Shown here: one piece after another, positions 1 through 64,000 of the stretch | How the letters are laid out: the number at the start of each line of letters is the position of its first letter | Position numbering within the stretch: the first letter of the stretch is position 1 | IMG/VR virus record: IMGVR_UViG_3300042398_001385 | Location: 89,315-153,314 of that record | Direction: 5' to 3' (one strand) | Source: a virus | DNA length: 64,000 nt | Position numbers and translations under genes: made by a program | The notes under the pieces: model-generated | What the model saw: the letters and a program-made list of their open reading frames with translations, nothing else | The model's database searches: none | Told to the model about the DNA's origin: nothing

Positions 1-144
1 TTGAGCAGTTGAGCCTCCAAGGAAAGTAGAAGCAACAGGTTTTTTTGTTGCTCCTAATCCAGCCCATTCTCTTAAAGAATCTGCAGCATTTTTAGAAGTC
101 TCCATATTTAGTCTATTGATCTCTGGATTAATATTTTTTTCCAT
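1..144 (-). CDS. 5' part of a hypothetical late gene (MEKNINPEINRL...), runs off the window edge
   Basis: ATG at 144 with open frame to position 1; GATATATA motif at 164-171 upstream. Confidence 0.6.
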   Translation of the reverse strand, partial: MEKNINPEINRLNMETSKNAADSLREWAGLGATKKPVASTFLGGSTAQ

Positions 145-231
145 TTGTAATTCGCTTTTTTAGTATATATCTAATCTTTTATAGATTCCCTTTTGTTATT
201 TATTTCCGATCGAAAGTATTTTTCAATTCTT

Positions 232-3117
<2,886 letters not shown>

Positions 3118-3130
3118 TTAATTTATTTAT

Positions 3131-3685
3131 TTAAAAAATTATAAAGTCGCCATCCTCGTTAACTAAGATGTTTCCATTTTGATCTGTAAGATATTCTGTA
3201 ATTTCGCTATCTACTAATCCCTCTCCTATTATAACCTCGACATTAACTCTAACTGAATGAGGATTATATAATAGCATACCTCCTTGTTCAAAATAAGGAG
3301 ATTCTATATCGCTTCCATTAGGATCTAAATCCCATCCACCAAATATATAGTTGCTATTCCCTGTTAATATGGTTAGATTTGCCATAGGCAAATAGTTACC
3401 GTTGTATAGTATATTTATAAATCTGTTGGAAACGGGTAATGATGTTGGGTATGTTGCCTTAATCATTACAAAGTCAACATTATTTAATCCTTCGGCACTA
3501 AGTAGTAAAGATGAGTTTCCATAAACACATCCACTGAATGATGAGTAGTTATTAAGTACTATATCAGTGTCACAAAAGCTTATTTCTCTAACAACTTTAG
3601 TCCCATTGACTATTTGAAGATTGCATCTTTGAAAGATAGCACCTTCAAATTGTATTGTATCACATACTAGAGGTGGTGTAGCCAT
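3131..3685 (-). CDS. Hypothetical structural protein, paralogue of 3685-4269
   Basis: Shares FQxCNL, (I/V)KxxY, LxILTG and GWDL motifs with its neighbour. Confidence 0.6.
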   Translation of the reverse strand: MATPPLVCDTIQFEGAIFQRCNLQIVNGTKVVREISFCDTDIVLNNYSSFSGCVYGNSSLLLSAEGLNNVDFVMIKATYPTSLPVSNRFINILYNGNYLPMANLTILTGNSNYIFGGWDLDPNGSDIESPYFEQGGMLLYNPHSVRVNVEVIIGEGLVDSEITEYLTDQNGNILVNEDGDFIIF

Positions 3686-4269
3686 TAGTTAAAAACAAAT
3701 ATTTCTAATTCCATACTATATGTATCGTTAATGTTACTAAACATAATACCACCAAACGAGAGATTCGGAGAGGCGGGAGTTGGATATATGTGTGGACTAA
3801 AACCAGGATTCGGAGGATTATTGGAATAATAGCTAAGATCCCATCCCTGCCAAGGTATTTCTGGTTCAGTTCTACCTGTTAAAATCATCAGGCTTCTTAT
3901 TGGATATGTTTGTCCTTTATATTCCCATGTTAGAAATCTTTGTTCCTCTGGACAATTCTTTTCATATTTAACCTTAACAACTATCATCTGAACTTCTCCT
4001 TGAGCTTGTCCAATTTCTGGAGCATTAAGTGTATAGCTAATATTTGGTCCTAGTGTTATGCTTTTTTTAAGAGATCCTCCACATCCTCCCATCTCAGAGC
4101 TTCCTAAAGATTCCAATTTAAAATCACAGAGAGATACACTAGAAAGTATATTTGCACCCTCTTTTACATCCAAATTACACGACTGAAAATATACCCTCTT
4201 ATAAACACCAGGATTACAATCCAAGTTTTCTATATACTTTGGATCGGTTGTATAAACTTTTTTGATCAT
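3685..4269 (-). CDS. Hypothetical structural protein, paralogue of 3131-3685
   Basis: Same shared motifs; start/stop overlaps with neighbours. Confidence 0.6.
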   Translation of the reverse strand: MIKKVYTTDPKYIENLDCNPGVYKRVYFQSCNLDVKEGANILSSVSLCDFKLESLGSSEMGGCGGSLKKSITLGPNISYTLNAPEIGQAQGEVQMIVVKVKYEKNCPEEQRFLTWEYKGQTYPIRSLMILTGRTEPEIPWQGWDLSYYSNNPPNPGFSPHIYPTPASPNLSFGGIMFSNINDTYSMELEIFVFN

Positions 4270-5522
4270 TTTAAATTTAAAGGGTTATCTTCACCCCCTG
4301 GATTATTTCTAAAATTTTTTCTAGATGCAGAATAATCGGGATTGCTTCTAAATCTTTCCCTTTCGATTCTTTTTTTTCCTAGCATTATCTCATCATTATA
4401 TTTATCAGAATTTTCTTCTTTATTCTCATCTTTTTCTGTATCTTTTTCTACATTTTCGTTATGAGTATCCGGATCTTCTGAAATTTTTAAATCCTCTTCA
4501 TTTTCTATAGGATCTAGCTCGGACGATTCTTCCGTCTTTTCATTATCTAATTCAGCTATATGGTCAATCACTGACTCTTCAATAATATCTTCTTGATAAG
4601 GCTCTTCAATAATTTTTTTGGAATTATCTTCGTTATTTTTAACTCTTATTTTTTTTATTCTATTCCATATATTTTTTATAGAATTTTCTTTATTTTCGTT
4701 TTTCATTTCTTCCTCTTCCTCTTTTTTTTCACTCATTTCAAATGCAAAATTTGCAGCTATAACTAAAGCAATAGCCAAAGGATCAAAAACTAGCATCAAA
4801 ATTATTATGTACCAGTTAACTACACTGTCTATATCGCTTCCCGTTAGTTTTGCAATATATTTTAAAGGTCCTACCTCTTTTGCAAGATCTGCATTAGAGG
4901 AAACACCAAACTTTTCTTGTTCTATTGATGATATCCTAGTATTTTTAGATGATATTGAATCATTTAATATTGATATTTCAGAATCCATTCTTTTTATTTC
5001 TCCGTCGACATCTTTTATCTGTTGGCGTACTGCATTTGTTGATTTTGATTTCTCTATAAGGACATCCTGTGTTGATTGTAGATTTGTCCTTATAGTAGTT
5101 AATTGACCTAGACGATCATTCTTTTGTTTTATCTGAGATTCATAATTGACGATCTCTGTTTTTATTATCGAGATATTTTTATCAAGAATCTGAATATTTT
5201 TATCTTGATTCTGAACTTTAAAAGATGTTTCTTGATAAGCAGATGATAGGAATCCATATATTCCTGCAGATGTTATAATTATTAATATAAGGGTTGCTAT
5301 TGATAGGTATAGTTTCAAACCTAGATTAAGCTTTTTCCAATATTGATATAACAAAGAAGCAGTAACAAGTTTAGCAAATTCTAAGCTTCCTGCTAAAACC
5401 ATTACTTGTAATGATGCACCAGCAAACATTTTACCAAGTCCTGTAACCGAATAAAAAGCAGCTGATCCTGAAACGGATAATGCGGATAAGGCTATTATCC
5501 ACGGTAATAATTTCTTTTTCAT
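4266..5522 (-). CDS. Membrane protein with coiled coil and acidic tail
   Basis: Three N-terminal hydrophobic helices, heptad region, FDPLAIAL helix; start moved to ATG 5522, downstream of GATATATA at 5530-5537. Confidence 0.7.
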   Translation of the reverse strand: MKKKLLPWIIALSALSVSGSAAFYSVTGLGKMFAGASLQVMVLAGSLEFAKLVTASLLYQYWKKLNLGLKLYLSIATLILIIITSAGIYGFLSSAYQETSFKVQNQDKNIQILDKNISIIKTEIVNYESQIKQKNDRLGQLTTIRTNLQSTQDVLIEKSKSTNAVRQQIKDVDGEIKRMDSEISILNDSISSKNTRISSIEQEKFGVSSNADLAKEVGPLKYIAKLTGSDIDSVVNWYIIILMLVFDPLAIALVIAANFAFEMSEKKEEEEEMKNENKENSIKNIWNRIKKIRVKNNEDNSKKIIEEPYQEDIIEESVIDHIAELDNEKTEESSELDPIENEEDLKISEDPDTHNENVEKDTEKDENKEENSDKYNDEIMLGKKRIERERFRSNPDYSASRKNFRNNPGGEDNPLNLK

Positions 5523-5540
5523 ACTTAAGTATATATCCAC

Positions 5541-5571
5541 AAAAAAAGACTGGCATTAATACCAGTCTTTT
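5541..5571 (-). terminator. Intrinsic terminator
   Basis: AGACTGG/CCAGTCT stem followed by a U-tract. Confidence 0.8.
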
Positions 5572-5595
5572 GTATTATAATTTATGTAGTAACTA

Positions 5596-6096
5596 TTATT
5601 CTAGTTCTATTCCTTGTTCAGCAGCTGCAAGCTGTTGCTCAAGATCTTTAACTACCATATTGTCTTGTTGAATTAACATCAATGTTTCTTCTAATGTTTT
5701 CCAAAGAGTTACAAAAGATTCAATTTCTTTTTCTCCTTTCCCTTCCATTCTTAGAACGAAATAATGTGAAGCCTCAACCTCTAGATTTGTAAAATAAACT
5801 ACTCCGTCTTTAATTCCTTCAGATTTTACCTCTTCAATTCTTTTTAGAATTTCTTTAACGCCAAGAGCTTCTTTAGATCTCCATTGAACTTCTTCTCTCA
5901 TATAGATTTCAAATCTATGTAAAAGTGAATCCGACATTGATACTGCATACTCTTTGTCTTTAAGACTTGCCTTATAATTTTCTAAATCTTTCTTAATTGA
6001 TTCTACTTTTTCAGTATCAACTTTACTGATGTATTTTTCAAGTTTAGCTTCATTTTGAGCTACTAACTCTTCCTCTAATTGTGGTTTATTTGCCAT
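5596..6096 (-). CDS. Hypothetical protein
   Basis: ORF with GAAAC-N18-TATA promoter at 6111-6137. Confidence 0.7.
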   Translation of the reverse strand: MANKPQLEEELVAQNEAKLEKYISKVDTEKVESIKKDLENYKASLKDKEYAVSMSDSLLHRFEIYMREEVQWRSKEALGVKEILKRIEEVKSEGIKDGVVYFTNLEVEASHYFVLRMEGKGEKEIESFVTLWKTLEETLMLIQQDNMVVKDLEQQLAAAEQGIELE

Positions 6097-6137
6097 TTTG
6101 TTTTTATTTTTATATCTGTTATTGTCACAGAAGTTTC

Positions 6138-6938
6138 TTATATTCCGTGTATTTCTCTGAATTTTTTAGCAAGATCTATAAATTGTTCCAAATAATATTT
6201 CAATTCGTAGTCATGAACTATAAAAGTTTGTATATCTGATGTTTGTTCGTTTGCTATTCTTATTCTTCCACATTTAGGTACTTCCTGATATTTTTCAGCA
6301 CACATAAACATATAAGCGGCTATCTGCAATTTATAGCTTAAGATATCATCTTCATCTTTTAAAGATGTTGAAGATTTAAAGTCGTCAACTATTAAATATT
6401 GTTCTTTGTTTCTATAAACAAAGTCACAAGCTCCTGCCCATCCACCTTTAAAGGTAGTATATAAGAATGCTTCGTTATCTACTACTTCTTCTATATCTTC
6501 CCAAAAATTAGTGTGATAAAAATTCCAAAATAGATCCCTTCCTTTATTTACATACTTAGCATATTTTCCTTCGTCCCTACTAGATTCCTCTATTGCAAAG
6601 ATCTGTGCTTTTTTTAATGATCTATCTACATCTTTTTCTTTTGCCCATTCTAATAAGAAGAGTTCAAGCATCCTGTGCATAACAGTTCCTCTTTCTGCAG
6701 CATCGTGTAATATTTTATCCCATCGAGCTTCTCCAAATTGAATTTTTAAAGCTTCATATTTTTCATTCTTTACTAGCTTTAATATAGTAGTAACAGAAGG
6801 CAAAATTAAAGGAGCTTCACCAGCTCCTTCTACTACGTAAGCTCTTCCCCAAGGAAATGCTTGTCTATTTATTTGTATGTCAGAAGATAACATTCCACAG
6901 GTATTTAATTCCTCCCAAAATCCATGATATAAATCCAA
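6138..6938 (-). CDS. PD-(D/E)XK exonuclease (Cas4/lambda-exo-like phage family); true start possibly near 6893
   Basis: PSVTTIL, RGTVMH, AGACD, DDFKSS and QIAAY motifs. Confidence 0.8.
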   Translation of the reverse strand: MDLYHGFWEELNTCGMLSSDIQINRQAFPWGRAYVVEGAGEAPLILPSVTTILKLVKNEKYEALKIQFGEARWDKILHDAAERGTVMHRMLELFLLEWAKEKDVDRSLKKAQIFAIEESSRDEGKYAKYVNKGRDLFWNFYHTNFWEDIEEVVDNEAFLYTTFKGGWAGACDFVYRNKEQYLIVDDFKSSTSLKDEDDILSYKLQIAAYMFMCAEKYQEVPKCGRIRIANEQTSDIQTFIVHDYELKYYLEQFIDLAKKFREIHGI

Positions 6939-7341
6939 ACTTATATTGAAGCCACATCAGAAGTAAAATTAATATTATTCTGTAGATGATCCATCTTATA
7001 GATAATCTCTGGAAGTATGGTGTATAAACTATAAGATAAGAAATCGAACTATCTATAGGAGATATTTTAGGAATTATAACCTCTTGAAGATTTAATCTAG
7101 TTAAATATTCATTAAGGGGTCTAGACTCTTCTAAAACATAAGCAGGTCTTATCTCATCAGGAGAATCTGGGGAATAAATAACCTCAGGTGGTAAATTTAC
7201 TACGGTGTATATTCTACCTATCCAATCTACCCTGAGCTTAAATTTTTCCCACTCGATTGTTCCTTTATTTTTCTTTATCGTTTTCTTTATAAAGAAATAG
7301 TTATTAATGTCAGTTATAACTCTTTTAAAGGGATAATTCAT
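6880..7341 (-). CDS. Hypothetical protein with C-terminal transmembrane segment
   Basis: ORF track; hydrophobic C-terminus. Confidence 0.65.
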   Translation of the reverse strand: MNYPFKRVITDINNYFFIKKTIKKNKGTIEWEKFKLRVDWIGRIYTVVNLPPEVIYSPDSPDEIRPAYVLEESRPLNEYLTRLNLQEVIIPKISPIDSSISYLIVYTPYFQRLSIRWIIYRIILILLLMWLQYKFGFISWILGGIKYLWNVIF

Positions 7342-7375
7342 ATCAATTATATCTATCTATTAGAAAAAGTTACGA

Positions 7376-7999
7376 TCAATCATTAAAAGTCAAATTAACA
7401 CCAGGAAACATATCCCTAACTTTTAATCTCGCTCTTCTAATTCTTGTAGCAATGGCTCTTTTCTTCATACCATACTTATCTGCTATTTCCTGATATTTCA
7501 TTCTAAGGATCTCCCTATCAAATAATATATCTTTGTATATTTCTGGGAGATCATTCATTCTTTCTATAACATTGTCGTATAAATCCTCCATTTCGTCATT
7601 TTCTACAGAAATAAAATCGAAATCAGATTCGAATGTTACCGGGGATCTTCTTATTGATGCTGTATTATATTCTTCAGAGTCATCATTATTTTTTACTACC
7701 TCTTGTATAATAGGCATGTATCTGTCCTCGTTCTTTTTTATAACTAATGATTCGTTTTTAGCTATATTATAGATCCACGTGGAAAAGTTCCCTCTTGCTG
7801 AATCATATTGGGATATCTTTGTCCATATTTTAGCCATTGTATTAGACACTGCATCTTCTGCTGATTCTTGCTCTATTAATATAGATCTACAATGTTTTAA
7901 TAACCCCGGTTTAATTCTTTTATATAATTCAACAAAATCTTTCTCTGATGATGTTCTCATAAAACTTTCTGCCAATTCCTGAATATTCTTTGCCGCCAT
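7376..7999 (-). CDS. ECF-type RNA polymerase sigma factor
   Basis: Region 2 (AEDAVSNT...FSTWIYNIAKN) and region 4 HTH (LPEIY...YQEIADKYG...TRIRRAR). Confidence 0.88.
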   Translation of the reverse strand: MAAKNIQELAESFMRTSSEKDFVELYKRIKPGLLKHCRSILIEQESAEDAVSNTMAKIWTKISQYDSARGNFSTWIYNIAKNESLVIKKNEDRYMPIIQEVVKNNDDSEEYNTASIRRSPVTFESDFDFISVENDEMEDLYDNVIERMNDLPEIYKDILFDREILRMKYQEIADKYGMKKRAIATRIRRARLKVRDMFPGVNLTFND

Positions 8000-8029
8000 A
8001 ATTTTTTAATTTTTTTCTAGTTTTTTAGT

Positions 8030-8467
8030 TTATAGGTTTACTTTTTTTATTTCTATTCCTGCCTCCTCGAAAAGTTTAAAAGAATCCGTATTTCTATAGA
8101 CTTCTAAGTAAACTATTCTTTTTATTCCTGCTTGTATAATAATCTTAGCACAATCAAAGCAGGGGGAAAGAGTAACGTAAAGTGTAGCTCCTTCCGCGCT
8201 GTTGGTACTTTTAGCTATTTTAGTAATGGCATTTGCTTCAGCATGTAAAACTGTAGGCAAGGTATTATTATCACAGTCCTCACACTCGTTTGGAAATCCA
8301 GATGGTGTTCCGTTATATCCGTCAGATATTATTTGTCTATCTTTTACTATTAGACAACCTACCTGACTTCTTTTACAGTGAGAGTTCTCTGACCAAACTT
8401 TGGCCATTCTTAAATAGAGTACGTCTAGCTTATTCTGCTTGTTCTGTGGTAGGCTCTGATTGTTCAT
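8030..8467 (-). CDS. dCMP deaminase
   Basis: GYNGTP, HAEANAI and SPCFDC zinc motifs. Confidence 0.93.
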   Translation of the reverse strand: MNNQSLPQNKQNKLDVLYLRMAKVWSENSHCKRSQVGCLIVKDRQIISDGYNGTPSGFPNECEDCDNNTLPTVLHAEANAITKIAKSTNSAEGATLYVTLSPCFDCAKIIIQAGIKRIVYLEVYRNTDSFKLFEEAGIEIKKVNL

Positions 8468-8705
8468 CAGATTGGGCTGTTTTTAAAGGTGTAACTTCTA
8501 TTTTGAATCTTTCAACCATATGGAAAGTTTCCATAAGTCTAAAAACGCCCAGGAGATTTAGGACTTGATTAATTTCATCCTCAGTAAATTCAATTTTTTC
8601 TTCATTTTCCAAAAGTTCCAAACATTCCTTGTAGCCTGCATAGTTTTTTAAAAACTCAAGAACTGTTTCTCTTAGCTCTTTCGTAATTTCATAGTTTTTA
8701 CTCAT
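8430..8705 (-). CDS. Hypothetical protein
   Basis: ORF; TATATTTG element at 8732-8739 upstream. Confidence 0.65.
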   Translation of the reverse strand: MSKNYEITKELRETVLEFLKNYAGYKECLELLENEEKIEFTEDEINQVLNLLGVFRLMETFHMVERFKIEVTPLKTAQSDEQSEPTTEQAE

Positions 8706-8765
8706 AATTTATTATTTAGGTTTATTTTTTACAAATATATTAATTCTTACTTAAAAAGTAAACCC

Positions 8766-10565
8766 CTAATTGAAATTTTTCTTATTAGGGATAACAATAA
8801 GAGGATTCTGTAATGTAGTATTTAATTGAGATAATAATCTCACCATACTTTTTATATCATCAGACATATCTTTGCTCATCTTATCAGATTCCTCTTTACT
8901 TTTAGTTTCTTCTGCTTTTTTACTGTCTTCTTTTTGTTTATCTGCACTCGTAGATGCGGTATTCATATCGGAGCTAGATGTGCTTGTAGCCGTACTAGTA
9001 CTTGTGTTTGTATTAGCAGTTGAACCCGTCGTTGTTGTATTCGTTTGTGTTGTATTGGTTTCAGTCTTAGCAGGTTCACTAACACTATTTAAATTTTGTA
9101 CTTGTGTTTCTTTTATAGAAGTACTACTTGAAGAAGTTTCAGACTTTTGTTGATTTGTTTCTGGTTTTTTGTCTTCTATTTTGGTTTCTTTGGTTTCTTT
9201 CTTTGCTTTTTCTGTTGTTCCTTTAGAATCCCCATCTTTTTTATCCTCAGCTTTCTTCGAGAGTCCTAAATCTTGTAATATTTTATCCTGTGCAGCTTCT
9301 ACCTCAGCATTTCCTTTTCCTTTTTTAGATTTAGATTTATCATCCTCTCCGCCTCCTTCACCCTCTTTTTTATCTCCTCCTATTTTTATTCCTAGAGATT
9401 CTAAAATTGCATCTTGTGCTTTCTCTGTATTTGATTTCTCACCCTTTTTAGTCTTCTCATTACCTTTTTTTGTATCCTCAACTTTTGTTGCTCCTGTTGC
9501 TCCTGTTCCTCCAGTTGTACTCTTATTTGTTAAATTTTCTACTGACGTCGAAGAAGCGGGACCTGTAGGACCAGTAGATGATTTTTCAACATTGGATGTA
9601 GTGGAAGATCCCTCAACAGGTTTTACGTCTCCTGTTGTTCCTGCTGTTCCTGTGGGGGTATTTGTAGAAGCAGGTCCAGTAGCAGATGGAGATTTCTTCT
9701 CCTCAATTTTTGTCTCATCCGTTTTTGTCTTCGGTTCTTCCTTTTTAGCCTCCTGTGCAGCTTCTTTTATTACATCCTCCGCTTTTTTTCCTTCTTTTTT
9801 TTCTATTAGTTTTTTTATGTTATCATCATATGCTTTTGACATTTTGGTAATACTCTCATTAGTAAATCCTTCAGCTTCTAGAACTTTTGCTAAAGCAGAA
9901 ATTATAGCCATATTTTCAGGAGTATATAAAATAGGAGCATATTGGCTAGCTGCAGGTTGAGACTTTACCCCAAAATAGTCTAGTACCTCAGAAAACTTAT
10001 CGAGTAGTGGATCGAATTTAAGTTTTTCGTCCTTTATTTTACTGTCAAAATCGCTTTGTACGTCCTCATATGAATCGAATTCCATTACATCTCTTAGTCC
10101 CAGATTTTCTACTATATCAGTAACCCTACCGTCTTTAAGAAGTTTAGCATTTCCTATTTTATTTTCTGCAGCTTGCTTAGACATTTCAAAAATCTCCTTC
10201 CCGTCTATAGTTTCCCCTTTATCTATTTTTCTGCCTATTGTACTCCTGTCCGAATCTGCACCTGAATAAGCTTCTGTAAAATATATAGCTTTGGTGTCTA
10301 TTCCCTCCCCTAATTCTTTTAAATTCTTCTCAAAGGATTCATTATAGAACTTTCTGGCATTTTTTATAACCTCGTCTGCAGATTTTTTTTTAACCTTAAG
10401 ATCCTCGTCAATTTCTTTACCAGTCAATCTGACATTTACTCCATCAGATACAACTCTTGCTTTGTCTTGTTCTTCGTATTTAGCTCTATCAAAAGCACCT
10501 TCACCTGCTTTAAAAACAGGAAATTCCGATCCTGCTGCTCCTGATGTTCCTGTTTCTCCTGCCAA
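8766..10565 (-). CDS. Low-complexity Lys/Glu/Thr/Ser-rich protein in the tail module (possible hub or tape-measure related)
   Basis: Lies downstream of the tail chaperone-like pair; TTG start. Confidence 0.5.
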   Translation of the reverse strand: MAGETGTSGAAGSEFPVFKAGEGAFDRAKYEEQDKARVVSDGVNVRLTGKEIDEDLKVKKKSADEVIKNARKFYNESFEKNLKELGEGIDTKAIYFTEAYSGADSDRSTIGRKIDKGETIDGKEIFEMSKQAAENKIGNAKLLKDGRVTDIVENLGLRDVMEFDSYEDVQSDFDSKIKDEKLKFDPLLDKFSEVLDYFGVKSQPAASQYAPILYTPENMAIISALAKVLEAEGFTNESITKMSKAYDDNIKKLIEKKEGKKAEDVIKEAAQEAKKEEPKTKTDETKIEEKKSPSATGPASTNTPTGTAGTTGDVKPVEGSSTTSNVEKSSTGPTGPASSTSVENLTNKSTTGGTGATGATKVEDTKKGNEKTKKGEKSNTEKAQDAILESLGIKIGGDKKEGEGGGEDDKSKSKKGKGNAEVEAAQDKILQDLGLSKKAEDKKDGDSKGTTEKAKKETKETKIEDKKPETNQQKSETSSSSTSIKETQVQNLNSVSEPAKTETNTTQTNTTTTGSTANTNTSTSTATSTSSSDMNTASTSADKQKEDSKKAEETKSKEESDKMSKDMSDDIKSMVRLLSQLNTTLQNPLIVIPNKKNFN

Positions 10566-10602
10566 AATTGTTTTTTATTTATATACCTAAAAAGCCAAAA
10601 AG

Positions 10603-10830
10603 TTATCTTTTTGGCTTTGAAAATGCAAATGCTTCTACTAATTCGCCTTGCTCGTTTTTCTTATTTTCTCTTTCTATTCTTTCGTTAAGCTTATCTATAA
10701 ACAGTTGATATTCGTAGAAAGGTAAATCCTCCAAATAATCTATTGATAATTTAAATTCTTCCCAGAGTCTAAATTTAATATCAAAGTAGTTGGCTAAAGA
10801 TATCTGAAATAACGAAAAGAGATCTGTACC
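10603..10830 (-). CDS. Small baseplate/tail assembly protein with no clear start codon; possibly reached by frameshift from the upstream gene
   Basis: SLANYF...LSIDYLEDLPFYE resembles the small gene that follows the baseplate hub gene in T4-like phages; lies in the +1 frame of the upstream ORF. Confidence 0.55.
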   Translation of the reverse strand, partial: GTDLFSLFQISLANYFDIKFRLWEEFKLSIDYLEDLPFYEYQLFIDKLNERIERENKKNEQGELVEAFAFSKPKR

Positions 10831-11833
10831 CTCCGGGAAAGGAAATCTCTGCTGTGACCTCCCCATCACAGCTTTCACATTTACTATTGATTCTTGATTT
10901 TGTAGCAAAGTTTATCTTCTCTGTTATTTGATCTGCAATAGAGAATTGCAGGGGTGACCATTCTCCAGAAGCTCTCTCGTATTGGTCATATAACCTCTCA
11001 TCTAGTCCTCTCCAATCTGGAATAATAAAAGAAGCGACTTTAGCAAAACTTTCATCAAAAGTTTTTCCTTTTCTTCTTTTTTCTGATAATATTTTTCTAC
11101 ATACTGTGGTTACTCCAACAGTAGGAATGTAAAGATTCATTTCTTCAGATCCATCCTTTGGTACAAACTTAAATGAATAGCTATCTCTGCTATATCTTTT
11201 TAATATTTCATCATCAACAACAAAGCTATCTAAGATGTTGGATCTTAGCTCTATCATATCGGGTATATTGCAATCTTCTTTTTTACAATTTTTAGTTACT
11301 GGTAGAAGTATTTTATTTTCACCCCTAATAAAAGTAAAATCTCTAATTGCCATTATAATATAAAATCTATCCTCATACCATAAATCATAAGATTCTAGAA
11401 TACCTCCATTCCATCTTATCTTCATACATTTAGAAATTATGGTATTTAATTTATCGTCTAGATCTAATCTGTCGTCTTCATCTACTGTTGAGTAGTGTCT
11501 TATTTCTTTTACTCCCGCGGCTCTTATAGCAATCTCAAATCCGTCAGGATATCCAAATCCCTTAGAAGGAAGATTGGAAACTGGAATATTTTTCCATTCT
11601 GATTCCATTCCTAAAGGATTCCTATTCATATTTACTTTCCCTAAATTACTATTTTGTGGTGTAATTGATTGGTTCCCAATAGGTTGCGTATCTTTTGTTG
11701 TATCTGATTCTTTATCTATCCAATTGGGTATTTCATATGATCCTACGTCCGGATCATTGTCATATTGGAATTTAGATTGCGCTTCTCTTTTATTGAGCTC
11801 ATTAAGCAATTCGTCATTTGTATTATCTGCCAT
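10781..11833 (-). CDS. Baseplate hub / tail assembly chaperone (T4 gp26-like)
   Basis: LPSKG motif, CxxxxC and C-terminal CxxC, position after tail tube genes. Confidence 0.65.
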   Translation of the reverse strand: MADNTNDELLNELNKREAQSKFQYDNDPDVGSYEIPNWIDKESDTTKDTQPIGNQSITPQNSNLGKVNMNRNPLGMESEWKNIPVSNLPSKGFGYPDGFEIAIRAAGVKEIRHYSTVDEDDRLDLDDKLNTIISKCMKIRWNGGILESYDLWYEDRFYIIMAIRDFTFIRGENKILLPVTKNCKKEDCNIPDMIELRSNILDSFVVDDEILKRYSRDSYSFKFVPKDGSEEMNLYIPTVGVTTVCRKILSEKRRKGKTFDESFAKVASFIIPDWRGLDERLYDQYERASGEWSPLQFSIADQITEKINFATKSRINSKCESCDGEVTAEISFPGGYRSLFVISDIFSQLL

Positions 11834-11848
11834 AACTTATCTTATATC

Positions 11849-12070
11849 TTATTCTACTTTTTTTCCGGGTTTTAGTTTCTTATTTGATGACAAAAAGAAA
11901 TAAAATCCAAAGAAAAGAGCCGAAAGGAAGTAAAAAATCGCTACTGTATGCCAGTAGGAATTTGTCCATTTCATTATCGTTGCAAAAAGGATATCGAATC
12001 CGAAGGGATTGAAGAAAGTTGCTAAGACCAAACATACTGATGATATTCTTGTTCTGTTTTTCTGATTCAC
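11849..12070 (-). CDS. Small two-helix membrane protein
   Basis: Two hydrophobic segments and a basic tail. Confidence 0.5.
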   Translation of the reverse strand: MNQKNRTRISSVCLVLATFFNPFGFDILFATIMKWTNSYWHTVAIFYFLSALFFGFYFFLSSNKKLKPGKKVE

Positions 12071-12121
12071 AATCGTCGTCCATATTATTTTAATATCTAC
12101 ATTTTTGATTTCTATGAAAAC

Positions 12122-12151
12122 AAAAAATGGAGACTTTGTAGAGCCTCCATT
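12122..12151 (-). terminator. Intrinsic terminator after the tail tube genes
   Basis: ATGGAG/CTCCAT stem plus U-tract. Confidence 0.65.
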
Positions 12152-12172
12152 TATATATTTGTTTTATTTTTA

Positions 12173-12751
12173 TTAGTTAAAAATGTCCTCGAAATAGTCA
12201 GCTCTAAAAGATAAAGCTATCTTATAAGGTGTTGTACCGTTAGTGTAATCAAGATCTAAAGCTTTTATTTGATCTACTGGGAAGCAATTAATTAGTTTAA
12301 CTCTTCTAAATACATCACCTTGCTTATTAAATACTGATATTAAAATATAAGTTCCTCCTGCATAAGTAGATTTTATACCAGTAGCACCAGTTAAAGGATT
12401 GTAAATAAGATCTGACCACTGTCTAAGTGTTTTAAACACATAGTTACTGTTATTATCATTAAGGTTAGTCTCAAATTCAATTCTTACTTTAACTCCTGTA
12501 TCATCAACTGCACCTGCAGCATATCTTCTTTTAGAGAACTTATATCTTTGTTCTGCTATACCTGGGTTTTTATCAACTGTTAAACCAGCAACAGATAAAA
12601 CGTTTTCCACTAACAAGCTTCTTCCGTTGTTTCCTTGCTCTAATGCAACTCCAGCGGGTGGTTGAATAATAACCTCAAACTGATTAAGGTATACTGGTTC
12701 GTATAATTGTACCGCTGCTTTTGACGATGTAAAATGTGGTAATCCTGCCAT
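12173..12751 (-). CDS. Tail tube protein (gp19-like), copy 2
   Basis: NQFEV, WSDLIYNP and FPxxI motifs, C-terminal DYF; follows sheath. Confidence 0.8.
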   Translation of the reverse strand: MAGLPHFTSSKAAVQLYEPVYLNQFEVIIQPPAGVALEQGNNGRSLLVENVLSVAGLTVDKNPGIAEQRYKFSKRRYAAGAVDDTGVKVRIEFETNLNDNNSNYVFKTLRQWSDLIYNPLTGATGIKSTYAGGTYILISVFNKQGDVFRRVKLINCFPVDQIKALDLDYTNGTTPYKIALSFRADYFEDIFN

Positions 12752-12762
12752 TTTTTAATTAT

Positions 12763-13335
12763 TTATATAAATATATCATCGAAATAGTCAACTGCCCATT
12801 GCATAGTCAATTTGTAAATTGATGTTTGTGTATAGTTTAGACCCATTTCAGTGATAGGAGACATAGGGAAACAATCTCTAAGATTAATTTTTCTGAAAAT
12901 ATCACCTTGCTTGTTAAAAACATTTATTAATATATTTCCTGTGTAATCCTTTTTAAGACCCATTGCACCCGTTAAAGGATTATAAATAAGATCAGACCAT
13001 TGACGAAGAACTTTAAATACGTACATAGAATTGCTGTCATTAAGGTTAACCTCAAATTCTATATCAACATCTAAACCAGTTCTTTGAGGAGCTGCACCAG
13101 CGTAATATCTTTTAGCAAATTTATATTGCTGTGTGATTTCCGATGGTGTCTGATCTACCTGTAATCCAGAAACTCTAGTTACTTGCTCAAGCAATATATT
13201 AGAACTCTGAGGGTTTCCCTGTGGAGTAGATATACCTGTTGGCGGAGTAATCTGTACTTCGAATTGGTTAAGAAAAACCGGTTCGTATTTATTAACTGAC
13301 GCCTTGGAGCTTGTATAATGTGGTAATCCTGCCAT
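12763..13335 (-). CDS. Tail tube protein (gp19-like), copy 1
   Basis: Paralogue with the same MAGLPH start; directly after sheath. Confidence 0.8.
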   Translation of the reverse strand: MAGLPHYTSSKASVNKYEPVFLNQFEVQITPPTGISTPQGNPQSSNILLEQVTRVSGLQVDQTPSEITQQYKFAKRYYAGAAPQRTGLDVDIEFEVNLNDSNSMYVFKVLRQWSDLIYNPLTGAMGLKKDYTGNILINVFNKQGDIFRKINLRDCFPMSPITEMGLNYTQTSIYKLTMQWAVDYFDDIFI

Positions 13336-13379
13336 ATTTTTATTTTATATATTTATCTTAGATAATTCTATACAAATTA

Positions 13380-16300
13380 TTAACTAAATTGGATGAATCC
13401 TCCAGAAGCTATACCTCCTGTTCTAGTAACCGTCATTCTATTAATGAATTTATGAATACCTCTTGCTGGTTCGATTATAACATCGATGATTCCGATGTTC
13501 TGATCTATAATAGCAGGTGTATTATTAGAAGAATCCATAATAGTTAAGAAGTTATAAATACCACCTACTGATCTTACTCCTGATAAGTAGTTATCAACTA
13601 GAGTTTTAATCTCAAGTCTTACGTTATCTTCGTTGAAATCAAATACGTAGTTTGATAGTATATCCTCTACTGCACTTTCTACAGTAATTAATAAGTCTCT
13701 TACGTGTAGGTTATTAAATGCAGAGTTTGTTCTTTGGTAGCTTGTTTGGTTACCATATATTACTATACCAACACCTCTTTTACGAATGATAGGGTTAATT
13801 CCGAAAGGCTCTAAGAATTCTCTATCTTGAATATCAAAATCATATTCAAGACCAACTAGATTACCAGCTGATATAATACCTCTCTTAAGACCTGCCACGA
13901 TAGAATAAGGTTCTCCAGTAATGAACTTACGTATAAAGTTGTTAGAAACGTAAGGAGATGGCGGAACGTTTAGATTCTTATTGTTTTCTCTGATTGTTAA
14001 GAAAGGAGCAAAGAATCCTGAGAATTTAGCACCTAGATCTTCATCAGGTAAAGAGAAAGTAAATGAAGGATTTAAACTTAAATTACCTCCATCTGCAATA
14101 TATCTAGCTTGTAAAAGTGGAGCTGGATCTGTTGCAGTAGGTGCAGAAGTAAATCTAGGATCAATAGATTCAGAGAACTTCTTCATTGAAGGTAAGTTAC
14201 AAATTGCTAAACATTTTTGTCTGTTTTTAGCAAGTTTAGTAAGTTGGTATTTACAGTTTGGCTGTATACCTCCGTCAAATGTATCTACGATGTATCTGAA
14301 TGTTATTACGTCAGTATCAGCTAATGTTCTAGCAAGATTTGTATTGTATAAAACATCTAGAATCTCATTCATTCTTGTATCTGTTCCGTTAGGCATAGAA
14401 GCAGCTTTAATATCAGAACCAGGAAGATAAGTAAAGTTGAACGTTTTAACAAATTCTTGGATATTCTTAAACTTCCAAACTCTTGTTGTAGTACCAGGAT
14501 AAAGTTTAATAGGTCTTTCAGTTTTAACCTGTACTGTGTAAAGTCCAGGAGAAGACGCAGAAGCTACTGTTTTAACCTCCAATACTCTTGTTAATCTTGA
14601 TTGTAGATTTTCAGTCAAAGGATTATCATATATCTGAACATCCGTTGATACTAATAGATCTCCAACTTTTATTTTAGAAGCTGTTGCTTCAGCAGTACTT
14701 AATTCTATAATATTAGGTTGTAACTGTGTTATGATGTCTACGAAATCACTAATATTACCAGCAGTTGAAACTATGTTAAAGCTTTCTCCTGATGCTTGGT
14801 TAGCTCCTATAGGTAAAGAACTAATATAAGTAGAATCCCAAGTAGCAATAGATTCAGGGGTTGATAATGTATCATCAGCATAAGCTCGGCAAACTAGGAT
14901 ATTGTATCCGTCTCTATCTACATTTACTTCGAATTTTAAATATTGTAATAAAGTACCTGTATCATCTTTCCAGTCAATGTCGCCATCGCCTATATTCCCT
15001 TTAACCCAGTCTCTATACATAGCAGAGTTCTCGTAAGCTAAATAGCTATCCAATCCTACTGGAATATCTGGTGAGAAGTATACGTCATCATTATCAAAGT
15101 AATCAGGATTACCTATTTGGTAAGCTGAAACTGAGCTCTTATTTGTTATATCATAAGGTTCAACATATGTTGTAGATGCAGTAGAACCAATTAGTGGGTG
15201 GTTAAGCCTCAATCTCAACTGTTGCTTAAGTCCAACAGGTAAAGTGTTATTTGTTATAAATTTATTCTCTACTACTCTTAATTTAACAAGATCACCCTCA
15301 TAGAATCCTAAATATCCAGGAGTTGGAAGATTGGAAGTAACTTTACCAACTACCCATTTTACTGCTGGTGCATTGCTAGAAGTATCTAGGAAACTTTCTA
15401 GTGTTGTTATTTGATCGTCATGTAATGTTGGAGACGTAAATAATGTATCTAGATAAATTGCTCCACCATCTCTAGCAGTAGGATTATAAGTATCCCATAA
15501 TGTTGTAGGGATACCTGCATCACCAGTTGTATTGTATAAAATATCCTCTACAAGAGTACCAGTTTCAGGAAGAATATCCATACCAGGACCAGGAGAAACA
15601 GCATCCTGTAACTCAGTTCCTCCAGTAGAACCTGCTAAATTCTTATAGTAAGTATAATCAGCAAATAAATTTTGACTATAAGATAAGAAATTAAGGTTCT
15701 TAGGAATAGCTGTGATATCTGCATCAGGACCTATTTCGTCTACTATATGGTGACCAACTAAGTCAAAAACTGATGAGTTATCTAATAGATCGTCTAAAGC
15801 TTCCTCATTAACAGCACAGAATATACCAGTTGTAGCTGTTTGATTATTAATTAGCGTCTGGATGTATCTTAATGTACCGTTTTGGTCTGTAAAGTTAGGT
15901 ATAATTGTACCAGTAGTGGTTAGAACTATATTAACTCCATTAAGGGATAAGAAATTATCTATTTGAGATTTAATAAACCCTTTAGATGTAAAATATTGAC
16001 TGTAAACTGGGTCGTTAGCTAAAGCTTGATAATCCGTCCAGTTTCCACTTACAACTATAACATCTACAAACCAATCTGAAAGATAATCATACTGATTCAT
16101 GTAAGATGGAACGTTATCCGATCCAAAATATTCTCTAGCTGTAATATCAAATCCTTTTAAAGGGAATTTAGAATCTAGAGATTTTCTTACTATGATACTT
16201 ACGGGGTTTTGCCCAAGATTAACTAAGCTAAATAATTTTCTAGAATCTGGTTGAGATCCAGAATTATCCTCAGTTGCTAAGAAATATGTCGTATCTGGGA

Positions 16301-16778
16301 ACCAAAATTTCTCCTTATTGTAGTATGAAGATAATAATTTATCCTGTTTTGTTAGTGGATCTGAGTACCCTCCTGTCGCATTAGCTCCGTTTTGCTCCTC
16401 AGTGTCCATAGAGAAAGCTCTATATCTAGCTACATCAGCTCCTGCAGAATATTCAGGATCTCCATTTTCATCAACAGAATTATTTAATAATCTTAGATTT
16501 AGTGCAAAGATAGGTCCGCTCTGAAGACATACTAAAGAAGATCTGTGGAAAAATGATCCTTTTTTCTCTAAAGCCTTATCTATACCGCCAAATACAGATT
16601 GGAATGTCGTGATATCTGGACAATAAACCGGGGTATTGAAGTTACCAATATTAGAATAACCAACTACCAATCTAATCGTAGAAGGATTTATAATAATGTT
16701 TTCACTAGCATCAAATTCTAAAGTATAAACCCCAGATGCTTTAAATTGGGATAAATCAAGTTTGACTTGTCTTGCCAT
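13380..16778 (-). CDS. Contractile tail sheath protein (gp18-like)
   Basis: SGVYTLE N-terminus; C-terminal GINPI...IYGNQT...LHVRDLL...FDFN sheath signature. Confidence 0.9.
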   Translation of the reverse strand: MARQVKLDLSQFKASGVYTLEFDASENIIINPSTIRLVVGYSNIGNFNTPVYCPDITTFQSVFGGIDKALEKKGSFFHRSSLVCLQSGPIFALNLRLLNNSVDENGDPEYSAGADVARYRAFSMDTEEQNGANATGGYSDPLTKQDKLLSSYYNKEKFWFPDTTYFLATEDNSGSQPDSRKLFSLVNLGQNPVSIIVRKSLDSKFPLKGFDITAREYFGSDNVPSYMNQYDYLSDWFVDVIVVSGNWTDYQALANDPVYSQYFTSKGFIKSQIDNFLSLNGVNIVLTTTGTIIPNFTDQNGTLRYIQTLINNQTATTGIFCAVNEEALDDLLDNSSVFDLVGHHIVDEIGPDADITAIPKNLNFLSYSQNLFADYTYYKNLAGSTGGTELQDAVSPGPGMDILPETGTLVEDILYNTTGDAGIPTTLWDTYNPTARDGGAIYLDTLFTSPTLHDDQITTLESFLDTSSNAPAVKWVVGKVTSNLPTPGYLGFYEGDLVKLRVVENKFITNNTLPVGLKQQLRLRLNHPLIGSTASTTYVEPYDITNKSSVSAYQIGNPDYFDNDDVYFSPDIPVGLDSYLAYENSAMYRDWVKGNIGDGDIDWKDDTGTLLQYLKFEVNVDRDGYNILVCRAYADDTLSTPESIATWDSTYISSLPIGANQASGESFNIVSTAGNISDFVDIITQLQPNIIELSTAEATASKIKVGDLLVSTDVQIYDNPLTENLQSRLTRVLEVKTVASASSPGLYTVQVKTERPIKLYPGTTTRVWKFKNIQEFVKTFNFTYLPGSDIKAASMPNGTDTRMNEILDVLYNTNLARTLADTDVITFRYIVDTFDGGIQPNCKYQLTKLAKNRQKCLAICNLPSMKKFSESIDPRFTSAPTATDPAPLLQARYIADGGNLSLNPSFTFSLPDEDLGAKFSGFFAPFLTIRENNKNLNVPPSPYVSNNFIRKFITGEPYSIVAGLKRGIISAGNLVGLEYDFDIQDREFLEPFGINPIIRKRGVGIVIYGNQTSYQRTNSAFNNLHVRDLLITVESAVEDILSNYVFDFNEDNVRLEIKTLVDNYLSGVRSVGGIYNFLTIMDSSNNTPAIIDQNIGIIDVIIEPARGIHKFINRMTVTRTGGIASGGFIQFS

Positions 16779-16847
16779 TTTTAAATTTTATTTTATATTC
16801 TAAGAAGTTCTGTATACTTCTTTTTCTATGTATATATCATTCTTCCT

Positions 16848-18653
16848 TCAAGAATCAAGGAGACCGTTTAAGAAAGTATAATTTGAAATGTCGCTATTTT
16901 TGTTTTGAGCGGATTCATTAGCTTCTGATAGCCTTTCTTCTATCATTTTTTTGAATTTTTCTGGGATAATATCGTAAATATCCATCACAGTCTCTTGAAA
17001 ATCGCCATTATCGAATACACAATTTATGTTTACGAGGGTCATAGCTTCGTCATCTTTACCTATTTGACTGGAGAAACTACCATTAGGATTTATACCAAAA
17101 TTTGCCAATTCGTGTATACCGTTTTTATTAGAAGGGATTATTTTATATGATCTTGTGTTTATTTTTAGATCGTAGCAAAATTTTTCTTTGTTTTTTACTG
17201 TGAGTTTAACTCCAGGCTTTAATTTGGTGCTTGCTTCAGAGTGTTTAGTATAAACAAACATTTCATCAAAGAAATCTTCTGAATCTAGTAGCTTGTCCAT
17301 TAACATTTCACCCTTATGATCTAATTCTAATACTACTCTTGTATTATCTACTCCTAGTATATCTAATATTAAAATCTCGAGAAAAACTTTAAACTCTTCT
17401 ATCTCTATAATATTAGATCTAAATATTCCAACCTGAAGCAAGCAGAAAAAATCACTTTCGTCCTCAAAAAATCTCTTACTTTTTATCACACTGCTAGGCA
17501 TGGGTGCTACTTTGAAAATATTAGCTACAGAATAGTCTCCGCCACCACCACTAGCTGTATCTATAGAAATATAAAATTTTTGACCATCCTTTTCAAATAT
17601 TGAAGCTGGATCGAATTTTGGGTGCCATAAAAGATTAGAATAATCTATGGTACTTCTTTCAAATGATGATAGTTCGTGGTATCTAAATTGCTCCTCTGAT
17701 GTTTTTAATCTTTTTAACGTATTAGAATCCAATAGCAATCTAGATGAAGAAAGGAATTGACACCCATACTCCTGGTTAAAATCCTCTTCAGACCCTAAAG
17801 CAGCTATTTCTTTTCTTTTCCATTCTTCGTCTCTTCCAGGGACCTGCCACCATTCAACCCTTATTGGATTAAATTCATTTTCACCTTCAACCGCTCCTTT
17901 ATAAATTTCAAAAAATTTATTCATACCGTTAGGAGTAGAAGTTATAATAACCCTTGCAATTTGTGATGATGATATGGTAGGATAAACCGATTTAAAGAAT
18001 TGGTTTATGAAGTTAGGGTTAATGTGAGCAAACTCATCCATGTATAACATATGGATTGTATAACCGATAGAAGATGTTTTAGTTGTTGTTTTAGCCATTA
18101 TACGACATCCATTATCAAACTTCATAGTCATTACGTTATAAACAACTAAACCTGGCTTTAGGAAGAAAGGTAATCCTTTCATAATTACCTTGATCTTATC
18201 CATTAACTCTGCTGCGGTATCTCCAATATTCGCCATAATCATGGCATTTTTTTCAAAATTAAATAGAAGATACCATAATAAAAATATAGATGATGTAATG
18301 GTTTTACCAGATTGTCTAGGAGATACGAAGACGTTTTTTCTGTGGTGTTGGTATTGATTTAATATTTGTATCTGATAATCTCTCAGTAATATCTGTCTAA
18401 TGCCCTCGTCGGTCATTACGTGACAATATTTATTAGCAAAATAAACTACATCCTCCGCACATTTTTTAATCTCCTCTAACTCGAATTCAGTATATTCAAA
18501 AAGAATATTTCCTTTTCTTAACTCTGGATCGTTCTCATGGAAGGGATTATCCACATCCTTGTAGTCTACTCCATTTTCCTCTGCATCGTATACTAGTTTA
18601 TCAACTTTTGCAGTAGACCAAAAATTACTGGATTTTTCTTCCTTCATAAGCAT
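16848..18653 (-). CDS. Terminase large subunit (gp17-like)
   Basis: PRQSGKT Walker A, YMDEFAH Walker B, ITSTPNG, FNQEY, nuclease D-T-A-S-G...DYS. Confidence 0.95.
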   Translation of the reverse strand: MLMKEEKSSNFWSTAKVDKLVYDAEENGVDYKDVDNPFHENDPELRKGNILFEYTEFELEEIKKCAEDVVYFANKYCHVMTDEGIRQILLRDYQIQILNQYQHHRKNVFVSPRQSGKTITSSIFLLWYLLFNFEKNAMIMANIGDTAAELMDKIKVIMKGLPFFLKPGLVVYNVMTMKFDNGCRIMAKTTTKTSSIGYTIHMLYMDEFAHINPNFINQFFKSVYPTISSSQIARVIITSTPNGMNKFFEIYKGAVEGENEFNPIRVEWWQVPGRDEEWKRKEIAALGSEEDFNQEYGCQFLSSSRLLLDSNTLKRLKTSEEQFRYHELSSFERSTIDYSNLLWHPKFDPASIFEKDGQKFYISIDTASGGGGDYSVANIFKVAPMPSSVIKSKRFFEDESDFFCLLQVGIFRSNIIEIEEFKVFLEILILDILGVDNTRVVLELDHKGEMLMDKLLDSEDFFDEMFVYTKHSEASTKLKPGVKLTVKNKEKFCYDLKINTRSYKIIPSNKNGIHELANFGINPNGSFSSQIGKDDEAMTLVNINCVFDNGDFQETVMDIYDIIPEKFKKMIEERLSEANESAQNKNSDISNYTFLNGLLDS

Positions 18654-18656
18654 ATA

Positions 18657-19427
18657 TTAAAATATATCGTCGTCTAGTTCAAAATCTATTTCGTCGTCAC
18701 CTCCTAAAAGATCTGTTGTTCCTCCGAATTTTGTCCTAGGATTTATAAGGCTATCGTCAGGTGGATCATTGTTTACTATTTCTGCATCTTTTACTATACT
18801 ACCGTTTTTCATAACATTCTGAAGATTTTCCATAAGACTTCTAGTTCCTCTTGCTTTCAATAAATCTTCATTTTCTTTAGATTGTATAATATTTCCGTTT
18901 TCGTCAAATTGTATATCTCCGCCTTTATTAACCTCCTCTGATTCTATTTTTAATTGTTTATAGTTTTTCTCCATTTGTGTCATATATGAAGAAAAGTTTT
19001 TAGGCATCTGCATTATTTGATTTTGTAGCTGTGCTAAAACCTCGAATAATCTTGGCTCTACTCTTCCTGAATCAATTTCTTCTATAAGCTTAGCTATAGC
19101 ATGCTGTGCAGTTCTTATTTGAAATGCCATAGTAGATATACTCATGGCATCTATTTTTTGTTTGTGCTTTATGTATGAATCTTCAGAAAGATTATCCATA
19201 TCATTATAAAATTTTGAAAGAGAATCTAATATAGCTCTTGCTTCTATTTCAACCTCAGTTTTTACCCCATCTATATTAAGCTCTCTGTGTTGCTTAATTG
19301 GTGGTATATCTGGTGTACTTAATCCGGATAGCATTTCATCTGCTAAAATTATACTATCAAGCCTATCTTTAAGATTAAGCTCTTGTTCTTTAGAAAGATT
19401 CTGCGTTTTTGGTTTTCTTCTTGGCAT
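18657..19427 (-). CDS. Helical protein, candidate terminase small subunit
   Basis: Directly upstream of TerL; PRLFEVLAQL resembles the gp16 PRxxEV motif. Confidence 0.5.
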   Translation of the reverse strand: MPRRKPKTQNLSKEQELNLKDRLDSIILADEMLSGLSTPDIPPIKQHRELNIDGVKTEVEIEARAILDSLSKFYNDMDNLSEDSYIKHKQKIDAMSISTMAFQIRTAQHAIAKLIEEIDSGRVEPRLFEVLAQLQNQIMQMPKNFSSYMTQMEKNYKQLKIESEEVNKGGDIQFDENGNIIQSKENEDLLKARGTRSLMENLQNVMKNGSIVKDAEIVNNDPPDDSLINPRTKFGGTTDLLGGDDEIDFELDDDIF

Positions 19428-19430
19428 AAA

Positions 19431-21620
19431 TTATCTGTTTCTGGCAACTTTTGGAAGTTTCAAGATAGGCTTAGCATTATCTATTATTATAGCTAATTGA
19501 GCATCTCCGACTATATTCTGATTTAATAAAGTCGATTGTTTTTCCTCTTCTACCATTTGTTTAAAAAATCTATAATTAGTTACCCATAATGGGCAAGATC
19601 TTGTTTTATATGAATAATTATTTGTTCCATAAAAAGGACTATCGTAACTTTCCTCTATAACAGGAGGAATGTCGAAAGTGTATACTTGACTTGTTACCCC
19701 ATCTAAAGAATGTACTAAGCTAAGATCCGATGTTTGTGTGGAGGGATTATCTGGATCATATGTCAATCTCCATACATTTATAGAATATTGTCTGAATATA
19801 TTAGAGAAATTAAAAACAAATCCATACCAATCATCAGTAGTAGGTATAAATTCTCCTATTGTACTTGGTATACCTGCTCCAAAAGGTGAGATTATCTCTA
19901 GGTTGTTTATTTTAATTCTAAAACTTCCAGTTTGTAAATAATTGTTATCCGATGGGCTATTAACTGAATTTGATCCACTCCATATAAAATCTATCAATAT
20001 TCCCTGGCCGTTATAATATCCATCGAATAAAATCCTGGATTGAGCCTTTTGCATTTTCCAACCAGCTGTATTAGCTGGTGAAGGAGCTCCGTTATCTTTT
20101 ATTTTAAATCTAAACTGGTCTAAGATCTCTATTAATTCAAATCCTCCAGATCTAGTCCCGTCTGCTAATATTGAAACAAACCCATTAGGATTCCCGCCCA
20201 TTACTAATTTATGTGGAATAGGATAAGTGCTGTAAGTTATTTCATCAGTCCCTATATTATCTATAGTAATAGAAAGCTTAGAAGCGGGCTTAGGAACTAA
20301 CTTAGACCTGTCTAAATAGTTTCTATTCCTAAACCAGCAAAGAAAAGATCTTTCTTCGTTTTCTGTTAATATAGGATCAGCTTTCCATCTAACTGCGTCT
20401 CTTTCTATTTGTAAAATTTCAGGAGATGATGGATCTACTTGATTTTGTGAATCAACAAATATTTTATCTAGATCATAATAATTATTAAATACTATGGTCC
20501 AATTATTATTAAGATCATATTCTATTATAGGAAGATCCTTATTTATATATGATCTTATAGGATCCTCGAATCTTCTTTGGGATGTAATAGCATATTGCTG
20601 TGGCTTTGTTAATTCTATCTCCTCATTTTTTATTTCCTCACCAAATAGGTCTTTAGTATTAACCGTGTAATCTAAAAGTTCCGTTTCTGCCTCTGTATTT
20701 AAAAATGTAGTATTTTTCTTAACCTCGTATTTAGCTAATTGTATTTTAAAATATACTGGATAATTATTAATGTCTCTAAAAACGTACATAGAATCTATTT
20801 GGTAGATCCTATTGGTTATAGGAAAGTATATTATATCTCTTTTTCTTGGTTGTGACCCTTTACCAAATATTCCTTCGAAATACTTTCTATCTATATGAAT
20901 TTCAAAAGGCTGGGCAAAGTTTAACCCCCATGAATCAAATGTTAATGCTGCATCTGGGAATTGGTTGTTTGGAACCATAACCTTAATACATTTTTCATCT
21001 ACAACATTAAATAAATTATATTCCTTTAGTACTACATCCTTTCCCCTTCCTTGTGGTTGTACTGAATAATAAACAACCTCATGGCCAAATACATTATTAA
21101 CGATCTTACTTAGATCCTGGTACATATTTATTGACCTGTTTATATCATAAGGTCTAAAAGTAAAATCACAGTCAGAAAAAACTATAGGATAATTTGTTAG
21201 CTCCTTACTACATAAGGGTGCTGGAGGATTACTCATCAAGCTCCTAGGATCTACAGTTTTATATGTTAGATTAAGCTCAAAGTCTAATAATACTATAGGA
21301 GGGCTCAAAGGAGTTCCTGGCGGATAATATGGACTAGAATTTTCATCAGATGAAGCAGTCATCCTTATCTCTATCCATAGTGGATTATCAGGGGATATTA
21401 ATATGCTTTGTATTGAAGATTCTGTAAGCTCTGTCCACAAAGACCAATTGGAACCGTTTATACTCCATCTATACTCTAGATATAGATATATGTGTGGAGG
21501 ATCTTCTCCGCTAGTATCTATGGTCCATCCAGTAAATGATTCTACATTTTTGAATGGTTCTGACCAGGATATGATCCTATAGTTTCCTATACCTGAAAAT
21601 TCTATTAAGCTTTCTGCCAT
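19431..21620 (-). CDS. Neck / head-closure protein (gp14-like core with extra domains)
   Basis: GHEVVYY, FDSWGL and PRKRDIIYFP...YQI motifs. Confidence 0.65.
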   Translation of the reverse strand: MAESLIEFSGIGNYRIISWSEPFKNVESFTGWTIDTSGEDPPHIYLYLEYRWSINGSNWSLWTELTESSIQSILISPDNPLWIEIRMTASSDENSSPYYPPGTPLSPPIVLLDFELNLTYKTVDPRSLMSNPPAPLCSKELTNYPIVFSDCDFTFRPYDINRSINMYQDLSKIVNNVFGHEVVYYSVQPQGRGKDVVLKEYNLFNVVDEKCIKVMVPNNQFPDAALTFDSWGLNFAQPFEIHIDRKYFEGIFGKGSQPRKRDIIYFPITNRIYQIDSMYVFRDINNYPVYFKIQLAKYEVKKNTTFLNTEAETELLDYTVNTKDLFGEEIKNEEIELTKPQQYAITSQRRFEDPIRSYINKDLPIIEYDLNNNWTIVFNNYYDLDKIFVDSQNQVDPSSPEILQIERDAVRWKADPILTENEERSFLCWFRNRNYLDRSKLVPKPASKLSITIDNIGTDEITYSTYPIPHKLVMGGNPNGFVSILADGTRSGGFELIEILDQFRFKIKDNGAPSPANTAGWKMQKAQSRILFDGYYNGQGILIDFIWSGSNSVNSPSDNNYLQTGSFRIKINNLEIISPFGAGIPSTIGEFIPTTDDWYGFVFNFSNIFRQYSINVWRLTYDPDNPSTQTSDLSLVHSLDGVTSQVYTFDIPPVIEESYDSPFYGTNNYSYKTRSCPLWVTNYRFFKQMVEEEKQSTLLNQNIVGDAQLAIIIDNAKPILKLPKVARNR

Positions 21621-21659
21621 TTTTGGCTTTTGTTTCTAATATATATCAGTAAAAACTAT

Positions 21660-21980
21660 ATGAAAAAATTTAGAGCGCAAATGGAGAGGTTTAGTTTCGC
21701 ACAGCTTACTTCAAATTCTGACGGTAAAACATCCGGTAGCGGTACAGCAGGACTTTACATAGTTTTCATTGGGGGAATATGCTTTTTTCTTGGCTGTATA
21801 GATAAAATGTTTTTAGATAAGAGTGTTGATATTCTTACTCAATCTATAATCCTAGTATCATTAGGAGCAGCACTTCTTGGATATAGAAAATCAAAAGATT
21901 CTGGAGTATCCGATTTAGAAGGTGAAGTTAAAGAGGAAACTTCTAGCGAAGGATCAGCTGAAGAGCCACTAAATTCTTAA
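21660..21980 (+). CDS. Small two-helix membrane protein, holin-like
   Basis: Two hydrophobic helices and a charged C-terminus; ATG at 21660. Confidence 0.5.
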   Translation: MKKFRAQMERFSFAQLTSNSDGKTSGSGTAGLYIVFIGGICFFLGCIDKMFLDKSVDILTQSIILVSLGAALLGYRKSKDSGVSDLEGEVKEETSSEGSAEEPLNS

Positions 21981-22813
21981 GGATTAGAAGGAGCTTCTCC
22001 AGTTGCACCAGTTGCACCAGTGATATCTTTTTTGATATCATATATTCCTAGTCCAGATATTATTGTGCTGTTATCAGGAGGAGCTGTACCTAATTCAACA
22101 TTAAGTCTTATTCCACCTTGCATTAGATTTCCTCTAAATCTTTCGGTTGTTTGATCTATATCAGGTAAATAAGTTTCTAACTCCATAGAAAAACTTAATG
22201 TTATTGCTTCTCCTCTTTGAGATCCATATGATAATTGAAAATTATTAGGTTGTTTATCTGGCGGAGCATCTCCTAGACTAACCTGTACAGGTATTCTGAA
22301 TCCTTTGTAATAGAAATAATAAACGAATCTTTTGTAAAGTATCTCTAAAACACTTTGCTGTATTTTAAAAGCATCTAGTGTAGTATCAGCTTTTATCTTA
22401 GCATTTATCGATATGCCTAGAGGAATTGGGTAGAAATAAGATGAATATGTAACCATTTCGCTACCTGTATCTTTTTCTACTTCCTTAGCATATGAACCAC
22501 GAACGAATTTAGTTGTAGCAGATCCGGTGTCTATTCTAGTAGCACCTAGCTCTAAAATACCTCTAGGAATTACGTCATAATTACCTTCTGCAAATGCTGG
22601 TTTACCGTCGCAGTCTTCATAAGATAGATAAAAATCCTGAAGGAATGGTTCGTCACCAACCATCGAATAAAAGAAAGGTATGTATATAGTTGTAACATTC
22701 TGATCACTATCAGTTTGTTCGTATGTTACAGCTTCATTAAGCTTACTTAAAAGTCCTATTATAATACCTCTAAAAAATACATCGTCTGTATTATATTTTT
22801 CTAAAAAATTCAT
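21977..22813 (-). CDS. Tail terminator / sheath stabiliser (gp15-like)
   Basis: IPFFY, IPRG, PIPLGISI and QQSVLE pattern; structural context. Confidence 0.6.
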   Translation of the reverse strand: MNFLEKYNTDDVFFRGIIIGLLSKLNEAVTYEQTDSDQNVTTIYIPFFYSMVGDEPFLQDFYLSYEDCDGKPAFAEGNYDVIPRGILELGATRIDTGSATTKFVRGSYAKEVEKDTGSEMVTYSSYFYPIPLGISINAKIKADTTLDAFKIQQSVLEILYKRFVYYFYYKGFRIPVQVSLGDAPPDKQPNNFQLSYGSQRGEAITLSFSMELETYLPDIDQTTERFRGNLMQGGIRLNVELGTAPPDNSTIISGLGIYDIKKDITGATGATGEAPSNP

Positions 22814-23253
22814 ATAGTATTATTTAAATCGTTATCCAGAATAGCGGACGTTTTATCTCTAATTATTGGTTTACTACCGTATTGATAAGGATCCTTCTCT
22901 AAATCTATAACCCTTATTTTTGATTGTAAATAGATTGGAATTTCTCTCATCTTAAATCTTAAAGGCTGTTTATTTGAATTTTTGTAATCCGGGTGGTAAA
23001 AATCACCTGTTGCATATTCTAGATCCGTAAGTTCTCTACATTCATAAACTGTTGACGTTTCAACAAATTTAAAGTATCTTTTAAGTTGGGATATTCCGTC
23101 ATTCTTGTTAACAGGAACTATAAATCTGTAAACAAAATATTCTTTCTGTGGGATGTCATCTGCTAAAGAGTCTGATTTAACAACAAGAAAATAGTTAAAA
23201 GTGGGATTAAGATTCCTTATTGATTCCGTTCCCGCGGGATATAATTCTGCCAT
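22810..23253 (-). CDS. Hypothetical late protein
   Basis: ORF; GATATATA at 23258-23265. Confidence 0.6.
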   Translation of the reverse strand: MAELYPAGTESIRNLNPTFNYFLVVKSDSLADDIPQKEYFVYRFIVPVNKNDGISQLKRYFKFVETSTVYECRELTDLEYATGDFYHPDYKNSNKQPLRFKMREIPIYLQSKIRVIDLEKDPYQYGSKPIIRDKTSAILDNDLNNTI

Positions 23254-23265
23254 GTTTTATATATC

Positions 23266-24933
23266 CTATGATATCTTATCGAAAGAAATATCGGAGAAGT
23301 TATTTTTCTTAGCGATTTCTATTTTATAATCAAATATTTCAGTAGGCATAGGTGCATGGTTTATTACAAAAATGTTCATACCTAAATCATCAGATAATTT
23401 TCTAAGTGTGTTTAGAATACTATGAACTCCATCTGGATCTACTGAACTAAATATCTCATCCAGGAAAAGTATATTTACTGAAGAGAACCTTATTTTCATC
23501 AATTTTATAACGGCAATTAAAACAGCAAAATCAACTTTTTTCATTTCCCCAGTAGATAATGTACCGTGTGATATCTCCTCCCCTAGATGAAATATCTGTG
23601 CATTAAACTCTTCGTTAAATACCACCTTATATGGTAAATGTAGAGAAAGCAATGTATTTAATATCTCGTTATTTAAAGAGGGCAGTATCGATTTTATTGC
23701 TAATTGTTTTACTCCCTTTTCACTGAGCACCTCGTCTAGTGTTTTTACCCAAGATTGTTTTTCTTCAAATGTAACTTTCTCTTGATTAAAAGATGTGAGA
23801 TCCTCGTTTGCCTGGTTTAAAAGTTTTCTTATAGAATTAGCTTCGTCATTGTTTTTAGCTGTTTTAAGAGACTTTAATTTATCTTTTAGGGTTTTAATTC
23901 CATTTTCGATTTTACTTCCCTTAGAGAAAAGATCATTCTTGACATCAACTAAATCATTTTGTGATTTTTTTGAACTTTCATAATTCTTTTTTAAATCTTT
24001 AAGATCCTCGTCAGATTTTTCTTTTAATCTACATAGATCATCAAATATACTCTTATGAAAATCTGTTGATAAATCTGATGAACATGTTGGGCATTTATCT
24101 TGATTGTAAAGATTTATTTTGGAATTAATTTCTTTTATTTTAGATGCTAGGTCACTGTATTTCTCGTATGCTTTAGTTACTGCTCTGTTTATTTCGCTCT
24201 CACTAGTTTTAAAAGATTTAATCCTGTCAGTATGTAAAGATAAAAGATTCTTATAATTTTCTAACTGGTCCTCCGTCTTTTCTATCTCTGATCCAGAATT
24301 TTCAATTATTTTTTTCTGAAGCTCTTCCAATTCCTTCTGTGATGCTGATATAGATCTACCTGTAGCAAATATTTCACCAGTTAATCTATCAATGGAAGAT
24401 TTTATATTTTTACTTTCCTCTTTTAGAATATCTCTCATATCGTTTAAGATATAGAATCCAAAGATCTTGTCTATAATAAGCTTCTTGTCAGCTGTACTCA
24501 TTTTTAAGAAGCTTTTGAAGTCGTTTATCGAAAGAGATATTGTGTTATTGAAAACATAATAAGGTATTTTTAGAATATCATCGCTGAGATAATCCTGAAC
24601 ATTATTTTTTCCAGCTTGGTCATATATTTTTCCGTCTATAGAAAGTTGAAAGTGTGCGGGTTCTAATCCCCTTTCAACCTCATATATTTTACCGTCCTGT
24701 TCGAATTCTATTTTCATCCATGCAGATTTATTAGATCTGTTAGGAATATCTTTTAATTTTTTACCCTCTAACTTCCCGTATAGACCAAAAGTTATAACAT
24801 CAGATATGGTTGACTTACCTACACCATTCTCACCAAATACTTGAATTAAACCAGTATTCTCCGGCAATTCTAGCTTTTGTACTTTATTTCCGTAAGAGGC
24901 AACGTTCCTCCATTCAATCTTCTTGATCTTCAT
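23266..24933 (-). CDS. SbcC/Rad50-like recombination ATPase (gp46)
   Basis: GENGVGKS, CPTC zinc hook, LSTGE signature, FLDE. Confidence 0.93.
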   Translation of the reverse strand: MKIKKIEWRNVASYGNKVQKLELPENTGLIQVFGENGVGKSTISDVITFGLYGKLEGKKLKDIPNRSNKSAWMKIEFEQDGKIYEVERGLEPAHFQLSIDGKIYDQAGKNNVQDYLSDDILKIPYYVFNNTISLSINDFKSFLKMSTADKKLIIDKIFGFYILNDMRDILKEESKNIKSSIDRLTGEIFATGRSISASQKELEELQKKIIENSGSEIEKTEDQLENYKNLLSLHTDRIKSFKTSESEINRAVTKAYEKYSDLASKIKEINSKINLYNQDKCPTCSSDLSTDFHKSIFDDLCRLKEKSDEDLKDLKKNYESSKKSQNDLVDVKNDLFSKGSKIENGIKTLKDKLKSLKTAKNNDEANSIRKLLNQANEDLTSFNQEKVTFEEKQSWVKTLDEVLSEKGVKQLAIKSILPSLNNEILNTLLSLHLPYKVVFNEEFNAQIFHLGEEISHGTLSTGEMKKVDFAVLIAVIKLMKIRFSSVNILFLDEIFSSVDPDGVHSILNTLRKLSDDLGMNIFVINHAPMPTEIFDYKIEIAKKNNFSDISFDKIS

Positions 24934-26026
24934 CTTCTTTAATTTGTACCGAGACCTTATGTAATAGTTTTTCTATTGCAGAATATATTTTTGTTTTTTT
25001 GTCATCCTCATAGTTACATTTATCTAAATACAATTTAGTTAAGTCAAGGATGGAGAAGCTTTTACCCTCTAAATCGTGAAATCCTTCGTCTATTATTTCT
25101 TCCCCTGGATTTGTTATAGGAGTAAAAGATATCTTAAGTGGAGGATCAACGTATTCTGTTAAAAGTCCCAAAGGAGCTTTTACTGCTAATTCTGGATCTA
25201 CAAGGATATCTATAAAATTGTTTTTAAATATTTTATTTAATTCCTCTGGGGTTGAATTTATTACCTTGTCGAATGTTATTCTTACAAATTTGGGAGAATA
25301 ATTGTTATCATAATAGTCCTCATATCCTGTTTCAAGGTCAAGAACTGTTATTCCCTTAGGATTATCAGTATCAGATCTTGTTAGCTGATACGGAGATCCA
25401 AGCATTCTCATTTTACCAAAAGTCTGAGAATAATGGATATGTCCAGAATAAACTCTTTCAAATTTATCTATATCGCTATATTCTAATCCCTCATCTATCC
25501 TAACAAATTTATTAAACATTAATCCCTTAAGATCTGTGTGACAAAACATATAATCATGAGGCACAGCTACAGATTTTAATGTCTCTCTTTCAGCATCGTG
25601 ATCTTTTCTCCATGGCATTAGAAAAACTTTTCTGTCTCCCATGATAATAGATTCGGGCTGTTCGTATATTTTTATTCTAGGAATCCATTTTAAAGATTTA
25701 AGTGAGTTAACATCATTTGTGTTTTTACCGTAAATGTCATGGTTACCACATATTATGAATATTCCATCTTTAAAAATATCGGAGAGAGATTCAAATATTT
25801 CTATTCCTAAATTAAGAACCCTTAGATTTAAAGATTGTCTACTGTCATAAACATCTCCTAAATGAACTAAGCAGTCTCCAGGTTTATAGATCTTTTTACA
25901 GAAAGGTATAAACCAATTTTTAAAATAGTCCTCGTGTATTTCTATCCAATCGTTGGAATTATTTCTTACACCTAGGTGAGTATCTGTTATAAATATTATT
26001 CTTTTAATGTTTGGGAATTTGTCCAT
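24914..26026 (-). CDS. SbcD/Mre11-like nuclease (gp47)
   Basis: DTHLG, GDVYD, GNHD and SGHIH metallophosphoesterase motifs. Confidence 0.93.
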   Translation of the reverse strand: MDKFPNIKRIIFITDTHLGVRNNSNDWIEIHEDYFKNWFIPFCKKIYKPGDCLVHLGDVYDSRQSLNLRVLNLGIEIFESLSDIFKDGIFIICGNHDIYGKNTNDVNSLKSLKWIPRIKIYEQPESIIMGDRKVFLMPWRKDHDAERETLKSVAVPHDYMFCHTDLKGLMFNKFVRIDEGLEYSDIDKFERVYSGHIHYSQTFGKMRMLGSPYQLTRSDTDNPKGITVLDLETGYEDYYDNNYSPKFVRITFDKVINSTPEELNKIFKNNFIDILVDPELAVKAPLGLLTEYVDPPLKISFTPITNPGEEIIDEGFHDLEGKSFSILDLTKLYLDKCNYEDDKKTKIYSAIEKLLHKVSVQIKEDEDQED

Positions 26027-26499
26027 TAAAATATTTTTTTAATTCCTTTTTTTCCTAATATCCCGTATTTCTGATCCATTTCTTGTACTATAAGTTCTTT
26101 ATATTTCATATGGATAGATTCATAAGCCTTCTGATAATTTATTGCTGTATAATCACAAATAGCTACAAATTTTTCAACCATGCTGTATTCAGTGCTTTCT
26201 AGTTCTTTCAGTATATCCTGAAATATTAATGGTATAAGATCCTTTGGTATTTTCTTACTTGGATTTATAATTGTCCATCTAGATTCTTGGAATATTTCGT
26301 CTATTTTATCATTTAGGTTACATGAATATATGTAGTCTTCATCCTCGTAAGTTACGACAGATTGAAGGCTTCTATAGTCTAGATTAGGATCGGATTCCAT
26401 CTCTTCCTCCGATGATTCTTCCTCTTTTTCCTGCTCTAGCTCTTGGTCTATATTTAGGTCGTCTTTTTCATCTTCAATTAATTTTCTTTGCTTTTTCAT
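26026..26499 (-). CDS. Hypothetical protein, possibly gp33-like late transcription coactivator
   Basis: C-terminal helical pattern (AICDY...KYKELIVQE...IL) reminiscent of gp33; inference only. Confidence 0.4.
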   Translation of the reverse strand: MKKQRKLIEDEKDDLNIDQELEQEKEEESSEEEMESDPNLDYRSLQSVVTYEDEDYIYSCNLNDKIDEIFQESRWTIINPSKKIPKDLIPLIFQDILKELESTEYSMVEKFVAICDYTAINYQKAYESIHMKYKELIVQEMDQKYGILGKKGIKKIF

Positions 26500-27800
26500 T
26501 GATCATTCATTATTTGAGAATTGGGATCCTCAGAAATTCTCATATGGTTATAATCAACCAAAAATTTCTTATAAGAGTTTTTATACCCTTCGTCCCTATT
26601 TGCTAATAGCTTTAGCTTATATTCGTTATTCGTGTACATCATCGGATCTTGTATAATCCCAAACATACCATCTACCGTAGCAACTAATCCTGATGATTCA
26701 GAAGCTGAATTCATACTTAAATCAGTAGCATCAAATTCACTTTGTTTAGTTTGTGTTGCTGTAACAATAGCCCATTGGTTTCTTTGAGCAGCTGCTCTTA
26801 AATCCTCTGCTATTTGTTTGATCTTCATATATGTATTTTCGGAGTTAGGATTTCTCCAGTTCTTCATAATGTTGATATAGTCAATTATTACAATCTTAAA
26901 TTTTATACCCAATATCTGTTCAACTTTAGTTAACCAGTTTTCCACGTCTATTGCAGATGCTTGAGAAGTTGGGAATTCCTTAACTACTAATTCTCCAGGA
27001 GTTCTAAGATTTTCAAAAGCTAAATTTGTAATCTTCTTTTTTATTAAAACATCGTTCTCTGCACTATCTTTATATTCAGACATTCGTATACCTAATAGAT
27101 TAGATCCTAGCCTTTTCATATATTTCCTGTCTCCTAATTCTAGTGTAATAATAGCTACATTATTAGAAGCTCTGATCGCCTGTGTTGCTATATTACCAAG
27201 CCATAATGTTTTACCAACTTTAGGTTGGCCTAATAAAACATATAATCCTTTGGCAGAAAATCCACCTCCTAAGCAAAAATCGATATAATCATATCCACTG
27301 GAGAAGGTTAAATTGCTAGGCTGTTTATGAGATTCGGGATCTCTAAAGTTAAGCCCCATATCAAAAGAAAAGTCGACTTTATTTCGGTCGACTACTATAG
27401 ATTTATAGGTGTTTATTACATCCTTAATGTTATCGGGTGTTACATCAGTACTTCTTATATAGTTTATAGAATCAACTGCACTTTTCTCTAGAGTTTTCCA
27501 TTCAATCCATGATTCTACATTTTGTTCTAACCAATCTATATCATAGTCCTCCAGATTTATCATCCACATTGAATCTAATAAAGAATCGTGTAGCTTATCG
27601 TCTATCTTTAAGAGCTTAGCAGATTCCCTTACTTGTATCTTACTTGGTATCTGTTGATATTTTTTCCAAAAAGACTTTATTACTTTAAATGCTTCCTGAT
27701 AGTCAGTGTTTTTAAAAAAACTAACATCAGTAGCATCTATATAAGCAGGGTTTTCTATTACTGCTCTAAACCAAATATTTTCTAAGTGTTGATTCTGCAT
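26496..27800 (-). CDS. Replicative DnaB-like helicase (gp41)
   Basis: GQPKVGKT, ITLEL, IIDYIN, TATQ, SES motifs. Confidence 0.92.
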   Translation of the reverse strand: MQNQHLENIWFRAVIENPAYIDATDVSFFKNTDYQEAFKVIKSFWKKYQQIPSKIQVRESAKLLKIDDKLHDSLLDSMWMINLEDYDIDWLEQNVESWIEWKTLEKSAVDSINYIRSTDVTPDNIKDVINTYKSIVVDRNKVDFSFDMGLNFRDPESHKQPSNLTFSSGYDYIDFCLGGGFSAKGLYVLLGQPKVGKTLWLGNIATQAIRASNNVAIITLELGDRKYMKRLGSNLLGIRMSEYKDSAENDVLIKKKITNLAFENLRTPGELVVKEFPTSQASAIDVENWLTKVEQILGIKFKIVIIDYINIMKNWRNPNSENTYMKIKQIAEDLRAAAQRNQWAIVTATQTKQSEFDATDLSMNSASESSGLVATVDGMFGIIQDPMMYTNNEYKLKLLANRDEGYKNSYKKFLVDYNHMRISEDPNSQIMNDQ

Positions 27801-27803
27801 TTT

Positions 27804-28097
27804 TTAATAATGTGGATTATCCTTTATTTTGTACCAATTTTTATTCCCTATACTTTTCTCTGTTTTTTCAAATACTTCAGATTCTATTAATTCTTTTACT
27901 AATTTTCCATGATTAGTTTTCTCCCAACCTGGATTTAAAAAAGAATTAAAAGTTTGATCTGAAAATTCTCCATCTGGCCTTCCGTCTCTAACTAGATACG
28001 AATTTAGCTCATAGATTATATCTTCTTTTGTTGGATATTCAGGAAGATCTTTCCATATTCCTAGAAGATATTTTAATTTAAGCTTGTTCTTCTCCAT
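27804..28097 (-). CDS. Hypothetical protein
   Basis: ORF coupled within the operon. Confidence 0.6.
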   Translation of the reverse strand: MEKNKLKLKYLLGIWKDLPEYPTKEDIIYELNSYLVRDGRPDGEFSDQTFNSFLNPGWEKTNHGKLVKELIESEVFEKTEKSIGNKNWYKIKDNPHY

Positions 28098-29259
28098 TTT
28101 CTTCTACTTCTGATTCTTCATTTTCAGGATTAGCTAATTCTTCTAATTCTGTTTCATCAAAAAGATCTGGCAATAAGAAATGAGGTTTAATAGCTTTTTC
28201 GTCAATCATATGCAGTACTTCGTCTGTAAATATTTCCGAACTAAATAATTGAGAGGATGTAACGGTTTTGCCCAAATGCTTAATTGCCCATCTGGTAGAA
28301 GAAGCATTGGGTGTAAATTCCATTTCTCCTGTTTTCTTGTCAACCTCCAATTTACCTCTTTCAATTCCGCAAATTTCCCAAGAAACAAAATCTTGTAATC
28401 CAACATAAGCATTCATACCATTCATAAATGAGATATGAAACTTAACTGGATAAGGTCTAGTAAATCTTGCTTTCTTTGGAGTAGAAGTTACAACAATACC
28501 AGTTCTTGTATTATCACTTCCTTCTTTTAATTGTGCTTTAGAAAGCATAATAACATTACTCATTGAGAAGATTGGTCCATCACCACCTGCAGCTTCTTTT
28601 GTTGGCATAAATCCTCCAATGTTACCAGTAGTTGTGTGGTTAGTACAAATCAATGGAATTTTAACTGCTGTAAGATCTAATGTAATAACTCTGAATAAAG
28701 ATCTTAATTCCTTAGATCTAATACCCATATCCATTACACTTTTACCTTTTAGTGCATCCCCTGATTCTTTATCAGTAGATAACATTCCTAATGAATCCAA
28801 GATAATAGCAATCTTAGGATCTGCTCCTTCTTTTCTATAAGTTTTAACCTTATCAACTAAATTAGCTACAAAAACTTTAAAATCTGAAATAGTCTTAATC
28901 GGTTGATATCTCACTCTATTAGTATCGATACCGAATTTTTTTGCTCCTGTCTTATCAATAGCACCTTCAGTATCACAATAGATTACGTTGTAATCTTTTT
29001 TCTGTGCCTCTCTTACTATATTCATACATAAGAAAGATTTACCTGTTTGTGGATCTCCTGCAATACCCATTGATCTATTGTTTGCAATACCACCAAATAG
29101 AGTACCTGATAACTGTGCATTTAATAAATAGTTACCTGTAGGAATCCAATCTCCGACCTCGGAGAAATCGTTAGTTTCTAAAATTGATCCCATTTCAAAT
29201 CCTTCTATTTTAGATAGGGATTTGTCTAATTCTGCGAATGAAAATTCTTTTTTTGCCAT
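28078..29259 (-). CDS. uvsX: RecA-like recombinase UvsX
   Basis: GDPQTGKS, DTEGA, LDSLG, TNH and GG motifs typical of T4-like UvsX. Confidence 0.92.
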   Translation of the reverse strand: MAKKEFSFAELDKSLSKIEGFEMGSILETNDFSEVGDWIPTGNYLLNAQLSGTLFGGIANNRSMGIAGDPQTGKSFLCMNIVREAQKKDYNVIYCDTEGAIDKTGAKKFGIDTNRVRYQPIKTISDFKVFVANLVDKVKTYRKEGADPKIAIILDSLGMLSTDKESGDALKGKSVMDMGIRSKELRSLFRVITLDLTAVKIPLICTNHTTTGNIGGFMPTKEAAGGDGPIFSMSNVIMLSKAQLKEGSDNTRTGIVVTSTPKKARFTRPYPVKFHISFMNGMNAYVGLQDFVSWEICGIERGKLEVDKKTGEMEFTPNASSTRWAIKHLGKTVTSSQLFSSEIFTDEVLHMIDEKAIKPHFLLPDLFDETELEELANPENEESEVEENGEEQA

Positions 29260-29270
29260 CTTTATTTTTC

Positions 29271-29576
29271 TTATTTAGTTATTTTACACATTGCCCTAGT
29301 AATAATTTCAGAATCCTTTAATTCTTCATTTCCAAATCTTCCGTCCATTTCTCTAAGAATGTACAGATCTTTTCCAATTTCTCTTGCTACATTTTCTAAT
29401 TGTTCTTTTTCTTTAGTGACATCAATATCACCATACCAAATTTTACCCTCCCCTAAAACAAAAATGTTTGCATTGAAATAAACCTCGTTGTCTGGGAATC
29501 GATCTCTATATCCAGATTTAGAGAAAGAAAGCATTCTACCAGAAAATAATTTTTCATTTTCAAAAATCGATTCCAT
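29271..29576 (-). CDS. Hypothetical protein
   Basis: ORF track. Confidence 0.65.
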   Translation of the reverse strand: MESIFENEKLFSGRMLSFSKSGYRDRFPDNEVYFNANIFVLGEGKIWYGDIDVTKEKEQLENVAREIGKDLYILREMDGRFGNEELKDSEIITRAMCKITK

Positions 29577-29634
29577 AATTCCTTATATTTTAATAATCTT
29601 ATATTATAGAGGAAAAATTAAAAAAGATTCGTAT

Positions 29635-29889
29635 TTAGATATTATTTCTTAAATACAAAAGTCGTGAGCAAGATTCGAAATTTTGATTCGTTTCGTTCCA
29701 CTCTATTAAATAGTCTAGGATTTTTATTGTTTTGTCCTTATCCTCACTCAGAGATTCTTCGAGCAAATAAGGGGAGGAAAGCCAGAGCTTTGTTTTTTTA
29801 TCTGGGTCTATGGAGTATACAGGTTTCTCTATATACAAAAAAAATCTGCCATCAGCAGATTTTTTGATATATCGTTTTCCTTTTTCCAT
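29635..29889 (-). CDS. Small protein with UVR-like C-terminal motif
   Basis: ETNQNFESCSRL; own GAAAC-N18-TATA promoter. Confidence 0.55.
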   Translation of the reverse strand: MEKGKRYIKKSADGRFFLYIEKPVYSIDPDKKTKLWLSSPYLLEESLSEDKDKTIKILDYLIEWNETNQNFESCSRLLYLRNNI

Positions 29890-29926
29890 ATTTATATTAT
29901 ATGGAAAAACTTGGAAAAAGTTTCTT

Positions 29927-30235
29927 TTATTTTACAAGATCTTTAAAAGAATTTTTTATGTAATCATTCTTTATTTTTCTTGATAATTTAAGAACGTAAT
30001 CGCACTTTTCGTATTCCTCTGTAGATTCAAAATGTGATATAAGTCTTTCAAAAAGATCCGTTCCTAAGAATTTATTTAAAGGATTTCCTTCTTCAAAAGC
30101 TTTATCTCCCTCCAATAACATATAATCATACAGTTTTCTTGTTTGAGCGTCATACATTCTATCTATATCACTCTCTAATTTTTCTAATCTGTTTATTTCT
30201 TCTGGTTCCATTTTGCTTATTTTTTTATATACCAA
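29927..30235 (-). CDS. Small protein with UVR-like C-terminal motif
   Basis: FESTEEYEKCDYV. Confidence 0.55.
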   Translation of the reverse strand: MVYKKISKMEPEEINRLEKLESDIDRMYDAQTRKLYDYMLLEGDKAFEEGNPLNKFLGTDLFERLISHFESTEEYEKCDYVLKLSRKIKNDYIKNSFKDLVK

Positions 30236-30270
30236 ATGTAGAGTAATTTGAATCTTTAAAAAAATGATTC

Positions 30271-30624
30271 CTATAAATAACTTTTATAATTTATAAATAT
30301 TTCTTCTCCGGGATCTATATCCCTAGTTGTAAAGAATATTATCTTGTTTTTGGATTTATCTGTATTCCAATCAGCATTATAAGATTCCTCAGAATGATTA
30401 AATATACTACCGTATCCTAAACATATAACTATACCATCTATCTCTCCCTTAGGCCAACTAAAGAAATAGTCATTTAATATTTGGGGATATTCAAAATCCG
30501 GTGGTACTTTTATAAAATGACATTCTTCTAAAAGTTCACCCTTTTTAATCCTATCGGAAGAAAAAACCCCTCTACCATGTACCAAGGATTCTTCTACATA
30601 AATTTTATTTGATCTATAAAGCAT
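30271..30624 (-). CDS. SET-domain methyltransferase
   Basis: GRGVF, IFNHS and RDIxxGEEIFINY SET motifs. Confidence 0.9.
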   Translation of the reverse strand: MLYRSNKIYVEESLVHGRGVFSSDRIKKGELLEECHFIKVPPDFEYPQILNDYFFSWPKGEIDGIVICLGYGSIFNHSEESYNADWNTDKSKNKIIFFTTRDIDPGEEIFINYKSYL

Positions 30625-30693
30625 GTTTTTTATATTGTATAGATGAAAAAGATTTCAGATGTAAAATATGATATATAATAGAAAACCTTCTTA

Positions 30694-31494
30694 ATGAACA
30701 ATATTCTTACCATAGAGAACTATTTATTAGAGAATAGACAACCAATATTTTTTACAGAGGAACAAATCAAAGAATCCCTCGAATATCTAAACTCTGAGGA
30801 TCCAGCATTAATGGAAGCTTGGTATAATACTGTACTAGACTTTGCAGCTCTTATACCAGGAGTAGGATCAGTAGCAGAGGGTATAAATTTAGTATCTTAC
30901 GCAAAACAAGGAGAATATCTTCTAGCAGGTTTATGTGCTATAGGATTAATTCCAATTTTTGGTCAATATGTAGGAGCTGGGGGATCACTATTAGTTAAAG
31001 CACTAGGAAAAGGAGCTTCATTAGGATCGTCTATACTTAAACCTTTAATTAATGTTGTAGCTAAATTTTTTCCTAAAATAGTAGCATTTTTAAAAAGTTC
31101 TAAGTTTTTAACTAAGTTTTCTGGAATTGCACCTTTTGTTGGAAAAATCATTGGCTCTCTTAAAAATTTCATATTAAAAGGAGGATCTAAATTAACTGCA
31201 TTAGCTACTAATGCTTCTAAAATTAAAGCACTAAGATCAACTACAAGAGAAGTTAAAACTGGTTATAAAGCTTATAATTGGTTATTCGGTCCTAAAGATA
31301 CACCACAGGTTTCAACTACTCCAAGTATTGCTGGGTATTCAGGAAATTCTTCAGTTTCTCCTGAATATCAAATACCAGTTCCTAAAGATGCTTATATGGC
31401 TTATCAAGGAACTCCGCTTAAAAATATTAGACCATATACAGATATGGAAATATCTCAAGCAGAAATGGCTCAGGATTGGGAAAAATATCTATAA
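30694..31494 (+). CDS. Protein with pre-toxin-TG-like hydrophobic region and shared N-terminal motif
   Basis: LDFAALIPGVGSVAEGIN...GEYLLAGLCAIGLIPIFG; GATATATA at 30670. Confidence 0.6.
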   Translation: MNNILTIENYLLENRQPIFFTEEQIKESLEYLNSEDPALMEAWYNTVLDFAALIPGVGSVAEGINLVSYAKQGEYLLAGLCAIGLIPIFGQYVGAGGSLLVKALGKGASLGSSILKPLINVVAKFFPKIVAFLKSSKFLTKFSGIAPFVGKIIGSLKNFILKGGSKLTALATNASKIKALRSTTREVKTGYKAYNWLFGPKDTPQVSTTPSIAGYSGNSSVSPEYQIPVPKDAYMAYQGTPLKNIRPYTDMEISQAEMAQDWEKYL

Positions 31495-31501
31495 AAAATA
31501 C

Positions 31502-31528
31502 AAACCCAGGATCTCTCCTGGGTTTTTT
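31502..31528 (+). terminator. Intrinsic terminator between convergent genes
   Basis: AAACCCAGGA/TCCTGGGTTT stem plus U-tract. Confidence 0.85.
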
Positions 31529-31540
31529 GTGTAGCATGGT

Positions 31541-32338
31541 TTAGATCTTAGATCCGCAATTAGGACAGAATTTCCAAGTTTGTTTTTTCATTCTAGTTCC
31601 ACAGTCGGTGCAATAGTTTCTTATAGAAGAAGTCTCTAATGGTTTTTGAGATTCCGGTAATATTCTGTATTTAATAATTGTTTCTGCTATATCCATAAAA
31701 TTTGCAGAAACACTTATAAATTCTTGATTACTAGATTCGCCCATTTCAACCCTTCCAGTTTCTAAGCTATTGCTAGCATTTGATCCTTTAACTGAATCGT
31801 TAGTCATACTGGTAGTAGTAAATAAATTGTTTATTGTTGATCCACCTACCGATAAGCTTGAGTCCGAACAATAAGATCCCAAGACATCAGAGCTGTAATA
31901 AATCCCAGTAGATCCTCCAATATTAATTGTTGGATTGTAAAGAGATCCTTTAAAATAACCGCTTCCGGTATAATTAGTTAAAGGTAGTGATTCTTTATAG
32001 AAAGAAACCTCTAACATACCATTATCAATTATAGCTTTAAGAGCCTCATCAGATTTATCAACCTCATATGTTTCAAAAAGAAACTTATTATTAGTATCAA
32101 TAAATCTTTCTAGATAGATTCTTTCTCCTGGTCTTAAAATAATACCAGATTCGGAAATACTCTTACCGTTTAGATTGATCTTTGCAAGGACCCTTGCTGT
32201 TGTGGGATTGAATAATTCAATCTCGAAATTTTCTCCGTCTTTAAGGTAGACTGAATCACCATAGATCTTAGATCTATTTCTGTTTCTTGTGATGTGTGCA
32301 GTACAGCCCACATTCACGCTTGGCGTTGAATAATACAT
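31541..32338 (-). CDS. Hypothetical protein with C-terminal zinc ribbon
   Basis: CTDCG...CPNCG. Confidence 0.7.
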   Translation of the reverse strand: MYYSTPSVNVGCTAHITRNRNRSKIYGDSVYLKDGENFEIELFNPTTARVLAKINLNGKSISESGIILRPGERIYLERFIDTNNKFLFETYEVDKSDEALKAIIDNGMLEVSFYKESLPLTNYTGSGYFKGSLYNPTINIGGSTGIYYSSDVLGSYCSDSSLSVGGSTINNLFTTTSMTNDSVKGSNASNSLETGRVEMGESSNQEFISVSANFMDIAETIIKYRILPESQKPLETSSIRNYCTDCGTRMKKQTWKFCPNCGSKI

Positions 32339-32446
32339 AAAGATTATTTTATTTGGCCCCTTCCTTTGCGTCCATTTCTGAAAACTCTACGGTTCGTTGA
32401 CCGGGAAGTGACTAGAAACCTCTAGTTCTATTATTATATAACTCTA

Positions 32447-32728
32447 TTAATAAAAGTTCCCGAATTTAGCTACAGGAATATACTCTTTTACAAGCTCCGA
32501 ATGTATTAGTTGAGGAATTCTCTTGTATTCTTTATACCATTTATTACATACGTAAATCTCGCTACCTCTAGGATCTTCTATTATTTCTACCACATCATAT
32601 TCTGCTTCCTCGAAAGGACCTATAGGTTTTGTTATAACTTTTCCTATGACTGGCATTCTAGTTACATCCTCTCCACTGTACTCTATATTTTCTTTTATGT
32701 GGAATTCTTTTAATTTCTTTATTTTCAT
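32447..32728 (-). CDS. Hypothetical protein with shared N-terminal motif
   Basis: MKIKKLKEFHIKE. Confidence 0.65.
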   Translation of the reverse strand: MKIKKLKEFHIKENIEYSGEDVTRMPVIGKVITKPIGPFEEAEYDVVEIIEDPRGSEIYVCNKWYKEYKRIPQLIHSELVKEYIPVAKFGNFY

Positions 32729-33564
32729 TTCGTAGTATTTATTCCTAAGGGCACAGTGTTAGCATTAGACTGCTTAGATTTTTCTGTGTTTGCTAAATCT
32801 TGTTGTTGTATTTCTTGATTGAGATACGGGTCTTCTATTGAATCTAATAATCCTCTATAATATTCCAAAGGTTTTTTTTCTCTATAAGATTCAGGATCTG
32901 CAAATGCTCCGGAGAAATTACCCAATATATAATTATTGTTATCGTCTTGCTCTATATCGCTATTAAATACCTGGTCTATGTATTCATAGTAGTTTTTCTT
33001 TGATTTTCCCCCTGAAGGAAATTTCTTAAAAGTTTCCATGTTTTTGTCGACAACATATTCTGGAAATTCCCATTTCCAATCTTTTCTTATAGTCTCTGGA
33101 TAAAAAGTTAATGAAGCAAAATCTCCAGGAGACATTTCACCTTTTAAATTCATTTCAGAAAGCCAGGATTTATAAAATGCTCTAACTAGATCTAGCTGAT
33201 CAACATTTGACATTTGTATAACATCGTTAGGTGTATAATACTTACCGCTATCTGGATTTATAAATGTTTTTAATAAAGAAGGCATAAAAGATAATAAACC
33301 AACTTGTCCAGATACAGGATCCTTATACTTAGGATCGAATCTACTCTCGTGAAATATAGTATGTAGTAACCATTGTGGTTTTATTCCAATTTCCTCTGAT
33401 ATTTTTATTAATTTCTTAAGGAATGAATTTCTGTTTTCTTCTATAAGATTAGTATAAGGTAATTCAGTAACGGTTTCCATCTTATACGAAGATGGATCCA
33501 TTTTTTCTATCTTATTGCTTTCTAATAAATAAAAACTTTTAAAATCTTTTAGATGTCTTAGCAT
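32725..33564 (-). CDS. Lysozyme-fold / lytic transglycosylase-like protein with shared N-terminal motif
   Basis: IFHESRFDP (catalytic Glu), GLLSFMP, QLDLV; MLRHLKDFKSFYLLE. Confidence 0.7.
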   Translation of the reverse strand: MLRHLKDFKSFYLLESNKIEKMDPSSYKMETVTELPYTNLIEENRNSFLKKLIKISEEIGIKPQWLLHTIFHESRFDPKYKDPVSGQVGLLSFMPSLLKTFINPDSGKYYTPNDVIQMSNVDQLDLVRAFYKSWLSEMNLKGEMSPGDFASLTFYPETIRKDWKWEFPEYVVDKNMETFKKFPSGGKSKKNYYEYIDQVFNSDIEQDDNNNYILGNFSGAFADPESYREKKPLEYYRGLLDSIEDPYLNQEIQQQDLANTEKSKQSNANTVPLGINTTK

Positions 33565-33577
33565 CTAATATATATCC

Positions 33578-34363
33578 TCAGATTAAATTCTTTAGCATAG
33601 GTTTTTCAGAAGCCCATGCGTGTAGTGAAGTTATGTGCATTGTTAGCATTCCAGGCTTAACGTCTTTCCAATTTTCTGGGTCTATTTCTTTTAATCTTTC
33701 TATAAGCCAAAATACCTTTCTAGCACATAAATAGATATCATCCCTGAAGTGTCTAAAGAAGTCACATGATCTAATATAATAAACTACATGAACCCATTCT
33801 GCTCTTCTTATGAAATGATATCCTATTGTACAAGGAACTCTTTCTCCGTGAGCAGATCCAGTATCCTCTGGAAACCAAATAGGTAAAAATGCCTGTCTAG
33901 TAAAAGGCTCTCTAGCCATTAAAGAAACAACGTCATTGAAATCTCCATAGTCATATCTTATACCGGACATCTTACTATTAGGTATTTCTGATGCAAATTT
34001 AGGCCAGATTCTTTCTGGATATGTATGAGAGAATTTTTCATTACCGCCAAACTCTTCATTATTCTTTTGAGCATAAGGCCAACGAACATGGGAAGGAGGT
34101 GGATTTAGGGGTAAACCACTTACTCTTTCTTCAAAGTGTTCGTCAGCCCATGCAAAATTTGGTTTTATCTGATCCCCTATAACTTTTAAATCTGTATCCA
34201 TCTGACAAGAGAAGGATAAATTTAGTGTCTCTATCATAGCATATCTAGGATCATGTTTAATCTCTTTTCCTTGCCACCTTTCTGTGTGGACAATATAAGA
34301 ATAATCATACATTTGTTCAGCGGTCCATCTAATGACATCACTGAATCTCCCAAATTTTTTCAT
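33578..34363 (-). CDS. Thymidylate-synthase-fold enzyme, dCMP hydroxymethylase/methylase-like
   Basis: TRQA, PCT, RSCDFFRHFRDD (Asp at the TS Asn177 position), SLH. Confidence 0.72.
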   Translation of the reverse strand: MKKFGRFSDVIRWTAEQMYDYSYIVHTERWQGKEIKHDPRYAMIETLNLSFSCQMDTDLKVIGDQIKPNFAWADEHFEERVSGLPLNPPPSHVRWPYAQKNNEEFGGNEKFSHTYPERIWPKFASEIPNSKMSGIRYDYGDFNDVVSLMAREPFTRQAFLPIWFPEDTGSAHGERVPCTIGYHFIRRAEWVHVVYYIRSCDFFRHFRDDIYLCARKVFWLIERLKEIDPENWKDVKPGMLTMHITSLHAWASEKPMLKNLI

Positions 34364-34407
34364 TTATGCTATTTTCTTTATTATATGATAGTTTTTATAA
34401 AGGTTTC

Positions 34408-35475
34408 TTATTTATGAAATCTATCGAAAGAATTTTTAGATATTTTATTGAACCGTACTTTGCCAATAAATTCTCCTATTGTTAAACAGTCGGTATAACT
34501 CATTGCAGACCTTAGATAATCATTAAAATTTTCACACCATCCAGATAGTGTATATTCAACCTGTTGCATTTTAGATATTCCCTCGGATGTTTTAATCTCC
34601 CCCCTTCCTAAACTTTTTTGAGCCTCTTTAGTAGACATTCCTCTAAACTTTTTAAAGAATTTTCTTCCAGCTTCAAATTGTAAAAGTACATCTATTGAAT
34701 ATTGATCTACCTTATCTCCTGGCTCTGTCCAAGAATCGTATTTTTTATTTCCTTCGAATGTTTCACCGCAGCTTTCTAAAGCTTTATTAAAGATACTTCC
34801 TAGCATCACATAATCAGCTCCTAAACCTAATGCTTTTATAACGTCAGCATATTTTTTAAATCCTCCATCAGCAACGATTTTAGTTGAAAGATTTCTTTCT
34901 TTTTGTATTTTAGCAGTATCATGTATTAGAGAAGCCATTGGATATCCAACACCTGTTTGCACAGTGGTTAAACATCCAGCACCGTTACCTATACCCATTC
35001 TAACATAGTCTGCACCAGCATTTGATAAGGAAAGAAAGGTATGGGGGTTAGCACAATTACCAACCATGATAACAAGAGAAGGCCCGTATATTTTTTTTGA
35101 CTCCTGTACTAGTTCCTTAACTATTTCCATGTGTCCATTGGCTATGTCTATTAAGGCGTACATTCTTTTTCCTAAAGGAATACTTATATTATTTTCTATA
35201 AATACTCTCCTAAAGTCATCTAATCCGTATGAATACCATACTTTGTAATCAGTAGAAAAATAGTCTAATGGGTAATTTACAGGAAGTCTTGGTATTATTC
35301 CGTATATCTTATTATCATTGAATATTGTAAAATTGTTTTTGTCTATTACTGTATCCATAGGAGCAGTAAAAATCGGGAGCATTTGTTTTTCGTCGAAGGG
35401 ATCTACTTTTTTTCTAGATCTAATACTAGTATGGATTTCCGGCTCTATAAGAATATCATCAAAATCGAATAACAT
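34408..35475 (-). CDS. GMP reductase / IMP dehydrogenase family protein
   Basis: APMDTV, IDIANGH, GIGNGAGCLT, ADGG, VMLGS, FRGMST. Confidence 0.88.
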   Translation of the reverse strand: MLFDFDDILIEPEIHTSIRSRKKVDPFDEKQMLPIFTAPMDTVIDKNNFTIFNDNKIYGIIPRLPVNYPLDYFSTDYKVWYSYGLDDFRRVFIENNISIPLGKRMYALIDIANGHMEIVKELVQESKKIYGPSLVIMVGNCANPHTFLSLSNAGADYVRMGIGNGAGCLTTVQTGVGYPMASLIHDTAKIQKERNLSTKIVADGGFKKYADVIKALGLGADYVMLGSIFNKALESCGETFEGNKKYDSWTEPGDKVDQYSIDVLLQFEAGRKFFKKFRGMSTKEAQKSLGRGEIKTSEGISKMQQVEYTLSGWCENFNDYLRSAMSYTDCLTIGEFIGKVRFNKISKNSFDRFHK

Positions 35476-35524
35476 GTTTTTATTTTTTATAGAGTATAAT
35501 ACTATAAAAATTTCCTAATAAAAC

Positions 35525-35551
35525 AAAAAAGTCCGGATTAAACCGGACTTC
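35525..35551 (-). terminator. Intrinsic terminator
   Basis: AAGTCCGG/CCGGACTT stem plus U-tract. Confidence 0.85.
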
Positions 35552-35569
35552 CTAAAAACATATTTTTTA

Positions 35570-37018
35570 TTAATTTAATCCGAATCCACTGAATCCACCG
35601 AATCCTGAAGGACCACCGAATCCTGAAGGACCATTTGATCCTCCTTGATCTGTATCAGAAGATCCCTCTTGTGAACCTCCGTACTTATCCTTCCAGTCTT
35701 GGTATTCTCTCTCAGCATCCATATCGTCTAGACATTGGTTAATAATAACATCAACCTCTCTTCTATCCATATTTTTACCTATCTCAGAAATAGGCTTTAA
35801 CCTGTTTCCTGTAGGATCAAAAGCTTGAGCAAGTATAGAATTTGTTATCTCTAAGCATTTTTTAGCTGGAGTAATTTTAGCTAACTTTCCGTAAAACAAC
35901 CAATGTAGCTGTTCCATAAAAGCAGCAGCTCCTTCGTAATCCTCGTTATTATTAAGATCTTTTAATATAGCTTCTGCTCTAGAGTTACTATTTATAACAA
36001 GTCCAAATACTCTTTGTAGAGTCTTTCCGATAGCTTGTTCTTCGATTTCGTCAAACATAGTTTCAGTGTTAGCTTTAACTATGTCTGCAGCCTCTAAACC
36101 TAATGTATCTCCTACCTGCATAAGAAGAGTTTGTGTTATTAACTTATAAACTCCCTTAACTGATTCGTGGATTAATAAACCAAAATCCAATGCTCTAGCT
36201 ATAACTGTTGACTGAGTTCCCTCTAAAGCTTGAGCCATATCAGGATTTATCTCGCCATCTTTCTGTATATCGTCTAATAGATCCTCAGGATTTATTTCTT
36301 CATCTTCCTCTTTTTTCTTAGGTTTTTCGATATCTATGTCACATGCTCCTGGAGGTGCATCTCTAAACATTGAAGATTTCTGAGCTGGTGTTAGAGTTAA
36401 GTCGTAATAGTGAGCTCCTGCTGCTATTTTATTTGCGAGTCTTCTGTATTCCTCACCCTCATTTTCCCCTAATATTTGTTTTAATCTTTTAGAAACCATT
36501 GGCAAGTTTATGATCTCCTTTACATTTAATCCCTTTCCTTGTTGTACGGTTCTTATTATTTTTCTTCTGTTTATTTCATCTATGATTTCTTGATCCTCTA
36601 ATTCTACAACGTTAGGAAGTCCACAATTTTTACATTCCTTCATTTTATCTTTTAGAGATTGATCCGGTCTAGTAACTATTTTAAGATCCAATATTACATC
36701 ATCTAGAAAAGTACCATATACTTGTCTTATAACTTCAACAGCCAAATCTGAAAGTTCTTGTTCGTGACCTCTCTGCATTCTTTGAGCCTGCATAGCATTA
36801 CCCATTAGATTACTAATGTCCTGTGGAATTTCTGCTCTCATTCTTTGAGCTTCCTCTTGGTTAGCTGTAAGTATTGCGTCTATAAAGTTTCCTTCTCCTC
36901 CGAGAGTATTGTATATGTCCTGGTTTTTATTATTAGCAGGAGTTTCTCCAGGAAATCCTGTATTTCCTCTAAGAGTAGCCTCAGATAGGAAATGGTCGAA
37001 TTTAGATATATTTTTCAT
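35570..37018 (-). CDS. Hypothetical protein with shared N-terminal motif and Gly-rich GPSGFG tail
   Basis: MKNISKFDHFLSE; LIHE motif. Confidence 0.7.
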   Translation of the reverse strand: MKNISKFDHFLSEATLRGNTGFPGETPANNKNQDIYNTLGGEGNFIDAILTANQEEAQRMRAEIPQDISNLMGNAMQAQRMQRGHEQELSDLAVEVIRQVYGTFLDDVILDLKIVTRPDQSLKDKMKECKNCGLPNVVELEDQEIIDEINRRKIIRTVQQGKGLNVKEIINLPMVSKRLKQILGENEGEEYRRLANKIAAGAHYYDLTLTPAQKSSMFRDAPPGACDIDIEKPKKKEEDEEINPEDLLDDIQKDGEINPDMAQALEGTQSTVIARALDFGLLIHESVKGVYKLITQTLLMQVGDTLGLEAADIVKANTETMFDEIEEQAIGKTLQRVFGLVINSNSRAEAILKDLNNNEDYEGAAAFMEQLHWLFYGKLAKITPAKKCLEITNSILAQAFDPTGNRLKPISEIGKNMDRREVDVIINQCLDDMDAEREYQDWKDKYGGSQEGSSDTDQGGSNGPSGFGGPSGFGGFSGFGLN

Positions 37019-37317
37019 TATGCCATCGGTAAATTTTTAAGCTTTCTTAGCCTACTTATAATGCCCATTGCTAGTTTAGTACCTCTTTCTTGAGATAGGG
37101 AATTTTTTATATTTCCCATAGCATCACCAAAAGCTCTAGCTATCGGTCTTTCCGTTTCCTCTGGATTAGGCTCTCTGTCCGGAACAGGTCTACCTGGTCT
37201 TGCAGGAGCTGGCGGAGTTTCAGGCCTAGTAGGTGTAGGTACCGTAGTAGGTGCAGGCTTTGTTGAAGGCTGAGTCATAACGAACTCATATAACTTAGTT
37301 ATTATCTTTCTACCCAT
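37018..37317 (-). CDS. Pro/Thr-rich small protein
   Basis: ORF; palindromic GATATATATC at 37337-37346. Confidence 0.65.
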   Translation of the reverse strand: MGRKIITKLYEFVMTQPSTKPAPTTVPTPTRPETPPAPARPGRPVPDREPNPEETERPIARAFGDAMGNIKNSLSQERGTKLAMGIISRLRKLKNLPMA

Positions 37318-37362
37318 TTTTTGTGTATTTATTTTAGATATATATCTTACTAAAAGAAAAAA

Positions 37363-39024
37363 ATGATAAAGACATTCGACGGGTATTTTGATATCAATGA
37401 AGACGTTGCAACTGCTAAGGTGTGGTTATTAAAGAATGCAGCAAAAAATAGTAAAAGATCCCGATCTGGTGAAAAGGTAACATTTACACCAGAAGAGGAA
37501 AAGAAAATATTAAACGATCCCAGATATACAGAAATTAGAGACTATCTAATAAAAATAAATAAGCCGGGATTGGTATATCCATTTACTTATTTTATTATAG
37601 AAGAGAAACTACCCAGATTCAATCAGAAAGATTCGGAAGGAAATTATGATAAAAGAGCATTTACTGTAGAGAATCTATTGGATCTATATTTACAAGCAGC
37701 ATCAAATTTTTCTATATTTCCTTTACCTCTAGGAAGCATTAGTAATTATATAAAAGAGAAGGAACTAAAAAAATCTAATACCCCTGCTTACGAGGTTCTT
37801 TTTTCTGATCTGGAAAATATTCTTTCAATGAAAGGATTAAAAGGATTTGTAGATAAAATACAATCCAAAGACGTTAGAGATGAATTTAAAAGAGCTGTAC
37901 AATTAGGTGATAAGGATCCGGAGATGAAAGCATTATTAGACACCTTATATGATTCTTACAAAGCTTTTAAAAACTTGGCACCTAAGGTAGATATGCTAGG
38001 GGTTTCTCACACTCCCGAATCTGGAATACTTAAAGGATCTAAAAAATATTTAGATGAATACAATCTTCACAAATTTCAAAACCCACAAGAAAGATTTGCT
38101 ATGTTTGTGGATGATTGTAGAAAAAAAGTCGAGGGATGGGATACAGGTATAGAGGATTTTCTTATAGAGATAGAAAATATATCTCCTTCAATAAAGCTAT
38201 TATACAGTGATCCTTTTTCGAAAGTTGTTGTGACATCCTCAAGATCAGCAAAAGGAATGGAGGAAGTATGTAAGATCTCTAATGCAGATTTATGTATATT
38301 GAGCCCAGCAAACTTCTGGTCGATAACAGGGGGACATTTACAAATATCCATTAACATGATGGATCTTTCAAAAATGGATCTTAAATACCTAACTACATTT
38401 ACAGTTGCTCCTAGTGGAAGGATAAAAGAAGCTAGAACAAGGGTTAATATGTCAGCGCCACAGCCTTGTAAGCCAGGAGAAGACTATAGAGATTTTATAC
38501 CTAGATATTTACCAGAAATAAATTACGAGGAAGTAGTAAAATCAATAGAAAGAAATTTCTCTACTGAGTTAACAATTAAAAAATTAGTACAAATACTAGA
38601 ACAAAAATCTAATAATGAAAGAAGATCTTTTGTTTTATTATTAGGTAGTATGGAAGTACAAAGATCTATAGAAAATGGAGATTACACCAAAAAAGAGATG
38701 CTAGATTACAAGGAACTTATAATAGAAATAATTACAAGAGATAATAAAATAACATATGAAAGTATAGTTGATGATTTTAAATCTGCAGGTGGATTATTTA
38801 TGGCTATGTCCGATATAGATCTTTTTAAGTCTATTACACAAGGAGAATATAAAAAATCTGACGTATTAGATATAATAAATCTTACAAAAGAGGGAATAGA
38901 GCACCTTAAGGATTTTTTAGAACAACTGGAAACATCAGGAGATCCTAATGTTATTAGACTTGCTAAACATTTATTAGATACAAATCCTCAAGTAATTGAA
39001 TACGCAGAAAGAATACTACTATAA
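37363..39024 (+). CDS. Hypothetical protein, paralogue of 39040-40683
   Basis: Shared FTPEEEKKILN, KPGLVYPFTYF, VCKISNA. Confidence 0.75.
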   Translation: MIKTFDGYFDINEDVATAKVWLLKNAAKNSKRSRSGEKVTFTPEEEKKILNDPRYTEIRDYLIKINKPGLVYPFTYFIIEEKLPRFNQKDSEGNYDKRAFTVENLLDLYLQAASNFSIFPLPLGSISNYIKEKELKKSNTPAYEVLFSDLENILSMKGLKGFVDKIQSKDVRDEFKRAVQLGDKDPEMKALLDTLYDSYKAFKNLAPKVDMLGVSHTPESGILKGSKKYLDEYNLHKFQNPQERFAMFVDDCRKKVEGWDTGIEDFLIEIENISPSIKLLYSDPFSKVVVTSSRSAKGMEEVCKISNADLCILSPANFWSITGGHLQISINMMDLSKMDLKYLTTFTVAPSGRIKEARTRVNMSAPQPCKPGEDYRDFIPRYLPEINYEEVVKSIERNFSTELTIKKLVQILEQKSNNERRSFVLLLGSMEVQRSIENGDYTKKEMLDYKELIIEIITRDNKITYESIVDDFKSAGGLFMAMSDIDLFKSITQGEYKKSDVLDIINLTKEGIEHLKDFLEQLETSGDPNVIRLAKHLLDTNPQVIEYAERILL

Positions 39025-39039
39025 AAAAATAAATATCTT

Positions 39040-40683
39040 ATGAATAGAAATTTAAAATCGTTTAACCAATTCTCTCCAGTTAATGAAAGCGTAGCTCCAG
39101 CTAAAGCATGGTTACTAAAAACAGCAGCAGAAGAGAAAAGAAGAAGATTTAAATTAGATCCGATGGAGAAAATTGAGTTTACTCCAGAGGAAGAGAAAAA
39201 AATATTAAATAATCCTAATTATGTAGAGGTTAGGGATTATTTCTTAAATACGGTTAAGAAGCCAGGTTTGGTTTATCCATTTACTTATTTTAGAATAGCA
39301 GAGAGATTACCTATGAGTGATCCTGATCCTAATGCTTTTTCCGTGGAAAATCTTTATAGAAAATATGAAGAAAACTCTCCAATGTTTTCAACCTTTCCAC
39401 TTCCTTTAGGAAATATCGATAGCTACATAAAAAGAACACCCGAGGGAGAAAGATCTTTCGAAAAATTATGGGATGATTTAGAAAATATTACATCACAAAA
39501 ACCTATAAAAGAATTCGTAGATAGATTCGTAGGTCCAATAAGAAGAGAATTTTCAGAATCTCTAAGATTAAAAGAAACAGATCCTGAAAGAGCTAGTCTT
39601 TTAGATAGACTATATCACGCGGTAACTGACCTGAAACAGCTAAAACCTCTAGTTGATGAGGAAACTAATAAAGAGGAAACTGCAGAGGATCAGTTAGTTG
39701 CTAATGGTAGTAAATATAAAGACACAAGAACATATCCAGAATTCTCAGATACTTATGTTGCTTTCAAGGAATTTGTTTTAGATTGTGAAGATAAAGTTTC
39801 GGGATGGGGATCAGGTATAACAGAATTTATAGAACTTTTAAGATCTATAGCGCCATCTATAAAAATACTATATTATAATATTGCTAAAAAAATAGTGGTA
39901 ACTTCAGCTAGATCAGCTGAAGGGATGAGAGCTGTTTGTAAAATATCAAATGCTCCATATTGTATAAGAACGGATTCAACTTTTTGGCAATATACATCAG
40001 GAAGACTACAGTTATCAATAAATCTATTAGGACTTCCTAAAACTGATGATAAATATCTAACTTCTCTTACTGTAGATCCTAACGGAAGAATTACAAGTTC
40101 TGCTAATAGAAGAAACCACTCAGTTACTAATAGAGGCTCTCAGAACTACTTAGAGCTTATGAAAGAATATGGCATCTATTCACCAGAAATAGAGGAAGCT
40201 ATAACTAAAAATTTCGATACAGAGTTAGTAATTAAAAAAATTATACAATCAATATCTCAGAAATCTGGGGGAAGCAACATAGCGTTAATACATGCACTAG
40301 GAAGTTTAGGAGTTCAAAGAGCTATAGAGGAAGGGGAATACTCTAGAGAGGAAATGGATACATTTAAAAATCTTGTAGTAACCATAATCAGAAAAGATAA
40401 CTCTATAAAATATCCAGAGGTTGTTAGCGCTTTTAATTCAGAAAAAAATGGAGGATTCTTTAGTTTAGAAGACATAGATCTATTTAAAGAACTTACTGAA
40501 GGAAAGTATGACAAAAATGATGTTATAAATATATTAAAACTAACAACGGAAGGTGTAGAAATGCTAGGATCTTTTCTAGAACAAACAAAAGATTCAGAGG
40601 ATGTTAACACAATTAAACTTGTTAAACATTTAGTTGATACTCACCCTTCAGTTATGGAATATGCTGAATCAGTTCTTCTTTAA
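39040..40683 (+). CDS. Hypothetical protein, paralogue of 37363-39024
   Basis: Same motifs; MNRNLKSFNQFSPVNE. Confidence 0.75.
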   Translation: MNRNLKSFNQFSPVNESVAPAKAWLLKTAAEEKRRRFKLDPMEKIEFTPEEEKKILNNPNYVEVRDYFLNTVKKPGLVYPFTYFRIAERLPMSDPDPNAFSVENLYRKYEENSPMFSTFPLPLGNIDSYIKRTPEGERSFEKLWDDLENITSQKPIKEFVDRFVGPIRREFSESLRLKETDPERASLLDRLYHAVTDLKQLKPLVDEETNKEETAEDQLVANGSKYKDTRTYPEFSDTYVAFKEFVLDCEDKVSGWGSGITEFIELLRSIAPSIKILYYNIAKKIVVTSARSAEGMRAVCKISNAPYCIRTDSTFWQYTSGRLQLSINLLGLPKTDDKYLTSLTVDPNGRITSSANRRNHSVTNRGSQNYLELMKEYGIYSPEIEEAITKNFDTELVIKKIIQSISQKSGGSNIALIHALGSLGVQRAIEEGEYSREEMDTFKNLVVTIIRKDNSIKYPEVVSAFNSEKNGGFFSLEDIDLFKELTEGKYDKNDVINILKLTTEGVEMLGSFLEQTKDSEDVNTIKLVKHLVDTHPSVMEYAESVLL

Positions 40684-40686
40684 TCT

Positions 40687-41175
40687 CTAATCAGGTAGAT
40701 AAGCAGTCCAGATATCCATTCCTTTAGAGAAATTCCTAATGAAATACCCATAACCAGGTTTAAATGGTTTGTGTCTCATTTTCATACCAGCTTCCTCTGG
40801 TGTTCTGTCGCCTTTTTTACTATTACATTTAGAACAACAGGTAGCTAGATTTTCCCATGTATTAATACCGCCTCTAGATTTAGGTCTAACATGATCTATA
40901 GTAAGTTGCTTCGTAGAATCGCAGTATAAGCACTTTAATTCGTCTCTCTTAAATATGTTCTCCCTAGTGGGTTTTAGCTTTTTAAATGGAAGAACAACGT
41001 ACTTTAAAAGCCTTATAACTGAGGGCCTTTTGTAAATTTTTTGATCTGTTACTATCGGATTTTCTTCATCGTGCTCTAAAACTTCAGCTTTACCTTTGTA
41101 TACAAGCTTAAATCCCCGGGCAAAATCGGTAACGCTTACAGGCGTAAAGTCATTATTTAATACTAGCACTTTCAT
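40687..41175 (-). CDS. HNH endonuclease; start corrected to 41175
   Basis: MKVLVLN, RDELKCLYC, TIDHVRPKSRGG, CNSKKG. Confidence 0.88.
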   Translation of the reverse strand: MKVLVLNNDFTPVSVTDFARGFKLVYKGKAEVLEHDEENPIVTDQKIYKRPSVIRLLKYVVLPFKKLKPTRENIFKRDELKCLYCDSTKQLTIDHVRPKSRGGINTWENLATCCSKCNSKKGDRTPEEAGMKMRHKPFKPGYGYFIRNFSKGMDIWTAYLPD

Positions 41176-41217
41176 AATCTTAAATTTTACATACTGGACA
41201 TTGTATTTATCTTTTTG

Positions 41218-41289
41218 TTTTCCCCCAAGGGTTCGAACCTCGATTCTGTGGACCAAAACCACATGTCCTGCCAATTAGACGAGAGGAAA
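41218..41289 (-). tRNA. tRNA-Gln(TTG)
   Basis: Cloverleaf; loop TTTTGGT. Confidence 0.9.
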
Positions 41290-41294
41290 ATATG

Positions 41295-41367
41295 AGCTTT
41301 TGACGGGGATCGAACCTGCGACACCTTCATTACAAGTGAAGTGCTCTACCAACTGAGCTACAAAAGC
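41295..41367 (-). tRNA. tRNA-Thr(TGT)
   Basis: Loop CTTGTAA. Confidence 0.92.
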
Positions 41368-41368
41368 A

Positions 41369-41445
41369 TGGGGTGACAGAGGGGAATCGAACCCCCGACC
41401 TTCTGAACCACAATCAGACGCTCTAACCAACTGAGCTACCGTCAC
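41369..41445 (-). tRNA. tRNA-His(GTG), CCA encoded, G-1 not encoded
   Basis: Loop TTGTGGT; C73. Confidence 0.92.
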
Positions 41446-41447
41446 AG

Positions 41448-41520
41448 TAGCGAGTGGCAGGTTCGAACTGCCGACCTTTGGGGTATGATTCCAACGCTCT
41501 ACCAACTGAGCTAACTCGCC
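41448..41520 (-). tRNA. tRNA-Met(CAT), elongator type
   Basis: Loop ATCATAC; GGCGAGT acceptor. Confidence 0.8.
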
Positions 41521-41527
41521 ATATAAG

Positions 41528-41600
41528 TGGAGTAGATGGGACTTGAACCCACATCCTCTTCCTTGCAAAGGAAGCGCTCAGCCAATTGAGCTACTACCCC
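41528..41600 (-). tRNA. tRNA-Ala(TGC)
   Basis: Loop TTTGCAA; G3:U70. Confidence 0.92.
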
Positions 41601-41601
41601 G

Positions 41602-41677
41602 TGGAGCGATAGACAGGATTCGAACCTGCGACCCCCGACTTGGAAGGACGGTGCTCTACCAACTGAGCTACTATCGC
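41602..41677 (-). tRNA. tRNA-Gly(TCC)
   Basis: Loop CTTCCAA; CCA encoded. Confidence 0.92.
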
Positions 41678-41753
41678 ATTTAGAGACGTGTGGAATTACG
41701 CATCCACTTCAACCGTCGGACTGTCCGTCTCTATATCTTACAGATACACTGTG

Positions 41754-41835
41754 TCGGAGCGGAGGGATTCGAACCCCCAATGCCGTAAGGCGGCTGATTT
41801 ACAGTCAGCTGAGCAGCCAATTGCTCAACACTCCG
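41754..41835 (-). tRNA. tRNA-Tyr(GTA) with C1:G72 and long variable arm
   Basis: Loop CTGTAAA; acceptor CGGAGTG/CGCTCCG-A. Confidence 0.88.
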
Positions 41836-41840
41836 AATTG

Positions 41841-41912
41841 CGGGGAAGGCTGGATTCGAACCAGCGACCTATCGATTAACAGTCGAGAGCTCTACCGCTG
41901 AGCTACATCCCC
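41841..41912 (-). tRNA. tRNA-Asn(GTT)
   Basis: Loop CTGTTAA. Confidence 0.9.
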
Positions 41913-41917
41913 AGTTT

Positions 41918-41999
41918 AGATTAGAGAATATTTGAGCGAGGTGTTTTTTGGTCAAATTTAAAAGTTCTGAGAAGTAACCCCATTCACCGCTTCTAATCT
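41918..41999 (-). ncRNA. GAAGCGG/TACTTC/TTCTC-family ncRNA (candidate Y-like RNA), copy inside tRNA operon 1
   Basis: Closing stem AGATTAGA/TCTAATCT; same motifs as the three copies beside the Ro60 gene. Confidence 0.7.
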
Positions 42000-42001
42000 T
42001 G

Positions 42002-42074
42002 TAGTCCCTGAGGGATTCGAACCCCCGACATTTTGGATGTAAACCAAACGCTCTACCAACTGAGCTAAGAGACT
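42002..42074 (-). tRNA. tRNA-Val(TAC)
   Basis: Loop TTTACAT. Confidence 0.9.
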
Positions 42075-42079
42075 AAATG

Positions 42080-42156
42080 TGGTTGACATAGAAGGATTCG
42101 AACCTTCGGCCTTTGACGTATCAGATCAACGCTCTAACCAACTGAGCTATATGTCA
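42080..42156 (-). tRNA. tRNA-Ile(GAT)
   Basis: Loop CTGATAC; CCA encoded. Confidence 0.9.
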
Positions 42157-42162
42157 ATGTTG

Positions 42163-42248
42163 CGGAAAGAATTGGAATCGAACCAAATACCAATTAAGGT
42201 ACGCTTCGCTTAGCAGGCGAGCCCCGTCACCATCTGAGATTACTTTCC
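42163..42248 (-). tRNA. tRNA-Ser(GCT)
   Basis: Loop CTGCTAA; long variable arm; G73. Confidence 0.88.
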
Positions 42249-42377
42249 TTTTTTTAATATTCTCTTTATTCTTTTGAGAATTTTTTTACCAGTTGTGAAA
42301 TTAATCACATCAATTCTTAGGTTTTCCCTACTTGAAGCAAAGCTTCCACTAATTACTACTTTTTCTTTTTTATTCAT
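42240..42377 (-). CDS. 45-aa basic peptide inside the tRNA operon (MNKKEKVVISG...KRILKKGK)
   Basis: Open frame filling the Cys-Ser spacer. Confidence 0.4.
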   Translation of the reverse strand: MNKKEKVVISGSFASSRENLRIDVINFTTGKKILKRIKRILKKGK

Positions 42378-42393
42378 AGGCACAATTTATTTG

Positions 42394-42464
42394 AGATCGC
42401 GACTGGAATTGAACCAGTATAGCCGGTTTTGCAGACCGTTTCCTAACCACTCGGACACGCGATC
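42394..42464 (-). tRNA. tRNA-Cys(GCA)
   Basis: Loop CTGCAAA; U73. Confidence 0.9.
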
Positions 42465-42475
42465 TTGTTTTTTAG

Positions 42476-42548
42476 AGGTTCCACCTGGATTCGAACCAGG
42501 ATCAGATCATCCGTAGTGATCCATTCTAATCCGTTGAACTATAGAACC
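42476..42548 (-). tRNA. tRNA-Arg(ACG)
   Basis: Loop CTACGGA. Confidence 0.88.
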
Positions 42549-42554
42549 TTTTTG

Positions 42555-42627
42555 CACGCCCTGTAGGAATCGAACCTACAACCTTTGGTTTTGGAGACCA
42601 ACGCTCTACCAATTGAGCTAAAGACGC
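42555..42627 (-). tRNA. tRNA-Trp(CCA)
   Basis: Loop CTCCAAA; G73. Confidence 0.9.
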
Positions 42628-42631
42628 ATTT

Positions 42632-42766
42632 AAGGAAAGATGAAGATGGTTGCGTGGACATCATCTTTTACGATTGGCTTTACTTAGGTGTATATCTCCC
42701 AACTCCGATGATCCCAGCCGATATACACTCTCATGCTATTGGAATCATCCTTCCCCAATCAACCTT
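42632..42766 (-). ncRNA. Unidentified structured RNA within tRNA operon 1
   Basis: Stems GATTGG/CCAATC, GTGTATATC/GATATACAC, AAGATG/CATCTT; closing AAGG/CCTT. Confidence 0.5.
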
Positions 42767-42768
42767 TG

Positions 42769-42842
42769 TGATCCCGCCGGGACTCGAACCCGGGACTCCC
42801 TCATTAAAAGTGAGGTGCTCTAGCCAACTGAGCTACGAGATC
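42769..42842 (-). tRNA. tRNA-Lys(TTT)
   Basis: Loop CTTTTAA. Confidence 0.92.
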
Positions 42843-42912
42843 ATTTTACTAAACCTATTTTTGTCTCACTAAACAAATGATGTTTAGTAATACAATTTCT
42901 TGTTTAGTATTG

Positions 42913-42985
42913 TGGTACCGGCCGGAATCGAACCGGCGACACCTAGATTTTCAGTCTAGTGCTCTACCGACTGAGCTACGGTACC
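42913..42985 (-). tRNA. tRNA-Phe(GAA)
   Basis: Loop CTGAAAA. Confidence 0.92.
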
Positions 42986-43014
42986 TTGGTTTTCCAGTAT
43001 GTCAAAGAACAAAT

Positions 43015-43044
43015 AAAAAAGGCTTCGAATAATCGAAGCCTTTT
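43015..43044 (-). terminator. Attenuator terminator of tRNA operon 1
   Basis: AAAAGGCTTCGA-TTAT-TCGAAGCCTTTTTT between leader and first tRNA. Confidence 0.88.
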
Positions 43045-43072
43045 CCAAAATATCTAAATATGATTTTCTGTA

Positions 43073-43180
43073 TTAGCTTCGATCGGGTTCTTTCCCCTTA
43101 GCCCAAAACGCCACCGTTTGATAGCAGCCATTAATCTGACTGTTCATGCGAATGATGTTATGTTTACTACAGTTTTTCAT
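43073..43180 (-). CDS. Leader peptide 1 (MKNCSKHNIIRMNSQINGCYQTVAFWAKGKEPDRS)
   Basis: 35-codon ORF just after the promoter; its 3' end ATCGAAGCT is complementary to the terminator 5' arm. Confidence 0.85.
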   Translation of the reverse strand: MKNCSKHNIIRMNSQINGCYQTVAFWAKGKEPDRS

Positions 43181-43192
43181 TGTTTTCTTTAT

Positions 43193-43257
43193 TATATATC
43201 TCTATTCCGATATTGTTTCACAAAATTAGAATAATTATTCCAGATAAAAAAATGATT
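43193..43257 (-). promoter_or_regulatory. Tandem promoters of tRNA operon 1 (AATCATTTTTT...TAATTTTG and GAAAC-N18-TATA)
   Basis: Both motifs recur with fixed spacing elsewhere in the window. Confidence 0.65.
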
Positions 43258-43268
43258 TTTGATATTTT

Positions 43269-43646
43269 TTAATATTCCTCTTCGATTATTTCCATTTCTT
43301 GGATTAATCCGACAGCTTCTTCACCTTCTACTTCATCCCATGAATAATCCACATTAGTAGATTCGTAAGCATTAAAGAAAGAATCTGAATTTCTTTCTAA
43401 TTGTTTTTTCATAAACGATACTATTTCATCTTCTGAATATTGACCGTTTACCATTTCTAAAGCTTCATTGTAATCAGAAATTCCTTCCTGACTTACTCCA
43501 TTCATCACATTTAAGAAAGATCCTAAAGCAAAAATAGCTGCTTCTCTTTGATCTTTTCCAATACCAACTGCTTTAAAATTTACCTGTGCATCAGGATTCT
43601 CGTGAGCTACACTCATAGTAACTCTGCTCATTTTGTTTAATTCCAT
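43269..43646 (-). CDS. Acidic hypothetical protein, probably early
   Basis: ORF; AATCTTTTTT...TACATTTA motif upstream. Confidence 0.65.
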   Translation of the reverse strand: MELNKMSRVTMSVAHENPDAQVNFKAVGIGKDQREAAIFALGSFLNVMNGVSQEGISDYNEALEMVNGQYSEDEIVSFMKKQLERNSDSFFNAYESTNVDYSWDEVEGEEAVGLIQEMEIIEEEY

Positions 43647-43715
43647 TGTAAAAGTTTTTTTAATTAGAATGTAAATGTAGGAATTAAATTACAGGGGAAA
43701 AAAAGATTTTATTAA

Positions 43716-44234
43716 TTAAATTAAAAATTTAATAATTTTATCCTTAATTCCTGACTGTTTTATCCCCTCATTATAAGGTTTGGTAGTCATTACAAAGTTT
43801 TCTAGTTTAGAAAGATTCATATCATCTACTGCCACCCAATGTGTTACCTCTGGATGGTTTTTAAGCCATTCTTTAATCTCTGTAAAACGAATAGCTTCGT
43901 AAAGATTTTTCCATTTGAAAAGTCCAAAACCATTCTCGTCGAAATCTTTCATATTAGGTGTAAGATCAATTGGGGGTTTAATTCCACGGGTAACATACAT
44001 CTTTTTCATTTGTTCAAGATTACCCCAGTTTTTCCAATCGGAAGAAATAACAATCTCGCATCCTGTTTCTTCGATAATTTGATTTAGAACTTTAACAGCT
44101 TTAGAATCAAAGCTATCCATTCGAATATCCAAAGGGGTTTCTGGGTTACTATCGTATCCCTTCTTTTTGAATCGTCCTCCCCATTGTGAGGAAAGACAGA
44201 TTACTCCATCATGATCTAAAAATAAAACTTTCAT
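43716..44234 (-). CDS. HAD-superfamily phosphatase (Swiss-army-knife RNA-repair HAD type); start corrected to 44234
   Basis: FLDHDGV, ISSDW, EIKEWL, VAVDD motifs. Confidence 0.78.
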   Translation of the reverse strand: MKVLFLDHDGVICLSSQWGGRFKKKGYDSNPETPLDIRMDSFDSKAVKVLNQIIEETGCEIVISSDWKNWGNLEQMKKMYVTRGIKPPIDLTPNMKDFDENGFGLFKWKNLYEAIRFTEIKEWLKNHPEVTHWVAVDDMNLSKLENFVMTTKPYNEGIKQSGIKDKIIKFLI

Positions 44235-44235
44235 G

Positions 44236-44309
44236 TGGTCCCTCACGGGCTCGAACCGTGGACCTACTGATTATGAGTCAGTTGCTCTAACCTGCTGAGC
44301 TAAGGGACC
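44236..44309 (-). tRNA. tRNA-Ile2(CAT), lysidine type
   Basis: Loop CTCATAA; GGTCCCT acceptor; near-identical to 49153-49226. Confidence 0.8.
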
Positions 44310-44315
44310 TTTTTG

Positions 44316-44395
44316 TACCTTCGGAGAGACTCGAACTCTCACGCTTTCGCACTAGATCCTAAGTCTAGCGTGTCTACCAATTCCACCACGAAGGC
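44316..44395 (-). tRNA. tRNA-Leu(TAG)
   Basis: Loop CTTAGGA; variable arm. Confidence 0.92.
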
Positions 44396-44401
44396 ATTTA
44401 G

Positions 44402-44474
<73 letters not shown>

Positions 44475-44480
44475 ATATTG

Positions 44481-44554
44481 CGGTCCTAGCGGGACTCGAA
44501 CCCGCGATCTCCGCCGTGACAGGGCGGCGTCCACTCCAACTGGACTGTAGGACC
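44481..44554 (-). tRNA. tRNA-Asp(GTC)
   Basis: Loop CTGTCAC; G73. Confidence 0.92.
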
Positions 44555-44640
44555 AATTTGTTACTTATTCTCCTACCCTTTTATTTCGTAACCAACCTGC
44601 TTATCTTTAAATACGAGTTTCTCAAGGGTACAGGTTGTAG

Positions 44641-44712
44641 TAGTCGGTACGGGATTCGAACCCGTGTGACAAGGATGAAAACCTTGTATCCTGACCCCTA
44701 GATGAACCGACC
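44641..44712 (-). tRNA. tRNA-Glu(TTC)
   Basis: Loop TTTTCAT. Confidence 0.92.
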
Positions 44713-44834
44713 ATAAAAAAGGAATAAGGCAGGACCTACGCTCTGTCTTGCATTCCATCTCAAGAGCTGCCTAATACCAGTGGGTTAGTGGTTACCTTAT
44801 TCCTAATTTCAATATTTCAAAGAGCGTATAAAAC

Positions 44835-44863
44835 AAAAAAACCTCTGAGGTTATCAGAGGTTT
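44835..44863 (-). terminator. Attenuator terminator of tRNA operon 2
   Basis: AAACCTCTGA-TAACC-TCAGAGGTTTTTTT. Confidence 0.88.
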
Positions 44864-44884
44864 AAATTATATCGTTATATTAAT

Positions 44885-44974
44885 TTAATTCCTCTGACAC
44901 TTAAATCTATCCTCTAGAAGTGAATCTTCTTTACGAAGAGTAAAATCTGTTGCGATATTTAAAAAGTGTTTCAT
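44885..44974 (-). CDS. Leader peptide 2 (MKHFLNIATDFTLRKEDSLLEDRFKCQRN)
   Basis: 29-codon ORF; its 3' end TCAGAGG is complementary to the terminator 5' arm CCTCTGA. Confidence 0.8.
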   Translation of the reverse strand: MKHFLNIATDFTLRKEDSLLEDRFKCQRN

Positions 44975-44999
44975 TGAAAGTTTTGTTCCTTTTTTATTA

Positions 45000-45026
45000 T
45001 ATACTCCAAAAGTACAGAAAAGTTTC
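45000..45026 (-). promoter_or_regulatory. GAAAC-N18-TATA promoter of tRNA operon 2
   Basis: Recurrent motif. Confidence 0.65.
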
Positions 45027-45062
45027 CTATTTAAAAAACGATTTCCTGAATTTTTTTATTTT

Positions 45063-45602
45063 TTATCCTCCTACTCCTATAGCAGCATAGGTATCAGCTA
45101 TTTTTTTGATCCCGTCGAATAATCTTTTTTTCTGTCCTTCCCATCTAGAATCACCCGTATTAATAGCTTTAACTAATACTGGAGGAAGAGCATTAGTAAT
45201 GTTTTCCATCGTGATATCATATATTTTATTTTGTGAAGGGAACAATTTAATTTTTTTGTCTTTAGGATCAGGAGCTAAATATATGTCTATATTTTTTTCT
45301 GTCCCTCCTGCAGTTGTTTTTAATCTCACTGCAATACCGTTTCCTGTAGATTTTGGTGCTTCCATTTGACTAGCAATAGATGCTGATTCAACTAATATAG
45401 CTGGACTCCCCTTAATAGGAAAATAAAGAGGATTAAGCTTTCCAGCAGAGTCTTTAACTTCACTAACAAATAGTTTGCCGAGTAAATCTTTTTGTTGACT
45501 TATATAAGTTTCCAATTTCTTTTTAAACTCCTCTGGTGAAGCAGCCTCGTTTACATTAAGATTCTCGGATAGGAATAAATCGAATGTTAGGATATTTTTC
45601 AT
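45063..45602 (-). CDS. Hypothetical protein with shared N-terminal motif
   Basis: MKNILTFDLFLSENLNVNE; start corrected. Confidence 0.7.
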   Translation of the reverse strand: MKNILTFDLFLSENLNVNEAASPEEFKKKLETYISQQKDLLGKLFVSEVKDSAGKLNPLYFPIKGSPAILVESASIASQMEAPKSTGNGIAVRLKTTAGGTEKNIDIYLAPDPKDKKIKLFPSQNKIYDITMENITNALPPVLVKAINTGDSRWEGQKKRLFDGIKKIADTYAAIGVGG

Positions 45603-45613
45603 TTTAATTTTTT

Positions 45614-45892
45614 TTATAAATTCCAAGCTGGGTTAGCAACTATTAGAATGCCATTTTCTACTCTAGGAATAGGTTTAGTTGAATAAACATCATCATATTC
45701 TATTTGGTCTGGGTAGAATTTTTGTCCTTGGAACATGATGTAGTTTTCTTCATCTTTACCTCTGTGGCTCCATCCTTGTCCTCTCATAGAATCGTGAGCT
45801 GCATCATCAACTGTTGGTCTGCCAAAGAGAGCATCCCAGAATCCCTCGTTTACTTTTTCAGAGAATGATTCAAATTCAAATATATGTTTCAT
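45614..45892 (-). CDS. Hypothetical protein with shared N-terminal motif
   Basis: MKHIFEFESFSEKVNE; start corrected. Confidence 0.7.
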   Translation of the reverse strand: MKHIFEFESFSEKVNEGFWDALFGRPTVDDAAHDSMRGQGWSHRGKDEENYIMFQGQKFYPDQIEYDDVYSTKPIPRVENGILIVANPAWNL

Positions 45893-45905
45893 TTTGTTTT
45901 TTATT

Positions 45906-46262
45906 TTAAAGCATATTAGATAAAATGTGATAAAGACTATCGCATTCATAATCCATATCGCTTAATTCTAAATTTCTTCCGTTGTACATTATAGTTGATT
46001 CATTAGTATCAACAGTAACAGATTTTCCAATAATCCAAGCTACTATTACACCAGGTTTAATCTCTCTGACGTTTTCAACAAAGGATTTATCAGGAAATCC
46101 TGATGGGTCTTTATATCCAATAGCTCTATAAATGCTGTCCAGTGATGCTCGATCTTCTTTTTTTTCGTATCCAATAAATCTTTTTCCAGCACTTACTGCT
46201 TTTTGAAGCAGAGAAGGTTTTTTAAACTGATTAAAATCCTCGAATATTTTTAGGTGCTTCAT
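45906..46262 (-). CDS. Hypothetical protein with shared N-terminal motif
   Basis: MKHLKIFEDF; GATATATA at 46276-46283. Confidence 0.7.
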   Translation of the reverse strand: MKHLKIFEDFNQFKKPSLLQKAVSAGKRFIGYEKKEDRASLDSIYRAIGYKDPSGFPDKSFVENVREIKPGVIVAWIIGKSVTVDTNESTIMYNGRNLELSDMDYECDSLYHILSNML

Positions 46263-46282
46263 TTATTTTTTTATTTATATAT

Positions 46283-46702
46283 CTATAGTATTCCTTGAGA
46301 TCTTAGAAATTGGTAGATAGAATCAGAATTTTCCTCTGCCCACGTTATAGCTATTTCCTCTATATCTACACCTTTATATGTTAAATCTGTTCCGTGTATT
46401 TCTAGAGATAGGTGCATAGATTCGTGCATAATCAATAAAACGTCCTTATATCCATTACCTAACCGAGTAGCATTTAAAAATAAAAAGAGCTTGTTGTGAT
46501 CATCCGGATAAACATTACATAATCCTGCTATATAAGCATTAGTTGGATTATCGTAACAGTCTTTCTTATAAAGACCATGTAGTTCTTCTACACCAAAAAA
46601 ATTAAATATATCTTCGGACTTTTTCCCTATTATTAGAGTATATTCGGGATATTGCTTTGTAATTATTCCTGATATATCGAAATATGATAGTTTTTTAATC
46701 AT
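46283..46702 (-). CDS. HExxH metallopeptidase-like protein
   Basis: IMHESMH followed by EE. Confidence 0.55.
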   Translation of the reverse strand: MIKKLSYFDISGIITKQYPEYTLIIGKKSEDIFNFFGVEELHGLYKKDCYDNPTNAYIAGLCNVYPDDHNKLFLFLNATRLGNGYKDVLLIMHESMHLSLEIHGTDLTYKGVDIEEIAITWAEENSDSIYQFLRSQGIL

Positions 46703-46712
46703 ATTATTCTAA

Positions 46713-48326
46713 TTATAATTCAAGCATGTCATAAACGTCCTTATATCCGTACTTTTTAGCCCCTCTATTCATTGCTATTAGATATGATCCAATGTTTAAA
46801 AGATCAGGAAATACTGGACTGTCTACTAATCTATCAGCTATCTTACCGGCAGCTTCTTCCCATTCTGGGCTTTCTTTCTTTTTAATAATAATATCCTGTA
46901 AAATTTCTAGTTCTTTACGGTTATCCTGGAGGAACTTTCCTATCCATGAAGTTTTAAACGCTTGCTTTATGTCGAACAGTAGGTACTTATTGAAATAGTA
47001 ATACTCACCTATGTATTCATTGCTCCTTTTAGCCATAACTTCTTTTTGTTCTGGAGTTCCGTAACTGTATCGTTCAGGTCTTGTGTATTCAGGGTGAGAC
47101 TCAAAATCTCTATCTAACTCAGATTCTAATTTATTCGGATCCCATGAATCCATACTTAACGCGTGTTCATCCGAATTATTCCAAATGAAACCTGCAGTCT
47201 CATCGAACTGTTTCATTGAAAATTTAGGAGTAGCTATGATCTTGCAAACCATCGTCATGTATCGTAAGTAGTTGCGCACAACTTCTTTGTCGAAAGGATC
47301 TTCTGTATGATCATTTGATAAATATTTCACACAAGCTTTCAAGTAATCTTTGCTGAATCCTCTATGAGCTTGGTACTCCTGTTCTTCTTTCTTGATGTCC
47401 AAGTTTTTGTACTGAGATCTTTTAATCTTCCCTAGACTCATAAAATCTTCCCAGTTCGTTTGTCCCTTCTCAAGATTGTACCATTTAGAACCCCAGTGTA
47501 GTCCACTTTTTCTGATGTCTTCCCTGTCTTGTAAATCTCTCATCTCACTGTCAAGATTATCATCGGTTGAGTAGTGAGAGCCCCCACTAAACGTAGTGTA
47601 GCCCATAGCTTCTATCGCATTGTTGGCATCTTGCAGCTCGTAATCGACAATATCTCCTTTTATCTTCAAGAAATAAATTTGGTTTCTGTTCTCAGCTGTT
47701 TTAGACACAAACTCCCTAACTTCTTCCTCTGCTTCAGGTAAGTAAAGAACTACTGTACCGTCAGACACTACCAAGCTCTTGTCATAGTAAGTGTCTATAG
47801 CAAAGAGACTGGCAGGTTTTCCGTTAGTCTTGATCATAGATTCTCCGGGCATCAAGTAGATGTACTTGTTACCTGTCCAGTTTCCACCTGAGTGAGAAGA
47901 AACTACGTGGTTCAACGTAAAGTGTTTTGTCCATCTGGTGGAATGAGCATCTATCATCCATTTTCTAAAAGTTTCAAAGTCCTTGTAGTGAGGTTCTTCC
48001 TTTATCCATGTATTTTCAGGGTCGTTGATGTCATCATTGTACTTCTTCTTGAGGTACTTCTCGAAAGAGTCATTGAAGCCTACGCTCTTTAGAGCTTTTC
48101 CTGTGTGAAGTATCATATCTTTACCACGAAGTGTGGGAAGCTCATCTGAGGATCTAATAAAAACTAAGTTCTTCCAATCAATAGCTACTATACCATCTTC
48201 CTTAAAATCCAGTTTGTCCACAGGTTCTCCAACTTTAGGTAATTCACTAATATTATTAATTATTTTAGAAGCTTTTGATAGGTATTCAAAAACAAACTCT
48301 TCGAATAATTTTATGTACTTTTTCAT
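46713..48326 (-). CDS. Hypothetical protein with shared N-terminal motif
   Basis: MKKYIKLFEEFVFE; GATATATA at 48333-48340. Confidence 0.75.
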   Translation of the reverse strand: MKKYIKLFEEFVFEYLSKASKIINNISELPKVGEPVDKLDFKEDGIVAIDWKNLVFIRSSDELPTLRGKDMILHTGKALKSVGFNDSFEKYLKKKYNDDINDPENTWIKEEPHYKDFETFRKWMIDAHSTRWTKHFTLNHVVSSHSGGNWTGNKYIYLMPGESMIKTNGKPASLFAIDTYYDKSLVVSDGTVVLYLPEAEEEVREFVSKTAENRNQIYFLKIKGDIVDYELQDANNAIEAMGYTTFSGGSHYSTDDNLDSEMRDLQDREDIRKSGLHWGSKWYNLEKGQTNWEDFMSLGKIKRSQYKNLDIKKEEQEYQAHRGFSKDYLKACVKYLSNDHTEDPFDKEVVRNYLRYMTMVCKIIATPKFSMKQFDETAGFIWNNSDEHALSMDSWDPNKLESELDRDFESHPEYTRPERYSYGTPEQKEVMAKRSNEYIGEYYYFNKYLLFDIKQAFKTSWIGKFLQDNRKELEILQDIIIKKKESPEWEEAAGKIADRLVDSPVFPDLLNIGSYLIAMNRGAKKYGYKDVYDMLEL

Positions 48327-48364
48327 ATACGTTATATATCTCGTTTATTTAGATATATAGTAGT

Positions 48365-48937
48365 ATGAAGTATATTAAACTATTTGAGGGATTTGATACA
48401 AATAATAATCCCACATCGATAACATTAGAGATACTTCCTGGATTCTACAATAGAATGAAAGAATCTAATGGAACTGTAACAGATGGAAGTTATGGATATC
48501 CTGATCCTAAAAATATACAGTTGTTCGATGGGAGTACTGATTTTAAAGAGAATTATAATCTTTGTTACGTAGCTAGATTAAATTCCAAATCTGAATATAA
48601 CTACGGAGGATCTGTATCTATTTGGATTAGTTATAGAAGAGACATTGCAGAGATTTCAATGTACGAGTCTATATTTGACTTTGATACTAATAGAAAATTA
48701 ATGGATTATGCTTCAGGTTTACCTAACACATCCCCAATTTATAAGGGATTATGGAAGGATACAAATCAGGATAACATAGAATATAACAGGAGATTAATGC
48801 CAAAGGATACACTATCAAGAGTTAGAAGAGAAGAATGGAACTTCTTTAATCCTACTGGATATTGCAAATTTGAAGATGGCGTAGAACCAGGTAAAACCGA
48901 TCACCGAGGATACTTCAGAATTAAAGAGGTTAAGTAA
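48365..48937 (+). CDS. Hypothetical protein with shared N-terminal motif
   Basis: MKYIKLFEGF; GATATATA at 48352-48359. Confidence 0.75.
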   Translation: MKYIKLFEGFDTNNNPTSITLEILPGFYNRMKESNGTVTDGSYGYPDPKNIQLFDGSTDFKENYNLCYVARLNSKSEYNYGGSVSIWISYRRDIAEISMYESIFDFDTNRKLMDYASGLPNTSPIYKGLWKDTNQDNIEYNRRLMPKDTLSRVRREEWNFFNPTGYCKFEDGVEPGKTDHRGYFRIKEVK

Positions 48938-48951
48938 AAAAATCTAAAAAG

Positions 48952-49054
48952 TACAAGAGGTTGGACTTGAACCAACATGAACTTTCGTTCTCGGGCATGA
49001 CACCCTAGCGTCTATCCATCGGATCATAAATGAACTCGCTTCCGCCACTCTTAT
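48952..49054 (-). ncRNA. Atypical tRNA-like RNA (Leu-type body, D-loop insertion, non-canonical anticodon loop TGTCATG)
   Basis: Acceptor ATAAGAG/CTCTTGT-A; T-arm GTTGG-TTCAAGT-CCAAC; variable arm GAAC-GAAA-GTTC. Confidence 0.65.
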
Positions 49055-49059
49055 ATTTG

Positions 49060-49143
49060 TACCCGGAGAGGGACTTGAACCCTCACGACCAAATGGCCAA
49101 CAGATTTTAAGTCTGTCTTGTCTACCTATTCCAACATCCGGGC
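49060..49143 (-). tRNA. tRNA-Leu(TAA)
   Basis: Loop CTTAAAA. Confidence 0.92.
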
Positions 49144-49152
49144 AGACTTTTG

Positions 49153-49226
49153 TGGTCCCTCACGGGCTCGAACCGTGGACCTACTGATTATGAGTCAGTT
49201 GCTCTAACCTACTGAGCTAAGGGACC
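49153..49226 (-). tRNA. tRNA-Ile2(CAT), lysidine type
   Basis: Loop CTCATAA; differs by 1 nt from 44236-44309. Confidence 0.8.
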
Positions 49227-49230
49227 TAAG

Positions 49231-49304
49231 TAGAGACGACGAGAGTCGAACTCGTGACCGCATGCGTATAAGGCATGTGCTCTAACCAATTGAGCTACGC
49301 CTCT
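49231..49304 (-). tRNA. tRNA-Ile(TAT)
   Basis: Anticodon arm CATGC-CTTATAC-GCATG; A73. Confidence 0.85.
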
Positions 49305-49311
49305 ATGGCTG

Positions 49312-49384
49312 TCGGGATACCAGGACTCGAACCTGGGGCCTCCTGGTCCCAAACCAGGCGATCTACCAACTGATCTACATCCCG
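49312..49384 (-). tRNA. tRNA-Pro(TGG)
   Basis: Loop TTTGGGA; CGGGATG acceptor. Confidence 0.92.
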
Positions 49385-49551
49385 AAATTGTATGTCTTTA
49401 AGTATCACCAGAACATACAAACTGTGCCAACCAACGATTTGGAGAATAAGTGTGCATAACATTAAAGAATACCAAGGTATCCTACCTGTCTACGGTGTAG
49501 AGGCCTATTCCATCTTCGATCCATGCCCAGCGCTAGGCAGAGGGATTTGTG

Positions 49552-49625
49552 TGATCCGAGCAGGATTCGAACCTGCGACCTACTGCTTAGAAGGCAGTTG
49601 CTCTATCCAGCTGAGCTATCGGACC
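49552..49625 (-). tRNA. tRNA-Arg(TCT)
   Basis: Loop CTTCTAA. Confidence 0.92.
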
Positions 49626-49628
49626 AAA

Positions 49629-49717
49629 TGGCGGAGAGGGCGAGATTCGAACTCGCGGTAGCTTTCACTACGTCGGTTTTCAAGACCGGTGCATTAAACC
49701 AACTCTGCCACCTCTCC
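49629..49717 (-). tRNA. tRNA-Ser(TGA)
   Basis: Loop CTTGAAA; long variable arm; CCA encoded. Confidence 0.92.
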
Positions 49718-49742
49718 AATTCATCATTATTTCAAAGACCAT

Positions 49743-49777
49743 AAAAAAACCGGGACTTTTAAAGGTCCCGGTTTTTT
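49743..49777 (-). terminator. Attenuator terminator of tRNA operon 3
   Basis: AAAAAACCGGGAC-CTTTAAAA-GTCCCGGTTTTTTT. Confidence 0.9.
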
Positions 49778-49798
49778 AGTTTATAGTTATAGTTAAAA

Positions 49799-49873
49799 CT
49801 AACACAGGACCTTTAGAGATCGTCTTATCGACGGTCTTAATATTATAGGTAATATGTTAAGTGTTTTGTTCAT
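49799..49873 (-). CDS. Leader peptide 3 (MNKTLNILPIILRPSIRRSLKVLC)
   Basis: 24-codon ORF; TAAAGGTCC near its end is complementary to GGACCTTTA in the terminator. Confidence 0.85.
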   Translation of the reverse strand: MNKTLNILPIILRPSIRRSLKVLC

Positions 49874-49881
49874 TTAAGTAT

Positions 49882-49946
49882 TATATATCGTTCCTTTTGT
49901 TTTGTTTCACAAATATAGATCTTTTATATTGATAAAAAAAATGATT
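49882..49946 (-). promoter_or_regulatory. Tandem promoters of tRNA operon 3 (AATCATTTTTT...TATATTTG and GAAAC-N18-TATA)
   Basis: Same layout as upstream of leader 1. Confidence 0.65.
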
Positions 49947-49959
49947 ATGTGGATTAATT

Positions 49960-50451
49960 TTAAAAATTAATTTGTTTTTTAATCTTTTCAATGATATAAT
50001 TTGAAAGATCTGTTTTATCTGAATAATCTAATTTATGTTTGCTAATAAACATGCTTATTTTATTCTTTATATCTCTTTTTATATCATTAGTTAATGTATC
50101 AATCTCATTAGAAAGACTATTATAAAGAGAGGCTCTTTTATAATCTCTAATAGTATCAGGATCGAGGCCATTATAATATTTTTCGATATCTGAATTATCC
50201 ATTTTACCAGCATTTATAGCCATAGTTATAATCTCAGTAAAAAAATCTCCATTTAGTTTTCCTTCTTTAACCATAGATCCAATAACAGAAATAAAGTGGT
50301 AAAGATCATCCTTATCTCCTTTATCGATTACACCTTTTGCAAGTGCTAAAATCCCTGAAGGAGTCATTGACTCAATCATTTTAGGTGTAAGTCCAGCAAG
50401 TTTTTGTGAATATGGAGTGCTATACTCTTCGAATAAATTTATATGCTTCAT
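49960..50451 (-). CDS. Hypothetical protein with shared N-terminal motif
   Basis: MKHINLFEEY. Confidence 0.7.
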   Translation of the reverse strand: MKHINLFEEYSTPYSQKLAGLTPKMIESMTPSGILALAKGVIDKGDKDDLYHFISVIGSMVKEGKLNGDFFTEIITMAINAGKMDNSDIEKYYNGLDPDTIRDYKRASLYNSLSNEIDTLTNDIKRDIKNKISMFISKHKLDYSDKTDLSNYIIEKIKKQINF

Positions 50452-50492
50452 TATATTTATATTATTTATCTATATCTATATATCTATATATT

Positions 50493-51422
50493 TCAATTAA
50501 TTCTTTTTTTACCTGCTATAGAATCCCATATGTTTCTACTTTTTGTAGCTATGGCTTTTCCCGTTGGTGCTAATCTATCCTGTACTGTTTTAAGAGCGTC
50601 TTGTGTGTCTTTCTTTAATCTAGCGCCAAACACATTTCCTTTTCTTATCCCCTTATCGATCATTTGTGTCATTTTTTCCATTCCATCATCAATAGTTTTG
50701 TTAATAGGAACTTTAAGATTGTCTAATGTATTTTGACACACTTTATAAAAGTCTTCTATATTTTGTCCTATATTAATTGATTTTACACCAACCTCTTTTG
50801 CTGTACCATAAACACAAGAACTTAAAAATTCAGGTATTGTTTTAAATGATGAAGTCGATGATTTATAAGATCCTACAGTTAATACTGATACAGCCTCTGA
50901 AGCTTTTGGCGAAGATTCTGCTAATTTATAAAGATCTTTAAGAACCATTTTAAATAATCCGGATGAATCTTCCTTCATACTATTAAAGGTCTCTTCTCCT
51001 TTATCAGTGTAATATTTATTTATTCTGCTAAAAGTGTATATAACGCTTAATCCTGCTGTGATTTCTCCTTCTTTAACATAAGAAAAAATAGACGAAGCTA
51101 GAGTCATTATTCCGTCTGCAACTGCTTCAGAAACAACATATATCCCGTCAGGCGTAAAAACTAGGGTCTTATCTTTTTTTTCTGCTATTTTTAAAAGCGT
51201 AGCTCCTATCTTCTTATTACTTTCATTAATTGAATCAGCATAAGCTTTCATTCCGCTTCCTACACACAAGAAATTATATTCCCTCCCGCTTATAGTTGTA
51301 GTTTTTACATCTTTTAATGTTCTATACAGAAGTTTATTATCTATATCAAACAGTTTTGATTTACTGTCTGTAATTTCGCTTTCAAATAAAACGAAATCAT
51401 TAAAGTCTAAAATCTTATTCAT
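50493..51422 (-). CDS. Hypothetical protein with shared N-terminal motif
   Basis: MNKILDFNDFVLFE. Confidence 0.7.
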   Translation of the reverse strand: MNKILDFNDFVLFESEITDSKSKLFDIDNKLLYRTLKDVKTTTISGREYNFLCVGSGMKAYADSINESNKKIGATLLKIAEKKDKTLVFTPDGIYVVSEAVADGIMTLASSIFSYVKEGEITAGLSVIYTFSRINKYYTDKGEETFNSMKEDSSGLFKMVLKDLYKLAESSPKASEAVSVLTVGSYKSSTSSFKTIPEFLSSCVYGTAKEVGVKSINIGQNIEDFYKVCQNTLDNLKVPINKTIDDGMEKMTQMIDKGIRKGNVFGARLKKDTQDALKTVQDRLAPTGKAIATKSRNIWDSIAGKKRIN

Positions 51423-51431
51423 TGGTATTTT

Positions 51432-51722
51432 TTAAGAAACACAAAATACTATTTTGTGAAAATCAGGGAGATACATTCTTTTAAATTTACCTAGATATCC
51501 AGATATGTCCTCGGCGTTTTCTTCGTCCTCCATATCAGAAACAACATAAAAAGTTGATGAATCTACAAAATCTAATCCTTTTTTACTTACGAAAAATAAA
51601 TCGTCTGACTCATCTTCAGATTCTTCTTCATCTTCGCTGCAATTCTCATCCTCTAGATATTCTGATATCTGTGGTTCCTCGTATTTAAACTCGTCGTATC
51701 CTGAATATATTTTTATACTCAT
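51432..51722 (-). CDS. Acidic hypothetical protein
   Basis: ORF coupled to the upstream gene. Confidence 0.6.
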   Translation of the reverse strand: MSIKIYSGYDEFKYEEPQISEYLEDENCSEDEEESEDESDDLFFVSKKGLDFVDSSTFYVVSDMEDEENAEDISGYLGKFKRMYLPDFHKIVFCVS

Positions 51723-52141
51723 TATCCCTCAATTAAAACCTTCTTTAGTTCATAAGCACCTTCAGATCCAGGTACCTCGTCATAATAACCAACTATAGAA
51801 TATTCTCTTCCATCAGAGCTTGAATCTGGTATCATTTCTATGGAGCTAACCATATTTCCTCCAACATATTCAGGATCTACTGAATGACCTATAGCCATTG
51901 TTGTTTCCTCTCCGTTAGCGTTAGTAAAGTTTACTATATAATCTCCCTCCTCATCATCTTGAGTTGGTACAAATTTAGTAGTTTCAGTTTCGAAGTTAGC
52001 AGGATCCATGTCCATTTGCTCTCCGCCCATATCCATGTCCATTTGCTCTCCGCCCATATCCATGTCCATTTGCTCTCCGCCCATATCCATATTTTTAACA
52101 GGTCTACCGACGAAACTTTCGTATATTTTAAGGTGCTTCAT
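51722..52141 (-). CDS. Acidic protein with shared N-terminal motif and three MDMGGEQMD repeats
   Basis: MKHLKIYESF; 27-bp tandem repeat at about 52005-52090. Confidence 0.7.
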   Translation of the reverse strand: MKHLKIYESFVGRPVKNMDMGGEQMDMDMGGEQMDMDMGGEQMDMDPANFETETTKFVPTQDDEEGDYIVNFTNANGEETTMAIGHSVDPEYVGGNMVSSIEMIPDSSSDGREYSIVGYYDEVPGSEGAYELKKVLIEG

Positions 52142-52161
52142 TTTTTTATATTATATATCTC

Positions 52162-52308
52162 TTATCTTCCTTGTGACTTATAAGGTTTTTTATAATGCTT
52201 AGAATTCTTACTAACACTAGATTTACATTTAGAATGTATACCTGGTCTTCTTTTTCTTGCACTTTTTATGTGATTTCTAGATGATTCTGAGGATTTAGCC
52301 TTTGCCAT
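52162..52308 (-). CDS. 48-aa highly basic peptide (MAKAKSSESS...RPGIHSK...YKSQGR), absent from the ORF track
   Basis: ATG overlaps the upstream stop codon; K/R/S-rich. Confidence 0.7.
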   Translation of the reverse strand: MAKAKSSESSRNHIKSARKRRPGIHSKCKSSVSKNSKHYKKPYKSQGR

Positions 52309-52490
52309 TATTTAGATTTTATTTTGTCTTTAGTTCCTAATGTAGATTCAAATATTACTCTTTGAATAAGATCATAGAATTTCTTTTTTCTTATAGGATC
52401 GTCTGATATAGAACAGTTAGCAACAAAAATTTTGATGTCTTTTTTTGTTTTATCTGATAGTATATCTAGTATTTTAATATCTTCTTCCAT
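52308..52490 (-). CDS. Hypothetical protein
   Basis: ORF track. Confidence 0.55.
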   Translation of the reverse strand: MEEDIKILDILSDKTKKDIKIFVANCSISDDPIRKKKFYDLIQRVIFESTLGTKDKIKSK

Positions 52491-52494
52491 ATTT

Positions 52495-52752
52495 TCAATT
52501 TCTCATATTTCCTATGTAACCTTTTTGGTTAAACATATTTTGGTTAACCCTAAGAGTTTTTCCTCTTTCGGCGGATCTTAATAATAATGTATGCTCTTCA
52601 ACTTTTTCTACTATATAAGGAACTCCTAAATATGTAACTTTATCCCCCACTTTAAGATTTAGGAGAGGATAAGGATCACCATATTTTTTTATTGGCTCTT
52701 CGCCTGGTGAATCTATAACAGTATAGTTTTCGAAAGTCTTTATGTTTTTCAT
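52495..52752 (-). CDS. Small SH3-like protein with shared N-terminal motif
   Basis: MKNIKTFENY; LKVGDKV. Confidence 0.65.
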   Translation of the reverse strand: MKNIKTFENYTVIDSPGEEPIKKYGDPYPLLNLKVGDKVTYLGVPYIVEKVEEHTLLLRSAERGKTLRVNQNMFNQKGYIGNMRN

Positions 52753-52785
52753 ATTAGTATTTATCTATTTTCTACATAAAAACAC

Positions 52786-52812
52786 AAAAAAAATCCCTAT
52801 TGCTAGGGATTT
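52786..52812 (-). terminator. Intrinsic terminator after the Ro60 gene
   Basis: AAATCCCTA/TAGGGATTT stem plus U-tract. Confidence 0.8.
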
Positions 52813-52834
52813 AATAAGAAATTTAAGGAATATC

Positions 52835-54466
52835 TTATTTTTTGGACTCTATAGAATCCCAAGTATCTATAATAGCATTGGCAAATATTGGTTCTTTACC
52901 AGTCCATCCTGCTAATATTGCACCTCTATAAAGATTTTCAGGAAGTACAGAATTGTTGTAACCTGCAACTTGTATACAGAAGACATTAACCTTAGGATTA
53001 ACAGTTCTTCTATATTCTTGTACCATTGCTAGAACGTCGACGTTTACTGATCCCTTATCTCCGTGTCCATAAGGAGAAACCCCAACTGTGTCTCCGTGTC
53101 CATATAAACCTCCATGTCCTGCCTGCATATCTGAGTATATGAAAACAGTATCATAATGTGTCTTATTTTTTATAGCATCGTCCCAGAATATCCATATTCC
53201 ATTTTCTGTTCCACCTCCTTGTTCTCTACCTCTTTTAGATGTCTCTGCTAATTGAGTGAGTATACCATTTCTTTTAGAAACTCCTTTTAGTGATAATTCA
53301 TCTCCAAATACTCCTACAATACCTTCGTCGGACTGTAAAGCAGTTGTTAATGAAGAAAGGTTAGCTATTTCTGCTACTGTTACAGTTCCATATTCGCTAT
53401 TAAAAGATCTCCATGCTGATCCTGAGTTGTCAGATAGACAAGCAGTTTTACCTTTTAATTTAGGCATATTAGATACTGAAATATCTAAGCACTCCTCTAA
53501 AGTATCCAGTACAAGCTGTTTGTGGTGTATATCAGAACCTTGAATTGCTTTGAAAGCAGACCAATATCTGAATGGAAATTGTTTTCCGTTTTCAACCCCA
53601 GATTTTAGTTGAGCTAATATTCTTGCTGTGATTGTACGATCATCTACTTCTGTAAAAATACCTCTAAGGTTTCTCAACAACGCCATATGAGGAATAAGAA
53701 TGGTATCTGTTATTTCCTTCCATGTTTTTCCTTCAGATCTTAGAGTTTCCCAAGTTTTTTCGCTCTCTTTAACTTTTAAAGTACCAGTAGACATTAACTC
53801 ATTTATGTCCTCTCCTTTTGCGTGAGATATACGTACAAGATCTATTAGTCTTTTTCCTTTGTACTTATTTAATTGGTATCTGCTAAATTCTCCAAGTCTT
53901 TCTGCCCAAGTTCTTTTAACCATAGACGAAAGACCTTTTTTATCTCCATTCTTATACATGTAGTATTCGAATTGATTAGTCAAATCATCTGGTCGTAAAG
54001 AAATAGCTTTACCTATACTCTTCATGTACCCCGGATTACTTTCATTAAACTCGACTCTTGAAGGGTGTTGTGAAGCTTTTATAAAGATCACAGCTGGATT
54101 AAGTCTCATAAAGAAATTAGTTCTTAGATCTAGGGCTAAATCCAATGTTCCTTTAAAATCGTAACTTAAAGCAGATTCTATAGCATTTTCAAAAATCTCA
54201 GTAGCAGTTACATCTGATTGATACATTGATGGAAATATAGAATATTTTGACAATGTCTGTAGATTGCTAGGAGCCTTTAATCCATCTCTATAATACTGAG
54301 GCTCTCCAAATATAGACGAAGCCGCTACGATTCTTAAAGTGTCTAGAGGATTTATCTCATAGGATGTCCCTCCCATAAAATTTTCCACTGCAAAAGCACC
54401 GTAAATTGAATTTTGTGCAATTTGCATTGCCATTTTTTTGTCTGCGTAATCACTTAACTTTGACAT
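52835..54466 (-). CDS. rsr: Ro60/TROVE-domain RNA-binding protein with vWA domain
   Basis: YQLNKYK, TWETLRS, MALLRNLR, QFPFRYWSA; DNSGS MIDAS motif; YSDMQ. Confidence 0.92.
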   Translation of the reverse strand: MSKLSDYADKKMAMQIAQNSIYGAFAVENFMGGTSYEINPLDTLRIVAASSIFGEPQYYRDGLKAPSNLQTLSKYSIFPSMYQSDVTATEIFENAIESALSYDFKGTLDLALDLRTNFFMRLNPAVIFIKASQHPSRVEFNESNPGYMKSIGKAISLRPDDLTNQFEYYMYKNGDKKGLSSMVKRTWAERLGEFSRYQLNKYKGKRLIDLVRISHAKGEDINELMSTGTLKVKESEKTWETLRSEGKTWKEITDTILIPHMALLRNLRGIFTEVDDRTITARILAQLKSGVENGKQFPFRYWSAFKAIQGSDIHHKQLVLDTLEECLDISVSNMPKLKGKTACLSDNSGSAWRSFNSEYGTVTVAEIANLSSLTTALQSDEGIVGVFGDELSLKGVSKRNGILTQLAETSKRGREQGGGTENGIWIFWDDAIKNKTHYDTVFIYSDMQAGHGGLYGHGDTVGVSPYGHGDKGSVNVDVLAMVQEYRRTVNPKVNVFCIQVAGYNNSVLPENLYRGAILAGWTGKEPIFANAIIDTWDSIESKK

Positions 54467-54492
54467 ATATTTGTTTTTAAATTTTACTAAAT

Positions 54493-54527
54493 AAAAAAAG
54501 GGTTTAGTCGCTAGCGTCTAAACCCCT
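54493..54527 (-). terminator. Intrinsic terminator between the ncRNA cluster and the Ro60 gene
   Basis: GGGTTTAG/CTAAACCC stem plus U-tract. Confidence 0.8.
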
Positions 54528-54534
54528 TAGTGTC

Positions 54535-54609
54535 GTTCTGAGAAAATCGATTTCGAGGATTTTTCGAGTCTAACAATATATGAAGTATCTCAAAATCCCG
54601 CTTCAGAAC
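54535..54609 (-). ncRNA. Candidate Y-like RNA A
   Basis: Stems GTTCTGA/TCAGAAC and GATTTTGAG/CTCGAAATC; GAAGCGG, TACTTC, TTCTC motifs. Confidence 0.7.
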
Positions 54610-54614
54610 AATTT

Positions 54615-54695
54615 TAAATCCGAGAATATTAGTGAAAGGCGTTTTTTCTTTTTTCCTAAATATTGAAGTAACCATTCACACCGCTTCGGAGTTTA
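54615..54695 (-). ncRNA. Candidate Y-like RNA B
   Basis: Stems TCCGA/TCGGA and GTGAATGG/CCTTTCAC; same motifs. Confidence 0.7.
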
Positions 54696-54702
54696 TATAA
54701 TT

Positions 54703-54933
54703 TTTTTCTTGAGAAATCTCTAAAGAGTGGTCCCTCCTTATGGGAGGTAATCATTCCCTCATTTCTAGTCTGGTGAATTAAACCGAGCTACTGATTTTTC
54801 TCTTATGTCCTTTCGTAAATAAGAGCGCCTCATCTATAGCAGTACTGAGACCTGTGTAGATTAGAACCGGAGAACTAATCTTTTTCTGCGTTTATAATTT
54901 TTGAAGTAACCCTTTAAACCGCTTCAAGAAAAA
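54703..54933 (-). ncRNA. Candidate Y-like RNA C with large multi-hairpin insert
   Basis: Stems TTTTTCTTGA/TCAAGAAAAA and TTTAAAGGG/CTCTTTAGA; same motifs. Confidence 0.7.
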
Positions 54934-54939
54934 TATGTA

Positions 54940-54986
54940 TGTTAAAGAACGTTTTATTAATATATTGCAAATTTAGATAAAGTTTC
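54940..54986 (-). promoter_or_regulatory. GAAAC-N17-TATA promoter plus boxA (GTTCTTTAACA) for the ncRNA cluster
   Basis: Matches to the recurrent promoter motif and to the boxA consensus. Confidence 0.65.
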
Positions 54987-55305
54987 AATTTAAAACCTGA
55001 TGATCCTCAAGAAATTTTTTAATTTGTTCATCATTTTTTACTCCAGAGAATCTTGCTATCTCTTTATCTCCCTCTATAAGTACACAAGTTGGAATATTTC
55101 TTATGTTGAATTTCTTTGCAGATTCTTCCGCCTCACTAACATCAGCTTTTACTATTTTTATATTTTCTGATAGTTCAATTTCTAATTTTTCTAGTGACGG
55201 CTTAATTATTTTACAAGGCCCACACCAATCAGCGGAAAAAAGAACTAAAGTTTTTTCACCACTTACAATTGCTTCATTTAACTGTTCATCGTTAATAATT
55301 TTCAT
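54985..55305 (-). CDS. trxA: Thioredoxin
   Basis: WCGPC active site; IPT cis-Pro motif. Confidence 0.93.
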   Translation of the reverse strand: MKIINDEQLNEAIVSGEKTLVLFSADWCGPCKIIKPSLEKLEIELSENIKIVKADVSEAEESAKKFNIRNIPTCVLIEGDKEIARFSGVKNDEQIKKFLEDHQVLN

Positions 55306-55350
55306 GTGATTTGATTATTTGATATGGTATATAACCATCCGAACACAAAG

Positions 55351-55373
55351 AATCCCGCCTTAAGACGGGACTT
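55351..55373. terminator. Hairpin, probable terminator
   Basis: TCCCG/CGGGA stem. Confidence 0.5.
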
Positions 55374-55382
55374 TGCTTGTTC

Positions 55383-55733
55383 TTAAATTTCTGAAGAAAT
55401 AGGACCTTCTTCCTTATTTTCTTCAATTTTTTCTTCGATTGGCTCTTCTAAAATGCCATCCTCGTCGTTTTCTTTTTTATCAGATAACTCTGGTCCCTCT
55501 TTTATTTCTGATGCGGGGGATACATTTAATTTTTTTATAAAATCCGGTGAAATTAAAAGTTCTCCAGTTTCTCTTATTTCTGGCGTTCCTGCACTGTTAA
55601 TCTCTGCAGATTTTTGTTGCTCTTGTATCATTTCCAAGAGCTTCTTCATTTTCGTTTTAGATAAACCTTTAGGCTTTGCTTTATACTTTACTGGTTTACC
55701 GTTTTTCTTTCTTACTCGACTTTTAGTAGCCAT
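55383..55733 (-). CDS. Hypothetical protein, basic N-terminus and acidic C-terminus
   Basis: ORF; GAAAC-N18-TATA at 55754-55780. Confidence 0.65.
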   Translation of the reverse strand: MATKSRVRKKNGKPVKYKAKPKGLSKTKMKKLLEMIQEQQKSAEINSAGTPEIRETGELLISPDFIKKLNVSPASEIKEGPELSDKKENDEDGILEEPIEEKIEENKEEGPISSEI

Positions 55734-55788
55734 ATTTTTTGCTTATTTATTTTTATAGAACCCTATTTGTTTATAGTTTCCATTTGCT

Positions 55789-56391
55789 TTATATAATAAT
55801 ATTCATCTCGTCCCAATGCTCATTCCAATTGGATTTAGCTTCACATCTGACTATCATATCTTCCTTTTTAAAGTGTATATAATCACTTTCGAAGACATCA
55901 TTAACCAATATATTAGGTACGTTTATTTTTCGTGCTATAAAGTCCCCGTATTTCTCCATATCAGAAGGTTTTTCACCCTCAGTTCTAACAAAAACCCCAG
56001 AAATGCTTTGTTTATATCCAGATACAATATCTTCTATGTATATTCTATTTTCTGTCTTTACAAGATCTAATCTTGGATTTGGACATTCTTTTAATTCCCT
56101 ATCTTCTAAGAACCACCAAAGATTAGTTTTTTCTTCCCTTATATAGACACCTATTTTTTCTGAGATATGTCTAAGAAAAAATGCCTGGACATTTTTGGGG
56201 TTATAGAATGTTTTTATAAAATCTACGTTTTTAGAAACCCTCTTATACTTTCCTTCATATAAAAATTCAGGATCCCCTGAATCATTTAATAATATACCAT
56301 CAACATCAAAAAGGCAATAATTATTTGGTAGATTATTCCTGTGACTCTCAGAGAAAGGATTTGTTATACCGTAATTTCTTTGTTTAGACAT
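55789..56391 (-). CDS. Hypothetical protein
   Basis: ORF; GAAAC-N18-TATA at 56398-56424. Confidence 0.65.
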   Translation of the reverse strand: MSKQRNYGITNPFSESHRNNLPNNYCLFDVDGILLNDSGDPEFLYEGKYKRVSKNVDFIKTFYNPKNVQAFFLRHISEKIGVYIREEKTNLWWFLEDRELKECPNPRLDLVKTENRIYIEDIVSGYKQSISGVFVRTEGEKPSDMEKYGDFIARKINVPNILVNDVFESDYIHFKKEDMIVRCEAKSNWNEHWDEMNIII

Positions 56392-56430
56392 ATATTTTAT
56401 ATAGAAAAAACATAAGTTTGTTTCTAAATG

Positions 56431-57012
56431 CTAAAGTATCTGTTTTTTCAATAAATCAAAGAAATCAGTAGGATTTAGTCTTTCTATATCTTTTTTCATC
56501 ATTCTATAGACCATATTTCCTGCTCTTTCATTTCCTCTTAGCATATTTTCCTCTCTGTCCATCTCTCTTGTAAATCCTATCTGTCTCATAGATTCGATAG
56601 CATAATCATTAGCATCTATTTCTAATCTAGAGTAAGCTTCTAAAAATCCTTGAAGATCATTATCTAATACTGTATTATAATATCCATCCATAAATATTCC
56701 TTCCCTGTATTGATCACAATGTCTAGATTCATGTAGAGATAAAAACATTTTAATGTGCGGAGGCATTCTTAAATTTTCATTTATACACACAGTATCATCA
56801 CCTAAAAAAACACCTGCTATAGGCTCAGGTGATCCAAAACTAAAAAGGTGTATCTTAATATTTGCTCTGTTATTACTCCACCATTCAGATATAGATGGTA
56901 TCATAGCCGGATATATTCCTATTCTATTACAGAATTCATCTATAGTTATACCAGGACTGCTTATATTTTCGGATTCGAAAAGTGCACTAAAGTATTTTAA
57001 ATTCTTCATCAA
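56431..57012 (-). CDS. HExxH metallopeptidase-like protein with shared N-terminal motif
   Basis: LHESRHCDQ...EIDAN; MKNLKYFSALFE. Confidence 0.6.
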   Translation of the reverse strand: MMKNLKYFSALFESENISSPGITIDEFCNRIGIYPAMIPSISEWWSNNRANIKIHLFSFGSPEPIAGVFLGDDTVCINENLRMPPHIKMFLSLHESRHCDQYREGIFMDGYYNTVLDNDLQGFLEAYSRLEIDANDYAIESMRQIGFTREMDREENMLRGNERAGNMVYRMMKKDIERLNPTDFFDLLKKQIL

Positions 57013-57270
57013 TTAATAATTATTTGGTAATATACCTGCTTCATATTGGCTTTTTCCATTTTTAAGAAGATACTCTAATTGTATCCACTGCTTTTTAGAA
57101 AGATACATCTTATTCTTAGCCTGTTCCCATAGGCTTAGAAAAAATTTATTATATCTATATTTTTCCGGAAGCCAATCCCAGAGCTTCTGATAGTATTGTA
57201 TTTCTGAATCAGTGAAATCTTTTCTTTCTGGAAGATTAAAGTTCTCGTATAATCTAATATGTTTCATCAT
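57013..57270 (-). CDS. Hypothetical protein with shared N-terminal motif
   Basis: MKHIRLYENF. Confidence 0.65.
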   Translation of the reverse strand: MMKHIRLYENFNLPERKDFTDSEIQYYQKLWDWLPEKYRYNKFFLSLWEQAKNKMYLSKKQWIQLEYLLKNGKSQYEAGILPNNY

Positions 57271-57321
57271 ACTCTTATATATTTAATTTTATTAAGCATT
57301 TATCTGGATATATAGAAATAT

Positions 57322-58077
57322 ATGGAATACCAACTAGAAAAATTAATAGAGGGACTCAGAGATAAAAAGAAGGTTCTTTTGCTTACTACTTCTAATAGAT
57401 GGGAAGAAAGTAAAGAAATACCAAAATCAACTCTATTAGCAATGGAGGTAAAGGAAAAATTAAAAAGATATTCCAGTGTAACTTTACTAGAAATACCTAA
57501 ATTAAAAATATACCCGTGCGAGGGAAATGTATCGGGAAAAGATGGTAACAATTGCGGAATTAAAGGATCAACTTTAAAGGACAAAGAAAAAAATCCATCA
57601 GGAGATCACAGATGTTGGGCTTCTCTTAATAATGAGGATGACGAACTATGGAAAGTATCGAAAGAGCTTTTAGAATGTGATGCAGTTATATTTTTTATAA
57701 GTGTTAGATGGGGACAGGCAAATTCTTTTTATCAAAAATTAATCGAAAGATTAAACTGGATAGAAAATAGACACACCACTCTAGGAGAGGATAATATAGT
57801 AACAGGAATAGATGCTGGGTGTGTAGTAATAGGACAAAATTGGAATGCAGAGCAAGTATTAGAAACTCAGAAAAAAGTATACGAATTTTACGGTTTCAAT
57901 GCTCCGGATGATTTATCATTCTATTGGCAATATACGAGAGACTTTAATGATGAATCAAAAGAATCTTATAAAGATGCTCCTAAGCTATTTGGTAGAGAAT
58001 TTGAAATATCTATAACAAGATTAAAAGAATCATTAGATAGAGGATTTAAGAACTTAAGGAGGCTGATGGATTTCTAA
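57322..58077 (+). CDS. Flavodoxin-like / NADPH-dependent FMN reductase family protein
   Basis: TTSNR...PKST, IYPCEG, DAVIFFISVRWG...KLIERL. Confidence 0.72.
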   Translation: MEYQLEKLIEGLRDKKKVLLLTTSNRWEESKEIPKSTLLAMEVKEKLKRYSSVTLLEIPKLKIYPCEGNVSGKDGNNCGIKGSTLKDKEKNPSGDHRCWASLNNEDDELWKVSKELLECDAVIFFISVRWGQANSFYQKLIERLNWIENRHTTLGEDNIVTGIDAGCVVIGQNWNAEQVLETQKKVYEFYGFNAPDDLSFYWQYTRDFNDESKESYKDAPKLFGREFEISITRLKESLDRGFKNLRRLMDF

Positions 58078-58481
58078 TGCGGAAATTTTATTCCACCCAG
58101 AGCTTTCCATACATCAGCTACTTTCTCTTCAAATAAAATTATATTAAGCTCTGCACTTTCTTCGGTCTTAAAATCCCATTGTATCGCCTCTAGTCCTATA
58201 ATTCCTATTCCAGCATTTAATTGAACCTCAAATGAGAATTCAAAAAATTGATGATTTGGCACTATTCCATCAAGATCTAAGCAATAACAATATATTGTAT
58301 AATCTGTATCTGTAGAATCATCAGAATTAAAATCTTTAAAATAAGCATCATAACAAACTTCACCTTTTATAGGCTTACCGTCAAATTTTCTATATCCCAT
58401 CTCTACTAGTTTTTTTCTAAAACTGTCCGATACCTGGGATGTTCCTTTTTTTATATTATTTATGGAGAGAAAATTTTCCAT
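58074..58481 (-). CDS. Hypothetical protein
   Basis: ORF track. Confidence 0.55.
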   Translation of the reverse strand: MENFLSINNIKKGTSQVSDSFRKKLVEMGYRKFDGKPIKGEVCYDAYFKDFNSDDSTDTDYTIYCYCLDLDGIVPNHQFFEFSFEVQLNAGIGIIGLEAIQWDFKTEESAELNIILFEEKVADVWKALGGIKFPH

Positions 58482-59118
58482 CTTCGTATATTAATTCAAT
58501 CGGATTATTTGTTGGAGAGTATCTTCTGTTCAATAAACTACAATTTATAAAGATAGTATTATCGTCCTCGTGTGTTCCGTACCCCTCGTGTATGTGCCCG
58601 AATGCGCTAACCTTTGGGTTTATTCTTTTTATAGCTCTATATAAATCCTCACATCCAACATCCTCTCCCTCTAAAACCATAGATAAATAGTTTTCCATAT
58701 AAGCAGGAGGTCCGTGTGTTAGAAGTACATCTGTATCTTCGGGAATTTTATTCCAGTGGTGCTCTATCTCAGATCCTCTATATCGATTAAAAGCCCAATT
58801 GTGAAACCACGGGGTTATAGGAGATCCCCAAAATTTTATTCCCTCTATCTCTACTGAAGAGTCTATAAGAAATATTATACCTCTAGAATCCATTATGTTT
58901 TTTGAAACATCATAATTTCTTTCAAAAAGAAAATCATGATTTCCCGGTATCATGATTTTATATTTATGAGGGAGTGACGAAAACCAATCGGCAAATGATA
59001 TTATCTCTTCCTCTCTGCCAACAGAAGAAACATCTCCACAATGTATTATAAAATCACCATCAGGTATTTTAAACTTGTTATGTTGTCCGTGTGTGTCAGA
59101 TATAAATACTAATTTCAT
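58456..59118 (-). CDS. Calcineurin-like metallophosphoesterase
   Basis: SDTHG, HCGD, GNHD, THGPP, FGHIHE. Confidence 0.9.
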   Translation of the reverse strand: MKLVFISDTHGQHNKFKIPDGDFIIHCGDVSSVGREEEIISFADWFSSLPHKYKIMIPGNHDFLFERNYDVSKNIMDSRGIIFLIDSSVEIEGIKFWGSPITPWFHNWAFNRYRGSEIEHHWNKIPEDTDVLLTHGPPAYMENYLSMVLEGEDVGCEDLYRAIKRINPKVSAFGHIHEGYGTHEDDNTIFINCSLLNRRYSPTNNPIELIYEDGKFSLHK

Positions 59119-59402
59119 AATTGCCAAAGTAGTTAATTATTTATATATAAAAAATAGATAACTAAGACTTAATCGGTTCTTCTATTATATCAGATATCTC
59201 TAAATATGATTTTTTCTTATAAATCTCCATTAGCAATTCAAACTTCATTGCATCTTCTAATGTTTCTATTTTAATCTCATTTAGATGTGAAATGCACGAA
59301 GGCAATATTATTGAGTTTTCCATAAATTATTATTTATTGTTTTTATGTGTCAACACAATTTTAGTTTCGGAACAAAACTTAATTAGAGTGGTATGAACTT
59401 AT

Positions 59403-59714
59403 ATGATTGAAGAAATAGAAATGACAAATAAGGTTAATCCAGATCGTTTAGAAGAATGGCTAGTTAATAATCCTGAAAAAGTTTATAAAAGGTCTGTCGA
59501 AACTGCAATATATCTATCAGAAAATAAGGATTTGATAGAAGAATCATTTATGGAATTTATGTGGGAGAATGAAGTATATTCAAAAATATACATGAAGAGA
59601 AGCGATATACCTAAAGCTATGAACAAAGCTATAGAATATTTCGTTAAATATGAGCTTTATGAATATGCACAGAAGGCAAAATTAGCTAAAGAATCATTCG
59701 AAAAAAATCAATAA
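59403..59714 (+). CDS. Small protein with UVR-like C-terminal motif
   Basis: AIEYFVKYELYEYAQK. Confidence 0.6.
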   Translation: MIEEIEMTNKVNPDRLEEWLVNNPEKVYKRSVETAIYLSENKDLIEESFMEFMWENEVYSKIYMKRSDIPKAMNKAIEYFVKYELYEYAQKAKLAKESFEKNQ

Positions 59715-59829
59715 ACCAAGTTTTTTTACCTTTTTTGATAAAAAATACGTGGAATAATTTTTTTTATTAACAATAAGATGTTAATTTAGCAGTAATAAAG
59801 TTACTAAGTTTAACTAAAATAAAAAAACA

Positions 59830-60030
59830 ATGTTAACAAAAGGTTCCTCAAGAAACGAGGGAATTAACGTAAGAGACGAGAAAGAATTTAAACTTTGGGT
59901 TAAATTCATAGCATCTATCCAAAGAGATGGCGGTAACATAAGTAAACCCCTAGAGATATTATGGGATAGCGTTAGAAAAGAATTTGAAATTCTAGAAAAA
60001 AAATCTAAACAAAGATCTAAGGTTTACTAA
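59830..60030 (+). CDS. Hypothetical protein
   Basis: ORF with A-rich start context. Confidence 0.55.
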   Translation: MLTKGSSRNEGINVRDEKEFKLWVKFIASIQRDGGNISKPLEILWDSVRKEFEILEKKSKQRSKVY

Positions 60031-60033
60031 TAA

Positions 60034-60576
60034 TCAGTCAGTAAACCCACCAACTTTTATTCCTTTAGATAAATCATTTAGTAATATTTCAGGGGAAGGA
60101 TCGTCGTATCTGTAATCTAAAATACTTAATAATTCCCTTTTAGAAAAGATAGCATCAACTTTCCTTCTACTTTTTATAAAGGTAGACATGATATTATTAA
60201 AGATATCGGTTTTTCTTAAATAAGCTATAGGATAATCAGTATTATTTATTCCATTAACTGATGAAATGAATATATCATTATCCCTAAAAGTAGCTCCTGG
60301 AGTAATAACTAAAATATATGGAGTATTTATAAGATCTAAACAATCTTTTATATTATTCTCCTCTTCCATCTTTATCGATTCTATTCTTACAGATCTTATA
60401 TGTTCACTAGATGCCTGAGCTGCATATTGGTATGATCCGTCAGTTGATCCGAAATCTAATATTATTATTCTGGTATTTATTACCTTGGTTTTTTTAATTA
60501 TATCCTCGACAGTTTTTTTAAGAGAAATTACTGAATTTTTGCAAGGGATAATTACAGTTAAAAGATTGCTTATCAT
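60034..60576 (-). CDS. Glycosyltransferase family 2-like protein (short, degenerate)
   Basis: TVIIPCKN, ILDFGSTDGS; DxD position replaced by TPG. Confidence 0.65.
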   Translation of the reverse strand: MISNLLTVIIPCKNSVISLKKTVEDIIKKTKVINTRIIILDFGSTDGSYQYAAQASSEHIRSVRIESIKMEEENNIKDCLDLINTPYILVITPGATFRDNDIFISSVNGINNTDYPIAYLRKTDIFNNIMSTFIKSRRKVDAIFSKRELLSILDYRYDDPSPEILLNDLSKGIKVGGFTD

Positions 60577-60582
60577 TTATTA

Positions 60583-60900
60583 TTAATAATTAAAAAATAT
60601 GTAGTGTACTGAAAAAGAAACCGACCATACAAATATAACTCTGAAAAGACGATTTACACTAAAAGACATAATTGTTTGAATAATCGGGGGTTCTTCATCC
60701 TCATCTATTCTAATTCTATTTCTTGTTATCATTACTATAAAACTAATCCCTAGTATCTGGTAGTAATAAAACTGTATTAAATAAGGTATTTCGTAAAGAT
60801 TTATTATGGAATATATTGCTAAAGCTTCTAGCATAGATAATGGCAATGATATTATCAAAGATAAAGCGATTGCGGAAAACAGTTTTTTTATAAATTCCAT
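60583..60900 (-). CDS. Membrane protein
   Basis: Three hydrophobic segments. Confidence 0.6.
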   Translation of the reverse strand: MEFIKKLFSAIALSLIISLPLSMLEALAIYSIINLYEIPYLIQFYYYQILGISFIVMITRNRIRIDEDEEPPIIQTIMSFSVNRLFRVIFVWSVSFSVHYIFFNY

Positions 60901-60921
60901 ATAGTATATATTCGTAATTTT

Positions 60922-61335
60922 CTAAACTGTATGTGGTATTTTTGTTCTAATGCAATTTTGGGGTAGTTTCATATTTTTTAGATAATTATTTATATAGCCC
61001 ATAATATTTGCAGATCCTATAGGATTAGCACTATGAGTTAATATAAGAGGTAATTCTATATTTTTTTCAATGCTCTGATCAACTAGCCATTTAGAACAGT
61101 CATATCCGGTTTTTTCGTGTATATTATCATAATCCAGTACATAATTCTTGGAAACATTTTTAAAATATTCTCTTATTGCAGTTTCACCTAGATCGTGGTC
61201 TAGAGATATCATATAAATGTTTTCTAAGCCTATCTCGCTTACTTTATTAACAAATTCATCGTAATCCCTACAAATTAGCCAATCGTTCTCTATAGGTGTT
61301 CTAATGTCGTCTAAATATACTCTTACTTTTTCCAT
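60922..61335 (-). CDS. Cyclic-phosphate-processing receiver-domain protein
   Basis: YLDDIR, ISLDHDLG, TGYD, HSANPIG motifs. Confidence 0.75.
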   Translation of the reverse strand: MEKVRVYLDDIRTPIENDWLICRDYDEFVNKVSEIGLENIYMISLDHDLGETAIREYFKNVSKNYVLDYDNIHEKTGYDCSKWLVDQSIEKNIELPLILTHSANPIGSANIMGYINNYLKNMKLPQNCIRTKIPHTV

Positions 61336-61341
61336 AATATT

Positions 61342-61761
61342 TCATTTATCATTAGGATCCGGCTGTTCGCCAACAATCCTATTTATTCTATTTCTTCCTT
61401 TTTCTCCAATAGGAATAGGATTTCCTTCTTCGTCTATATGAACAAATGTTATATGCGTCTTTAGAACCAGAACCTGCTTTCCAGTATAAACATTGTGAGC
61501 TCTAGCCTCCATGTAAAGAGTCACTGAACAGTTCCCTACTTTAGTTGGATTCCCGTATATTTTTAATAGCTGGCTTTCTCTAGCTGGCTTTTCGAAGTTA
61601 CATTTATCTATTGAAACAGTAACTACTCTTGGGCTATCACAAAGCTGCATGCAATATCCAGCTGCTGCAGCATCTATCCAAGCTAATAATTTTCCGCCAA
61701 AAAGATTACCATGAAATCCTAAATCAGATTTTTTAATAGGATGGGTGTTTAATAATTCCAT
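61342..61761 (-). CDS. Acyl-CoA thioesterase (HotDog fold)
   Basis: DLGFHGNLFGGKLLAWIDAAA; TFVHID. Confidence 0.85.
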   Translation of the reverse strand: MELLNTHPIKKSDLGFHGNLFGGKLLAWIDAAAAGYCMQLCDSPRVVTVSIDKCNFEKPARESQLLKIYGNPTKVGNCSVTLYMEARAHNVYTGKQVLVLKTHITFVHIDEEGNPIPIGEKGRNRINRIVGEQPDPNDK

Positions 61762-61964
61762 TATTTTATAGATAAGTAGTTTTTCCCTTTTATGTTTTTT
61801 ATTATCCAATCTATACTAGGATCTAGAGGGATATCAACTTTCATTGATTTTTTAAGCTCTTCTTCCTTTCTTATTCTTTCGTTCTCCGCTCTTCTTGCAA
61901 GAGCACCCATAGGTTTTTCTGTGCTTTTTTCTGGAATAATAGGAGGATATTTTTTACGATCCAT
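61761..61964 (-). CDS. Hypothetical protein
   Basis: Coupled ORF. Confidence 0.55.
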   Translation of the reverse strand: MDRKKYPPIIPEKSTEKPMGALARRAENERIRKEEELKKSMKVDIPLDPSIDWIIKNIKGKNYLSIK

Positions 61965-62155
61965 TATAATTTTGGTTTGATTGTAATTGTTAAAAGTGGT
62001 TCAAATTCGGGTTCGTATATTGTTTGTACACTTTCAATCCTGTTTTTATCTATAGCAAAACAATCTTCAATATATTGAAATCCTTCATCCATTGTTTTTA
62101 AAGATGACATCTCCATTATCATCTCCCTACTTATTTTAAATGAAATCTTATTCAT
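61964..62155 (-). CDS. Hypothetical protein
   Basis: Coupled ORF. Confidence 0.55.
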   Translation of the reverse strand: MNKISFKISREMIMEMSSLKTMDEGFQYIEDCFAIDKNRIESVQTIYEPEFEPLLTITIKPKL

Positions 62156-62465
62156 ATTCTTTACAGCTATTTGTAAATTTTTCCATCTCTTCTCTAAACA
62201 TAGGAAAAATAAAGCCCTCCGCTATCTTATCGCCATACGGAGTGTGCATATCTTCACACAATTGGCAAGTAAGAAAAACATCCTTAGATCCTAGTTCTTC
62301 CCAATCTATTCTTACATTAACTCCTAACGCACCTATAGGTAAAAATTCAGTAGGCTCGGTTCTAGACATTTCTTCGTCAAGTATCTTAACAGTAACACCT
62401 TCGATTGTGTTTTCAATAATCTTAATTCCTGATCTAATAACTAGTGAAATTTTAGGCTTTTCCAT
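62148..62465 (-). CDS. Hypothetical protein
   Basis: Coupled ORF. Confidence 0.55.
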   Translation of the reverse strand: MEKPKISLVIRSGIKIIENTIEGVTVKILDEEMSRTEPTEFLPIGALGVNVRIDWEELGSKDVFLTCQLCEDMHTPYGDKIAEGFIFPMFREEMEKFTNSCKEYE

Positions 62466-62466
62466 T

Positions 62467-62715
62467 TTATTTTTGTTTTATTGAATCATATTTCATACCC
62501 CAGAACTTGATCTCTATTTCTCTTTCTGAAATTTCATCCTCAAGAATTTCCACTTCAGATTCTAGCTCATCAATCCTTAATTGCTTTTCCTTTAACTTGT
62601 TTGTTAGTCTTTCATTTTCATTTTCATTTTCAATTCTTTTATAGGAACTAAAAACCATTAAACCACCAGTTAGCATTAAAAGTAATCCGCAGATAATTAA
62701 TCTTCTTCCTTCCAT
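62467..62715 (-). CDS. Membrane-anchored coiled-coil protein
   Basis: N-terminal hydrophobic helix followed by heptads. Confidence 0.6.
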   Translation of the reverse strand: MEGRRLIICGLLLMLTGGLMVFSSYKRIENENENERLTNKLKEKQLRIDELESEVEILEDEISEREIEIKFWGMKYDSIKQK

Positions 62716-62718
62716 TTT

Positions 62719-62955
62719 TTAATAAATTTTAATTGTTGAATGTTCTATAACTTGTACAAATCTTTTATCCGTCTGATAATATTTTTCAAGAACTTCATCA
62801 AGAAGTGATTCCTTGGTATCGGACGTATAGTAATTTGTAATAGAGCCATAACCCATATTTATTGTATAAGTTATATCTTTCCACCCAAACCATCCTCTTC
62901 TTTGAATGTAGTATTTGTCCCTCTCGTGAATAAATCTTATTTTAATAGTTTTCAT
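62719..62955 (-). CDS. Hypothetical protein
   Basis: Coupled ORF. Confidence 0.55.
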   Translation of the reverse strand: MKTIKIRFIHERDKYYIQRRGWFGWKDITYTINMGYGSITNYYTSDTKESLLDEVLEKYYQTDKRFVQVIEHSTIKIY

Positions 62956-63190
62956 TCTCTTTTTTAAAATGTTCTCTTATCTTATTGTCGTGTTCCTGAT
63001 TAATTTCATCAAGTAGATCGGAAACCATTCTTAAAGCATAAGAACTCCAGAATCCATTTGATTGGGCGACATGCTCAAAATAATAATATCCATCAACGTC
63101 CATTATTGCATATCCTATATGTCGATTTCCACCAAATATTACTTTAAAGTGATTATCCCCTATCTTTTCCGTTGTTAATTGACTATCCAT
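62942..63190 (-). CDS. Hypothetical protein
   Basis: Coupled ORF; DVDGYYYF motif. Confidence 0.6.
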   Translation of the reverse strand: MDSQLTTEKIGDNHFKVIFGGNRHIGYAIMDVDGYYYFEHVAQSNGFWSSYALRMVSDLLDEINQEHDNKIREHFKKENENY

Positions 63191-63488
63191 TCTTCTTGGA
63201 TTTTATTACATCGACATATCCTTCCAATAGCATCATTTTTCTTTTAAGACCTACTTTCATATCAGATAGTAATTTTAGATATTCATCAAAGTCTTCTAGT
63301 AATCTTTCCTCTTTTTCGTATTCGCTTTCAATATCAACATCAGGAAATGTATTTAAGATTGCATTTATTTTTCTTTGCGACAGACTAGAAAATTTTTTGT
63401 TAAAAACTGTTCTTTCCCATTCCTCGAAAGTTATTTTCGAATCTGTTGCAAATAGATAATTTTCGTACTGTTGTCTTAGAGTTGCCAT
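63183..63488 (-). CDS. Hypothetical protein
   Basis: Coupled ORF. Confidence 0.55.
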   Translation of the reverse strand: MATLRQQYENYLFATDSKITFEEWERTVFNKKFSSLSQRKINAILNTFPDVDIESEYEKEERLLEDFDEYLKLLSDMKVGLKRKMMLLEGYVDVIKSKKNG

Positions 63489-63490
63489 AA

Positions 63491-64000
63491 TTAATTAGAA
63501 AGTGGTATTTTTATAGCTGGATGAGATTTATAGTTCTCTAATTTAAATTGACTAATGTTGTATTCAGAGATATCGTCCATATCGCCAATATAATGATTTG
63601 TTTCATCAAACTGATCGATAACTAATTTTGGTAATTGATATGATTCTCTTGTTAATTGTTCTTTAACTCCATCAATTTGATTTACATAAATGTGAGCATC
63701 ACCAAGACTTGCAATTAGTTCATCAGGAACCATATTAACTTCTTTTGCTAACATTTCTAAAAGTAATCCGTATGAAGCCAAATTGAATGGAAGACCAAGT
63801 GGAACATCATTGCTACGCATATTGAACATTAAAGAGATTGCTCTGGTTGGGATGTTTTCTTTATTTAATTGTTCTTCTGTTGGTTGTATTAAATATAACT
63901 TTGATAAATCTGTTTTATAAAACAAATACTGTACTCTCTCTTCATTACTCAACTCTCTTGTATAAACTTGAAATCCATAATGACAAGGTGGAAGAACCAT
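63491..64000 (-). CDS. thyA: Thymidylate synthase, C-terminal part (gene starts beyond the window)
   Basis: LPPCH, RSNDVPLGLPFN, GDAHIY. Confidence 0.95.
   Translation of the reverse strand: MVLPPCHYGFQVYTRELSNEERVQYLFYKTDLSKLYLIQPTEEQLNKENIPTRAISLMFNMRSNDVPLGLPFNLASYGLLLEMLAKEVNMVPDELIASLGDAHIYVNQIDGVKEQLTRESYQLPKLVIDQFDETNHYIGDMDDISEYNISQFKLENYKSHPAIKIPLSN

Follow-up and report, generated by a model that had tools for sequence, protein, structure and literature searches.

Alt of bacteriophage T4 is a packaged and injected ADP-ribosyltransferase. The T4 internal proteins are diverse and have only a capsid targeting sequence (CTS) in common (PMC3012670; PMC5694885), which the prohead protease gp21 removes from IPI, IPII, IPIII and Alt (Mullaney & Black 1996, as cited in PMC5694885; PMC3012670). 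The products of ipII and ipIII start with MKTYQEFIAE/A, and that of ipI with MKTFKEF...ITE/A. The propeptides of head and ejection proteins in phiKZ, 201phi2-1 and SPN3US have also been proposed to target proteins into the prohead (PMC5694885).

We analyzed a stretch of 64,000 nucleotides (the window; positions 89,315 to 153,314 of IMG/VR virus record IMGVR_UViG_3300042398_001385), in which a sequence-only reading had noticed about 18 otherwise unrelated proteins with an N-terminus resembling the T4 CTS. The T4 sequence used in that comparison, MKTYQEFIAE, was correct, matching the ipII and ipIII starts. Approximately 15 unrelated proteins of this phage, an uncultured T4-like jumbo phage, share an N-terminal peptide of 10–13 residues, which is also present on many proteins of uncultured relatives and whose end resembles the predicted site of the head protease. 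[quoted passage not shown]

Occurrence of the N-terminal tag

The sequence-only reading had proposed a genome-wide search for the motif. The strict form M-K-x-(I/L/V)-x-x-(F/Y)-(E/D/N)-x-(F/Y), used as the regular expression M{1,2}-K-x{1,2}-[ILV]-x-x-[FY]-[EDN]-x-[FY], gave 10 matches when all six frames of the complete 153,314-bp record were scanned. Each match begins at the first Met of an ORF (85–537 aa) and lies within positions 37018–57270 of the window; codon-shuffled genomes gave a mean of 0.17 and a maximum of 2. Each of the N-termini quoted previously was found at an ORF start. A tag profile derived from 225 tagged ORFs located on other contigs scored above 8 bits at 11 and above 3.4 bits at 17 of 169 N-termini; of 1624 internal control windows, only 6 reached the latter value. 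MLRHLKDF..., MNNILTIENY..., MKNLKYFSALFE and MKIKKLKEF were marginal or fell below the profile. The count of about 18 is thus fair on a lenient reading, but only 10–12 or so cases are clear and 5–7 are weaker. Around 15–17 of the tagged genes lie in the window (Table 1) and three further upstream, at G000:C1 43193-46047. The consensus is M-K-(H/N/Y)-(I/L)-K-x-(F/Y)-E-x-(F/Y) in this phage and MKHIKLFEQF(I/V/L)NE in the wider clade.

Table 1. Tagged genes and promoter-like motifs, in window coordinates (slashes mark candidate leader ends)
Coordinates	Strand	Length (aa)	N-terminus	Remarks
30694..31494	+	266	MNNILTIENYLLE/N	Weaker tag, 4.3 bits; GATATATA 16 nt upstream
32447..32728	-	93	MKIKKLKEFHIKE	Doubtful tag
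32725..33564	-	279	MLRHLKDFKSFYLLE/S	Doubtful tag, -2.7 bits, fails the profile; GATATATA 4 nt upstream
35570..37018	-	482	MKNISKFDHFLSE/A	Second gene of the run opening with GATATATA at 37339
37363..39024	+	553	MIKTFDGYFDINE/D	Shortened tag; GATATATA 18 nt upstream
39040..40683	+	547	MNRNLKSFNQFSPVNE/S	Paralogue of 37363..39024 (45% identity)
45063..45602	-	179	MKNILTFDLFLSE/NLNVNE/A	
45614..45892	-	92	MKHIFEFESFSEKVNE/G	Length counted from an internal ATG
45906..46262	-	118	MKHLKIFEDF	GATATATA 13 nt upstream; heads the run with 45614..45892 and 45063..45602
46713..48326	-	537	MKKYIKLFEEFVFE	Top-scoring tag, 26.5 bits; GATATATA 6 nt upstream
48365..48937	+	190	MKYIKLFEGF	GATATATA 5 nt upstream; divergent from the 537-aa gene
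49960..50451	-	163	MKHINLFEEY	GATATATA 25 nt upstream
50493..51422	-	309	MNKILDFNDFVLFE/S	Weaker tag, 3.5 bits
51722..52141	-	139	MKHLKIYESF	Highly acidic, MDMGGEQ repeats; GATATATA 10 nt upstream
52495..52752	-	85	MKNIKTFENY	
56431..57009	-	192	MKNLKYFSALFE/SE	Doubtful tag
57013..57267	-	84	MKHIRLYENF	Upstream AATATATA
46276..46283	-			Promoter-like motif GATATATA, example
30670, 37337, 48352	+			Further GATATATA starts
33569, 37339, 48333, 50477, 52152	-			Further GATATATA starts

The tag also occurs beyond this phage. Rescanning 49 tag-bearing IMG/VR contigs over their full length gave 1–41 copies in every one of them, while the reversed pattern, used as a control, gave close to 0; the CheckV completeness of these contigs implies genomes of approximately 200–480 kb. 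Three published huge phages, LR756504, LR756500 and LR745206, contain 19–22 copies each. No matches to the pattern were found in T4, PAU, PTm1 or MaF61, and there was no cultured carrier among the phages searched. Cellular genomes amounting to 596 Gb gave only 78 matches, 3 of them with the extension.

Promoter-like motif and selection on the peptide

Of the 17 tagged genes, 8 have the GATATATA motif 4–25 nt upstream and 9 have RATATATA within 80 nt upstream. Most tagged genes lacking a motif of their own stand further downstream within the same runs of like-oriented genes, so the statement that most tagged genes follow the motif holds directly for about half. Overall, 33 of 161 genes have RATATATA no more than 80 nt upstream (6 expected), among them the genes for the sheath, tube, portal and tail fibres, the protease-capsid operon and the tagged genes. 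A correlation of the tag with late promoters had been suggested earlier as a check; only one of 14 untagged neighbours is preceded by RATATATA, versus the 9 of 17 tagged genes. ATATATA is also the top upstream 7-mer of the tagged genes clade-wide. RATATATA is a putative late promoter. The tagged genes of this phage occupy variable regions beside tRNA clusters, and the same is seen in T4.

The promoter-like motif is merely 4–7 nt from several ATGs, so that some mRNAs may be leaderless. This proximity, together with the AT-richness of the tag codons, would fit conservation at the nucleic-acid level, i.e., a mobile promoter-plus-start cassette ensuring strong, perhaps leaderless translation or acting as a recombination handle, with the peptide as a by-product. 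Such an explanation is very improbable. Synonymous sites are as variable in the tag as in the bodies (GC3 of 0.232 in both), and synonymous codon use for F, E, I and Q (TTT/TTC, GAA/GAG, ATH, CAA/CAG) does not differ between the two; synonymous codons vary freely and therefore selection acts on the tag peptide. The substitutions in the tag are also conservative at the amino-acid level (F/Y, I/L/V, E/D/N), the promoter may stand anywhere between 4 and 25 nt away, and many of the tagged genes lack their own promoter.

Bodies behind the tag

All-against-all BLASTP of the tagged proteins revealed only one related pair (37363–39024 and 39040–40683) and no other pairwise similarity at E<1e-3. In the relatives, the tagged ORFs hit unrelated Pfam families (Acb1/2H, GNAT, NT5C, AAA_28 and a metallopeptidase), and close homologues of the 537-aa body have a different leader, MNLQENIxRIKxxMGLLxE. 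The swapping of leaders between close homologues favours a capsid-targeting function, and the proposed portability of the tag is supported by all three observations. The same data make it extremely improbable that we are dealing with one fast-evolving paralogue family whose N-terminus is merely its best-conserved part. The paralogous pair and the arrays of true paralogues, alike beyond the tag, in G010 and some other relatives point in that direction, but tagged proteins vary in length between 69 and 561 aa, one and the same tag precedes members of different Pfam families, and one body is found with two different leaders. The analyses show that the tag is real, N-terminal, virus-specific, modular and selected as a peptide.

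The bodies had been described, somewhat generously, as including a transglycosylase, an HExxH protein and a membrane domain. Residues 29–162 of the 279-aa protein matched PHROG peptidase, baseplate-hub and transglycosylase families (8e-10 to 1e-3), but the Pfam SLT match remained sub-threshold (E 0.0063; 16.5 bits versus the cut-off of 21.3). The 192-aa protein has one HESRH at residue 93 but no family match, and the membrane domain of the 266-aa protein amounts to one hydrophobic stretch near residue 75.

The N-domain of the 537-aa protein has a weak ADP-ribosyltransferase-like fold. In VIA-align, the top matches of the protein were 7yk3_C (Z 6.4, rmsd 3.9, 144 aligned), 7omv (Z 5.8), 7yw4 (Z 5.2) and 8baq (Z 5.0), and the isolated N-domain gave Z of 5.5, 5.4 and 5.1. 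The best structural matches of the N-domain, all weak (Z 4.3–6.4), were DarT in four entries and Tpt1. A language-model search also pointed to DarT/PARP/Arr clusters, and Foldseek returned nothing significant (E > 0.1).

In the AF2 model of the 537-aa protein, the tag forms a detached low-confidence helix preceding the fold. A predicted helix with the hydrophobic positions 4, 7, 10 and 11 on one face could be an amphipathic element that targets proteins to a membrane or to a replication or assembly compartment, or that affects protein stability. We regard this as quite improbable, as the net charge is near zero, unlike in typical membrane-targeting helices, and neither the conserved Glu residues nor the (L/I/V)-x-E likeness to the capsid maturation site would be explained.

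Two properties of the bodies count against a T4-like capsid-targeting function. Some of the tagged relatives hit what look like ordinary enzymes of the cytoplasm (5'-nucleotidase, cytidylyltransferase, an AAA_28 domain, amine oxidase), an unexpected kind of cargo for a capsid, and many cargos are acidic, in contrast to the basic T4 IPII and IPIII.

Head protease, candidate cleavage sites and head module

In this phage, the gene for the S77 (phrog_207) head maturation protease, a 695-aa ORF (PF03420, 39.9 bits; phrog_207, 1e-38), adjoins the gene for the gp23-type capsid protein, a 594-aa ORF (phrog_138) with a propeptide that can be aligned to T4 gp23. The capsid maturation site was predicted from conservation alone. 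The conserved propeptide end is HSLNE/S in this phage and HKLYE/D, AMFE/N or HSINE/N in the relatives, and this predicted end and the tag hold the same L-(N/Y/F)-E motif. In the BLASTP alignment to T4 gp23, the known T4 site falls approximately 20 residues beyond the predicted one, an offset that counts against the capsid-targeting reading. Other head-module proteins contain SSLNE/G, VELNE/G and RINE/E near their N-termini. Of the 17 leaders in the window, 16 include an [ILV]-x-E that ends no later than residue 16. Tag residues 11–13, which lay outside the search pattern for tagged ORFs, are [ILV][NS]E in 43% of the 225 tagged ORFs versus 0.2% in the bodies. In many tags of this phage the (I/L/V)NE extension is missing and L-F-E would have to serve instead, which also counts against that reading.

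In three relatives (G007, G008 and G012) a tagged protein of 116–134 aa is encoded between the portal (phrog_213) and the protease, at the place of T4 gp67/68, and in a fourth (G016) between the protease and the capsid gene. A further point against the capsid-targeting reading is that five tag-bearing contigs gave no S77 match; at least two of these have fragmentary Gp23 matches in short frames, so recoding or divergence may be responsible.

The small acidic tagged proteins at the gp67/68 position raise the question of whether the leader is a prohead-core or scaffold element and protease substrate, the tagged proteins serving in core filling, protease regulation or pressure/charge balance and then being degraded or expelled like T4 gp22, gp67 and gp68, not delivered as effectors. 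The acidic or low-complexity character of many cargos, exemplified by the 139-aa protein with 31 D+E versus 8 K+R, and the repeated (L/I/V)NE sites after the tag, 3-fold enriched at residues 14–30, are in line with such a role. We nevertheless consider it unlikely: the enzyme-like bodies (lysozyme/transglycosylase-like, ART-like, Acb1/2H, GNAT) would be pointless unless they persisted and were active, and the bodies are folded domains without surplus internal cleavage motifs (0.2% beyond residue 30).

Leader-guided modification, too, is characterized by one short leader placed on many unrelated bodies, and the tag might be recognized by another partner, such as a modifying enzyme (RiPP-like), a chaperone or an adaptor of regulated proteolysis. 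The protease motif in the leader, the location of tagged genes in the head module and the promoter motif of structural genes are not predicted for a modification leader. No radical-SAM gene (PF04055) was detected in the 153 kb of the record, which is approximately 53% complete, whereas the control was positive in 14 of 14 genomes. We give this explanation little credence.

Proposed role of the leader

A function resembling that of the T4 CTS is supported by four lines of sequence evidence: the promoter motif is common to tagged and structural genes, the tag holds the (L/I/V)-x-E of the predicted capsid maturation site, the S77 prohead protease is encoded, and the tagged genes of relatives lie inside the head module. 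In the probable scenario, the tagged genes would be transcribed late, alongside the structural genes, and the amphipathic leader helix would bind the assembling prohead core, so that the protein becomes enclosed. The gp21-type (S77) head protease would then clip the leader after Glu, at L-F-E (residues 6–8) and/or (I/L/V)-(N/S)-E (residues 11–13), and the mature cargo would be kept in the head and probably enter the host with the DNA. Core binding, leader cleavage, presence in the virion and injection of the tagged proteins are all deduced from sequence.

More tentatively, the 13-residue label, readable from sequence, might mark all proteins that are packaged, and probably injected, by a large uncultivated clade of T4-like jumbo/huge phages. 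If so, each genome would encode 15–40 labelled proteins, with ART-like, Acb1/2H-like, GNAT and wall-degrading enzymes among them. Metagenomes alone could then suffice to catalogue the counter-defence proteins that these phages inject, and foreign proteins could be loaded into such capsids by means of the tag.

Comparison with known systems

The closest structures to the N-domain of the 537-aa tagged protein have the ADP-ribosyltransferase fold, which recalls T4 Alt, although the match is weak (same Z and E values as above) and there is no sequence similarity. phiKZ, 201phi2-1 and SPN3US are likewise large phages, and their numerous internal head proteins are processed after Glu by a T4-related protease. 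Their propeptides are mostly 80–130 residues long, have no common consensus and are cut at (S/A/G)-x-E, whereas the tag described here is short, nearly invariant and contains (L/I/V)-x-E.

With the T4 CTS, the tag has more in common. Both are N-terminal leaders of 10–20 residues on otherwise unrelated proteins, with an MK start, two aromatics three apart, then an aliphatic residue and a terminal (L/I)-x-Glu, the pattern aromatic-x-x-aromatic-aliphatic-x-Glu being common to the T4 leaders and the tag, and both phages encode a gp21-type protease. The tag differs in being longer and of another sequence (MKHIKLFEQFINE versus MKTYQEFIAE, alike in the residue-class pattern alone), in occurring on 15–40 genes per genome versus a handful in T4, in being present also on genes within the head module, and in having at least one alternative leader on homologous bodies; targeting is here read from the sequence. 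Because T4 has no match to the pattern, the tag is to be regarded as an analogue or a distant variant of the T4 CTS and not as the T4 sequence.

The Shared Leader and the T4-Type Core of the Phage

All N-termini quoted in the sequence-only reading were found in the sequence, which confirmed that a leader of the form M-K-(H/N/Y)-(I/L)-K-x-(F/Y)-E-x-(F/Y) (the tag) is shared. The strict pattern M-K-x-[ILV]-x-x-[FY]-[EDN]-x-[FY], searched in six frames over the whole record, gave 10 matches, all at the first Met of ORFs of 85-537 aa, and codon-shuffled genomes gave 0.17. When a profile built from the tagged ORFs of other contigs was scored on the N-termini of the record, 11 exceeded 8 bits and 17 exceeded 3.4 bits; 6 of 1624 internal control windows reached 3.4. 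The proposed number of about 18 tagged proteins held in part, with approximately 10-12 clear cases and 5-7 weaker ones, three cases lying upstream of the window. The bodies behind the tag had been described as unrelated, and BLASTP related just one pair of them, which makes descent from a single paralogue family an unlikely source of the tag. The identifiable interspersed genes of cytoplasmic type (TROVE/Ro60, HNH endonuclease, HAD phosphatase, thioredoxin) were untagged.

Selection acts on the tag peptide, since synonymous codons were used as in the gene bodies and the replacements (F/Y, I/L/V, E/D/N) were conservative at the protein level. Codons of Phe, Glu, Ile, and Gln were chosen alike in tag and bodies, with GC3 of 0.232 in each; His, Tyr, and Leu were the sole residues with a somewhat different codon choice. 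A signal read at the RNA level is therefore improbable.

The record (32.5% G+C, completeness of approximately 53% by CheckV) encodes a T4-type core. Its large terminase was nearest (29-39% identity) to those of uncultured huge phages and of Sphingomonas phage PAU, Tenacibaculum phage PTm1, and Flavobacterium phage MaF61. Also encoded are tail-fibre-like proteins, a sheath, and a pair of tube paralogues; the head maturation protease (S77/phrog_207) lies inside a 695-aa ORF at G000:C1 56304-58391, and the gp23-type major capsid gene follows directly. The two portal-like paralogues start with MAGF..., as does the portal protein of the relatives (phrog_213); if both are portals, the portal gene is duplicated in this phage. 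The window also carries 26 tRNA genes in three clusters.

Coordinates of the features discussed. Window numbering is used unless G000:C1 (the whole 153,314-bp IMG/VR virus record) is indicated; the window is G000:C1:89315-153314, its final 64 kb.
Feature	Position	Strand	Remarks
Two adjacent portal-like paralogues	G000:C1:82171-85437		547 and 539 aa, 48% identical; upstream of window
Tail-tube paralogues, tandem (phrog_45 / phrog_32623)	12173-12751 and 12763-13335	-	59% identical
Ten strict tag matches	within 37018-57270		
Three tag cases upstream of window	G000:C1 43193-46047		
279-aa protein	32725-33564	-	motif 4-7 nt before ATG
537-aa protein	46713-48326	-	motif 4-7 nt before ATG
Gene	48365-48937		motif 4-7 nt before ATG
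Gene	4266-5522		motif 4-7 nt before ATG
Gene	22810-23253		motif 4-7 nt before ATG
Gene	57322-58077		motif 4-7 nt before ATG
GATATATA heading two of three tRNA clusters	43193-43200 and 49882-49889	-	
Tagged 139-aa protein	51722-52141	-	31 D+E vs 8 K+R
TROVE (Ro60-type) protein, 543 aa	52835-54466	-	Pfam E 2.7e-8; untagged amid tagged genes

Distribution of the Tag among Viruses and Cells

The back-translated tag pattern, from which positions 11-13 were left out, matched at least 120 stretches in IMG/VR. The matches listed comprised 225 different tagged ORFs of 69-561 aa (median 157) with the consensus MKHIKLFEQF(I/V/L)NE, then A, E, K, or S; in 43% of them residues 11-13 were [ILV][NS]E, as compared with 0.2% in the bodies. 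All 49 contigs rescanned whole contained the tag, in 1-41 copies, and the reversed-pattern control gave approximately none. The CheckV completeness of these 49 contigs implies genomes of roughly 200-480 kb. A homologue of the capsid protein of this phage (31-94% identity) was present in 21 of the 49, and S77 in 13 of the 20 tag-bearing contigs tested. The published huge phages LR756504, LR756500, and LR745206 carry 19-22 copies each, and no copy of the pattern was found in T4, PAU, PTm1, or MaF61. When 50,697 phage records were searched by BLASTN with a consensus tag, only the uncultured huge phages and chance matches came up, and cluster look-ups of homologues revealed no cultured source. Bacterial and archaeal genomes (596 Gb) gave just 78 matches, half of them in ORFs below 60 aa and three with the Glu extension; a few looked convincing, and their MAG contigs may be binned phage DNA. 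The tag is thus a clade-wide, virus-specific feature.

Five tag-bearing contigs lack a clear T4-type head module; searches of these for NCLDV capsid, S77, phrog_207, Gp23, and sheath were negative or fragmentary and thus uninformative. Two tag-rich IMG/VR contigs, G002 and G010 (348 and 183 kb, 24-26% G+C), gave only fragmentary Gp23 matches, in open frames of 62-230 aa; recoded stop codons or strong divergence may be the reason. Several of the G002 tags recur unchanged in LR756504.

The Predicted Cleavage Motif and the Head Module

The N-terminal region of the capsid protein could be aligned to the T4 gp23 propeptide. It has a conserved end, H-S-L-N-E↓S-A-G (↓, known or predicted cut), followed by a variable Gly/Ala-rich stretch, and the relatives have HKLYE↓D, AMFE↓N, HSINE↓N, or HQLNE↓N instead. 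We predict H-S-L-N-E↓S to be the maturation site of the capsid protein; the known T4 site (FLTE↓A) falls approximately 20 residues beyond it in the pairwise alignment. The L-(N/Y/F)-E of this site occurs twice in the tag, as K-L-F-E at residues 5-8 and as (I/L/V)-N-E at residues 11-13, and SSLNE↓G, VELNE↓G, and RINE↓E were found near the N-termini of other head-module proteins.

The tag also enters the head module itself. In three other contigs (G007, G008, and G012) the gene order is portal (phrog_213), a tagged protein of 116-134 aa (MKIIKTFEEF, MRYVKLFEQFIKE, and MKKLIKTFEQFIFE), protease, and capsid protein, which puts the tagged gene at the position of T4 gp67/gp68. Contig G016 has a tagged 192-aa protein between the protease and capsid genes, and in contig G001 the homologue of the 328-aa head-module gene of this phage is flanked by tagged genes. 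The genes that follow the capsid gene of this phage have degenerate forms of the tag at their starts (MQNRIFKIHEFVLE and MKYFSNKFSSLLE).

A Promoter-Like Motif Upstream of Structural and Tagged Genes

Of 161 genes, 33 have the promoter-like motif GATATATA or AATATATA in the 80 nt before them, as compared with 6 expected. Behind it lie the portal, tube, sheath, tail-fibre-like, and further head-module genes and the protease-capsid operon, and it precedes no recognisable replication gene. The claim that most tagged genes follow the motif was borne out directly for about half of them, nine of 17, whereas only one of 14 untagged neighbours has it. ATATATA was the top upstream 7-mer of the tagged genes in other contigs (66 of 221). 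Judged from its placement, the motif is a putative late promoter. Since GATATATA heads two of the three tRNA clusters, late synthesis of the phage tRNAs, in step with the virion genes, is possible. In six genes the motif ends just 4-7 nt before the ATG, so the transcripts may have little or no leader. Shine-Dalgarno-like sequences were scarce and barely enriched genome-wide (13 of 161 genes vs 8.8 expected), and the Bacteroidetes promoter motif TAnnTTTG was not enriched upstream of genes (7 vs 6.8).

Bodies behind the Tag

Most of the 150 longest tagged ORFs had no Pfam match, and the remainder matched unrelated families: 2H phosphoesterase/Acb1 (four), GNAT (three), DUF5824 (three), cytidylyltransferase (two), and AAA_28, cREC_REC, DUF2201 metallopeptidase, NT5C, amine oxidase, and others. 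Apart from sub-threshold SLT and an ORC3_N hit dismissed as a chance match, Pfam and PHROGs searches with every tagged protein of this phage were negative. Of the bodies suggested earlier, the transglycosylase corresponds to a lysozyme/transglycosylase-like region in the 279-aa protein (PHROG, 8e-10), with Pfam SLT below threshold; the tag of this protein is marginal by profile. The tagged 139-aa protein is extremely acidic and has three tandem MDMGGEQ repeats right behind the tag.

The 537-aa protein has 23 metagenomic homologues, the majority with MKYIKLFENFLFE kept. Five close homologues (P0020-P0024) start with MNLQENIxRIKxxMGLLxE in place of the MKYIKLFE tag, and hence the leader has been swapped on one body. 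This start is probably an alternative tag family; it likewise ends in L-x-E. With one body behind two leaders and unrelated Pfam families behind one tag, the portability proposed earlier was corroborated. In the AlphaFold2 model of the 537-aa protein (mean pLDDT 78.6), residues 2-15 form a helix set apart from the rest, at pLDDT values under 50. Structural comparison of the N-domain of this protein ranked four DarT entries and Tpt1 first (Z 4.3-6.4, with 104-144 residues aligned), and a search with the domain alone put them at the top again. Foldseek against PDB gave no significant match for the whole protein or the domain, and the ESM Atlas scores (up to 0.86) were taken as leads only. An ADP-ribosyltransferase fold, which would echo T4 Alt, is a weak lead from these models, and the role proposed below does not depend on it.

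Proposed Role and Comparison with T4

We consider it fairly probable that the tag serves as a capsid-targeting leader of the T4 kind, is cut off by the protease, and has come to mark a large set of cargo proteins. The leader would load the cargo into the head, the head protease would remove it, and the cargo would be injected. Five rivals share the remaining probability: a role in the core only, another partner, another destination in the cell, the RNA-level signal, and the paralogue family. Recognition by a radical-SAM enzyme, a candidate for the other partner, was given a low probability, as no radical-SAM gene is present in the 153-kb, approximately 53% complete record.

If the tag acts as the T4 leader does, 15-40 different proteins would be packed per uncultured jumbo phage, and their packaged proteome would be legible from sequence. 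A large set of candidate first-strike effectors that lack any other annotation could then be flagged, and capsid engineering would gain a second natural protein-packaging tag of a different sequence.

In T4, a short leader brings a handful of proteins into the head, and these are anti-defence weapons delivered along with the DNA. The T4 proteins ipII and ipIII start with MKTYQEFIAE↓A and ipI with MKTFKEF...ITE↓A, and the internal-protein genes adjoin a tRNA cluster. The internal proteins of T-even phages are diverse and have nothing in common but the capsid targeting sequence (CTS); it carries them into the scaffolding core, is taken off by gp21, and can bring foreign proteins into the head (PMC3012670; PMC5694885). 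Full-text searches on motif strings and on capsid targeting in Bacteroidetes, jumbo, and metagenome phages revealed no description of the present tag, and a comparative paper on jumbo phages (PMC7824862) does not mention such a leader.

The claimed resemblance to the T4 CTS stood at the level of residue classes and protease context: the two agree in position and length class, open with MK, follow the aromatic-x-x-aromatic-aliphatic-x-Glu pattern, and occur in phages that encode a gp21-type protease. The sequence itself is different, since T4 has no match to the pattern. In contrast to the T4 CTS, the tag is carried by several times more genes, occurs on head-module genes as well, and exists in at least two interchangeable versions.

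Follow-up and report, generated by a model that had tools for sequence, protein, structure and literature searches.

Leader ORFs that list the downstream tRNAs precede three tRNA arrays of a lake phage and suggest ribosome-mediated transcription attenuation

The stretch of DNA analyzed here (the window; 64,000 nt, positions 89,315-153,314 of IMGVR_UViG_3300042398_001385) belongs to the 153-kb genome of a T4-like lake phage with a GC content of 32%, and the locus of interest occupies positions 41218-49946 of this window. All 27 tRNA genes of the genome are located in three arrays on the minus strand, as are all features given below with coordinates. ARAGORN identified 26 of these genes, and the 27th, tRNA-Ser(GCT) at 42162-42248, is real, with both an Rfam match and an ARAGORN call at a relaxed threshold. 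Array 1 (41217..42985; ARAGORN and Rfam) contains 16 genes in the order Phe, Lys, Trp, Arg(ACG), Cys, Ser(GCT), Ile(GAT), Val, Asn, Tyr, Gly, Ala, Met, His, Thr and Gln. Array 2 (44235..44712; ARAGORN) comprises Glu, Asp, Met, Leu(TAG) and Met, and array 3 (49059..49717; ARAGORN) comprises Ser(TGA), Arg(TCT), Pro, Ile(TAT), Met(CAT) and Leu(TAA). A gene for an RNA-repair-type HAD phosphatase sits between arrays 1 and 2.

The sequence-only reading had proposed that the three arrays share one layout, which runs from promoter motifs through an ORF of 24-35 codons, a terminator and a boxA-like motif to the tRNAs, and this layout was indeed found three times. The leader ORFs are leader 1 (43073..43180; 35 codons, MKNCSKHNIIRMNSQINGCYQTVAFWAKGKEPDRS), leader 2 (44885..44974; 29 codons, MKHFLNIATDFTLRKEDSLLEDRFKCQRN) and leader 3 (49799..49873; 24 codons, MNKTLNILPIILRPSIRRSLKVLC). 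One copy of TAnnTTTG, a Bacteroidota-type -7 promoter motif, is present 32-40 nt ahead of each leader ATG: TAATTTTG at 43221..43228 (40 nt upstream, leader 1), TACTTTTG at 45007..45014 (32 nt, leader 2) and TATATTTG at 49910..49917 (36 nt, leader 3). Across the whole window, TAnnTTTG is not enriched. A second motif, TATATAAT, precedes all three leaders (43191..43198, 10 nt upstream of the leader 1 ATG; 44996-45003 for leader 2; 49880-49887 for leader 3) as well as several other genes. TATATAAT(A) is a possible promoter of the phage type, similar to T4 late promoters, with TAnnTTTG as the alternative candidate.

About 20-25 nt past the leader stop codons begin three intrinsic terminators, each consisting of a hairpin and a T-run: terminator 1 at 43014..43047 (15-bp stem, -20.2 kcal/mol), terminator 2 at 44839..44863, and terminator 3 at 49744..49777, which scores on the plus strand too. 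They are followed by the boxA-like motifs GTTCTTTGACAT (42999..43010, 13 nt ahead of tRNA-Phe), GCTCTTTGAAAT (44814..44825, unit 2) and GGTCTTTGAAAT (49729..49740, 11 nt ahead of tRNA-Ser(TGA)). The pattern TCTTTGA[AC][AG]T has only three copies in the 153-kb genome, one directly behind each terminator. In arrays 1 and 3, only 26-28 nt lie between the terminator and the first tRNA, and they are occupied by the boxA-like motif. Unit 2 has an extra hairpin of ~90 nt with a T-run between the boxA-like motif and tRNA-Glu (44715..44804; MFE -26.9, z=-2.3), which is found in this phage and the close relative L001 and is absent from L002, L003 and L155. In addition, a 176-nt metatranscriptome contig spans 43015-43182, that is, leader 1 and its terminator, which we regard as a weak hint.

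The codons of the leaders correspond to the tRNAs encoded downstream. In leader 1, which has no Leu, 31 of the 34 codons are read by array 1 and all 16 tRNA species (16/16) are covered, a coverage seen in 0 of 200,000 random ORFs. Leader 3 matches array 3 at 12 of 23 codons (P=0.004); for leader 2 taken whole, the match to array 2 is not significant (8/28, P=0.18). Within a regulatory zone defined from other phages, 8/8, 6/8 and 8/8 codons of leaders 1, 2 and 3 are matched, respectively. The zone of leader 2, K-E-D-S-L-L-E-D, is matched to Glu/Asp/Leu(TAG) (P=0.0012), and that of leader 3 reads I-I-L-R-P-S-I-R (P=1.4e-5). A 3x3 table of leaders by arrays gave chi2=29 (P=8e-6), which was reached by 0 of 100,000 label permutations. 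The correspondence had also been claimed at the level of isoacceptors. This was confirmed for Ser, Ile and Arg, for which leader 1 uses AGT/AGC, ATC/ATT and CGC/CGA and leader 3 uses TCG/TCT, ATA (four times) and AGA (twice), whereas leaders 2 and 3 differ only in part in their Leu codons.

This genome contains many short ORFs (431 with an ATG start and 20-40 codons), and the counts of promoter-like and terminator-like elements in the region are not above those of shuffles, as would be expected if the leaders were chance ORFs in AT-rich spacers beside ordinary terminators of upstream genes. However, leader 1 is the only one of the 431 with a coverage of 16 tRNA species, and a chance origin is contradicted by the conservation and co-variation across 36 families described below. 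We therefore find this explanation hardly credible.

The complementarity claimed between the 3' end of each leader and the 5' arm of its terminator is present in all three units, and each leader's 3' end carries a copy of its terminator's 3' arm. Antiterminator segment 1 (43076..43083; ATCGAAGC) pairs with GCTTCGAT in the terminator 5' arm (-14.3 kcal/mol), segment 2 (44891..44897; TCAGAGG) pairs with CCTCTGA in the 5' arm (-13.5 kcal/mol), and segment 3 (49805..49814; AAAGGTCCTG, with one G-U pair) pairs with CGGGACCTTT, which spans the terminator 5' arm and loop (-15.6 kcal/mol). The same pairing appears in predicted folds of the nascent RNA for each leader of the window. We extended the analysis to other phage contigs, which were chosen regardless of leader content and yielded 36 non-redundant units. 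In these units, the leader tail pairs with its own terminator 5' arm at -13.2 kcal/mol and with permuted ones at -7.9 kcal/mol (z=-13.7); the controls gave -6.3 kcal/mol for the leader tail against the 3' arm and -3.5 kcal/mol for the leader head. An anti-antiterminator or pause hairpin (1:2 pairing) showed no excess over shuffled controls across the 36 units (P=0.21), and in the window it is predicted weakly, for leaders 1 and 3 only.

In the same 36 units, whose phylogenetic independence is incomplete and two thirds of which were ascertained via the boxA motif, leader codons were compared with array content against shuffled controls, with a strongly positive outcome: the codon match to the own array was 0.539 versus 0.403 for permuted arrays (z=9.2, 0/20,000). 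The leaders cover 0.918 of the tRNA species, compared with 0.725 after permutation (z=6.8), and stricter clustering retains the own-array match (n=27, z=8.4). At the isoacceptor level the match is partial (pooled OR 5.2, P=1.6e-4). ORFs of at least 20 codons occur in 85% of 68 units versus 19% of random positions. Moreover, the match is specific to the reading frame, since frames +1 and +2 give matches of only 0.36 and 0.38 and coverages of 0.59 and 0.61, respectively. The position of the matching codons is also informative. Their fraction is 0.66-0.86 at codons -11 to -4 before the antiterminator segment and falls to the null level from -3 on, so that the match ends ~3 codons before the segment, which fits the prediction of a stalled-ribosome model.

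The frame specificity bears on the idea that tRNA or a ligand is bound directly by a switch made of RNA alone (T-box-like or some other riboswitch) and that the ORFs are incidental. T-box elements do sense uncharged tRNA with the same terminator/antiterminator logic, and the GC content is locally raised around leader 1 (52% versus 32%). Nevertheless, the anticodon match is confined to one ATG-initiated reading frame, a single RNA would have to recognize up to 16 different tRNAs, and neither the T-box covariance model nor any other riboswitch family had a match at E<=1 within 40500-50500. An RNA-only switch thus appears extremely unlikely.

Leaders of close relatives (L001-L003 and L155) stay in frame across 3n indels, and their substitutions are either synonymous or inside the codon set of the array. 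Leader 1 is conserved in L003 with three synonymous changes and one in-set change, leader 2 of the relatives is 24-25 codons long and carries L-D-[LR]-L-E-D in frame, and in leader 3 the changes ATA->TCC->TTA and TTA->TCA remain inside the array-3 codon set. In distant phages the arrays differ and the leaders track them. For example, QPQPQQHPQ precedes Pro, Pro, His, Gln, His and Gln in L267, DDAEE precedes Asp, Asp, Glu and Glu in L267 and L076, and TTYTYQPETKQPKGGT precedes Pro, Gln, Tyr, Glu, Lys, Gly and Thr in L214. L019 has two leaders, which together cover 11/12 and 10/10 tRNAs. An N-terminus of the form MK(N/T)..NI is common to many leaders. Together with the short RNA contig that ends at the terminator, this N-terminus could speak for functional micropeptides or otherwise translated ORFs, in which case the terminators would end short mRNAs or insulate arrays transcribed from elsewhere. 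Yet the peptides are not conserved between families while the codons they use correspond to the anticodons downstream, the choice of synonymous class tracks the isoacceptor present, and each ORF can pair through its 3' end with its own terminator; a separate promoter for arrays 1 and 3 would also find no room in the 26-28 nt filled by the boxA-like motif. We consider such a role very improbable.

The codon co-variation, frame specificity, pairing co-variation and codon geometry support the earlier attenuation reading with evidence that is comparative, not experimental. It is likely, with a probability of roughly 80%, that each array is a tRNA operon under a ribosome-mediated (trp/his-type) transcription attenuator. 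The anatomy of the units, the co-variation of codons with anticodons and of the pairing partners, and the geometry are direct observations. We infer that the leaders are translated and that Nus factors bind, and likewise which way the switch works and what triggers it physiologically. Transcription would begin upstream of the leader, and a ribosome would translate the leader while the polymerase approaches the terminator 20-25 nt beyond the stop codon. The middle part of the leader would serve as a list of the operon's tRNAs, with about one codon per downstream tRNA. If all codons are decoded fast, the ribosome at the last codons or the stop codon would cover the antiterminator segment of 7-10 nt, the terminator would form, and the tRNAs would not be made. 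If any cognate charged tRNA is scarce, the ribosome would stall 4-11 codons upstream and leave the segment free to capture the terminator 5' arm, whereupon the polymerase would read through into the boxA-like element of host rRNA-operon type and then the array. The outcome would be demand-driven and self-limiting tRNA synthesis, with an OR gate over all tRNAs in the operon. A given tRNA set would thus probably be made only at times when the ribosomes lack it.

Several properties would limit such a device. Its sensitivity should be below that of his/trp leaders with tandem codons, because there is mostly one codon per tRNA. Its specificity would be incomplete, because the leaders also contain codons of other arrays (e.g. 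in MK(N/T)..NI) and a stall there would mean readthrough. In the absence of a conserved 1:2 pairing, an untranslated leader would read through by default, and shut-off would need tight transcription-translation coupling, which is an assumption for Bacteroidota.

The same attenuator might instead sense general translation capacity or amino-acid charging and time tRNA synthesis by host physiology. Attenuators are blind to the difference between absent and uncharged tRNA, as established for trp/his attenuation, many leader codons are not read by the own array, and without a 1:2 hairpin any translational slowing would give readthrough. But sensing of this general kind would not require the leader to follow the array, as it does at z=9 and partly at the isoacceptor level, and extra tRNA does not relieve amino-acid starvation; we regard it as unlikely. 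Under the array-specific attenuator reading, tRNA-listing leaders could also act as a counter-defence alarm, in which the loss of any one tRNA stalls the ribosome on the leader and switches on the operon carrying the replacement, and boxA gives processivity. We offer this only tentatively, and consider it rather doubtful. The loss could be caused by a host anticodon nuclease or by phage-driven decay of host tRNA, the split into three operons would reflect which tRNAs are attacked or exhausted together, and the response would include the HAD phosphatase encoded between arrays 1 and 2. A link to anticodon nucleases such as PrrC is speculation.

Further examination of the boxA-like element pointed to the rRNA operons of Bacteroidota. 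The extended motif GTTCTTTGACRTATTGG is the motif of Bacteroidota 16S-23S rRNA spacers: ~46 of 81 bacterial matches, nearly all from Bacteroidota, have an rrn-spacer position 290-900 nt past the 16S 3' end, and the 23S start, where located, lies 47-116 nt downstream of the motif. The rrn boxA of E. coli is UGCUCUUUAACA, and GCTCTTTGAAAT, GGTCTTTGAAAT and GTTCTTTGACAT have the same GCUCUUU-purine-A core. Unlike the rrn boxA, the phage motif follows a regulated terminator and precedes the first phage tRNA by 11-13 nt. The phage core resembles the rrn BoxA bound by NusB/NusE (PMC3177189). Nus factors are probably recruited by the phage element as well, so that a structured, untranslated array can be transcribed processively. 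The boxA-type motif alone was found in more than 115 viral contigs among the matches listed, many of them with leader units, and the leader device is widespread in phages.

Control of tRNA genes is usually placed at initiation (growth rate, stringent response) and processing. We searched the literature for control of tRNA genes by such a leader and found no description. If the attenuator reading is true, stable RNAs can control their own genes through their decoding activity in a closed feedback loop, and phages with large tRNA arrays adjust how much tRNA they make to the need for it. The leader would then reveal, from sequence alone, where operons begin and end and which tRNAs are treated as one unit, and it would be a compact OR-gate sensor of decoding capacity with multiple inputs, usable as a reporter of tRNA availability. 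Why phages carry tRNAs, and when these are used, would become directly testable.

Among known systems, the pheST attenuator of E. coli (pheM leader) and the T-box riboswitches of Firmicutes tune the supply of aminoacyl-tRNA synthetases, as part of the decoding apparatus, to the state of the cognate tRNA. The phage units resemble both in a terminator/antiterminator choice tuned to cognate tRNA state; however, pheST and T-box elements control synthetase or amino-acid genes and not tRNA genes, and the T-box binds tRNA directly without a ribosome, whereas the phage units have no T-box match. Multivalent leader-peptide attenuators are known from enterobacteria, such as ilvGMEDA (Ile/Val/Leu) and thr (Thr/Ile), in addition to trpL, hisL, leuL and pheL. 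Rfam Thr_leader (RF00506) and Phe_leader (RF01859) gave 29.7 and 26.9 bits, below the gathering score of 55, and homology to these two families was rejected. The phage units contain a leader ORF, cognate-codon enrichment, an intrinsic terminator, a mutually exclusive antiterminator and regulatory codons at the corresponding place, which are the features of the attenuator class; the 1:2 hairpin, not found conserved in the phage units, defines the trp type and not the whole class. As in enterobacteria, a short leader rich in the sensed codons is followed by an intrinsic terminator, and the antiterminator overlaps the leader 3' end, so that the position of the ribosome would select the structure in the phage as well. 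In contrast to the enterobacterial attenuators, the phage device occurs in Bacteroidota-type phages, is followed by a boxA-like element, and names up to 16 amino acids about once each, where enterobacterial leaders have tandem runs of 1-3 amino acids. From its sequence features, then, the predicted device is a trp/his-type attenuator that regulates tRNA genes instead of biosynthetic enzymes, with a leader that lists the tRNAs of its array.

All three tRNA arrays of this phage are preceded by the shared minus-strand layout that the sequence-only reading had described, in which promoter motifs, a leader ORF, a terminator, a boxA-like motif and the tRNAs follow one another (hereafter, a unit). 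ARAGORN identified 26 tRNAs, exclusively minus-strand, which are distributed over array 1 (41217..42985), array 2 (44235..44712) and array 3 (49059..49717), and the previously proposed tRNA-Ser(GCT) at 42162-42248 was confirmed as the 27th by Rfam and, once its threshold was relaxed, by ARAGORN too. There are no further tRNAs in the whole genome, a single 153,314-bp contig (GC 32.5%) of which the window forms the final 64 kb. The tail sheath is ~38% identical to those of Flavobacterium phage MaF61 and Lak phages, and the phage sequence is present in public runs from lake-water metagenomes. A search of GenBank phages found no close relatives, with similarity at the tRNA level only. MaF61, which has the closest tail sheath among cultured phages, has five sites of the boxA-like motif (a chance-level number), none of them with a tRNA, and is thus unsuitable as a test system.

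In each unit, a candidate promoter motif of the Bacteroidota -7 type, TAnnTTTG, ends 32-40 nt 5' of the leader ATG, and a second candidate promoter motif, TATATAAT(A), which is also found 5' of several other phage genes, lies between the two. TAnnTTTG shows no window-wide enrichment (76 found vs 82 expected) and is notable solely for its constant position ahead of the three leaders; a scan for E. coli-type promoters and terminators gave counts not above those of shuffles, which says little in a Bacteroidota-type phage. Leaders 1, 2 and 3 (43180..43073, 44974..44885 and 49873..49799) start with ATG, comprise 35, 29 and 24 codons, and are followed by an AT-rich spacer of 21-25 nt and a terminator consisting of a strong hairpin and a T-run. 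The boxA-like motif G(T/C/G)TCTTTGA(A/C)AT lies between terminator and first tRNA, 11-13 nt from the latter in arrays 1 and 3 and 101 nt in array 2; in a whole-genome search, TCTTTGA[AC][AG]T occurred three times, exclusively at these post-terminator sites. Array 2 has an extra hairpin of ~90 nt ending in a T-run (44715-44804, minus strand; MFE z=-2.3) between the boxA-like motif and tRNA-Glu, which has no Rfam match and is present in the window and the related viral locus L001, and missing from the loci L002, L003 and L155.

The codons of each leader were compared with the anticodons of the arrays under standard wobble, with U34 reading whole family boxes, an assumption that is required anyway for 27 tRNAs to decode all codons. 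In leader 1, 31 of 34 codons are read by array 1, and each of its 16 tRNA species has at least one codon; none of 200,000 random ORFs with phage codon usage reached this coverage (mean 10), and of the 431 small ORFs in the genome, leader 1 is the sole one to do so. The three codons in it that are foreign to array 1 (GAA, CCC and GAT) are all located at the antiterminator. Array 3 reads 12 of the 23 codons of leader 3 (P=0.004), and array 2 reads 8/28 of leader 2, which is not significant for the whole leader (P=0.18). The 3x3 leader-by-array table departs strongly from independence (chi2=29, P=8e-6), with its diagonal reached in 0 of 100,000 label permutations. When only codons -11 to -4 are considered, the match is 8/8 in leader 1 (TVAFWAKG), 6/8 in leader 2 (KEDSLLED; P=0.0012) and 8/8 in leader 3 (IILRPSIR; P=1.4e-5). 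The earlier claim that codon choice follows the array at the isoacceptor level held for Ser, Ile and Arg, and only partially for Leu. CGN arginine codons, which make up 0.18% of codons in phage genes, account for 4 of 88 leader codons and occur in all three leaders, two of them in leader 1, which precedes tRNA-Arg(ACG). The phage carries this tRNA although CGN is nearly missing from its genes.

The 43 viral loci with a homologue of the HAD protein encoded between arrays 1 and 2 include three close relatives, L001-L003, in which all three leaders stay in frame. In leader 1, the substitutions are three synonymous ones and one from Ile to Asn; leader 2 is 24-25 codons long and contains the run L-D-[LR]-L-E-D; and every change in leader 3 (ATA to TCC to TTA, TTA to TCA) remains inside the array-3 codon set. 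In two distant loci, array composition differs and the leaders differ correspondingly. In the viral locus L019, a stretch of 16 successive codons in one leader matches that leader's 12-tRNA sub-array, and the run EVVKTKMEGADSLL of a second leader covers 10 of 10 tRNAs of the next.

For a wider sample, viral contigs were scanned for the post-terminator motif, blind to leader content. A first loose boxA scan was rejected as mostly chance matches (a tRNA directly downstream in 5 of ~118). The 17-mer GTTCTTTGACRTATTGG was found in more than 115 viral contigs, with a tRNA within 60 nt downstream in about a third among the matches listed. A fixed pipeline required a terminator no more than 150 nt upstream of a tRNA, chose as leader the longest ORF that began with ATG, had 12-70 codons and ended at most 60 nt 5' of the terminator stem, and defined the array as the tRNAs as far as the next unit. 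It yielded 68 units, 60 with an ORF; ORFs of at least 20 codons are present in 85% of units vs 19% of random positions. Exemplary units combine the leader MKNLVNIQPQPQQHPQGC with the array Pro Pro His Gln His Gln, ..WVDDAEEICS.. with Asp Asp Glu Glu, and MKTTYTYQPETKQPKGGT.. with Pro Pro Gln Gln Gln Tyr Glu Lys Gly Thr.

Among the 36 units remaining after leader clustering at 50% peptide identity, leader codons co-vary with array content beyond shuffles, in the test that had been proposed for related phages (own array 0.539 vs 0.403 permuted; z=9.2, 0/20,000), and this is specific to the frame (0.36 and 0.38 in frames +1 and +2). Likewise, the fraction of tRNA species with a leader codon is 0.918 for the own array vs 0.725 permuted (z=6.8), and 0.59 and 0.61 in frames +1 and +2. 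The own-array match is robust to removal of the window (z=8.3), in small untruncated arrays (z=7.1), and to stricter clustering in which similar arrays were also merged (n=27, z=8.4). Where an array carries just one of the two isoacceptor classes of Ser, Arg, Leu or Ile, leader codons favour the class present (pooled OR 5.2, P=1.6e-4; OR 42 for Ile ATY vs ATA), which argues for selection at the codon level rather than the peptide level.

The proposed complementarity between leader 3' ends and the 5' arm of the terminator was also borne out, since the final codons contain copies of the terminator 3' arm (ATCGAAGC, TCAGAGG and AAAGGTCCTG in leaders 1, 2 and 3), and when the nascent RNA is folded up to the terminator loop, this antiterminator segment pairs with the 5' arm in all three units. 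Across units, the final 11 leader codons plus stop pair with their own 5' arm at a mean of -13.2 kcal/mol, whereas pairing is weaker with the 5' arms of other units (-7.9; own-pair z=-13.7), with the own 3' arm (-6.3) and when the leader head is used instead (-3.5), so antiterminator and terminator co-vary. A trp-like region 1:2, in which the antiterminator would pair with a segment upstream of it, was generally unsupported across units (P=0.21). With units aligned on the antiterminator segment by its 5' end, codons -11 to -4 match the own array at 0.66-0.86, and from codon -3 on the match is at the permuted level (0.25-0.47), a profile that is unchanged without the window. In this geometry, a ribosome with codon -4 in its A site would extend roughly to the segment's first bases; the run of listed codons thus stops at the point from which a stalled ribosome would start to mask the antiterminator. 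The distance from leader stop to terminator is narrowly distributed (mostly 20-34 nt), and a ribosome at the stop codon would leave the hairpin enough room to fold. Such frame-specific, isoacceptor-level matching, together with the co-variation in pairing, contradicts the explanations that the leader ORFs encode micropeptides, that the units act through RNA only, or that the matches arose by chance.

The best reading, to which we give a probability of about 80% from these sequence comparisons, is a ribosome-mediated attenuator that reports how the operon's own set of codons is being decoded. Quick decoding would bring the ribosome onto the antiterminator and end transcription; a stall at any listed codon would leave the antiterminator free, and the array would be transcribed. 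Its weak points are the single codon per tRNA, the foreign codons in the N-terminal parts of leaders, and the readthrough by default that an untranslated leader would give. The main alternative, that the sensed signal is charging or general translation rate and not tRNA abundance, appears improbable. Low-depth contigs from this phage or a close relative are present in one metatranscriptome, where a 176-nt RNA contig covers 43015-43182, i.e. leader 1 from just before its ATG through the terminator, with no RNA contigs in the adjoining 1 kb; as all runs are contigs with no depth, ends or strand, uncovered parts are meaningless and the library may include DNA, this hints only weakly at termination of a short leader RNA. 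RNA contigs over the arrays mostly derive from other organisms' tRNAs.

Bacterial genomes matching the 17-mer GTTCTTTGACRTATTGG are nearly all Bacteroidota. About 46 of 81 bacterial matches are located 290-900 nt past the 16S 3' end, and the 23S start, where recognised, follows after 47-116 nt; boxA occupies this place in the spacer of rRNA operons. The core GCUCUUUGAAA is similar to the rrn boxA of E. coli, UGCUCUUUAACA, and the NusB/NusE-bound 12-mer of Aquifex. The latter, GGCUCCUUGGCA, has been crystallised with NusB/NusE (PMC3177189). The boxA-like motif is read as a putative host-type antitermination signal acting on polymerases past the attenuator, and it points to a host in Bacteroidota. 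In other phages it stands directly after a promoter or directly after a preceding tRNA. In many contigs of ~37% GC, including the viral loci L162, L168, L173 and L175, GTTCTTTGACRTATTGG also has conserved flanks that contain no tRNA (..gggagactgggaacaacagagaaga-motif-taaaatggtgttttggaag..), apparently another conserved use of the element.

Between arrays 1 and 2, a minus-strand gene (43716-44246) matches Pfam HAD_SAK_2 (E=1e-23), the HAD phosphatase domain of 'Swiss Army Knife' RNA-repair proteins. Homologues of its protein were found in 43 viral loci, 36 of which have no tRNAs nearby, so that the linkage of this gene to the arrays is not tight. An HNH endonuclease gene (HNH_5, E=1e-16; 40687-41184, minus strand) lies directly 3' of array 1, and arrays are interrupted by HNH genes in the viral locus L042. 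Lysine-rich small ORFs inside tRNA arrays of the window (42243-42383, minus strand, 47 aa) and L019 (3927-4058, plus strand, 43 aa) share a weak similarity, ..GS..SS(R/K)EN.. (BLASTP E=5e-4, single comparison), and may represent a conserved micro-gene. The motif MK-x-[IL]-[KN]-[IL]-[FY]-E-[ED]-[FY] starts at least six hypothetical proteins near the arrays (window 45614-52160), at 45949, 46262, 48326, 48365 (plus strand), 50451 and about 52130. A TAAATTTG motif is present at 41953-41960, and YrlA matches in the Rfam search were sub-threshold only and overlapped tRNAs.

The same Rfam search found no homology of the phage leaders to known leader families; sub-threshold matches to Thr_leader, Phe_leader and L20_leader were rejected as probably terminator-driven. 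Searches on attenuation of tRNA genes and on boxA in Bacteroidota, in full-text literature with few subscription journals, found no description of such a device. In their proposed mode of working, the phage units resemble the multivalent ilv and thr leaders, from which they differ in controlling tRNA genes.

Follow-up and report, generated by a model that had tools for sequence, protein, structure and literature searches.

Why a block of 16 phage tRNA genes should be preceded by a short open reading frame (ORF) and a transcription terminator is the question raised by this locus. Our analysis suggests that the region ahead of the genes, called leader 1 here, is probably a ribosome-mediated transcription attenuator that senses the supply of the tRNAs encoded by its own operon. 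The ORF, the match between its codons and the tRNAs together with the recurrence of this match, the terminator, and the strand complementary to the terminator were identified here, as was the absence of space for an internal promoter.

Source of the sequence and tRNA gene arrays

The window, which is the whole 64,000-nucleotide stretch of DNA that was analysed, formed the right-hand end (64 kb) of an IMG/VR virus record of 153 kb with an estimated completeness of 53%. The sequence was present in lake and freshwater metagenomes, and the phage was a freshwater giant phage. A megablast search with positions 41000-50000 against 50,697 deposited phage genomes returned tRNA-sized matches only and no relative. 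Promoters of the Bacteroidota type (TTTG ... TAnnTTTG) in two related contigs, L021 and L025, suggest a host from the Bacteroidota.

Analysis of the 153-kb record with ARAGORN and Rfam revealed 27 tRNA genes, all of which were located on the minus strand and within three operons. Operon 1 (42985..41217, minus strand) contained 16 tRNAs, namely Phe, Lys, Trp, Arg(ACG), Cys, Ser(GCT), Ile(GAT), Val, Asn, Tyr, Gly, Ala, Met, His, Thr, and Gln. Fifteen of the 16 were recovered by ARAGORN at default settings. The sixteenth, tRNA-Ser(GCT) (42248-42162, minus strand), was called only at a relaxed threshold (-ps95) and scored 38.3 bits against the tRNA-Sec model of Rfam, which was below the gathering score; it was found at the same position in the relatives L005, L046, L047, and L049. 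Neither a promoter motif nor a terminator was found inside operon 1. Operon 2 (44712-44235, minus strand) contained Glu, Asp, an initiator-like Met, Leu(TAG), and an Ile2-like CAU tRNA, and operon 3 (49717-49059, minus strand) contained Ser(TGA), Arg(TCT), Pro, Ile(TAT), an Ile2-like CAU tRNA, and Leu(TAA). The CAU tRNAs were presumed to be Ile2 by comparison with ileX of E. coli. The three operons jointly served all 20 amino acids. A HAD phosphatase of the RNA-repair type was also located within the tRNA cluster.

The leader ORF mirrors the tRNAs of operon 1

Leader ORF 1 (43073..43180, minus strand) consisted of 35 codons and a TAA stop, started with ATG and encoded the peptide MKNCSKHNIIRMNSQINGCYQTVAFWAKGKEPDRS. 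Its first 30 codons (43091..43180, minus strand), referred to as the sensing zone, used exactly the residues M, K, N, C, S, H, I, R, Q, G, Y, T, V, A, F, and W, which were the 16 amino acids of operon 1. Leu was absent throughout the ORF, and E, P, and D were confined to codons 31-33, within a tail of five codons (E P D R S, 43076..43090, minus strand) that was free of the constraint of the tRNA set. The four amino acids absent from the zone (Leu, Glu, Asp, and Pro) were those served solely by operons 2 and 3. The agreement extended to the choice of codon box. The codons AGT and AGT for Ser, CGC for Arg, and ATC, ATT, and ATT for Ile were cognate to the isoacceptors encoded in operon 1, and CGN codons made up 6% of the Arg codons in the genes of this phage. 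Strict wobble rules made 25 of 27 zone codons cognate to operon 1 tRNAs, and all 27 were cognate if U34 was allowed to read four-fold boxes. An earlier note on this DNA had already described the 16 residues of codons 1-30, and they were borne out by the ORF listing and its translation; the tRNA identities that it listed were recovered by ARAGORN (Ser(GCT) at the relaxed threshold), and the absence of Leu, the position of E, P, and D near the ORF end, and the cognate codons for Ser, Arg, and Ile were found as it had described them.

The chance of such a match was low. The coverage calculation proposed in that note gave a probability of 6e-7 (proteome composition) to 1.5e-5 (base composition) for the exact 16-set in 30 codons, and a single match was obtained in 2,000,000 simulations when any prefix length of at least 20 was allowed. 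No exact 16-set was found among 14,716 real 30-residue windows of the proteins of this phage, and leader ORF 1 alone had it among the small ORFs of the window (n=229). The possibility that the cut at codon 30 had been chosen post hoc was considered; an independent rule, the start of the antiterminator minus the ribosome footprint, placed the end of the zone at codon 28-30.

The match recurs in related phages with different leaders

Relatives were gathered by means of two neighbouring genes, tRNA searches of whole records, and a back-translated leader pattern. Homologues of leader 1 were found at 12 loci, and the frame was open in all 12, an outcome that the earlier reading of the leader depended on. 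Among the eight aligned copies, 11 of 109 sites were variable within the ORF versus 57 of 111 sites upstream, and the variable ORF sites were distributed over codon positions 1, 2, and 3 as 0, 2, and 7. Synonymous changes kept the same tRNA, and the replacements (I to N or T, and N to I or K) remained in the set. More distant relatives (L044, L021 with two units, L052 with two, L055 with two, and L051) encoded different peptides ahead of differently composed arrays.

To compare them by one rule, the zone was defined from codon 2 to the last codon at which a ribosome with that codon in the A site left the antiterminator free of its footprint. The comparison set comprised 11 leader/operon pairs from six related phage contigs. 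The results showed that 193 of 230 zone codons (84%) belonged to the amino acid set of their own operon versus 52.5% expected, with 48.5% in the tails. Conversely, 108 of 112 operon amino acids were found in their own leader zone, for which simulation gave a random mean of 72.6 and a maximum of 89 (200,000 simulations). The two-by-two table of tRNA in operon by residue in zone was [[79,29],[8,104]], with an odds ratio of 35, and five amino acids (Cys, Trp, Asp, Val, and Leu) were present in the zone if and only if their tRNA was present in the operon. When the operons were permuted among the leaders, the observed count was reached in 0 of 20,000 permutations; the 11 pairs are phylogenetically related, so that P values of this kind overstate independence and are inexact. 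Two controls were independent of that assumption. Exchange of the two leaders within the genome of L021 reduced the matches from 13/14 and 18/20 to 2/14 and 3/20. Reading of the leaders in the three frames gave 84% in-set codons in frame 1 versus 52% and 45% in the other two, with 0, 17, and 27 stops, respectively.

At the codon level, 75% of the zone codons in the 11 pairs were cognate to the tRNAs of the operon under strict wobble versus 37% expected, and the tails had 39%. Of 41 informative codons in the split boxes (Ser, Arg, Leu, and Ile), 35 matched the isoacceptor that the operon encoded versus 19.2 expected; 35 matches were reached in 0 of 200,000 simulations. Rare NNG codons that are read by the U34 tRNAs of the operon were over-used in the leaders (39 versus 17.6 expected), with TCG occurring nine times and TCA once.

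The rule had exceptions. Leader 2 of the window matched its own operon only weakly (8/20, P about 0.1). Met was poorly associated with Met tRNAs in the 11 pairs, and codons 2-5 were often out of set. In L046, the leader was nearly unchanged, yet its operon had 7 of the 16 tRNAs, and the nine missing ones had no replacement in the 115-kb record; the exact match claimed in the earlier note therefore holds for leader 1 but is not universal. A leader/terminator unit was not found in the distant relatives L025, L040-L043, and L058-L064 (HAD identity 46-58%), and the device is thus not universal in the clade. Two weaker ARAGORN calls in L055, for Met and Pro (-ps90), would improve the match there; these were excluded because they had no Rfam support.

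Terminator, antiterminator, and folding of the nascent leader

An intrinsic terminator (43015..43042, minus strand), a perfect hairpin with a 10-bp G+C-containing stem, a 4-nt loop, and a T6 run was located behind leader ORF 1, separated from it by a spacer of 30 nt. The stem reached 12-13 bp when its A-U extension was counted, its folding energy was -15.1 kcal/mol, and the terminator scan placed the match at 43047-43014. The strand GATCGAAGCT (43075..43084, minus strand), which comprised the final codons of the ORF and the first base of the stop codon, was complementary to GGCTTCGATT (43040-43031), which lay in the 5′ arm and the loop of the terminator. The pairing noticed earlier for 43075-43083 was confirmed and amounted to 10 bp, two of them G-U (43084-43075 with 43040-43031). 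A complement of 10 nt was reached by 21 of 1000 shuffles of leader 1. In the eight homologues, the terminator was 100% paired, with one compensatory change from C-G to U-A. The antiterminator helix was 97.5% paired, with one-sided changes only and no double compensation, so the helix is supported chiefly by its re-creation among divergent leaders.

Such re-creation was found. All 11 leaders had a strong intrinsic terminator 25-45 nt past the end of the ORF, and 10 of 11 had a contiguous complement of 8-10 nt to the terminator 5′ arm in the last quarter of the ORF (P 0.002-0.05 each, dinucleotide shuffles). L051 had no contiguous antiterminator, and an interrupted helix appeared in its local fold. 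The strand co-varied with the arm between the homologous leaders L052-A and L055-A and between L052-B and L055-B, where the strand/arm pairs changed from TGGTTCAG/CTGAACCA to TGGTTCGG/CCGAACCA and from GGAGAAGG/CCTTCTCC to GGAGATGG/CCATCTCC. The two local folds were of similar stability, with -17.7 kcal/mol for the antiterminator versus -15.1 kcal/mol for the terminator in leader 1, and -12 to -22 kcal/mol versus -11 to -19 kcal/mol over the 11 leaders.

The complete leader always folded into the terminator at equilibrium, with a ribosome mask or with none, as is likewise the case for the full-length equilibrium fold of classical attenuators. The attenuator model therefore rests on kinetics. 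Because the equilibrium fold cannot tell the states apart, the nascent RNA was folded as it would be before the 3′ arm of the terminator exists, with a mask of 28 nt for the ribosome footprint and the A-site codon stepped along the ORF. In these predicted folds of leader 1, the terminator 5′ arm was sequestered when the A site was at codons 2-29, partly freed at codon 30, and free at codons 32-33. With the ribosome on codons 31-33, the antiterminator was masked, and only 0-3 nt of the terminator 5′ arm were still paired. The boundary of the sensing zone given by folding agreed with the position of E31, the first residue outside the set; the footprint folds that the earlier note had proposed as a check thus ended the zone at codons 29-30, where the out-of-set residues start. 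The nascent folds of L021-A predicted that a ribosome at the stop codon would leave the antiterminator uncovered. Untranslated nascent RNA of leader 1 was also predicted to form the antiterminator. Since free RNA would form this structure, the predicted default is readthrough, and a ribosome would have to be at the ORF end early enough for termination to occur.

Transcription and translation signals around the leader

The tRNA-Phe gene of operon 1 began 29 nt after the T run of the terminator, and in the relatives the distance from the U-run to the first tRNA was 14-27 nt. No promoter was found in these gaps of 14-29 nt in operon 1 and the relatives. With no room for a promoter after the terminator, the tRNAs must be transcribed through it. 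A boxA-like motif, GTTCTTTGACA (43000..43010, minus strand), was located between the terminator and the first tRNA. It followed the terminator in each of the three operons and was also seen in the relatives, where it lay 4-14 nt from the first tRNA and hence cannot be the -35 box of that tRNA. Its count in the window was not above chance (4 versus 2.6 in shuffles).

A promoter-like region was located upstream of the leader (43191..43224, minus strand) and consisted of a TTTG/TGAAAC box (43224-43215) and the motif TATATAAT (43198-43191), which ended 10 nt ahead of the ATG. Both were conserved blocks in the eight homologues, with variable flanks. Many minus-strand genes, and all three leaders, carried the motif TATATAA followed by T, A, or C at a distance of 2-21 nt upstream of the ATG. 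The region was not detected as a sigma-70 promoter. Judged by these sequence features, it is a putative phage promoter. A Shine-Dalgarno-like motif was present in 6 of the 65 long ORFs of the window, and the start regions were A-rich and G-poor. Since the genes of this phage generally lack a Shine-Dalgarno motif, the A-rich start region of the leader is normal here, and leader 1 looks like an ordinary, nearly leaderless gene of the phage.

Two metatranscriptome contigs covered parts of this region. The first spanned 43182-43015, beginning 2 nt ahead of the ATG and reaching the end of the U-run, and had six unaligned letters beyond 43015; the neighbouring protein genes were without cover in the same run, and absence of cover is uninformative. 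The second started inside the ORF and continued across the terminator into tRNA-Phe and tRNA-Lys. These contigs, which hold small shares of the region and reveal neither depth nor strand nor true ends, are weak hints that fit the attenuator.

A proposed kinetic attenuator for tRNA genes

In the proposed mechanism, transcription from the upstream phage promoter would produce a nearly leaderless mRNA, and its 35-codon ORF would be translated. The RNA behind the ORF could adopt one of two mutually exclusive structures, either the antiterminator, formed by the end of the ORF and the terminator 5′ arm, or the terminator hairpin, which together with its U-run would halt RNA polymerase 29 nt ahead of tRNA-Phe. 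If the ribosome reached codons 31-36 before the terminator was made, the antiterminator strand would be covered, the terminator would form, and no tRNA would be produced. If the ribosome was delayed anywhere in codons 2-30, the antiterminator would form first, and the polymerase would enter the 16 tRNA genes. The outcome would be decided by a kinetic race between the lead ribosome and RNA polymerase in which the delays are summed over all codons of the zone. We infer translation of the leader, this race, and the direction of the response.

Since the codons of the zone are read only by the 16 tRNAs of operon 1, a delay would report the supply of exactly those tRNAs. Accumulation of the phage tRNAs would then result in negative feedback, and induction would be expected when codon demand, host shut-off, or tRNA-cleaving defence systems cause host tRNAs to run short. 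The over-used rare NNG codons may heighten the dependence of decoding on tRNA concentration, as rare codons do in the leu leader. Most amino acids occurred once or twice per leader, whereas classical attenuators rely on runs of codons, and it is therefore doubtful that the leader would respond if a single tRNA became slightly scarce.

The core of the earlier note, a translated leader that mirrors the tRNAs downstream and is coupled to a terminator/antiterminator switch, was supported, and it recurred with different leaders and tRNA sets. Its statement that classical attenuators repeat one amino acid was wrong, as multivalent cases are in the textbooks (thr with Thr and Ile; ilvGMEDA with Leu, Val, and Ile), and leader 1 would accordingly be an extreme of a known design. 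As to its multi-input OR gate, a race with summed delays fits the anatomy better than strict OR logic; untranslated RNA is already predicted to fold the antiterminator.

A stronger version of the attenuator is conceivable, which we consider rather doubtful. The leaders might be codon-resolved sensors of tRNA loss, in which a single hungry codon would induce the matching block of replacement tRNAs for counter-defence or homeostasis. If this were true, the trigger would be the depletion of specific tRNAs by host defence nucleases or by phage-induced host shut-off. The partition of the 20 amino acids by three operons and the HAD phosphatase in the cluster would then form a module of counter-defence and tRNA homeostasis, inducible and widespread in freshwater giant phages of Bacteroidota.

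Alternative explanations

The alternative that survives best, although it is unlikely, is an attenuator that responds to the overall capacity for translation (ribosome availability, initiation, or global elongation rate), with the codon match as a by-product, for example of a leader written only in codons that the phage can always decode by itself. The switch architecture would respond to any ribosome delay, single codons per amino acid would make a poor specific sensor, and L046 retained its leader despite the loss of nine tRNAs. However, a sensor of this kind needs no operon-specific composition, yet leaders of the same genome partitioned the amino acids like their operons. For Ser, Arg, Leu, and Ile, the leaders also used the codon box of the encoded isoacceptor, and they favoured the rare NNG codons read by the U34 tRNAs of the operon.

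Opposite polarity, in which efficient translation of the leader would lead to readthrough (positive feedback) and stalling to termination, is very improbable. The pyrBI attenuator, where a closely following ribosome suppresses termination, provides a precedent, and the antiterminator of L021-A would be free again with a ribosome at the stop codon. Against this polarity, the ORFs ended 25-45 nt before the terminator, so that a ribosome cannot mask the terminator itself, and in 10 of 11 leaders a terminating ribosome would cover the antiterminator only.

Still less can be said for a switch made of RNA alone, of a protein-, tRNA- or metabolite-binding and T-box-like kind, in which the open frame would be incidental. 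A terminator/antiterminator pair by itself is compatible with a riboswitch-type mechanism, and the leader was strongly conserved at the nucleotide level. But no Rfam family, the T-box included, was matched at threshold, the signal was specific to the reading frame, with the 0/2/7 variation by codon position, and distant relatives encoded the same rule with different sequences.

It is equally hard to believe that leader 1 is a self-contained gene for a small protein that has a terminator of its own, followed by tRNAs expressed through constitutive leak-through and matched by chance or ancestry, for although promoter, ORF, and terminator make a complete small gene and the kinship of the 11 pairs inflates the statistics, the match of leader 1 by itself has a chance probability of about 1e-6, unrelated leader sequences matched different tRNA sets, and the 3′ end of the ORF complemented the terminator arm (contiguously in 10 of 11 leaders and with interruption in the eleventh).

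Comparison with known systems

The attenuator proposed here was compared with the multivalent leaders of enterobacteria, thrL (Thr and Ile), ilvGMEDA (Leu, Val, and Ile), and ilvBN (Val and Leu). Shared with these leaders were a short ORF just past the promoter with control codons for more than one amino acid, and the choice between a terminator and an antiterminator, the latter being covered when a ribosome stands at the ORF end, with stalling leading to readthrough, which is a prediction in the present case. The target was different, being tRNA genes here and biosynthetic enzymes there. Up to 16 amino acids were sampled once or twice each in the phage leaders, whereas the enterobacterial leaders contain runs of two or three kinds. 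The phage mRNA was near-leaderless, had no Shine-Dalgarno motif, and probably functions in a Bacteroidota host. No 1:2 “protector” hairpin was evident, unlike in the enterobacterial leaders, and untranslated RNA is therefore predicted to read through.

The attenuators for single amino acids, trpL, hisL, pheL, and leuL, and the pheST leader pheM would belong to the same mechanism class, with repetitive composition instead of the diverse composition found here. In pheM/pheST, a gene of the translation apparatus is controlled by the supply of charged tRNA through a leader peptide. The Rfam models gave matches below threshold for Phe_leader (RF01859, 26.9 bits at 43013-43077, gathering score 55) and Thr_leader (RF00506, 29.7 bits at 49740-49848, gathering score 55), and no match to the T-box (RF00230) was found in 40500-50500 even at E<=1. 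Like the proposed leader, T-boxes respond to the state of tRNA by switching between a terminator and an antiterminator ahead of genes related to translation, but they bind one uncharged tRNA directly without translation, whereas the signal here was specific to the reading frame.

To our knowledge, almost nothing has been established about the control of phage tRNA genes. The function of phage tRNAs is debated between codon compensation and escape from tRNA-cleaving defences. The tRNA clusters of T4/T5-like phages were described with strong constitutive promoters (PMC11555353), and phage tRNAs replace host tRNAs destroyed by defence nucleases (PMC10264068, PMC11555353). These arrays are transcribed as polycistronic precursors, as operon 1 would be, and no leader ORF, attenuator, or feedback was described for them in the same two papers (PMC10264068, PMC11555353). 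A full-text literature search found no description of leader peptides or attenuators ahead of tRNA genes, an absence that is not proof.

If the attenuator reading is true, slow decoding of the matching codons would induce the synthesis of phage tRNAs, and the locus would represent the first feedback control described for tRNA genes and, with as many as 16 inputs, would be more multivalent than any attenuator known. It would also provide a natural, compact, and reprogrammable sensor of decoding speed at chosen codons. The leader peptide largely predicted the tRNAs that followed and vice versa, which helps to delimit transcription units in the genomes of uncultured phages. By analogy, the nearest relatives of the proposed device would be the multivalent attenuators in terms of working, and pheM/pheST and the T-boxes in terms of purpose. 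What is new compared with all of these is that tRNA genes are the target, that up to 16 amino acids are sampled, and that the leaders partition the amino acids in step with their operons.

Codon choice in the leader zones

The codon-usage set comprised the leaders of the three tRNA operons in the window (43073-43180, 44885-44974, and 49799-49873) and those of five related phage contigs, L021, L044, L051, L052, and L055. In the leader zones, the predicted sensing codons of these ORFs, the rare G-ending codons decoded by the U34 tRNAs of the operon were overrepresented, with 39 NNG codons observed against 17.6 expected. Serine was written TCG nine times and TCA once, and proline CCG five times and CCA never, which was the opposite of the phage genes, where TCA and CCA were favoured about 5-6 fold. 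The NNG excess may tune the sensitivity of the leaders; alternatively, it may be the outcome of constraints on RNA structure.

In a further relative, L046 (record G016), the operon 1 region at 6400-8000 retained only the tRNAs for Phe, Arg, Cys, Ser, Ile, Thr, and Gln, and operon 2 was wholly absent from the 115-kb record. The 16-amino-acid leader was almost intact despite this reduction of operon 1, which reflects either a recent deletion or a leader function that does not need every downstream tRNA.

Sequence motifs near gene starts and terminators

Many minus-strand genes of the window carried TATATAA[T/A/C] 2-21 nt 5' of the ATG (examples at 52157, 49887, 48338, 46281, 45003, 43198, 30231, 23263, 13351, and 12769), and a Shine-Dalgarno-like motif was found in only 6 of the 65 long ORFs. 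The former motif suggests a class of phage promoters that would yield leaderless or near-leaderless mRNAs. A boxA-like motif, G[T/C/G]TCTTT[G/A]A[A/C]A, lay 3' of each attenuator terminator on the minus strand (43000-43010, 44815-44825, 49730-49740, and 54940-54950), at a position conserved in the relatives; its count in the window was no higher than chance. It was too near the first tRNA to serve as a -35 box. Many otherwise unrelated ORFs without a Pfam match (45906-46262, 46713-48326, 48365-48937, 49960-50451, 45614-45949, and 39040-40683) shared an N-terminus resembling MK-[HYK]-[IL]-K-[LI]-F-E-[DE]-[FY]; in this phage, the motif may represent an N-terminal module common to these proteins, or a signal for their targeting.

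Genes and spacers in and around the tRNA operons

Between operon 2 and leader 1, a minus-strand gene (43716-44246) encoded a protein with HAD_SAK_2 (E 1e-23), the HAD domain of "Swiss Army Knife" RNA repair proteins, with 43 relatives on viral contigs at 46-89% identity. Immediately 3' of the last tRNA of operon 1, an HNH endonuclease ORF (40687-41274, minus strand; Pfam HNH_5, E 1e-16) overlapped with tRNA-Gln in its longest call. The tRNA arrays of the relatives contained numerous internal gaps of 0.4-1.1 kb, which are perhaps homing-endonuclease insertions. Operon 1 itself had two unusually long internal spacers on the minus strand (42240-42383 and 42628-42767), neither with a tRNA or Rfam match; one held a 47-codon Lys-rich ORF directly 5' of tRNA-Ser(GCT).

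Operon 3 contained a tRNA-Ile(UAU), and four ATA codons were present in leader 3. The minus-strand CAU tRNAs of operon 2 (44235-44309) and operon 3 (49152-49226) differed by a single nucleotide and resembled the lysidine-type tRNA-Ile2.

Follow-up and report, generated by a model that had tools for sequence, protein, structure and literature searches.

The phage genome analyzed here is 153,314 bp in length, with a G+C content of 32.5%, and the window, the 64,000-nucleotide stretch of DNA under study, is its right-hand 64 kb. All 26 tRNA genes identified in the genome by ARAGORN fall within the window, in three blocks on the minus strand (hereafter referred to as operons 1, 2 and 3). Operon 1 runs from 42985 to 41217, and contains 15 tRNAs together with one tRNA-like gene (42163-42249, minus strand) that was missed by ARAGORN and found by Rfam alone, as a sub-threshold match of 38.3 bits to the tRNA-Sec model. 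Operon 3 runs from 49717 to 49059. Operon 2 (44235-44712, minus strand) was found by ARAGORN to encode Glu(TTC), Asp(GTC), an initiator Met(CAT), Leu(TAG) and an Ile2-like Met(CAT). The first of these Met genes possesses the hallmarks of an initiator, namely a 1:72 mismatch and three G-C pairs adjoining the anticodon loop, and the second, which is the last tRNA of the operon, is a near-identical copy of a gene in operon 3. A gene encoding an RNA-repair type HAD protein, HAD_SAK_2 (43716-44234, minus strand; Pfam PF18143, E 1.2e-23), starts 1 nt past this last tRNA.

Shine-Dalgarno motifs are not a feature of the genes of this phage (9 of 114 long ORFs, compared to 7% of random sites), and the regions upstream of its genes are A-rich. 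At the DNA level, its tRNAs match those of Cellulophaga and Flavobacterium phages. Taken together, such gene starts and tRNA matches suggest that the host belongs to the Bacteroidota. Searches of INPHARED with DNA and protein returned generic tRNA matches only, and no related phage. With regard to codon usage, CGN accounts for only ∼4% of the Arg codons in the long ORFs of the phage (∼0% for CGC), yet a tRNA-Arg(ACG) is carried; one CGN codon is also present in each of the leaders described below (43144-43142, 44935-44933 and 49822-49820).

Each operon is preceded by a small ORF, labeled leader 1, 2 and 3 respectively. Leader 2 (44885-44974, minus strand) starts with an ATG and spans 29 codons, followed by a TAA stop at 44887-44885. 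An A-rich stretch, and no Shine-Dalgarno motif, is found upstream of its ATG, as is the case for the phage's own genes. Some 22 nt upstream of the ATG lies a promoter-like box, GAAAC ... TATATAAT (44996-45026, minus strand), which is kept in nine related contigs, and an identical TATATAA box is present upstream of leaders 1 and 3. Judging by its sequence and position, this box would act as a promoter. A sigma-70 reading of it was rejected, as a consensus scan gives no match at the conserved box; a TTGA(A/C)A located after the terminator was also considered as a -35 element, and discarded as too near to the tRNA.

Within the leader 2 ORF, codons 13-22 (44909-44938, minus strand) form a candidate sensor stretch, with seven of these ten codons read by operon-2 tRNAs. 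It includes the cluster Glu Asp Ser Leu Leu Glu Asp at codons 16-22 (44929-44909, minus strand), in which both Leu codons are CTN. A 5-bp hairpin, present in both the minimum-free-energy and centroid folds, is predicted inside the ORF at codons 12-17 (44925-44939, minus strand); it is possible that this is a pause hairpin, and an analogous small hairpin is found within leader 3. An Asn-Ile codon pair is present in all three leaders on the minus strand, at codons 6-7 in leaders 2 and 3 (44959-44954 and 49858-49853) and at codons 8-9 in leader 1 (43159-43154). It is invariant at the nucleotide level in all relatives and, for leaders 2 and 3, bears no relation to their tRNA sets. This pair might reflect common descent of the leaders, or be a pause or processing signal.

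The end of the ORF overlaps the first of two alternative RNA structures. The antiterminator arm TGTCAGAGG (44899-44891, minus strand) includes a TCAGAGG (44897-44891) located 3 nt before the stop. The pairing of this arm is extended by an inner AT helix, between 44888-44881 and 44869-44862, so that the 5′ side and inner helix together span 44862-44899 on the minus strand. An intrinsic terminator follows (44835-44863, minus strand), 22 nt after the leader stop, and consists of seven G/C-rich pairs and a T7 run: CCTCTGA at 44860-44854, a loop at 44853-44849, TCAGAGG at 44848-44842, and the T-run at 44841-44835. The distance from the ATG to the terminator is only ∼140 nt. TCAGAGG is found only 13 times in the 153-kb genome, counting both strands. 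An independent consensus scan of 41000-51000 returned four terminator-like sites on the minus strand. Three of them are the strongest, with stems of 10-15 pairs, and each follows one of the three leader ORFs; the remaining site (41591-41576) has 5 pairs and lies inside a tRNA gene. These features agree with the first-pass annotation, made from the sequence alone, which had placed the Glu/Asp/Leu(CTN) cluster at codons 16-22 of leader 2, had described TCAGAGG as lying about 4 codons past it and pairing with the CCTCTGA arm of the terminator, and had listed Glu, Asp, fMet, Leu(TAG) and Ile2 as the content of operon 2. The measured distance from codon 22 to TCAGAGG is 11 nt.

Directly after the terminator is the boxA-like motif CTCTTTGAAAT (44814-44824, minus strand). 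In this genome, a T-run followed by TCTTTGA(A/C)A marks the starts of the three tRNA operons and is found nowhere else, and the same is true of every close relative. The motif presumably resembles the boxA of rrn operons and its E. coli consensus. In most relatives, tRNA-Glu begins 5-19 nt after this motif, leaving no space for a promoter, which implies that the tRNAs can be reached only by readthrough of the terminator. In the window, an 81-nt element with a closing stem of 10-12 bp and a T-run after it (44722-44802, minus strand) is present between the motif and tRNA-Glu. Its predicted fold has an energy of -26.9 kcal/mol (z -2.0), and it has no match in Rfam. At the leader 2 site, this element is found only in the window and in contig L002 (17532-17612); a homologue is located in another intergenic place in L022 (∼16040-16120), where the closing stem differs in sequence and still pairs. 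Possible identities for this element include a small RNA, a second terminator and a mobile mini-element.

Conservation and alternative helices

Relatives were gathered using as anchor a 543-amino-acid TROVE/Ro60-like gene (52835-54466; Pfam), which gave 48 IMG/VR loci. Nine contigs of uncultured phages, with a Ro60 that is 70-89% identical, share the three-operon layout and possess a leader 2 homologue. All 10 sequences (the window and the nine contigs) retain the ATG, the reading frame, and a stop located beside the antiterminator arm. The ORF is 24, 25, 29 or 30 codons in length, with the start-to-stop frame kept and length steps that are multiples of three. A second anchor, the HAD_SAK_2 gene, gave 35 loci and only three more copies of leader 2, all of known types. 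Homologous or analogous leaders were also identified in 16 further IMG/VR contigs, including the L001/L005 and L003 contigs, which retain leaders 1 and 3 only. In L001, a close relative, the operon-2 module and its leader are missing, along with the HAD_SAK_2 gene, and leader 1 is unchanged despite the loss of nine operon-1 tRNAs, indicating that, over short times, leaders follow tRNA content only loosely.

The HAD_SAK_2 gene is found 1-20 nt after the last operon-2 tRNA in seven contigs (the window, L002, L004, L006, L008, L009 and L022), and ∼450 nt after it in L010 and L040. Since the gene starts right after the last tRNA of operon 2, a position kept in relatives, the leader 2 switch probably also gates HAD_SAK_2.

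Several other particularities were observed in the related contigs. In L001, operon 1 opens (14340-14422, in the region 11600-15100) with an 83-nt tRNA whose variable arm is long and whose anticodon is GAA; this gene replaces the normal tRNA-Phe. In L003 (7036-7110), leader 3 starts with ATA instead of ATG, beside a reduced and partly decayed tRNA set; its remaining codons are still in the operon-3 set. In L007, tRNA-Ser is set apart from leader 3 and its terminator by ∼680 bp (5307-5984) that appear to be an inserted gene, and this insertion would uncouple or lengthen the gated unit. Suppressor-like tRNAs, with anticodons TTA or CTA, are encoded in L033 (1826), L034 (12167), L040 (17787), L035 (9839) and L083 (10531), a hint that stop codons are reassigned or suppressed in some of the relatives.

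The conservation of the locus extends to its predicted RNA structures. In MAFFT alignments, the terminator arms of L010 and L040 were shifted by one column, and each sequence was instead folded alignment-free. The minimum-free-energy fold of the full leader 2 (-35.1 kcal/mol, z -3.4) has the antiterminator formed, and not the terminator. For the window sequence, the predicted energy of the antiterminator is -16.0 kcal/mol, compared to -13.0 kcal/mol for the terminator; with every homologue folded without the 3′ arm, the antiterminator ranges from -14.8 to -20.2 kcal/mol, and the terminator from -13.0 to -15.1 kcal/mol. A mutually exclusive antiterminator, with its 5′ arm at the end of the ORF, is predicted in all leader 2 homologues, and folding of leaders 1 and 3 revealed the same alternative-helix design. 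The two helices also covary. L010 and L040 possess a different terminator stem, and their ORF-end arm and inner helix are different as well, with both helices still pairing; in L002, an A-T pair of the inner helix is replaced by G-C, a compensatory change.

No clear 1:2 helix, which would enforce termination when the leader is not translated, is seen in leader 2. Untranslated leader 2 RNA is predicted by the folding to read through, and an antiterminator fold of the naked RNA fits a scenario where failed initiation, for example upon loss of fMet-tRNA, would lead to readthrough.

A ribosome protects ∼13 nt downstream of the first base of its A site. Based on this footprint, the whole arm 44899-44891 would be free for a ribosome with its A site at codon 21 or earlier, and only two weak outer pairs would be clipped at codon 22. 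A ribosome located at the stop codon would cover the arm and part of the inner helix. By this geometry, the cluster ends at about the last stall position that still permits the antiterminator. The invariant Leu-Leu-Glu-Asp core of the cluster also overlaps a stretch able to pair with the terminator arms, and its conservation is ambiguous, as RNA pairing may hold it instead of codon identity.

Codon content of leader 2 and of other leaders

The sense codons were split into the sets read by the tRNAs of the three operons, for which the background shares in the long ORFs of the phage are 0.59, 0.195 and 0.25, respectively. Over the whole leader 2 ORF, enrichment in operon-2 codons is not significant (8/28 codons against a background of 19.5%, p=0.16), and half of the ORF consists of codons read by operon-1 tRNAs. 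The enrichment is local. The best 7-codon window contains 6/7 operon-2 codons (p ∼0.005, reached in 0.48% of simulated 28-codon ORFs), and only 5 of the 465 small ORFs (20-45 codons) in the genome include a window with at least 6/7. In four relatives this window is 7/7, reading EDDLLED (p ∼2e-4). For the sensor stretch as a whole, the 7/10 operon-2 codons, for Glu, Asp and Leu-TAG, compare with 19.5% in the background, and the corresponding counts in relatives range from 5/6 to 8/10.

The variation among relatives was then considered. Eight synonymous variants are found in the cluster columns of leader 2, and Leu is always encoded by CTN in these columns, a class that represents 45% of the Leu codons genome-wide. 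In no relative do the sensor stretches of leaders 1 and 3 contain a Glu, Asp or CTN codon. Of the non-synonymous variants in the leader 2 cluster, 5/6 fall outside the codons of operon 2 (Asp to Asn, Glu to Gly, Asp to Ser, Leu to Arg); those of leaders 1 and 3 all stay in their own sets, with 12/12 (P=0.008) and 8/8 (P=7e-5), respectively. Uninterrupted runs of own-set codons extend over 28 codons in leader 1 and 11 codons in leader 3. As a whole ORF, leader 2 fits the operons of two other phages better than its own (rank third of twelve, z=1.2), and it has the poorest codon match of all leaders measured.

In L010 and L040, the unit also contains a Pro(TGG) gene, and their leader 2 has three Pro codons. 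This link is only suggestive, since the three Pro codons sit in the antiterminator arm.

An automatic scan for leaders was also performed on more distant Ro60-anchored loci and on the HAD-anchored loci. The leaders that it identified consist of a small ORF with its stop near an arm complementary to the 5′ side of a terminator, then the terminator, followed by tRNAs. They show no evident sequence likeness to the window leaders, except for a leader-3-like one in L011/L012. The composition of those in L011, L018, L037, L048, L068 and L083 follows quite different tRNA sets, and folding was used to check the alternative pairing in L011, L018, L048 and two of the three L037 leaders. When 12 leader-operon pairs from 7 contigs were compared, the normalised match was best with the leader's own operon in 10/12, and the observed total was never reached in 200,000 trials where the assignment was shuffled (p<=5e-6).

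The first-pass annotation had regarded the codon match of leader 2 as looser than that of leaders 1 and 3, and had noted that no ATA codon is present for the Ile2 gene; both observations hold. Its reading of leader 2 as an attenuator stands as far as the architecture is concerned, with the frame kept in nine contigs, the covariation and the antiterminator fold all in agreement with it, and is only moderately borne out for codon specificity. Its proposal that the Glu/Asp/Leu cluster is the signal is favored by the local enrichment, by the 7/7 window of the relatives and by the exclusive use of CTN, and disfavored by the variants leaving the set and by the rank of the whole ORF. On balance, the codon content provides only moderate support for the Glu, Asp and Leu(CTN) codons as the codons sensed by leader 2.

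Proposed mechanism and alternative explanations

Based on these observations, I propose that leader 2 is a ribosome-mediated (leader-peptide) transcription attenuator of tRNA operon 2, which responds to specific codons. Transcription would start at the promoter-like box, and the 29-codon leader would be translated during its own transcription. A free-running ribosome would reach the stop codon (44887-44885) and cover the arm at 44899-44891; the terminator arms would then pair, and RNA polymerase would stop at the T-run (44841-44835). If instead the ribosome stalls upstream, or never initiates, the arm would be free to pair with 44860-44854, with the inner AT helix extending this pairing. With the antiterminator formed, no terminator could form, and the operon 2 tRNAs would be transcribed. 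The likeliest place for a stall would be codons 13-22, given their many Glu, Asp and CTN-Leu codons. The newly made tRNAs would in turn relieve the stall, leading to negative feedback on tRNA supply. Accordingly phrased, the proposal has the phage making its operon 2 tRNAs probably only when ribosomes slow. The sequences themselves show the parts, their conservation, the covariation of the alternative helices and the local codon enrichment; that the ORF is translated, where ribosomes stall, in which direction the switch responds, and that a shortage of these tRNAs is the signal are inferences. I regard the codon-specific form as moderately likely, and have considerably more confidence in ribosome-mediated control as such, that is, in the codon-specific form and a general response to translation status taken together.

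The general form is the alternative that best survives, even if I consider it unlikely. Here, any slowing of the ribosome, or failed initiation, would open operon 2, whether caused by host shut-off, by an attack on ribosomes or on the initiator tRNA, or by a shortage of any tRNA, and the cluster would be incidental, or held by RNA pairing. Much of what weakens the codon match speaks for it: half of the codons belong to other tRNA sets, the match over the whole ORF is not significant, variants of the cluster in relatives often leave the operon-2 set, and the core codons overlap a possible helix. The naked RNA also folds as an antiterminator, and absence of translation alone would give readthrough, while the presence of an RNA-repair type HAD gene in the unit fits a general damage response. 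However, the local cluster is unlikely to arise by chance, and is 7/7 in four relatives. Every Leu codon of the cluster is CTN, and leaders 1 and 3 exclude Glu, Asp and CTN codons from their sensor stretches; such a three-way partition would be difficult to account for if sensing were not codon-specific. The leaders of distant phages also track their own tRNA sets.

The codon-specific attenuator was also compared to factor-dependent antitermination, where a phage or host protein, or a Nus/boxA-type complex, would act without the ribosome, either by selecting one of the two helices or by rendering the polymerase resistant to the terminator, and the ORF would be untranslated or irrelevant. Phage antiterminators are common, and a boxA-like motif is indeed present at all three operon starts; this motif is however downstream of the terminator, and cannot act on the terminator of leader 2. 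The lack of a Shine-Dalgarno motif before the ORF could likewise be taken as a sign that it is not translated, but the phage's own genes lack such motifs as well, and translation is indicated by the frame-preserving length changes, the kept ATG, the stop located at the arm and the synonymous variation. In addition, the composition of leaders tracks tRNA sets across phages. I consider this explanation very improbable.

Least probable of all is that leader 2 is an ordinary small gene, or a chance ORF with a leaky terminator, and that the tRNAs are obtained by constitutive readthrough or from an unrecognised promoter; the pairing potential between the end of the ORF and the terminator would then carry no regulatory meaning. 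In its favor, AT-rich DNA contains many small ORFs (this genome has 465 with 20-45 codons), and the Asn-Ile pair and acidic core of the peptide are conserved. Against it, the C-terminus of the peptide is entirely different in L010 and L040, where the RNA helices differ, indicating that the RNA is kept there and not the peptide, and the N-terminus varies. Moreover, all three operons, and the unrelated leaders of distant phages, display the same three-part layout, and relatives have no promoter space between terminator and tRNA. A conserved small protein was rejected on the same grounds, its C-terminus following the RNA helices and its N-terminus varying.

Going beyond codon-specific attenuation at a single operon, one can tentatively envisage that the three leaders form a codon-partitioned sensor array. 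In such an array, leader 2 would sense the loss of Glu, Asp, Leu(UAG) and initiator tRNAs, and replacement tRNAs together with the HAD enzyme would be induced. This would constitute a countermeasure to host defences that cleave tRNAs, widespread in large Ro60-carrying phages. I put this forward as a possibility only, one that I would currently bet against.

Comparison with known regulatory systems

The presence of tRNA genes in phages is usually explained by compensation for codon usage, and more recently as a source of replacements after cleavage by defence nucleases. If the proposed mechanism is correct, the phage gauges the speed of decoding directly and produces tRNAs when they are needed, which would be a feedback loop on the translation machinery, and a textbook bacterial mechanism in a new use. 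Leader 2 would then provide a testable handle on when phage tRNAs matter. It would also link tRNA supply to RNA repair, with HAD_SAK_2 in the operon 2 unit, and Ro60 and candidate Y-like RNAs nearby. The data further suggest that, for uncultured phages, transcription units and tRNA function can be predicted from the composition of leaders. In this respect leader 2 is also a cautionary case, as it illustrates that the codon match can be loose while the architecture of the switch is strictly conserved.

A full-text literature search revealed no report of leader-peptide or ribosome-mediated attenuation for tRNA operons or phage tRNA genes, with the reservation that subscription journals are mostly outside its coverage and that such absence is no proof. 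At the level of sequence models, the Rfam leader families (Thr_leader, Phe_leader, His_leader, Trp_leader and Leu_leader) have no match on 44815-45026. Sub-threshold scores only were obtained for the other two leaders, with 29.7 bits (threshold 55) for leader 3 and Thr_leader, and 26.9 bits (threshold 55) for leader 1 and Phe_leader.

Leader 2 resembles T-box riboswitches in that the status of tRNAs would select between a terminator and an antiterminator in a 5′ leader. However, T-box riboswitches bind uncharged tRNA through a specifier codon and the T-box bulge, and need no translation. They are ∼200-300 nt in length, compared to only ∼140 nt for leader 2, and control genes for synthetases, biosynthesis or transporters. 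The Rfam T-box model gave no match at E<=1 in 40000-51000. The locus is also comparable to the boxA (NusB/NusE) antitermination of rrn and tRNA operons, in that a boxA-like motif is present where an operon of untranslated stable RNAs begins. In contrast to rrn boxA, the candidate motif of the phage is located downstream of the regulated terminator, and could therefore protect later transcription only.

The closest known systems are the enterobacterial attenuators, namely trpL, hisL, pheL and leuL, the multivalent thrL (Thr/Ile) and ilvGMEDA (Ile/Val/Leu) leaders, and pheM of pheST. In common with these, leader 2 has a short ORF, probably translated, whose stop is positioned such that the antiterminator arm would be masked by a ribosome terminating there, as well as an antiterminator and an intrinsic terminator that exclude each other. 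A hairpin within the coding part may serve for pausing, as in these systems, and the Glu/Asp/Leu cluster would be the counterpart of their regulatory codons, with several amino acids or tRNA species sensed at once. Unlike them, it has no clear 1:2 helix, and the genes that it would control are phage tRNA genes and an RNA-repair type gene, rather than biosynthetic or synthetase genes. The three phage leaders also differ from the enterobacterial ones in that they split synonymous codons by anticodon (CTN/TTR for Leu, CGN/AGR for Arg, AGY/TCN for Ser and ATY/ATA for Ile), which means that tRNA species, and not amino acids, would be sensed. The locus is best read as a known kind of regulator, here applied to phage tRNA genes.
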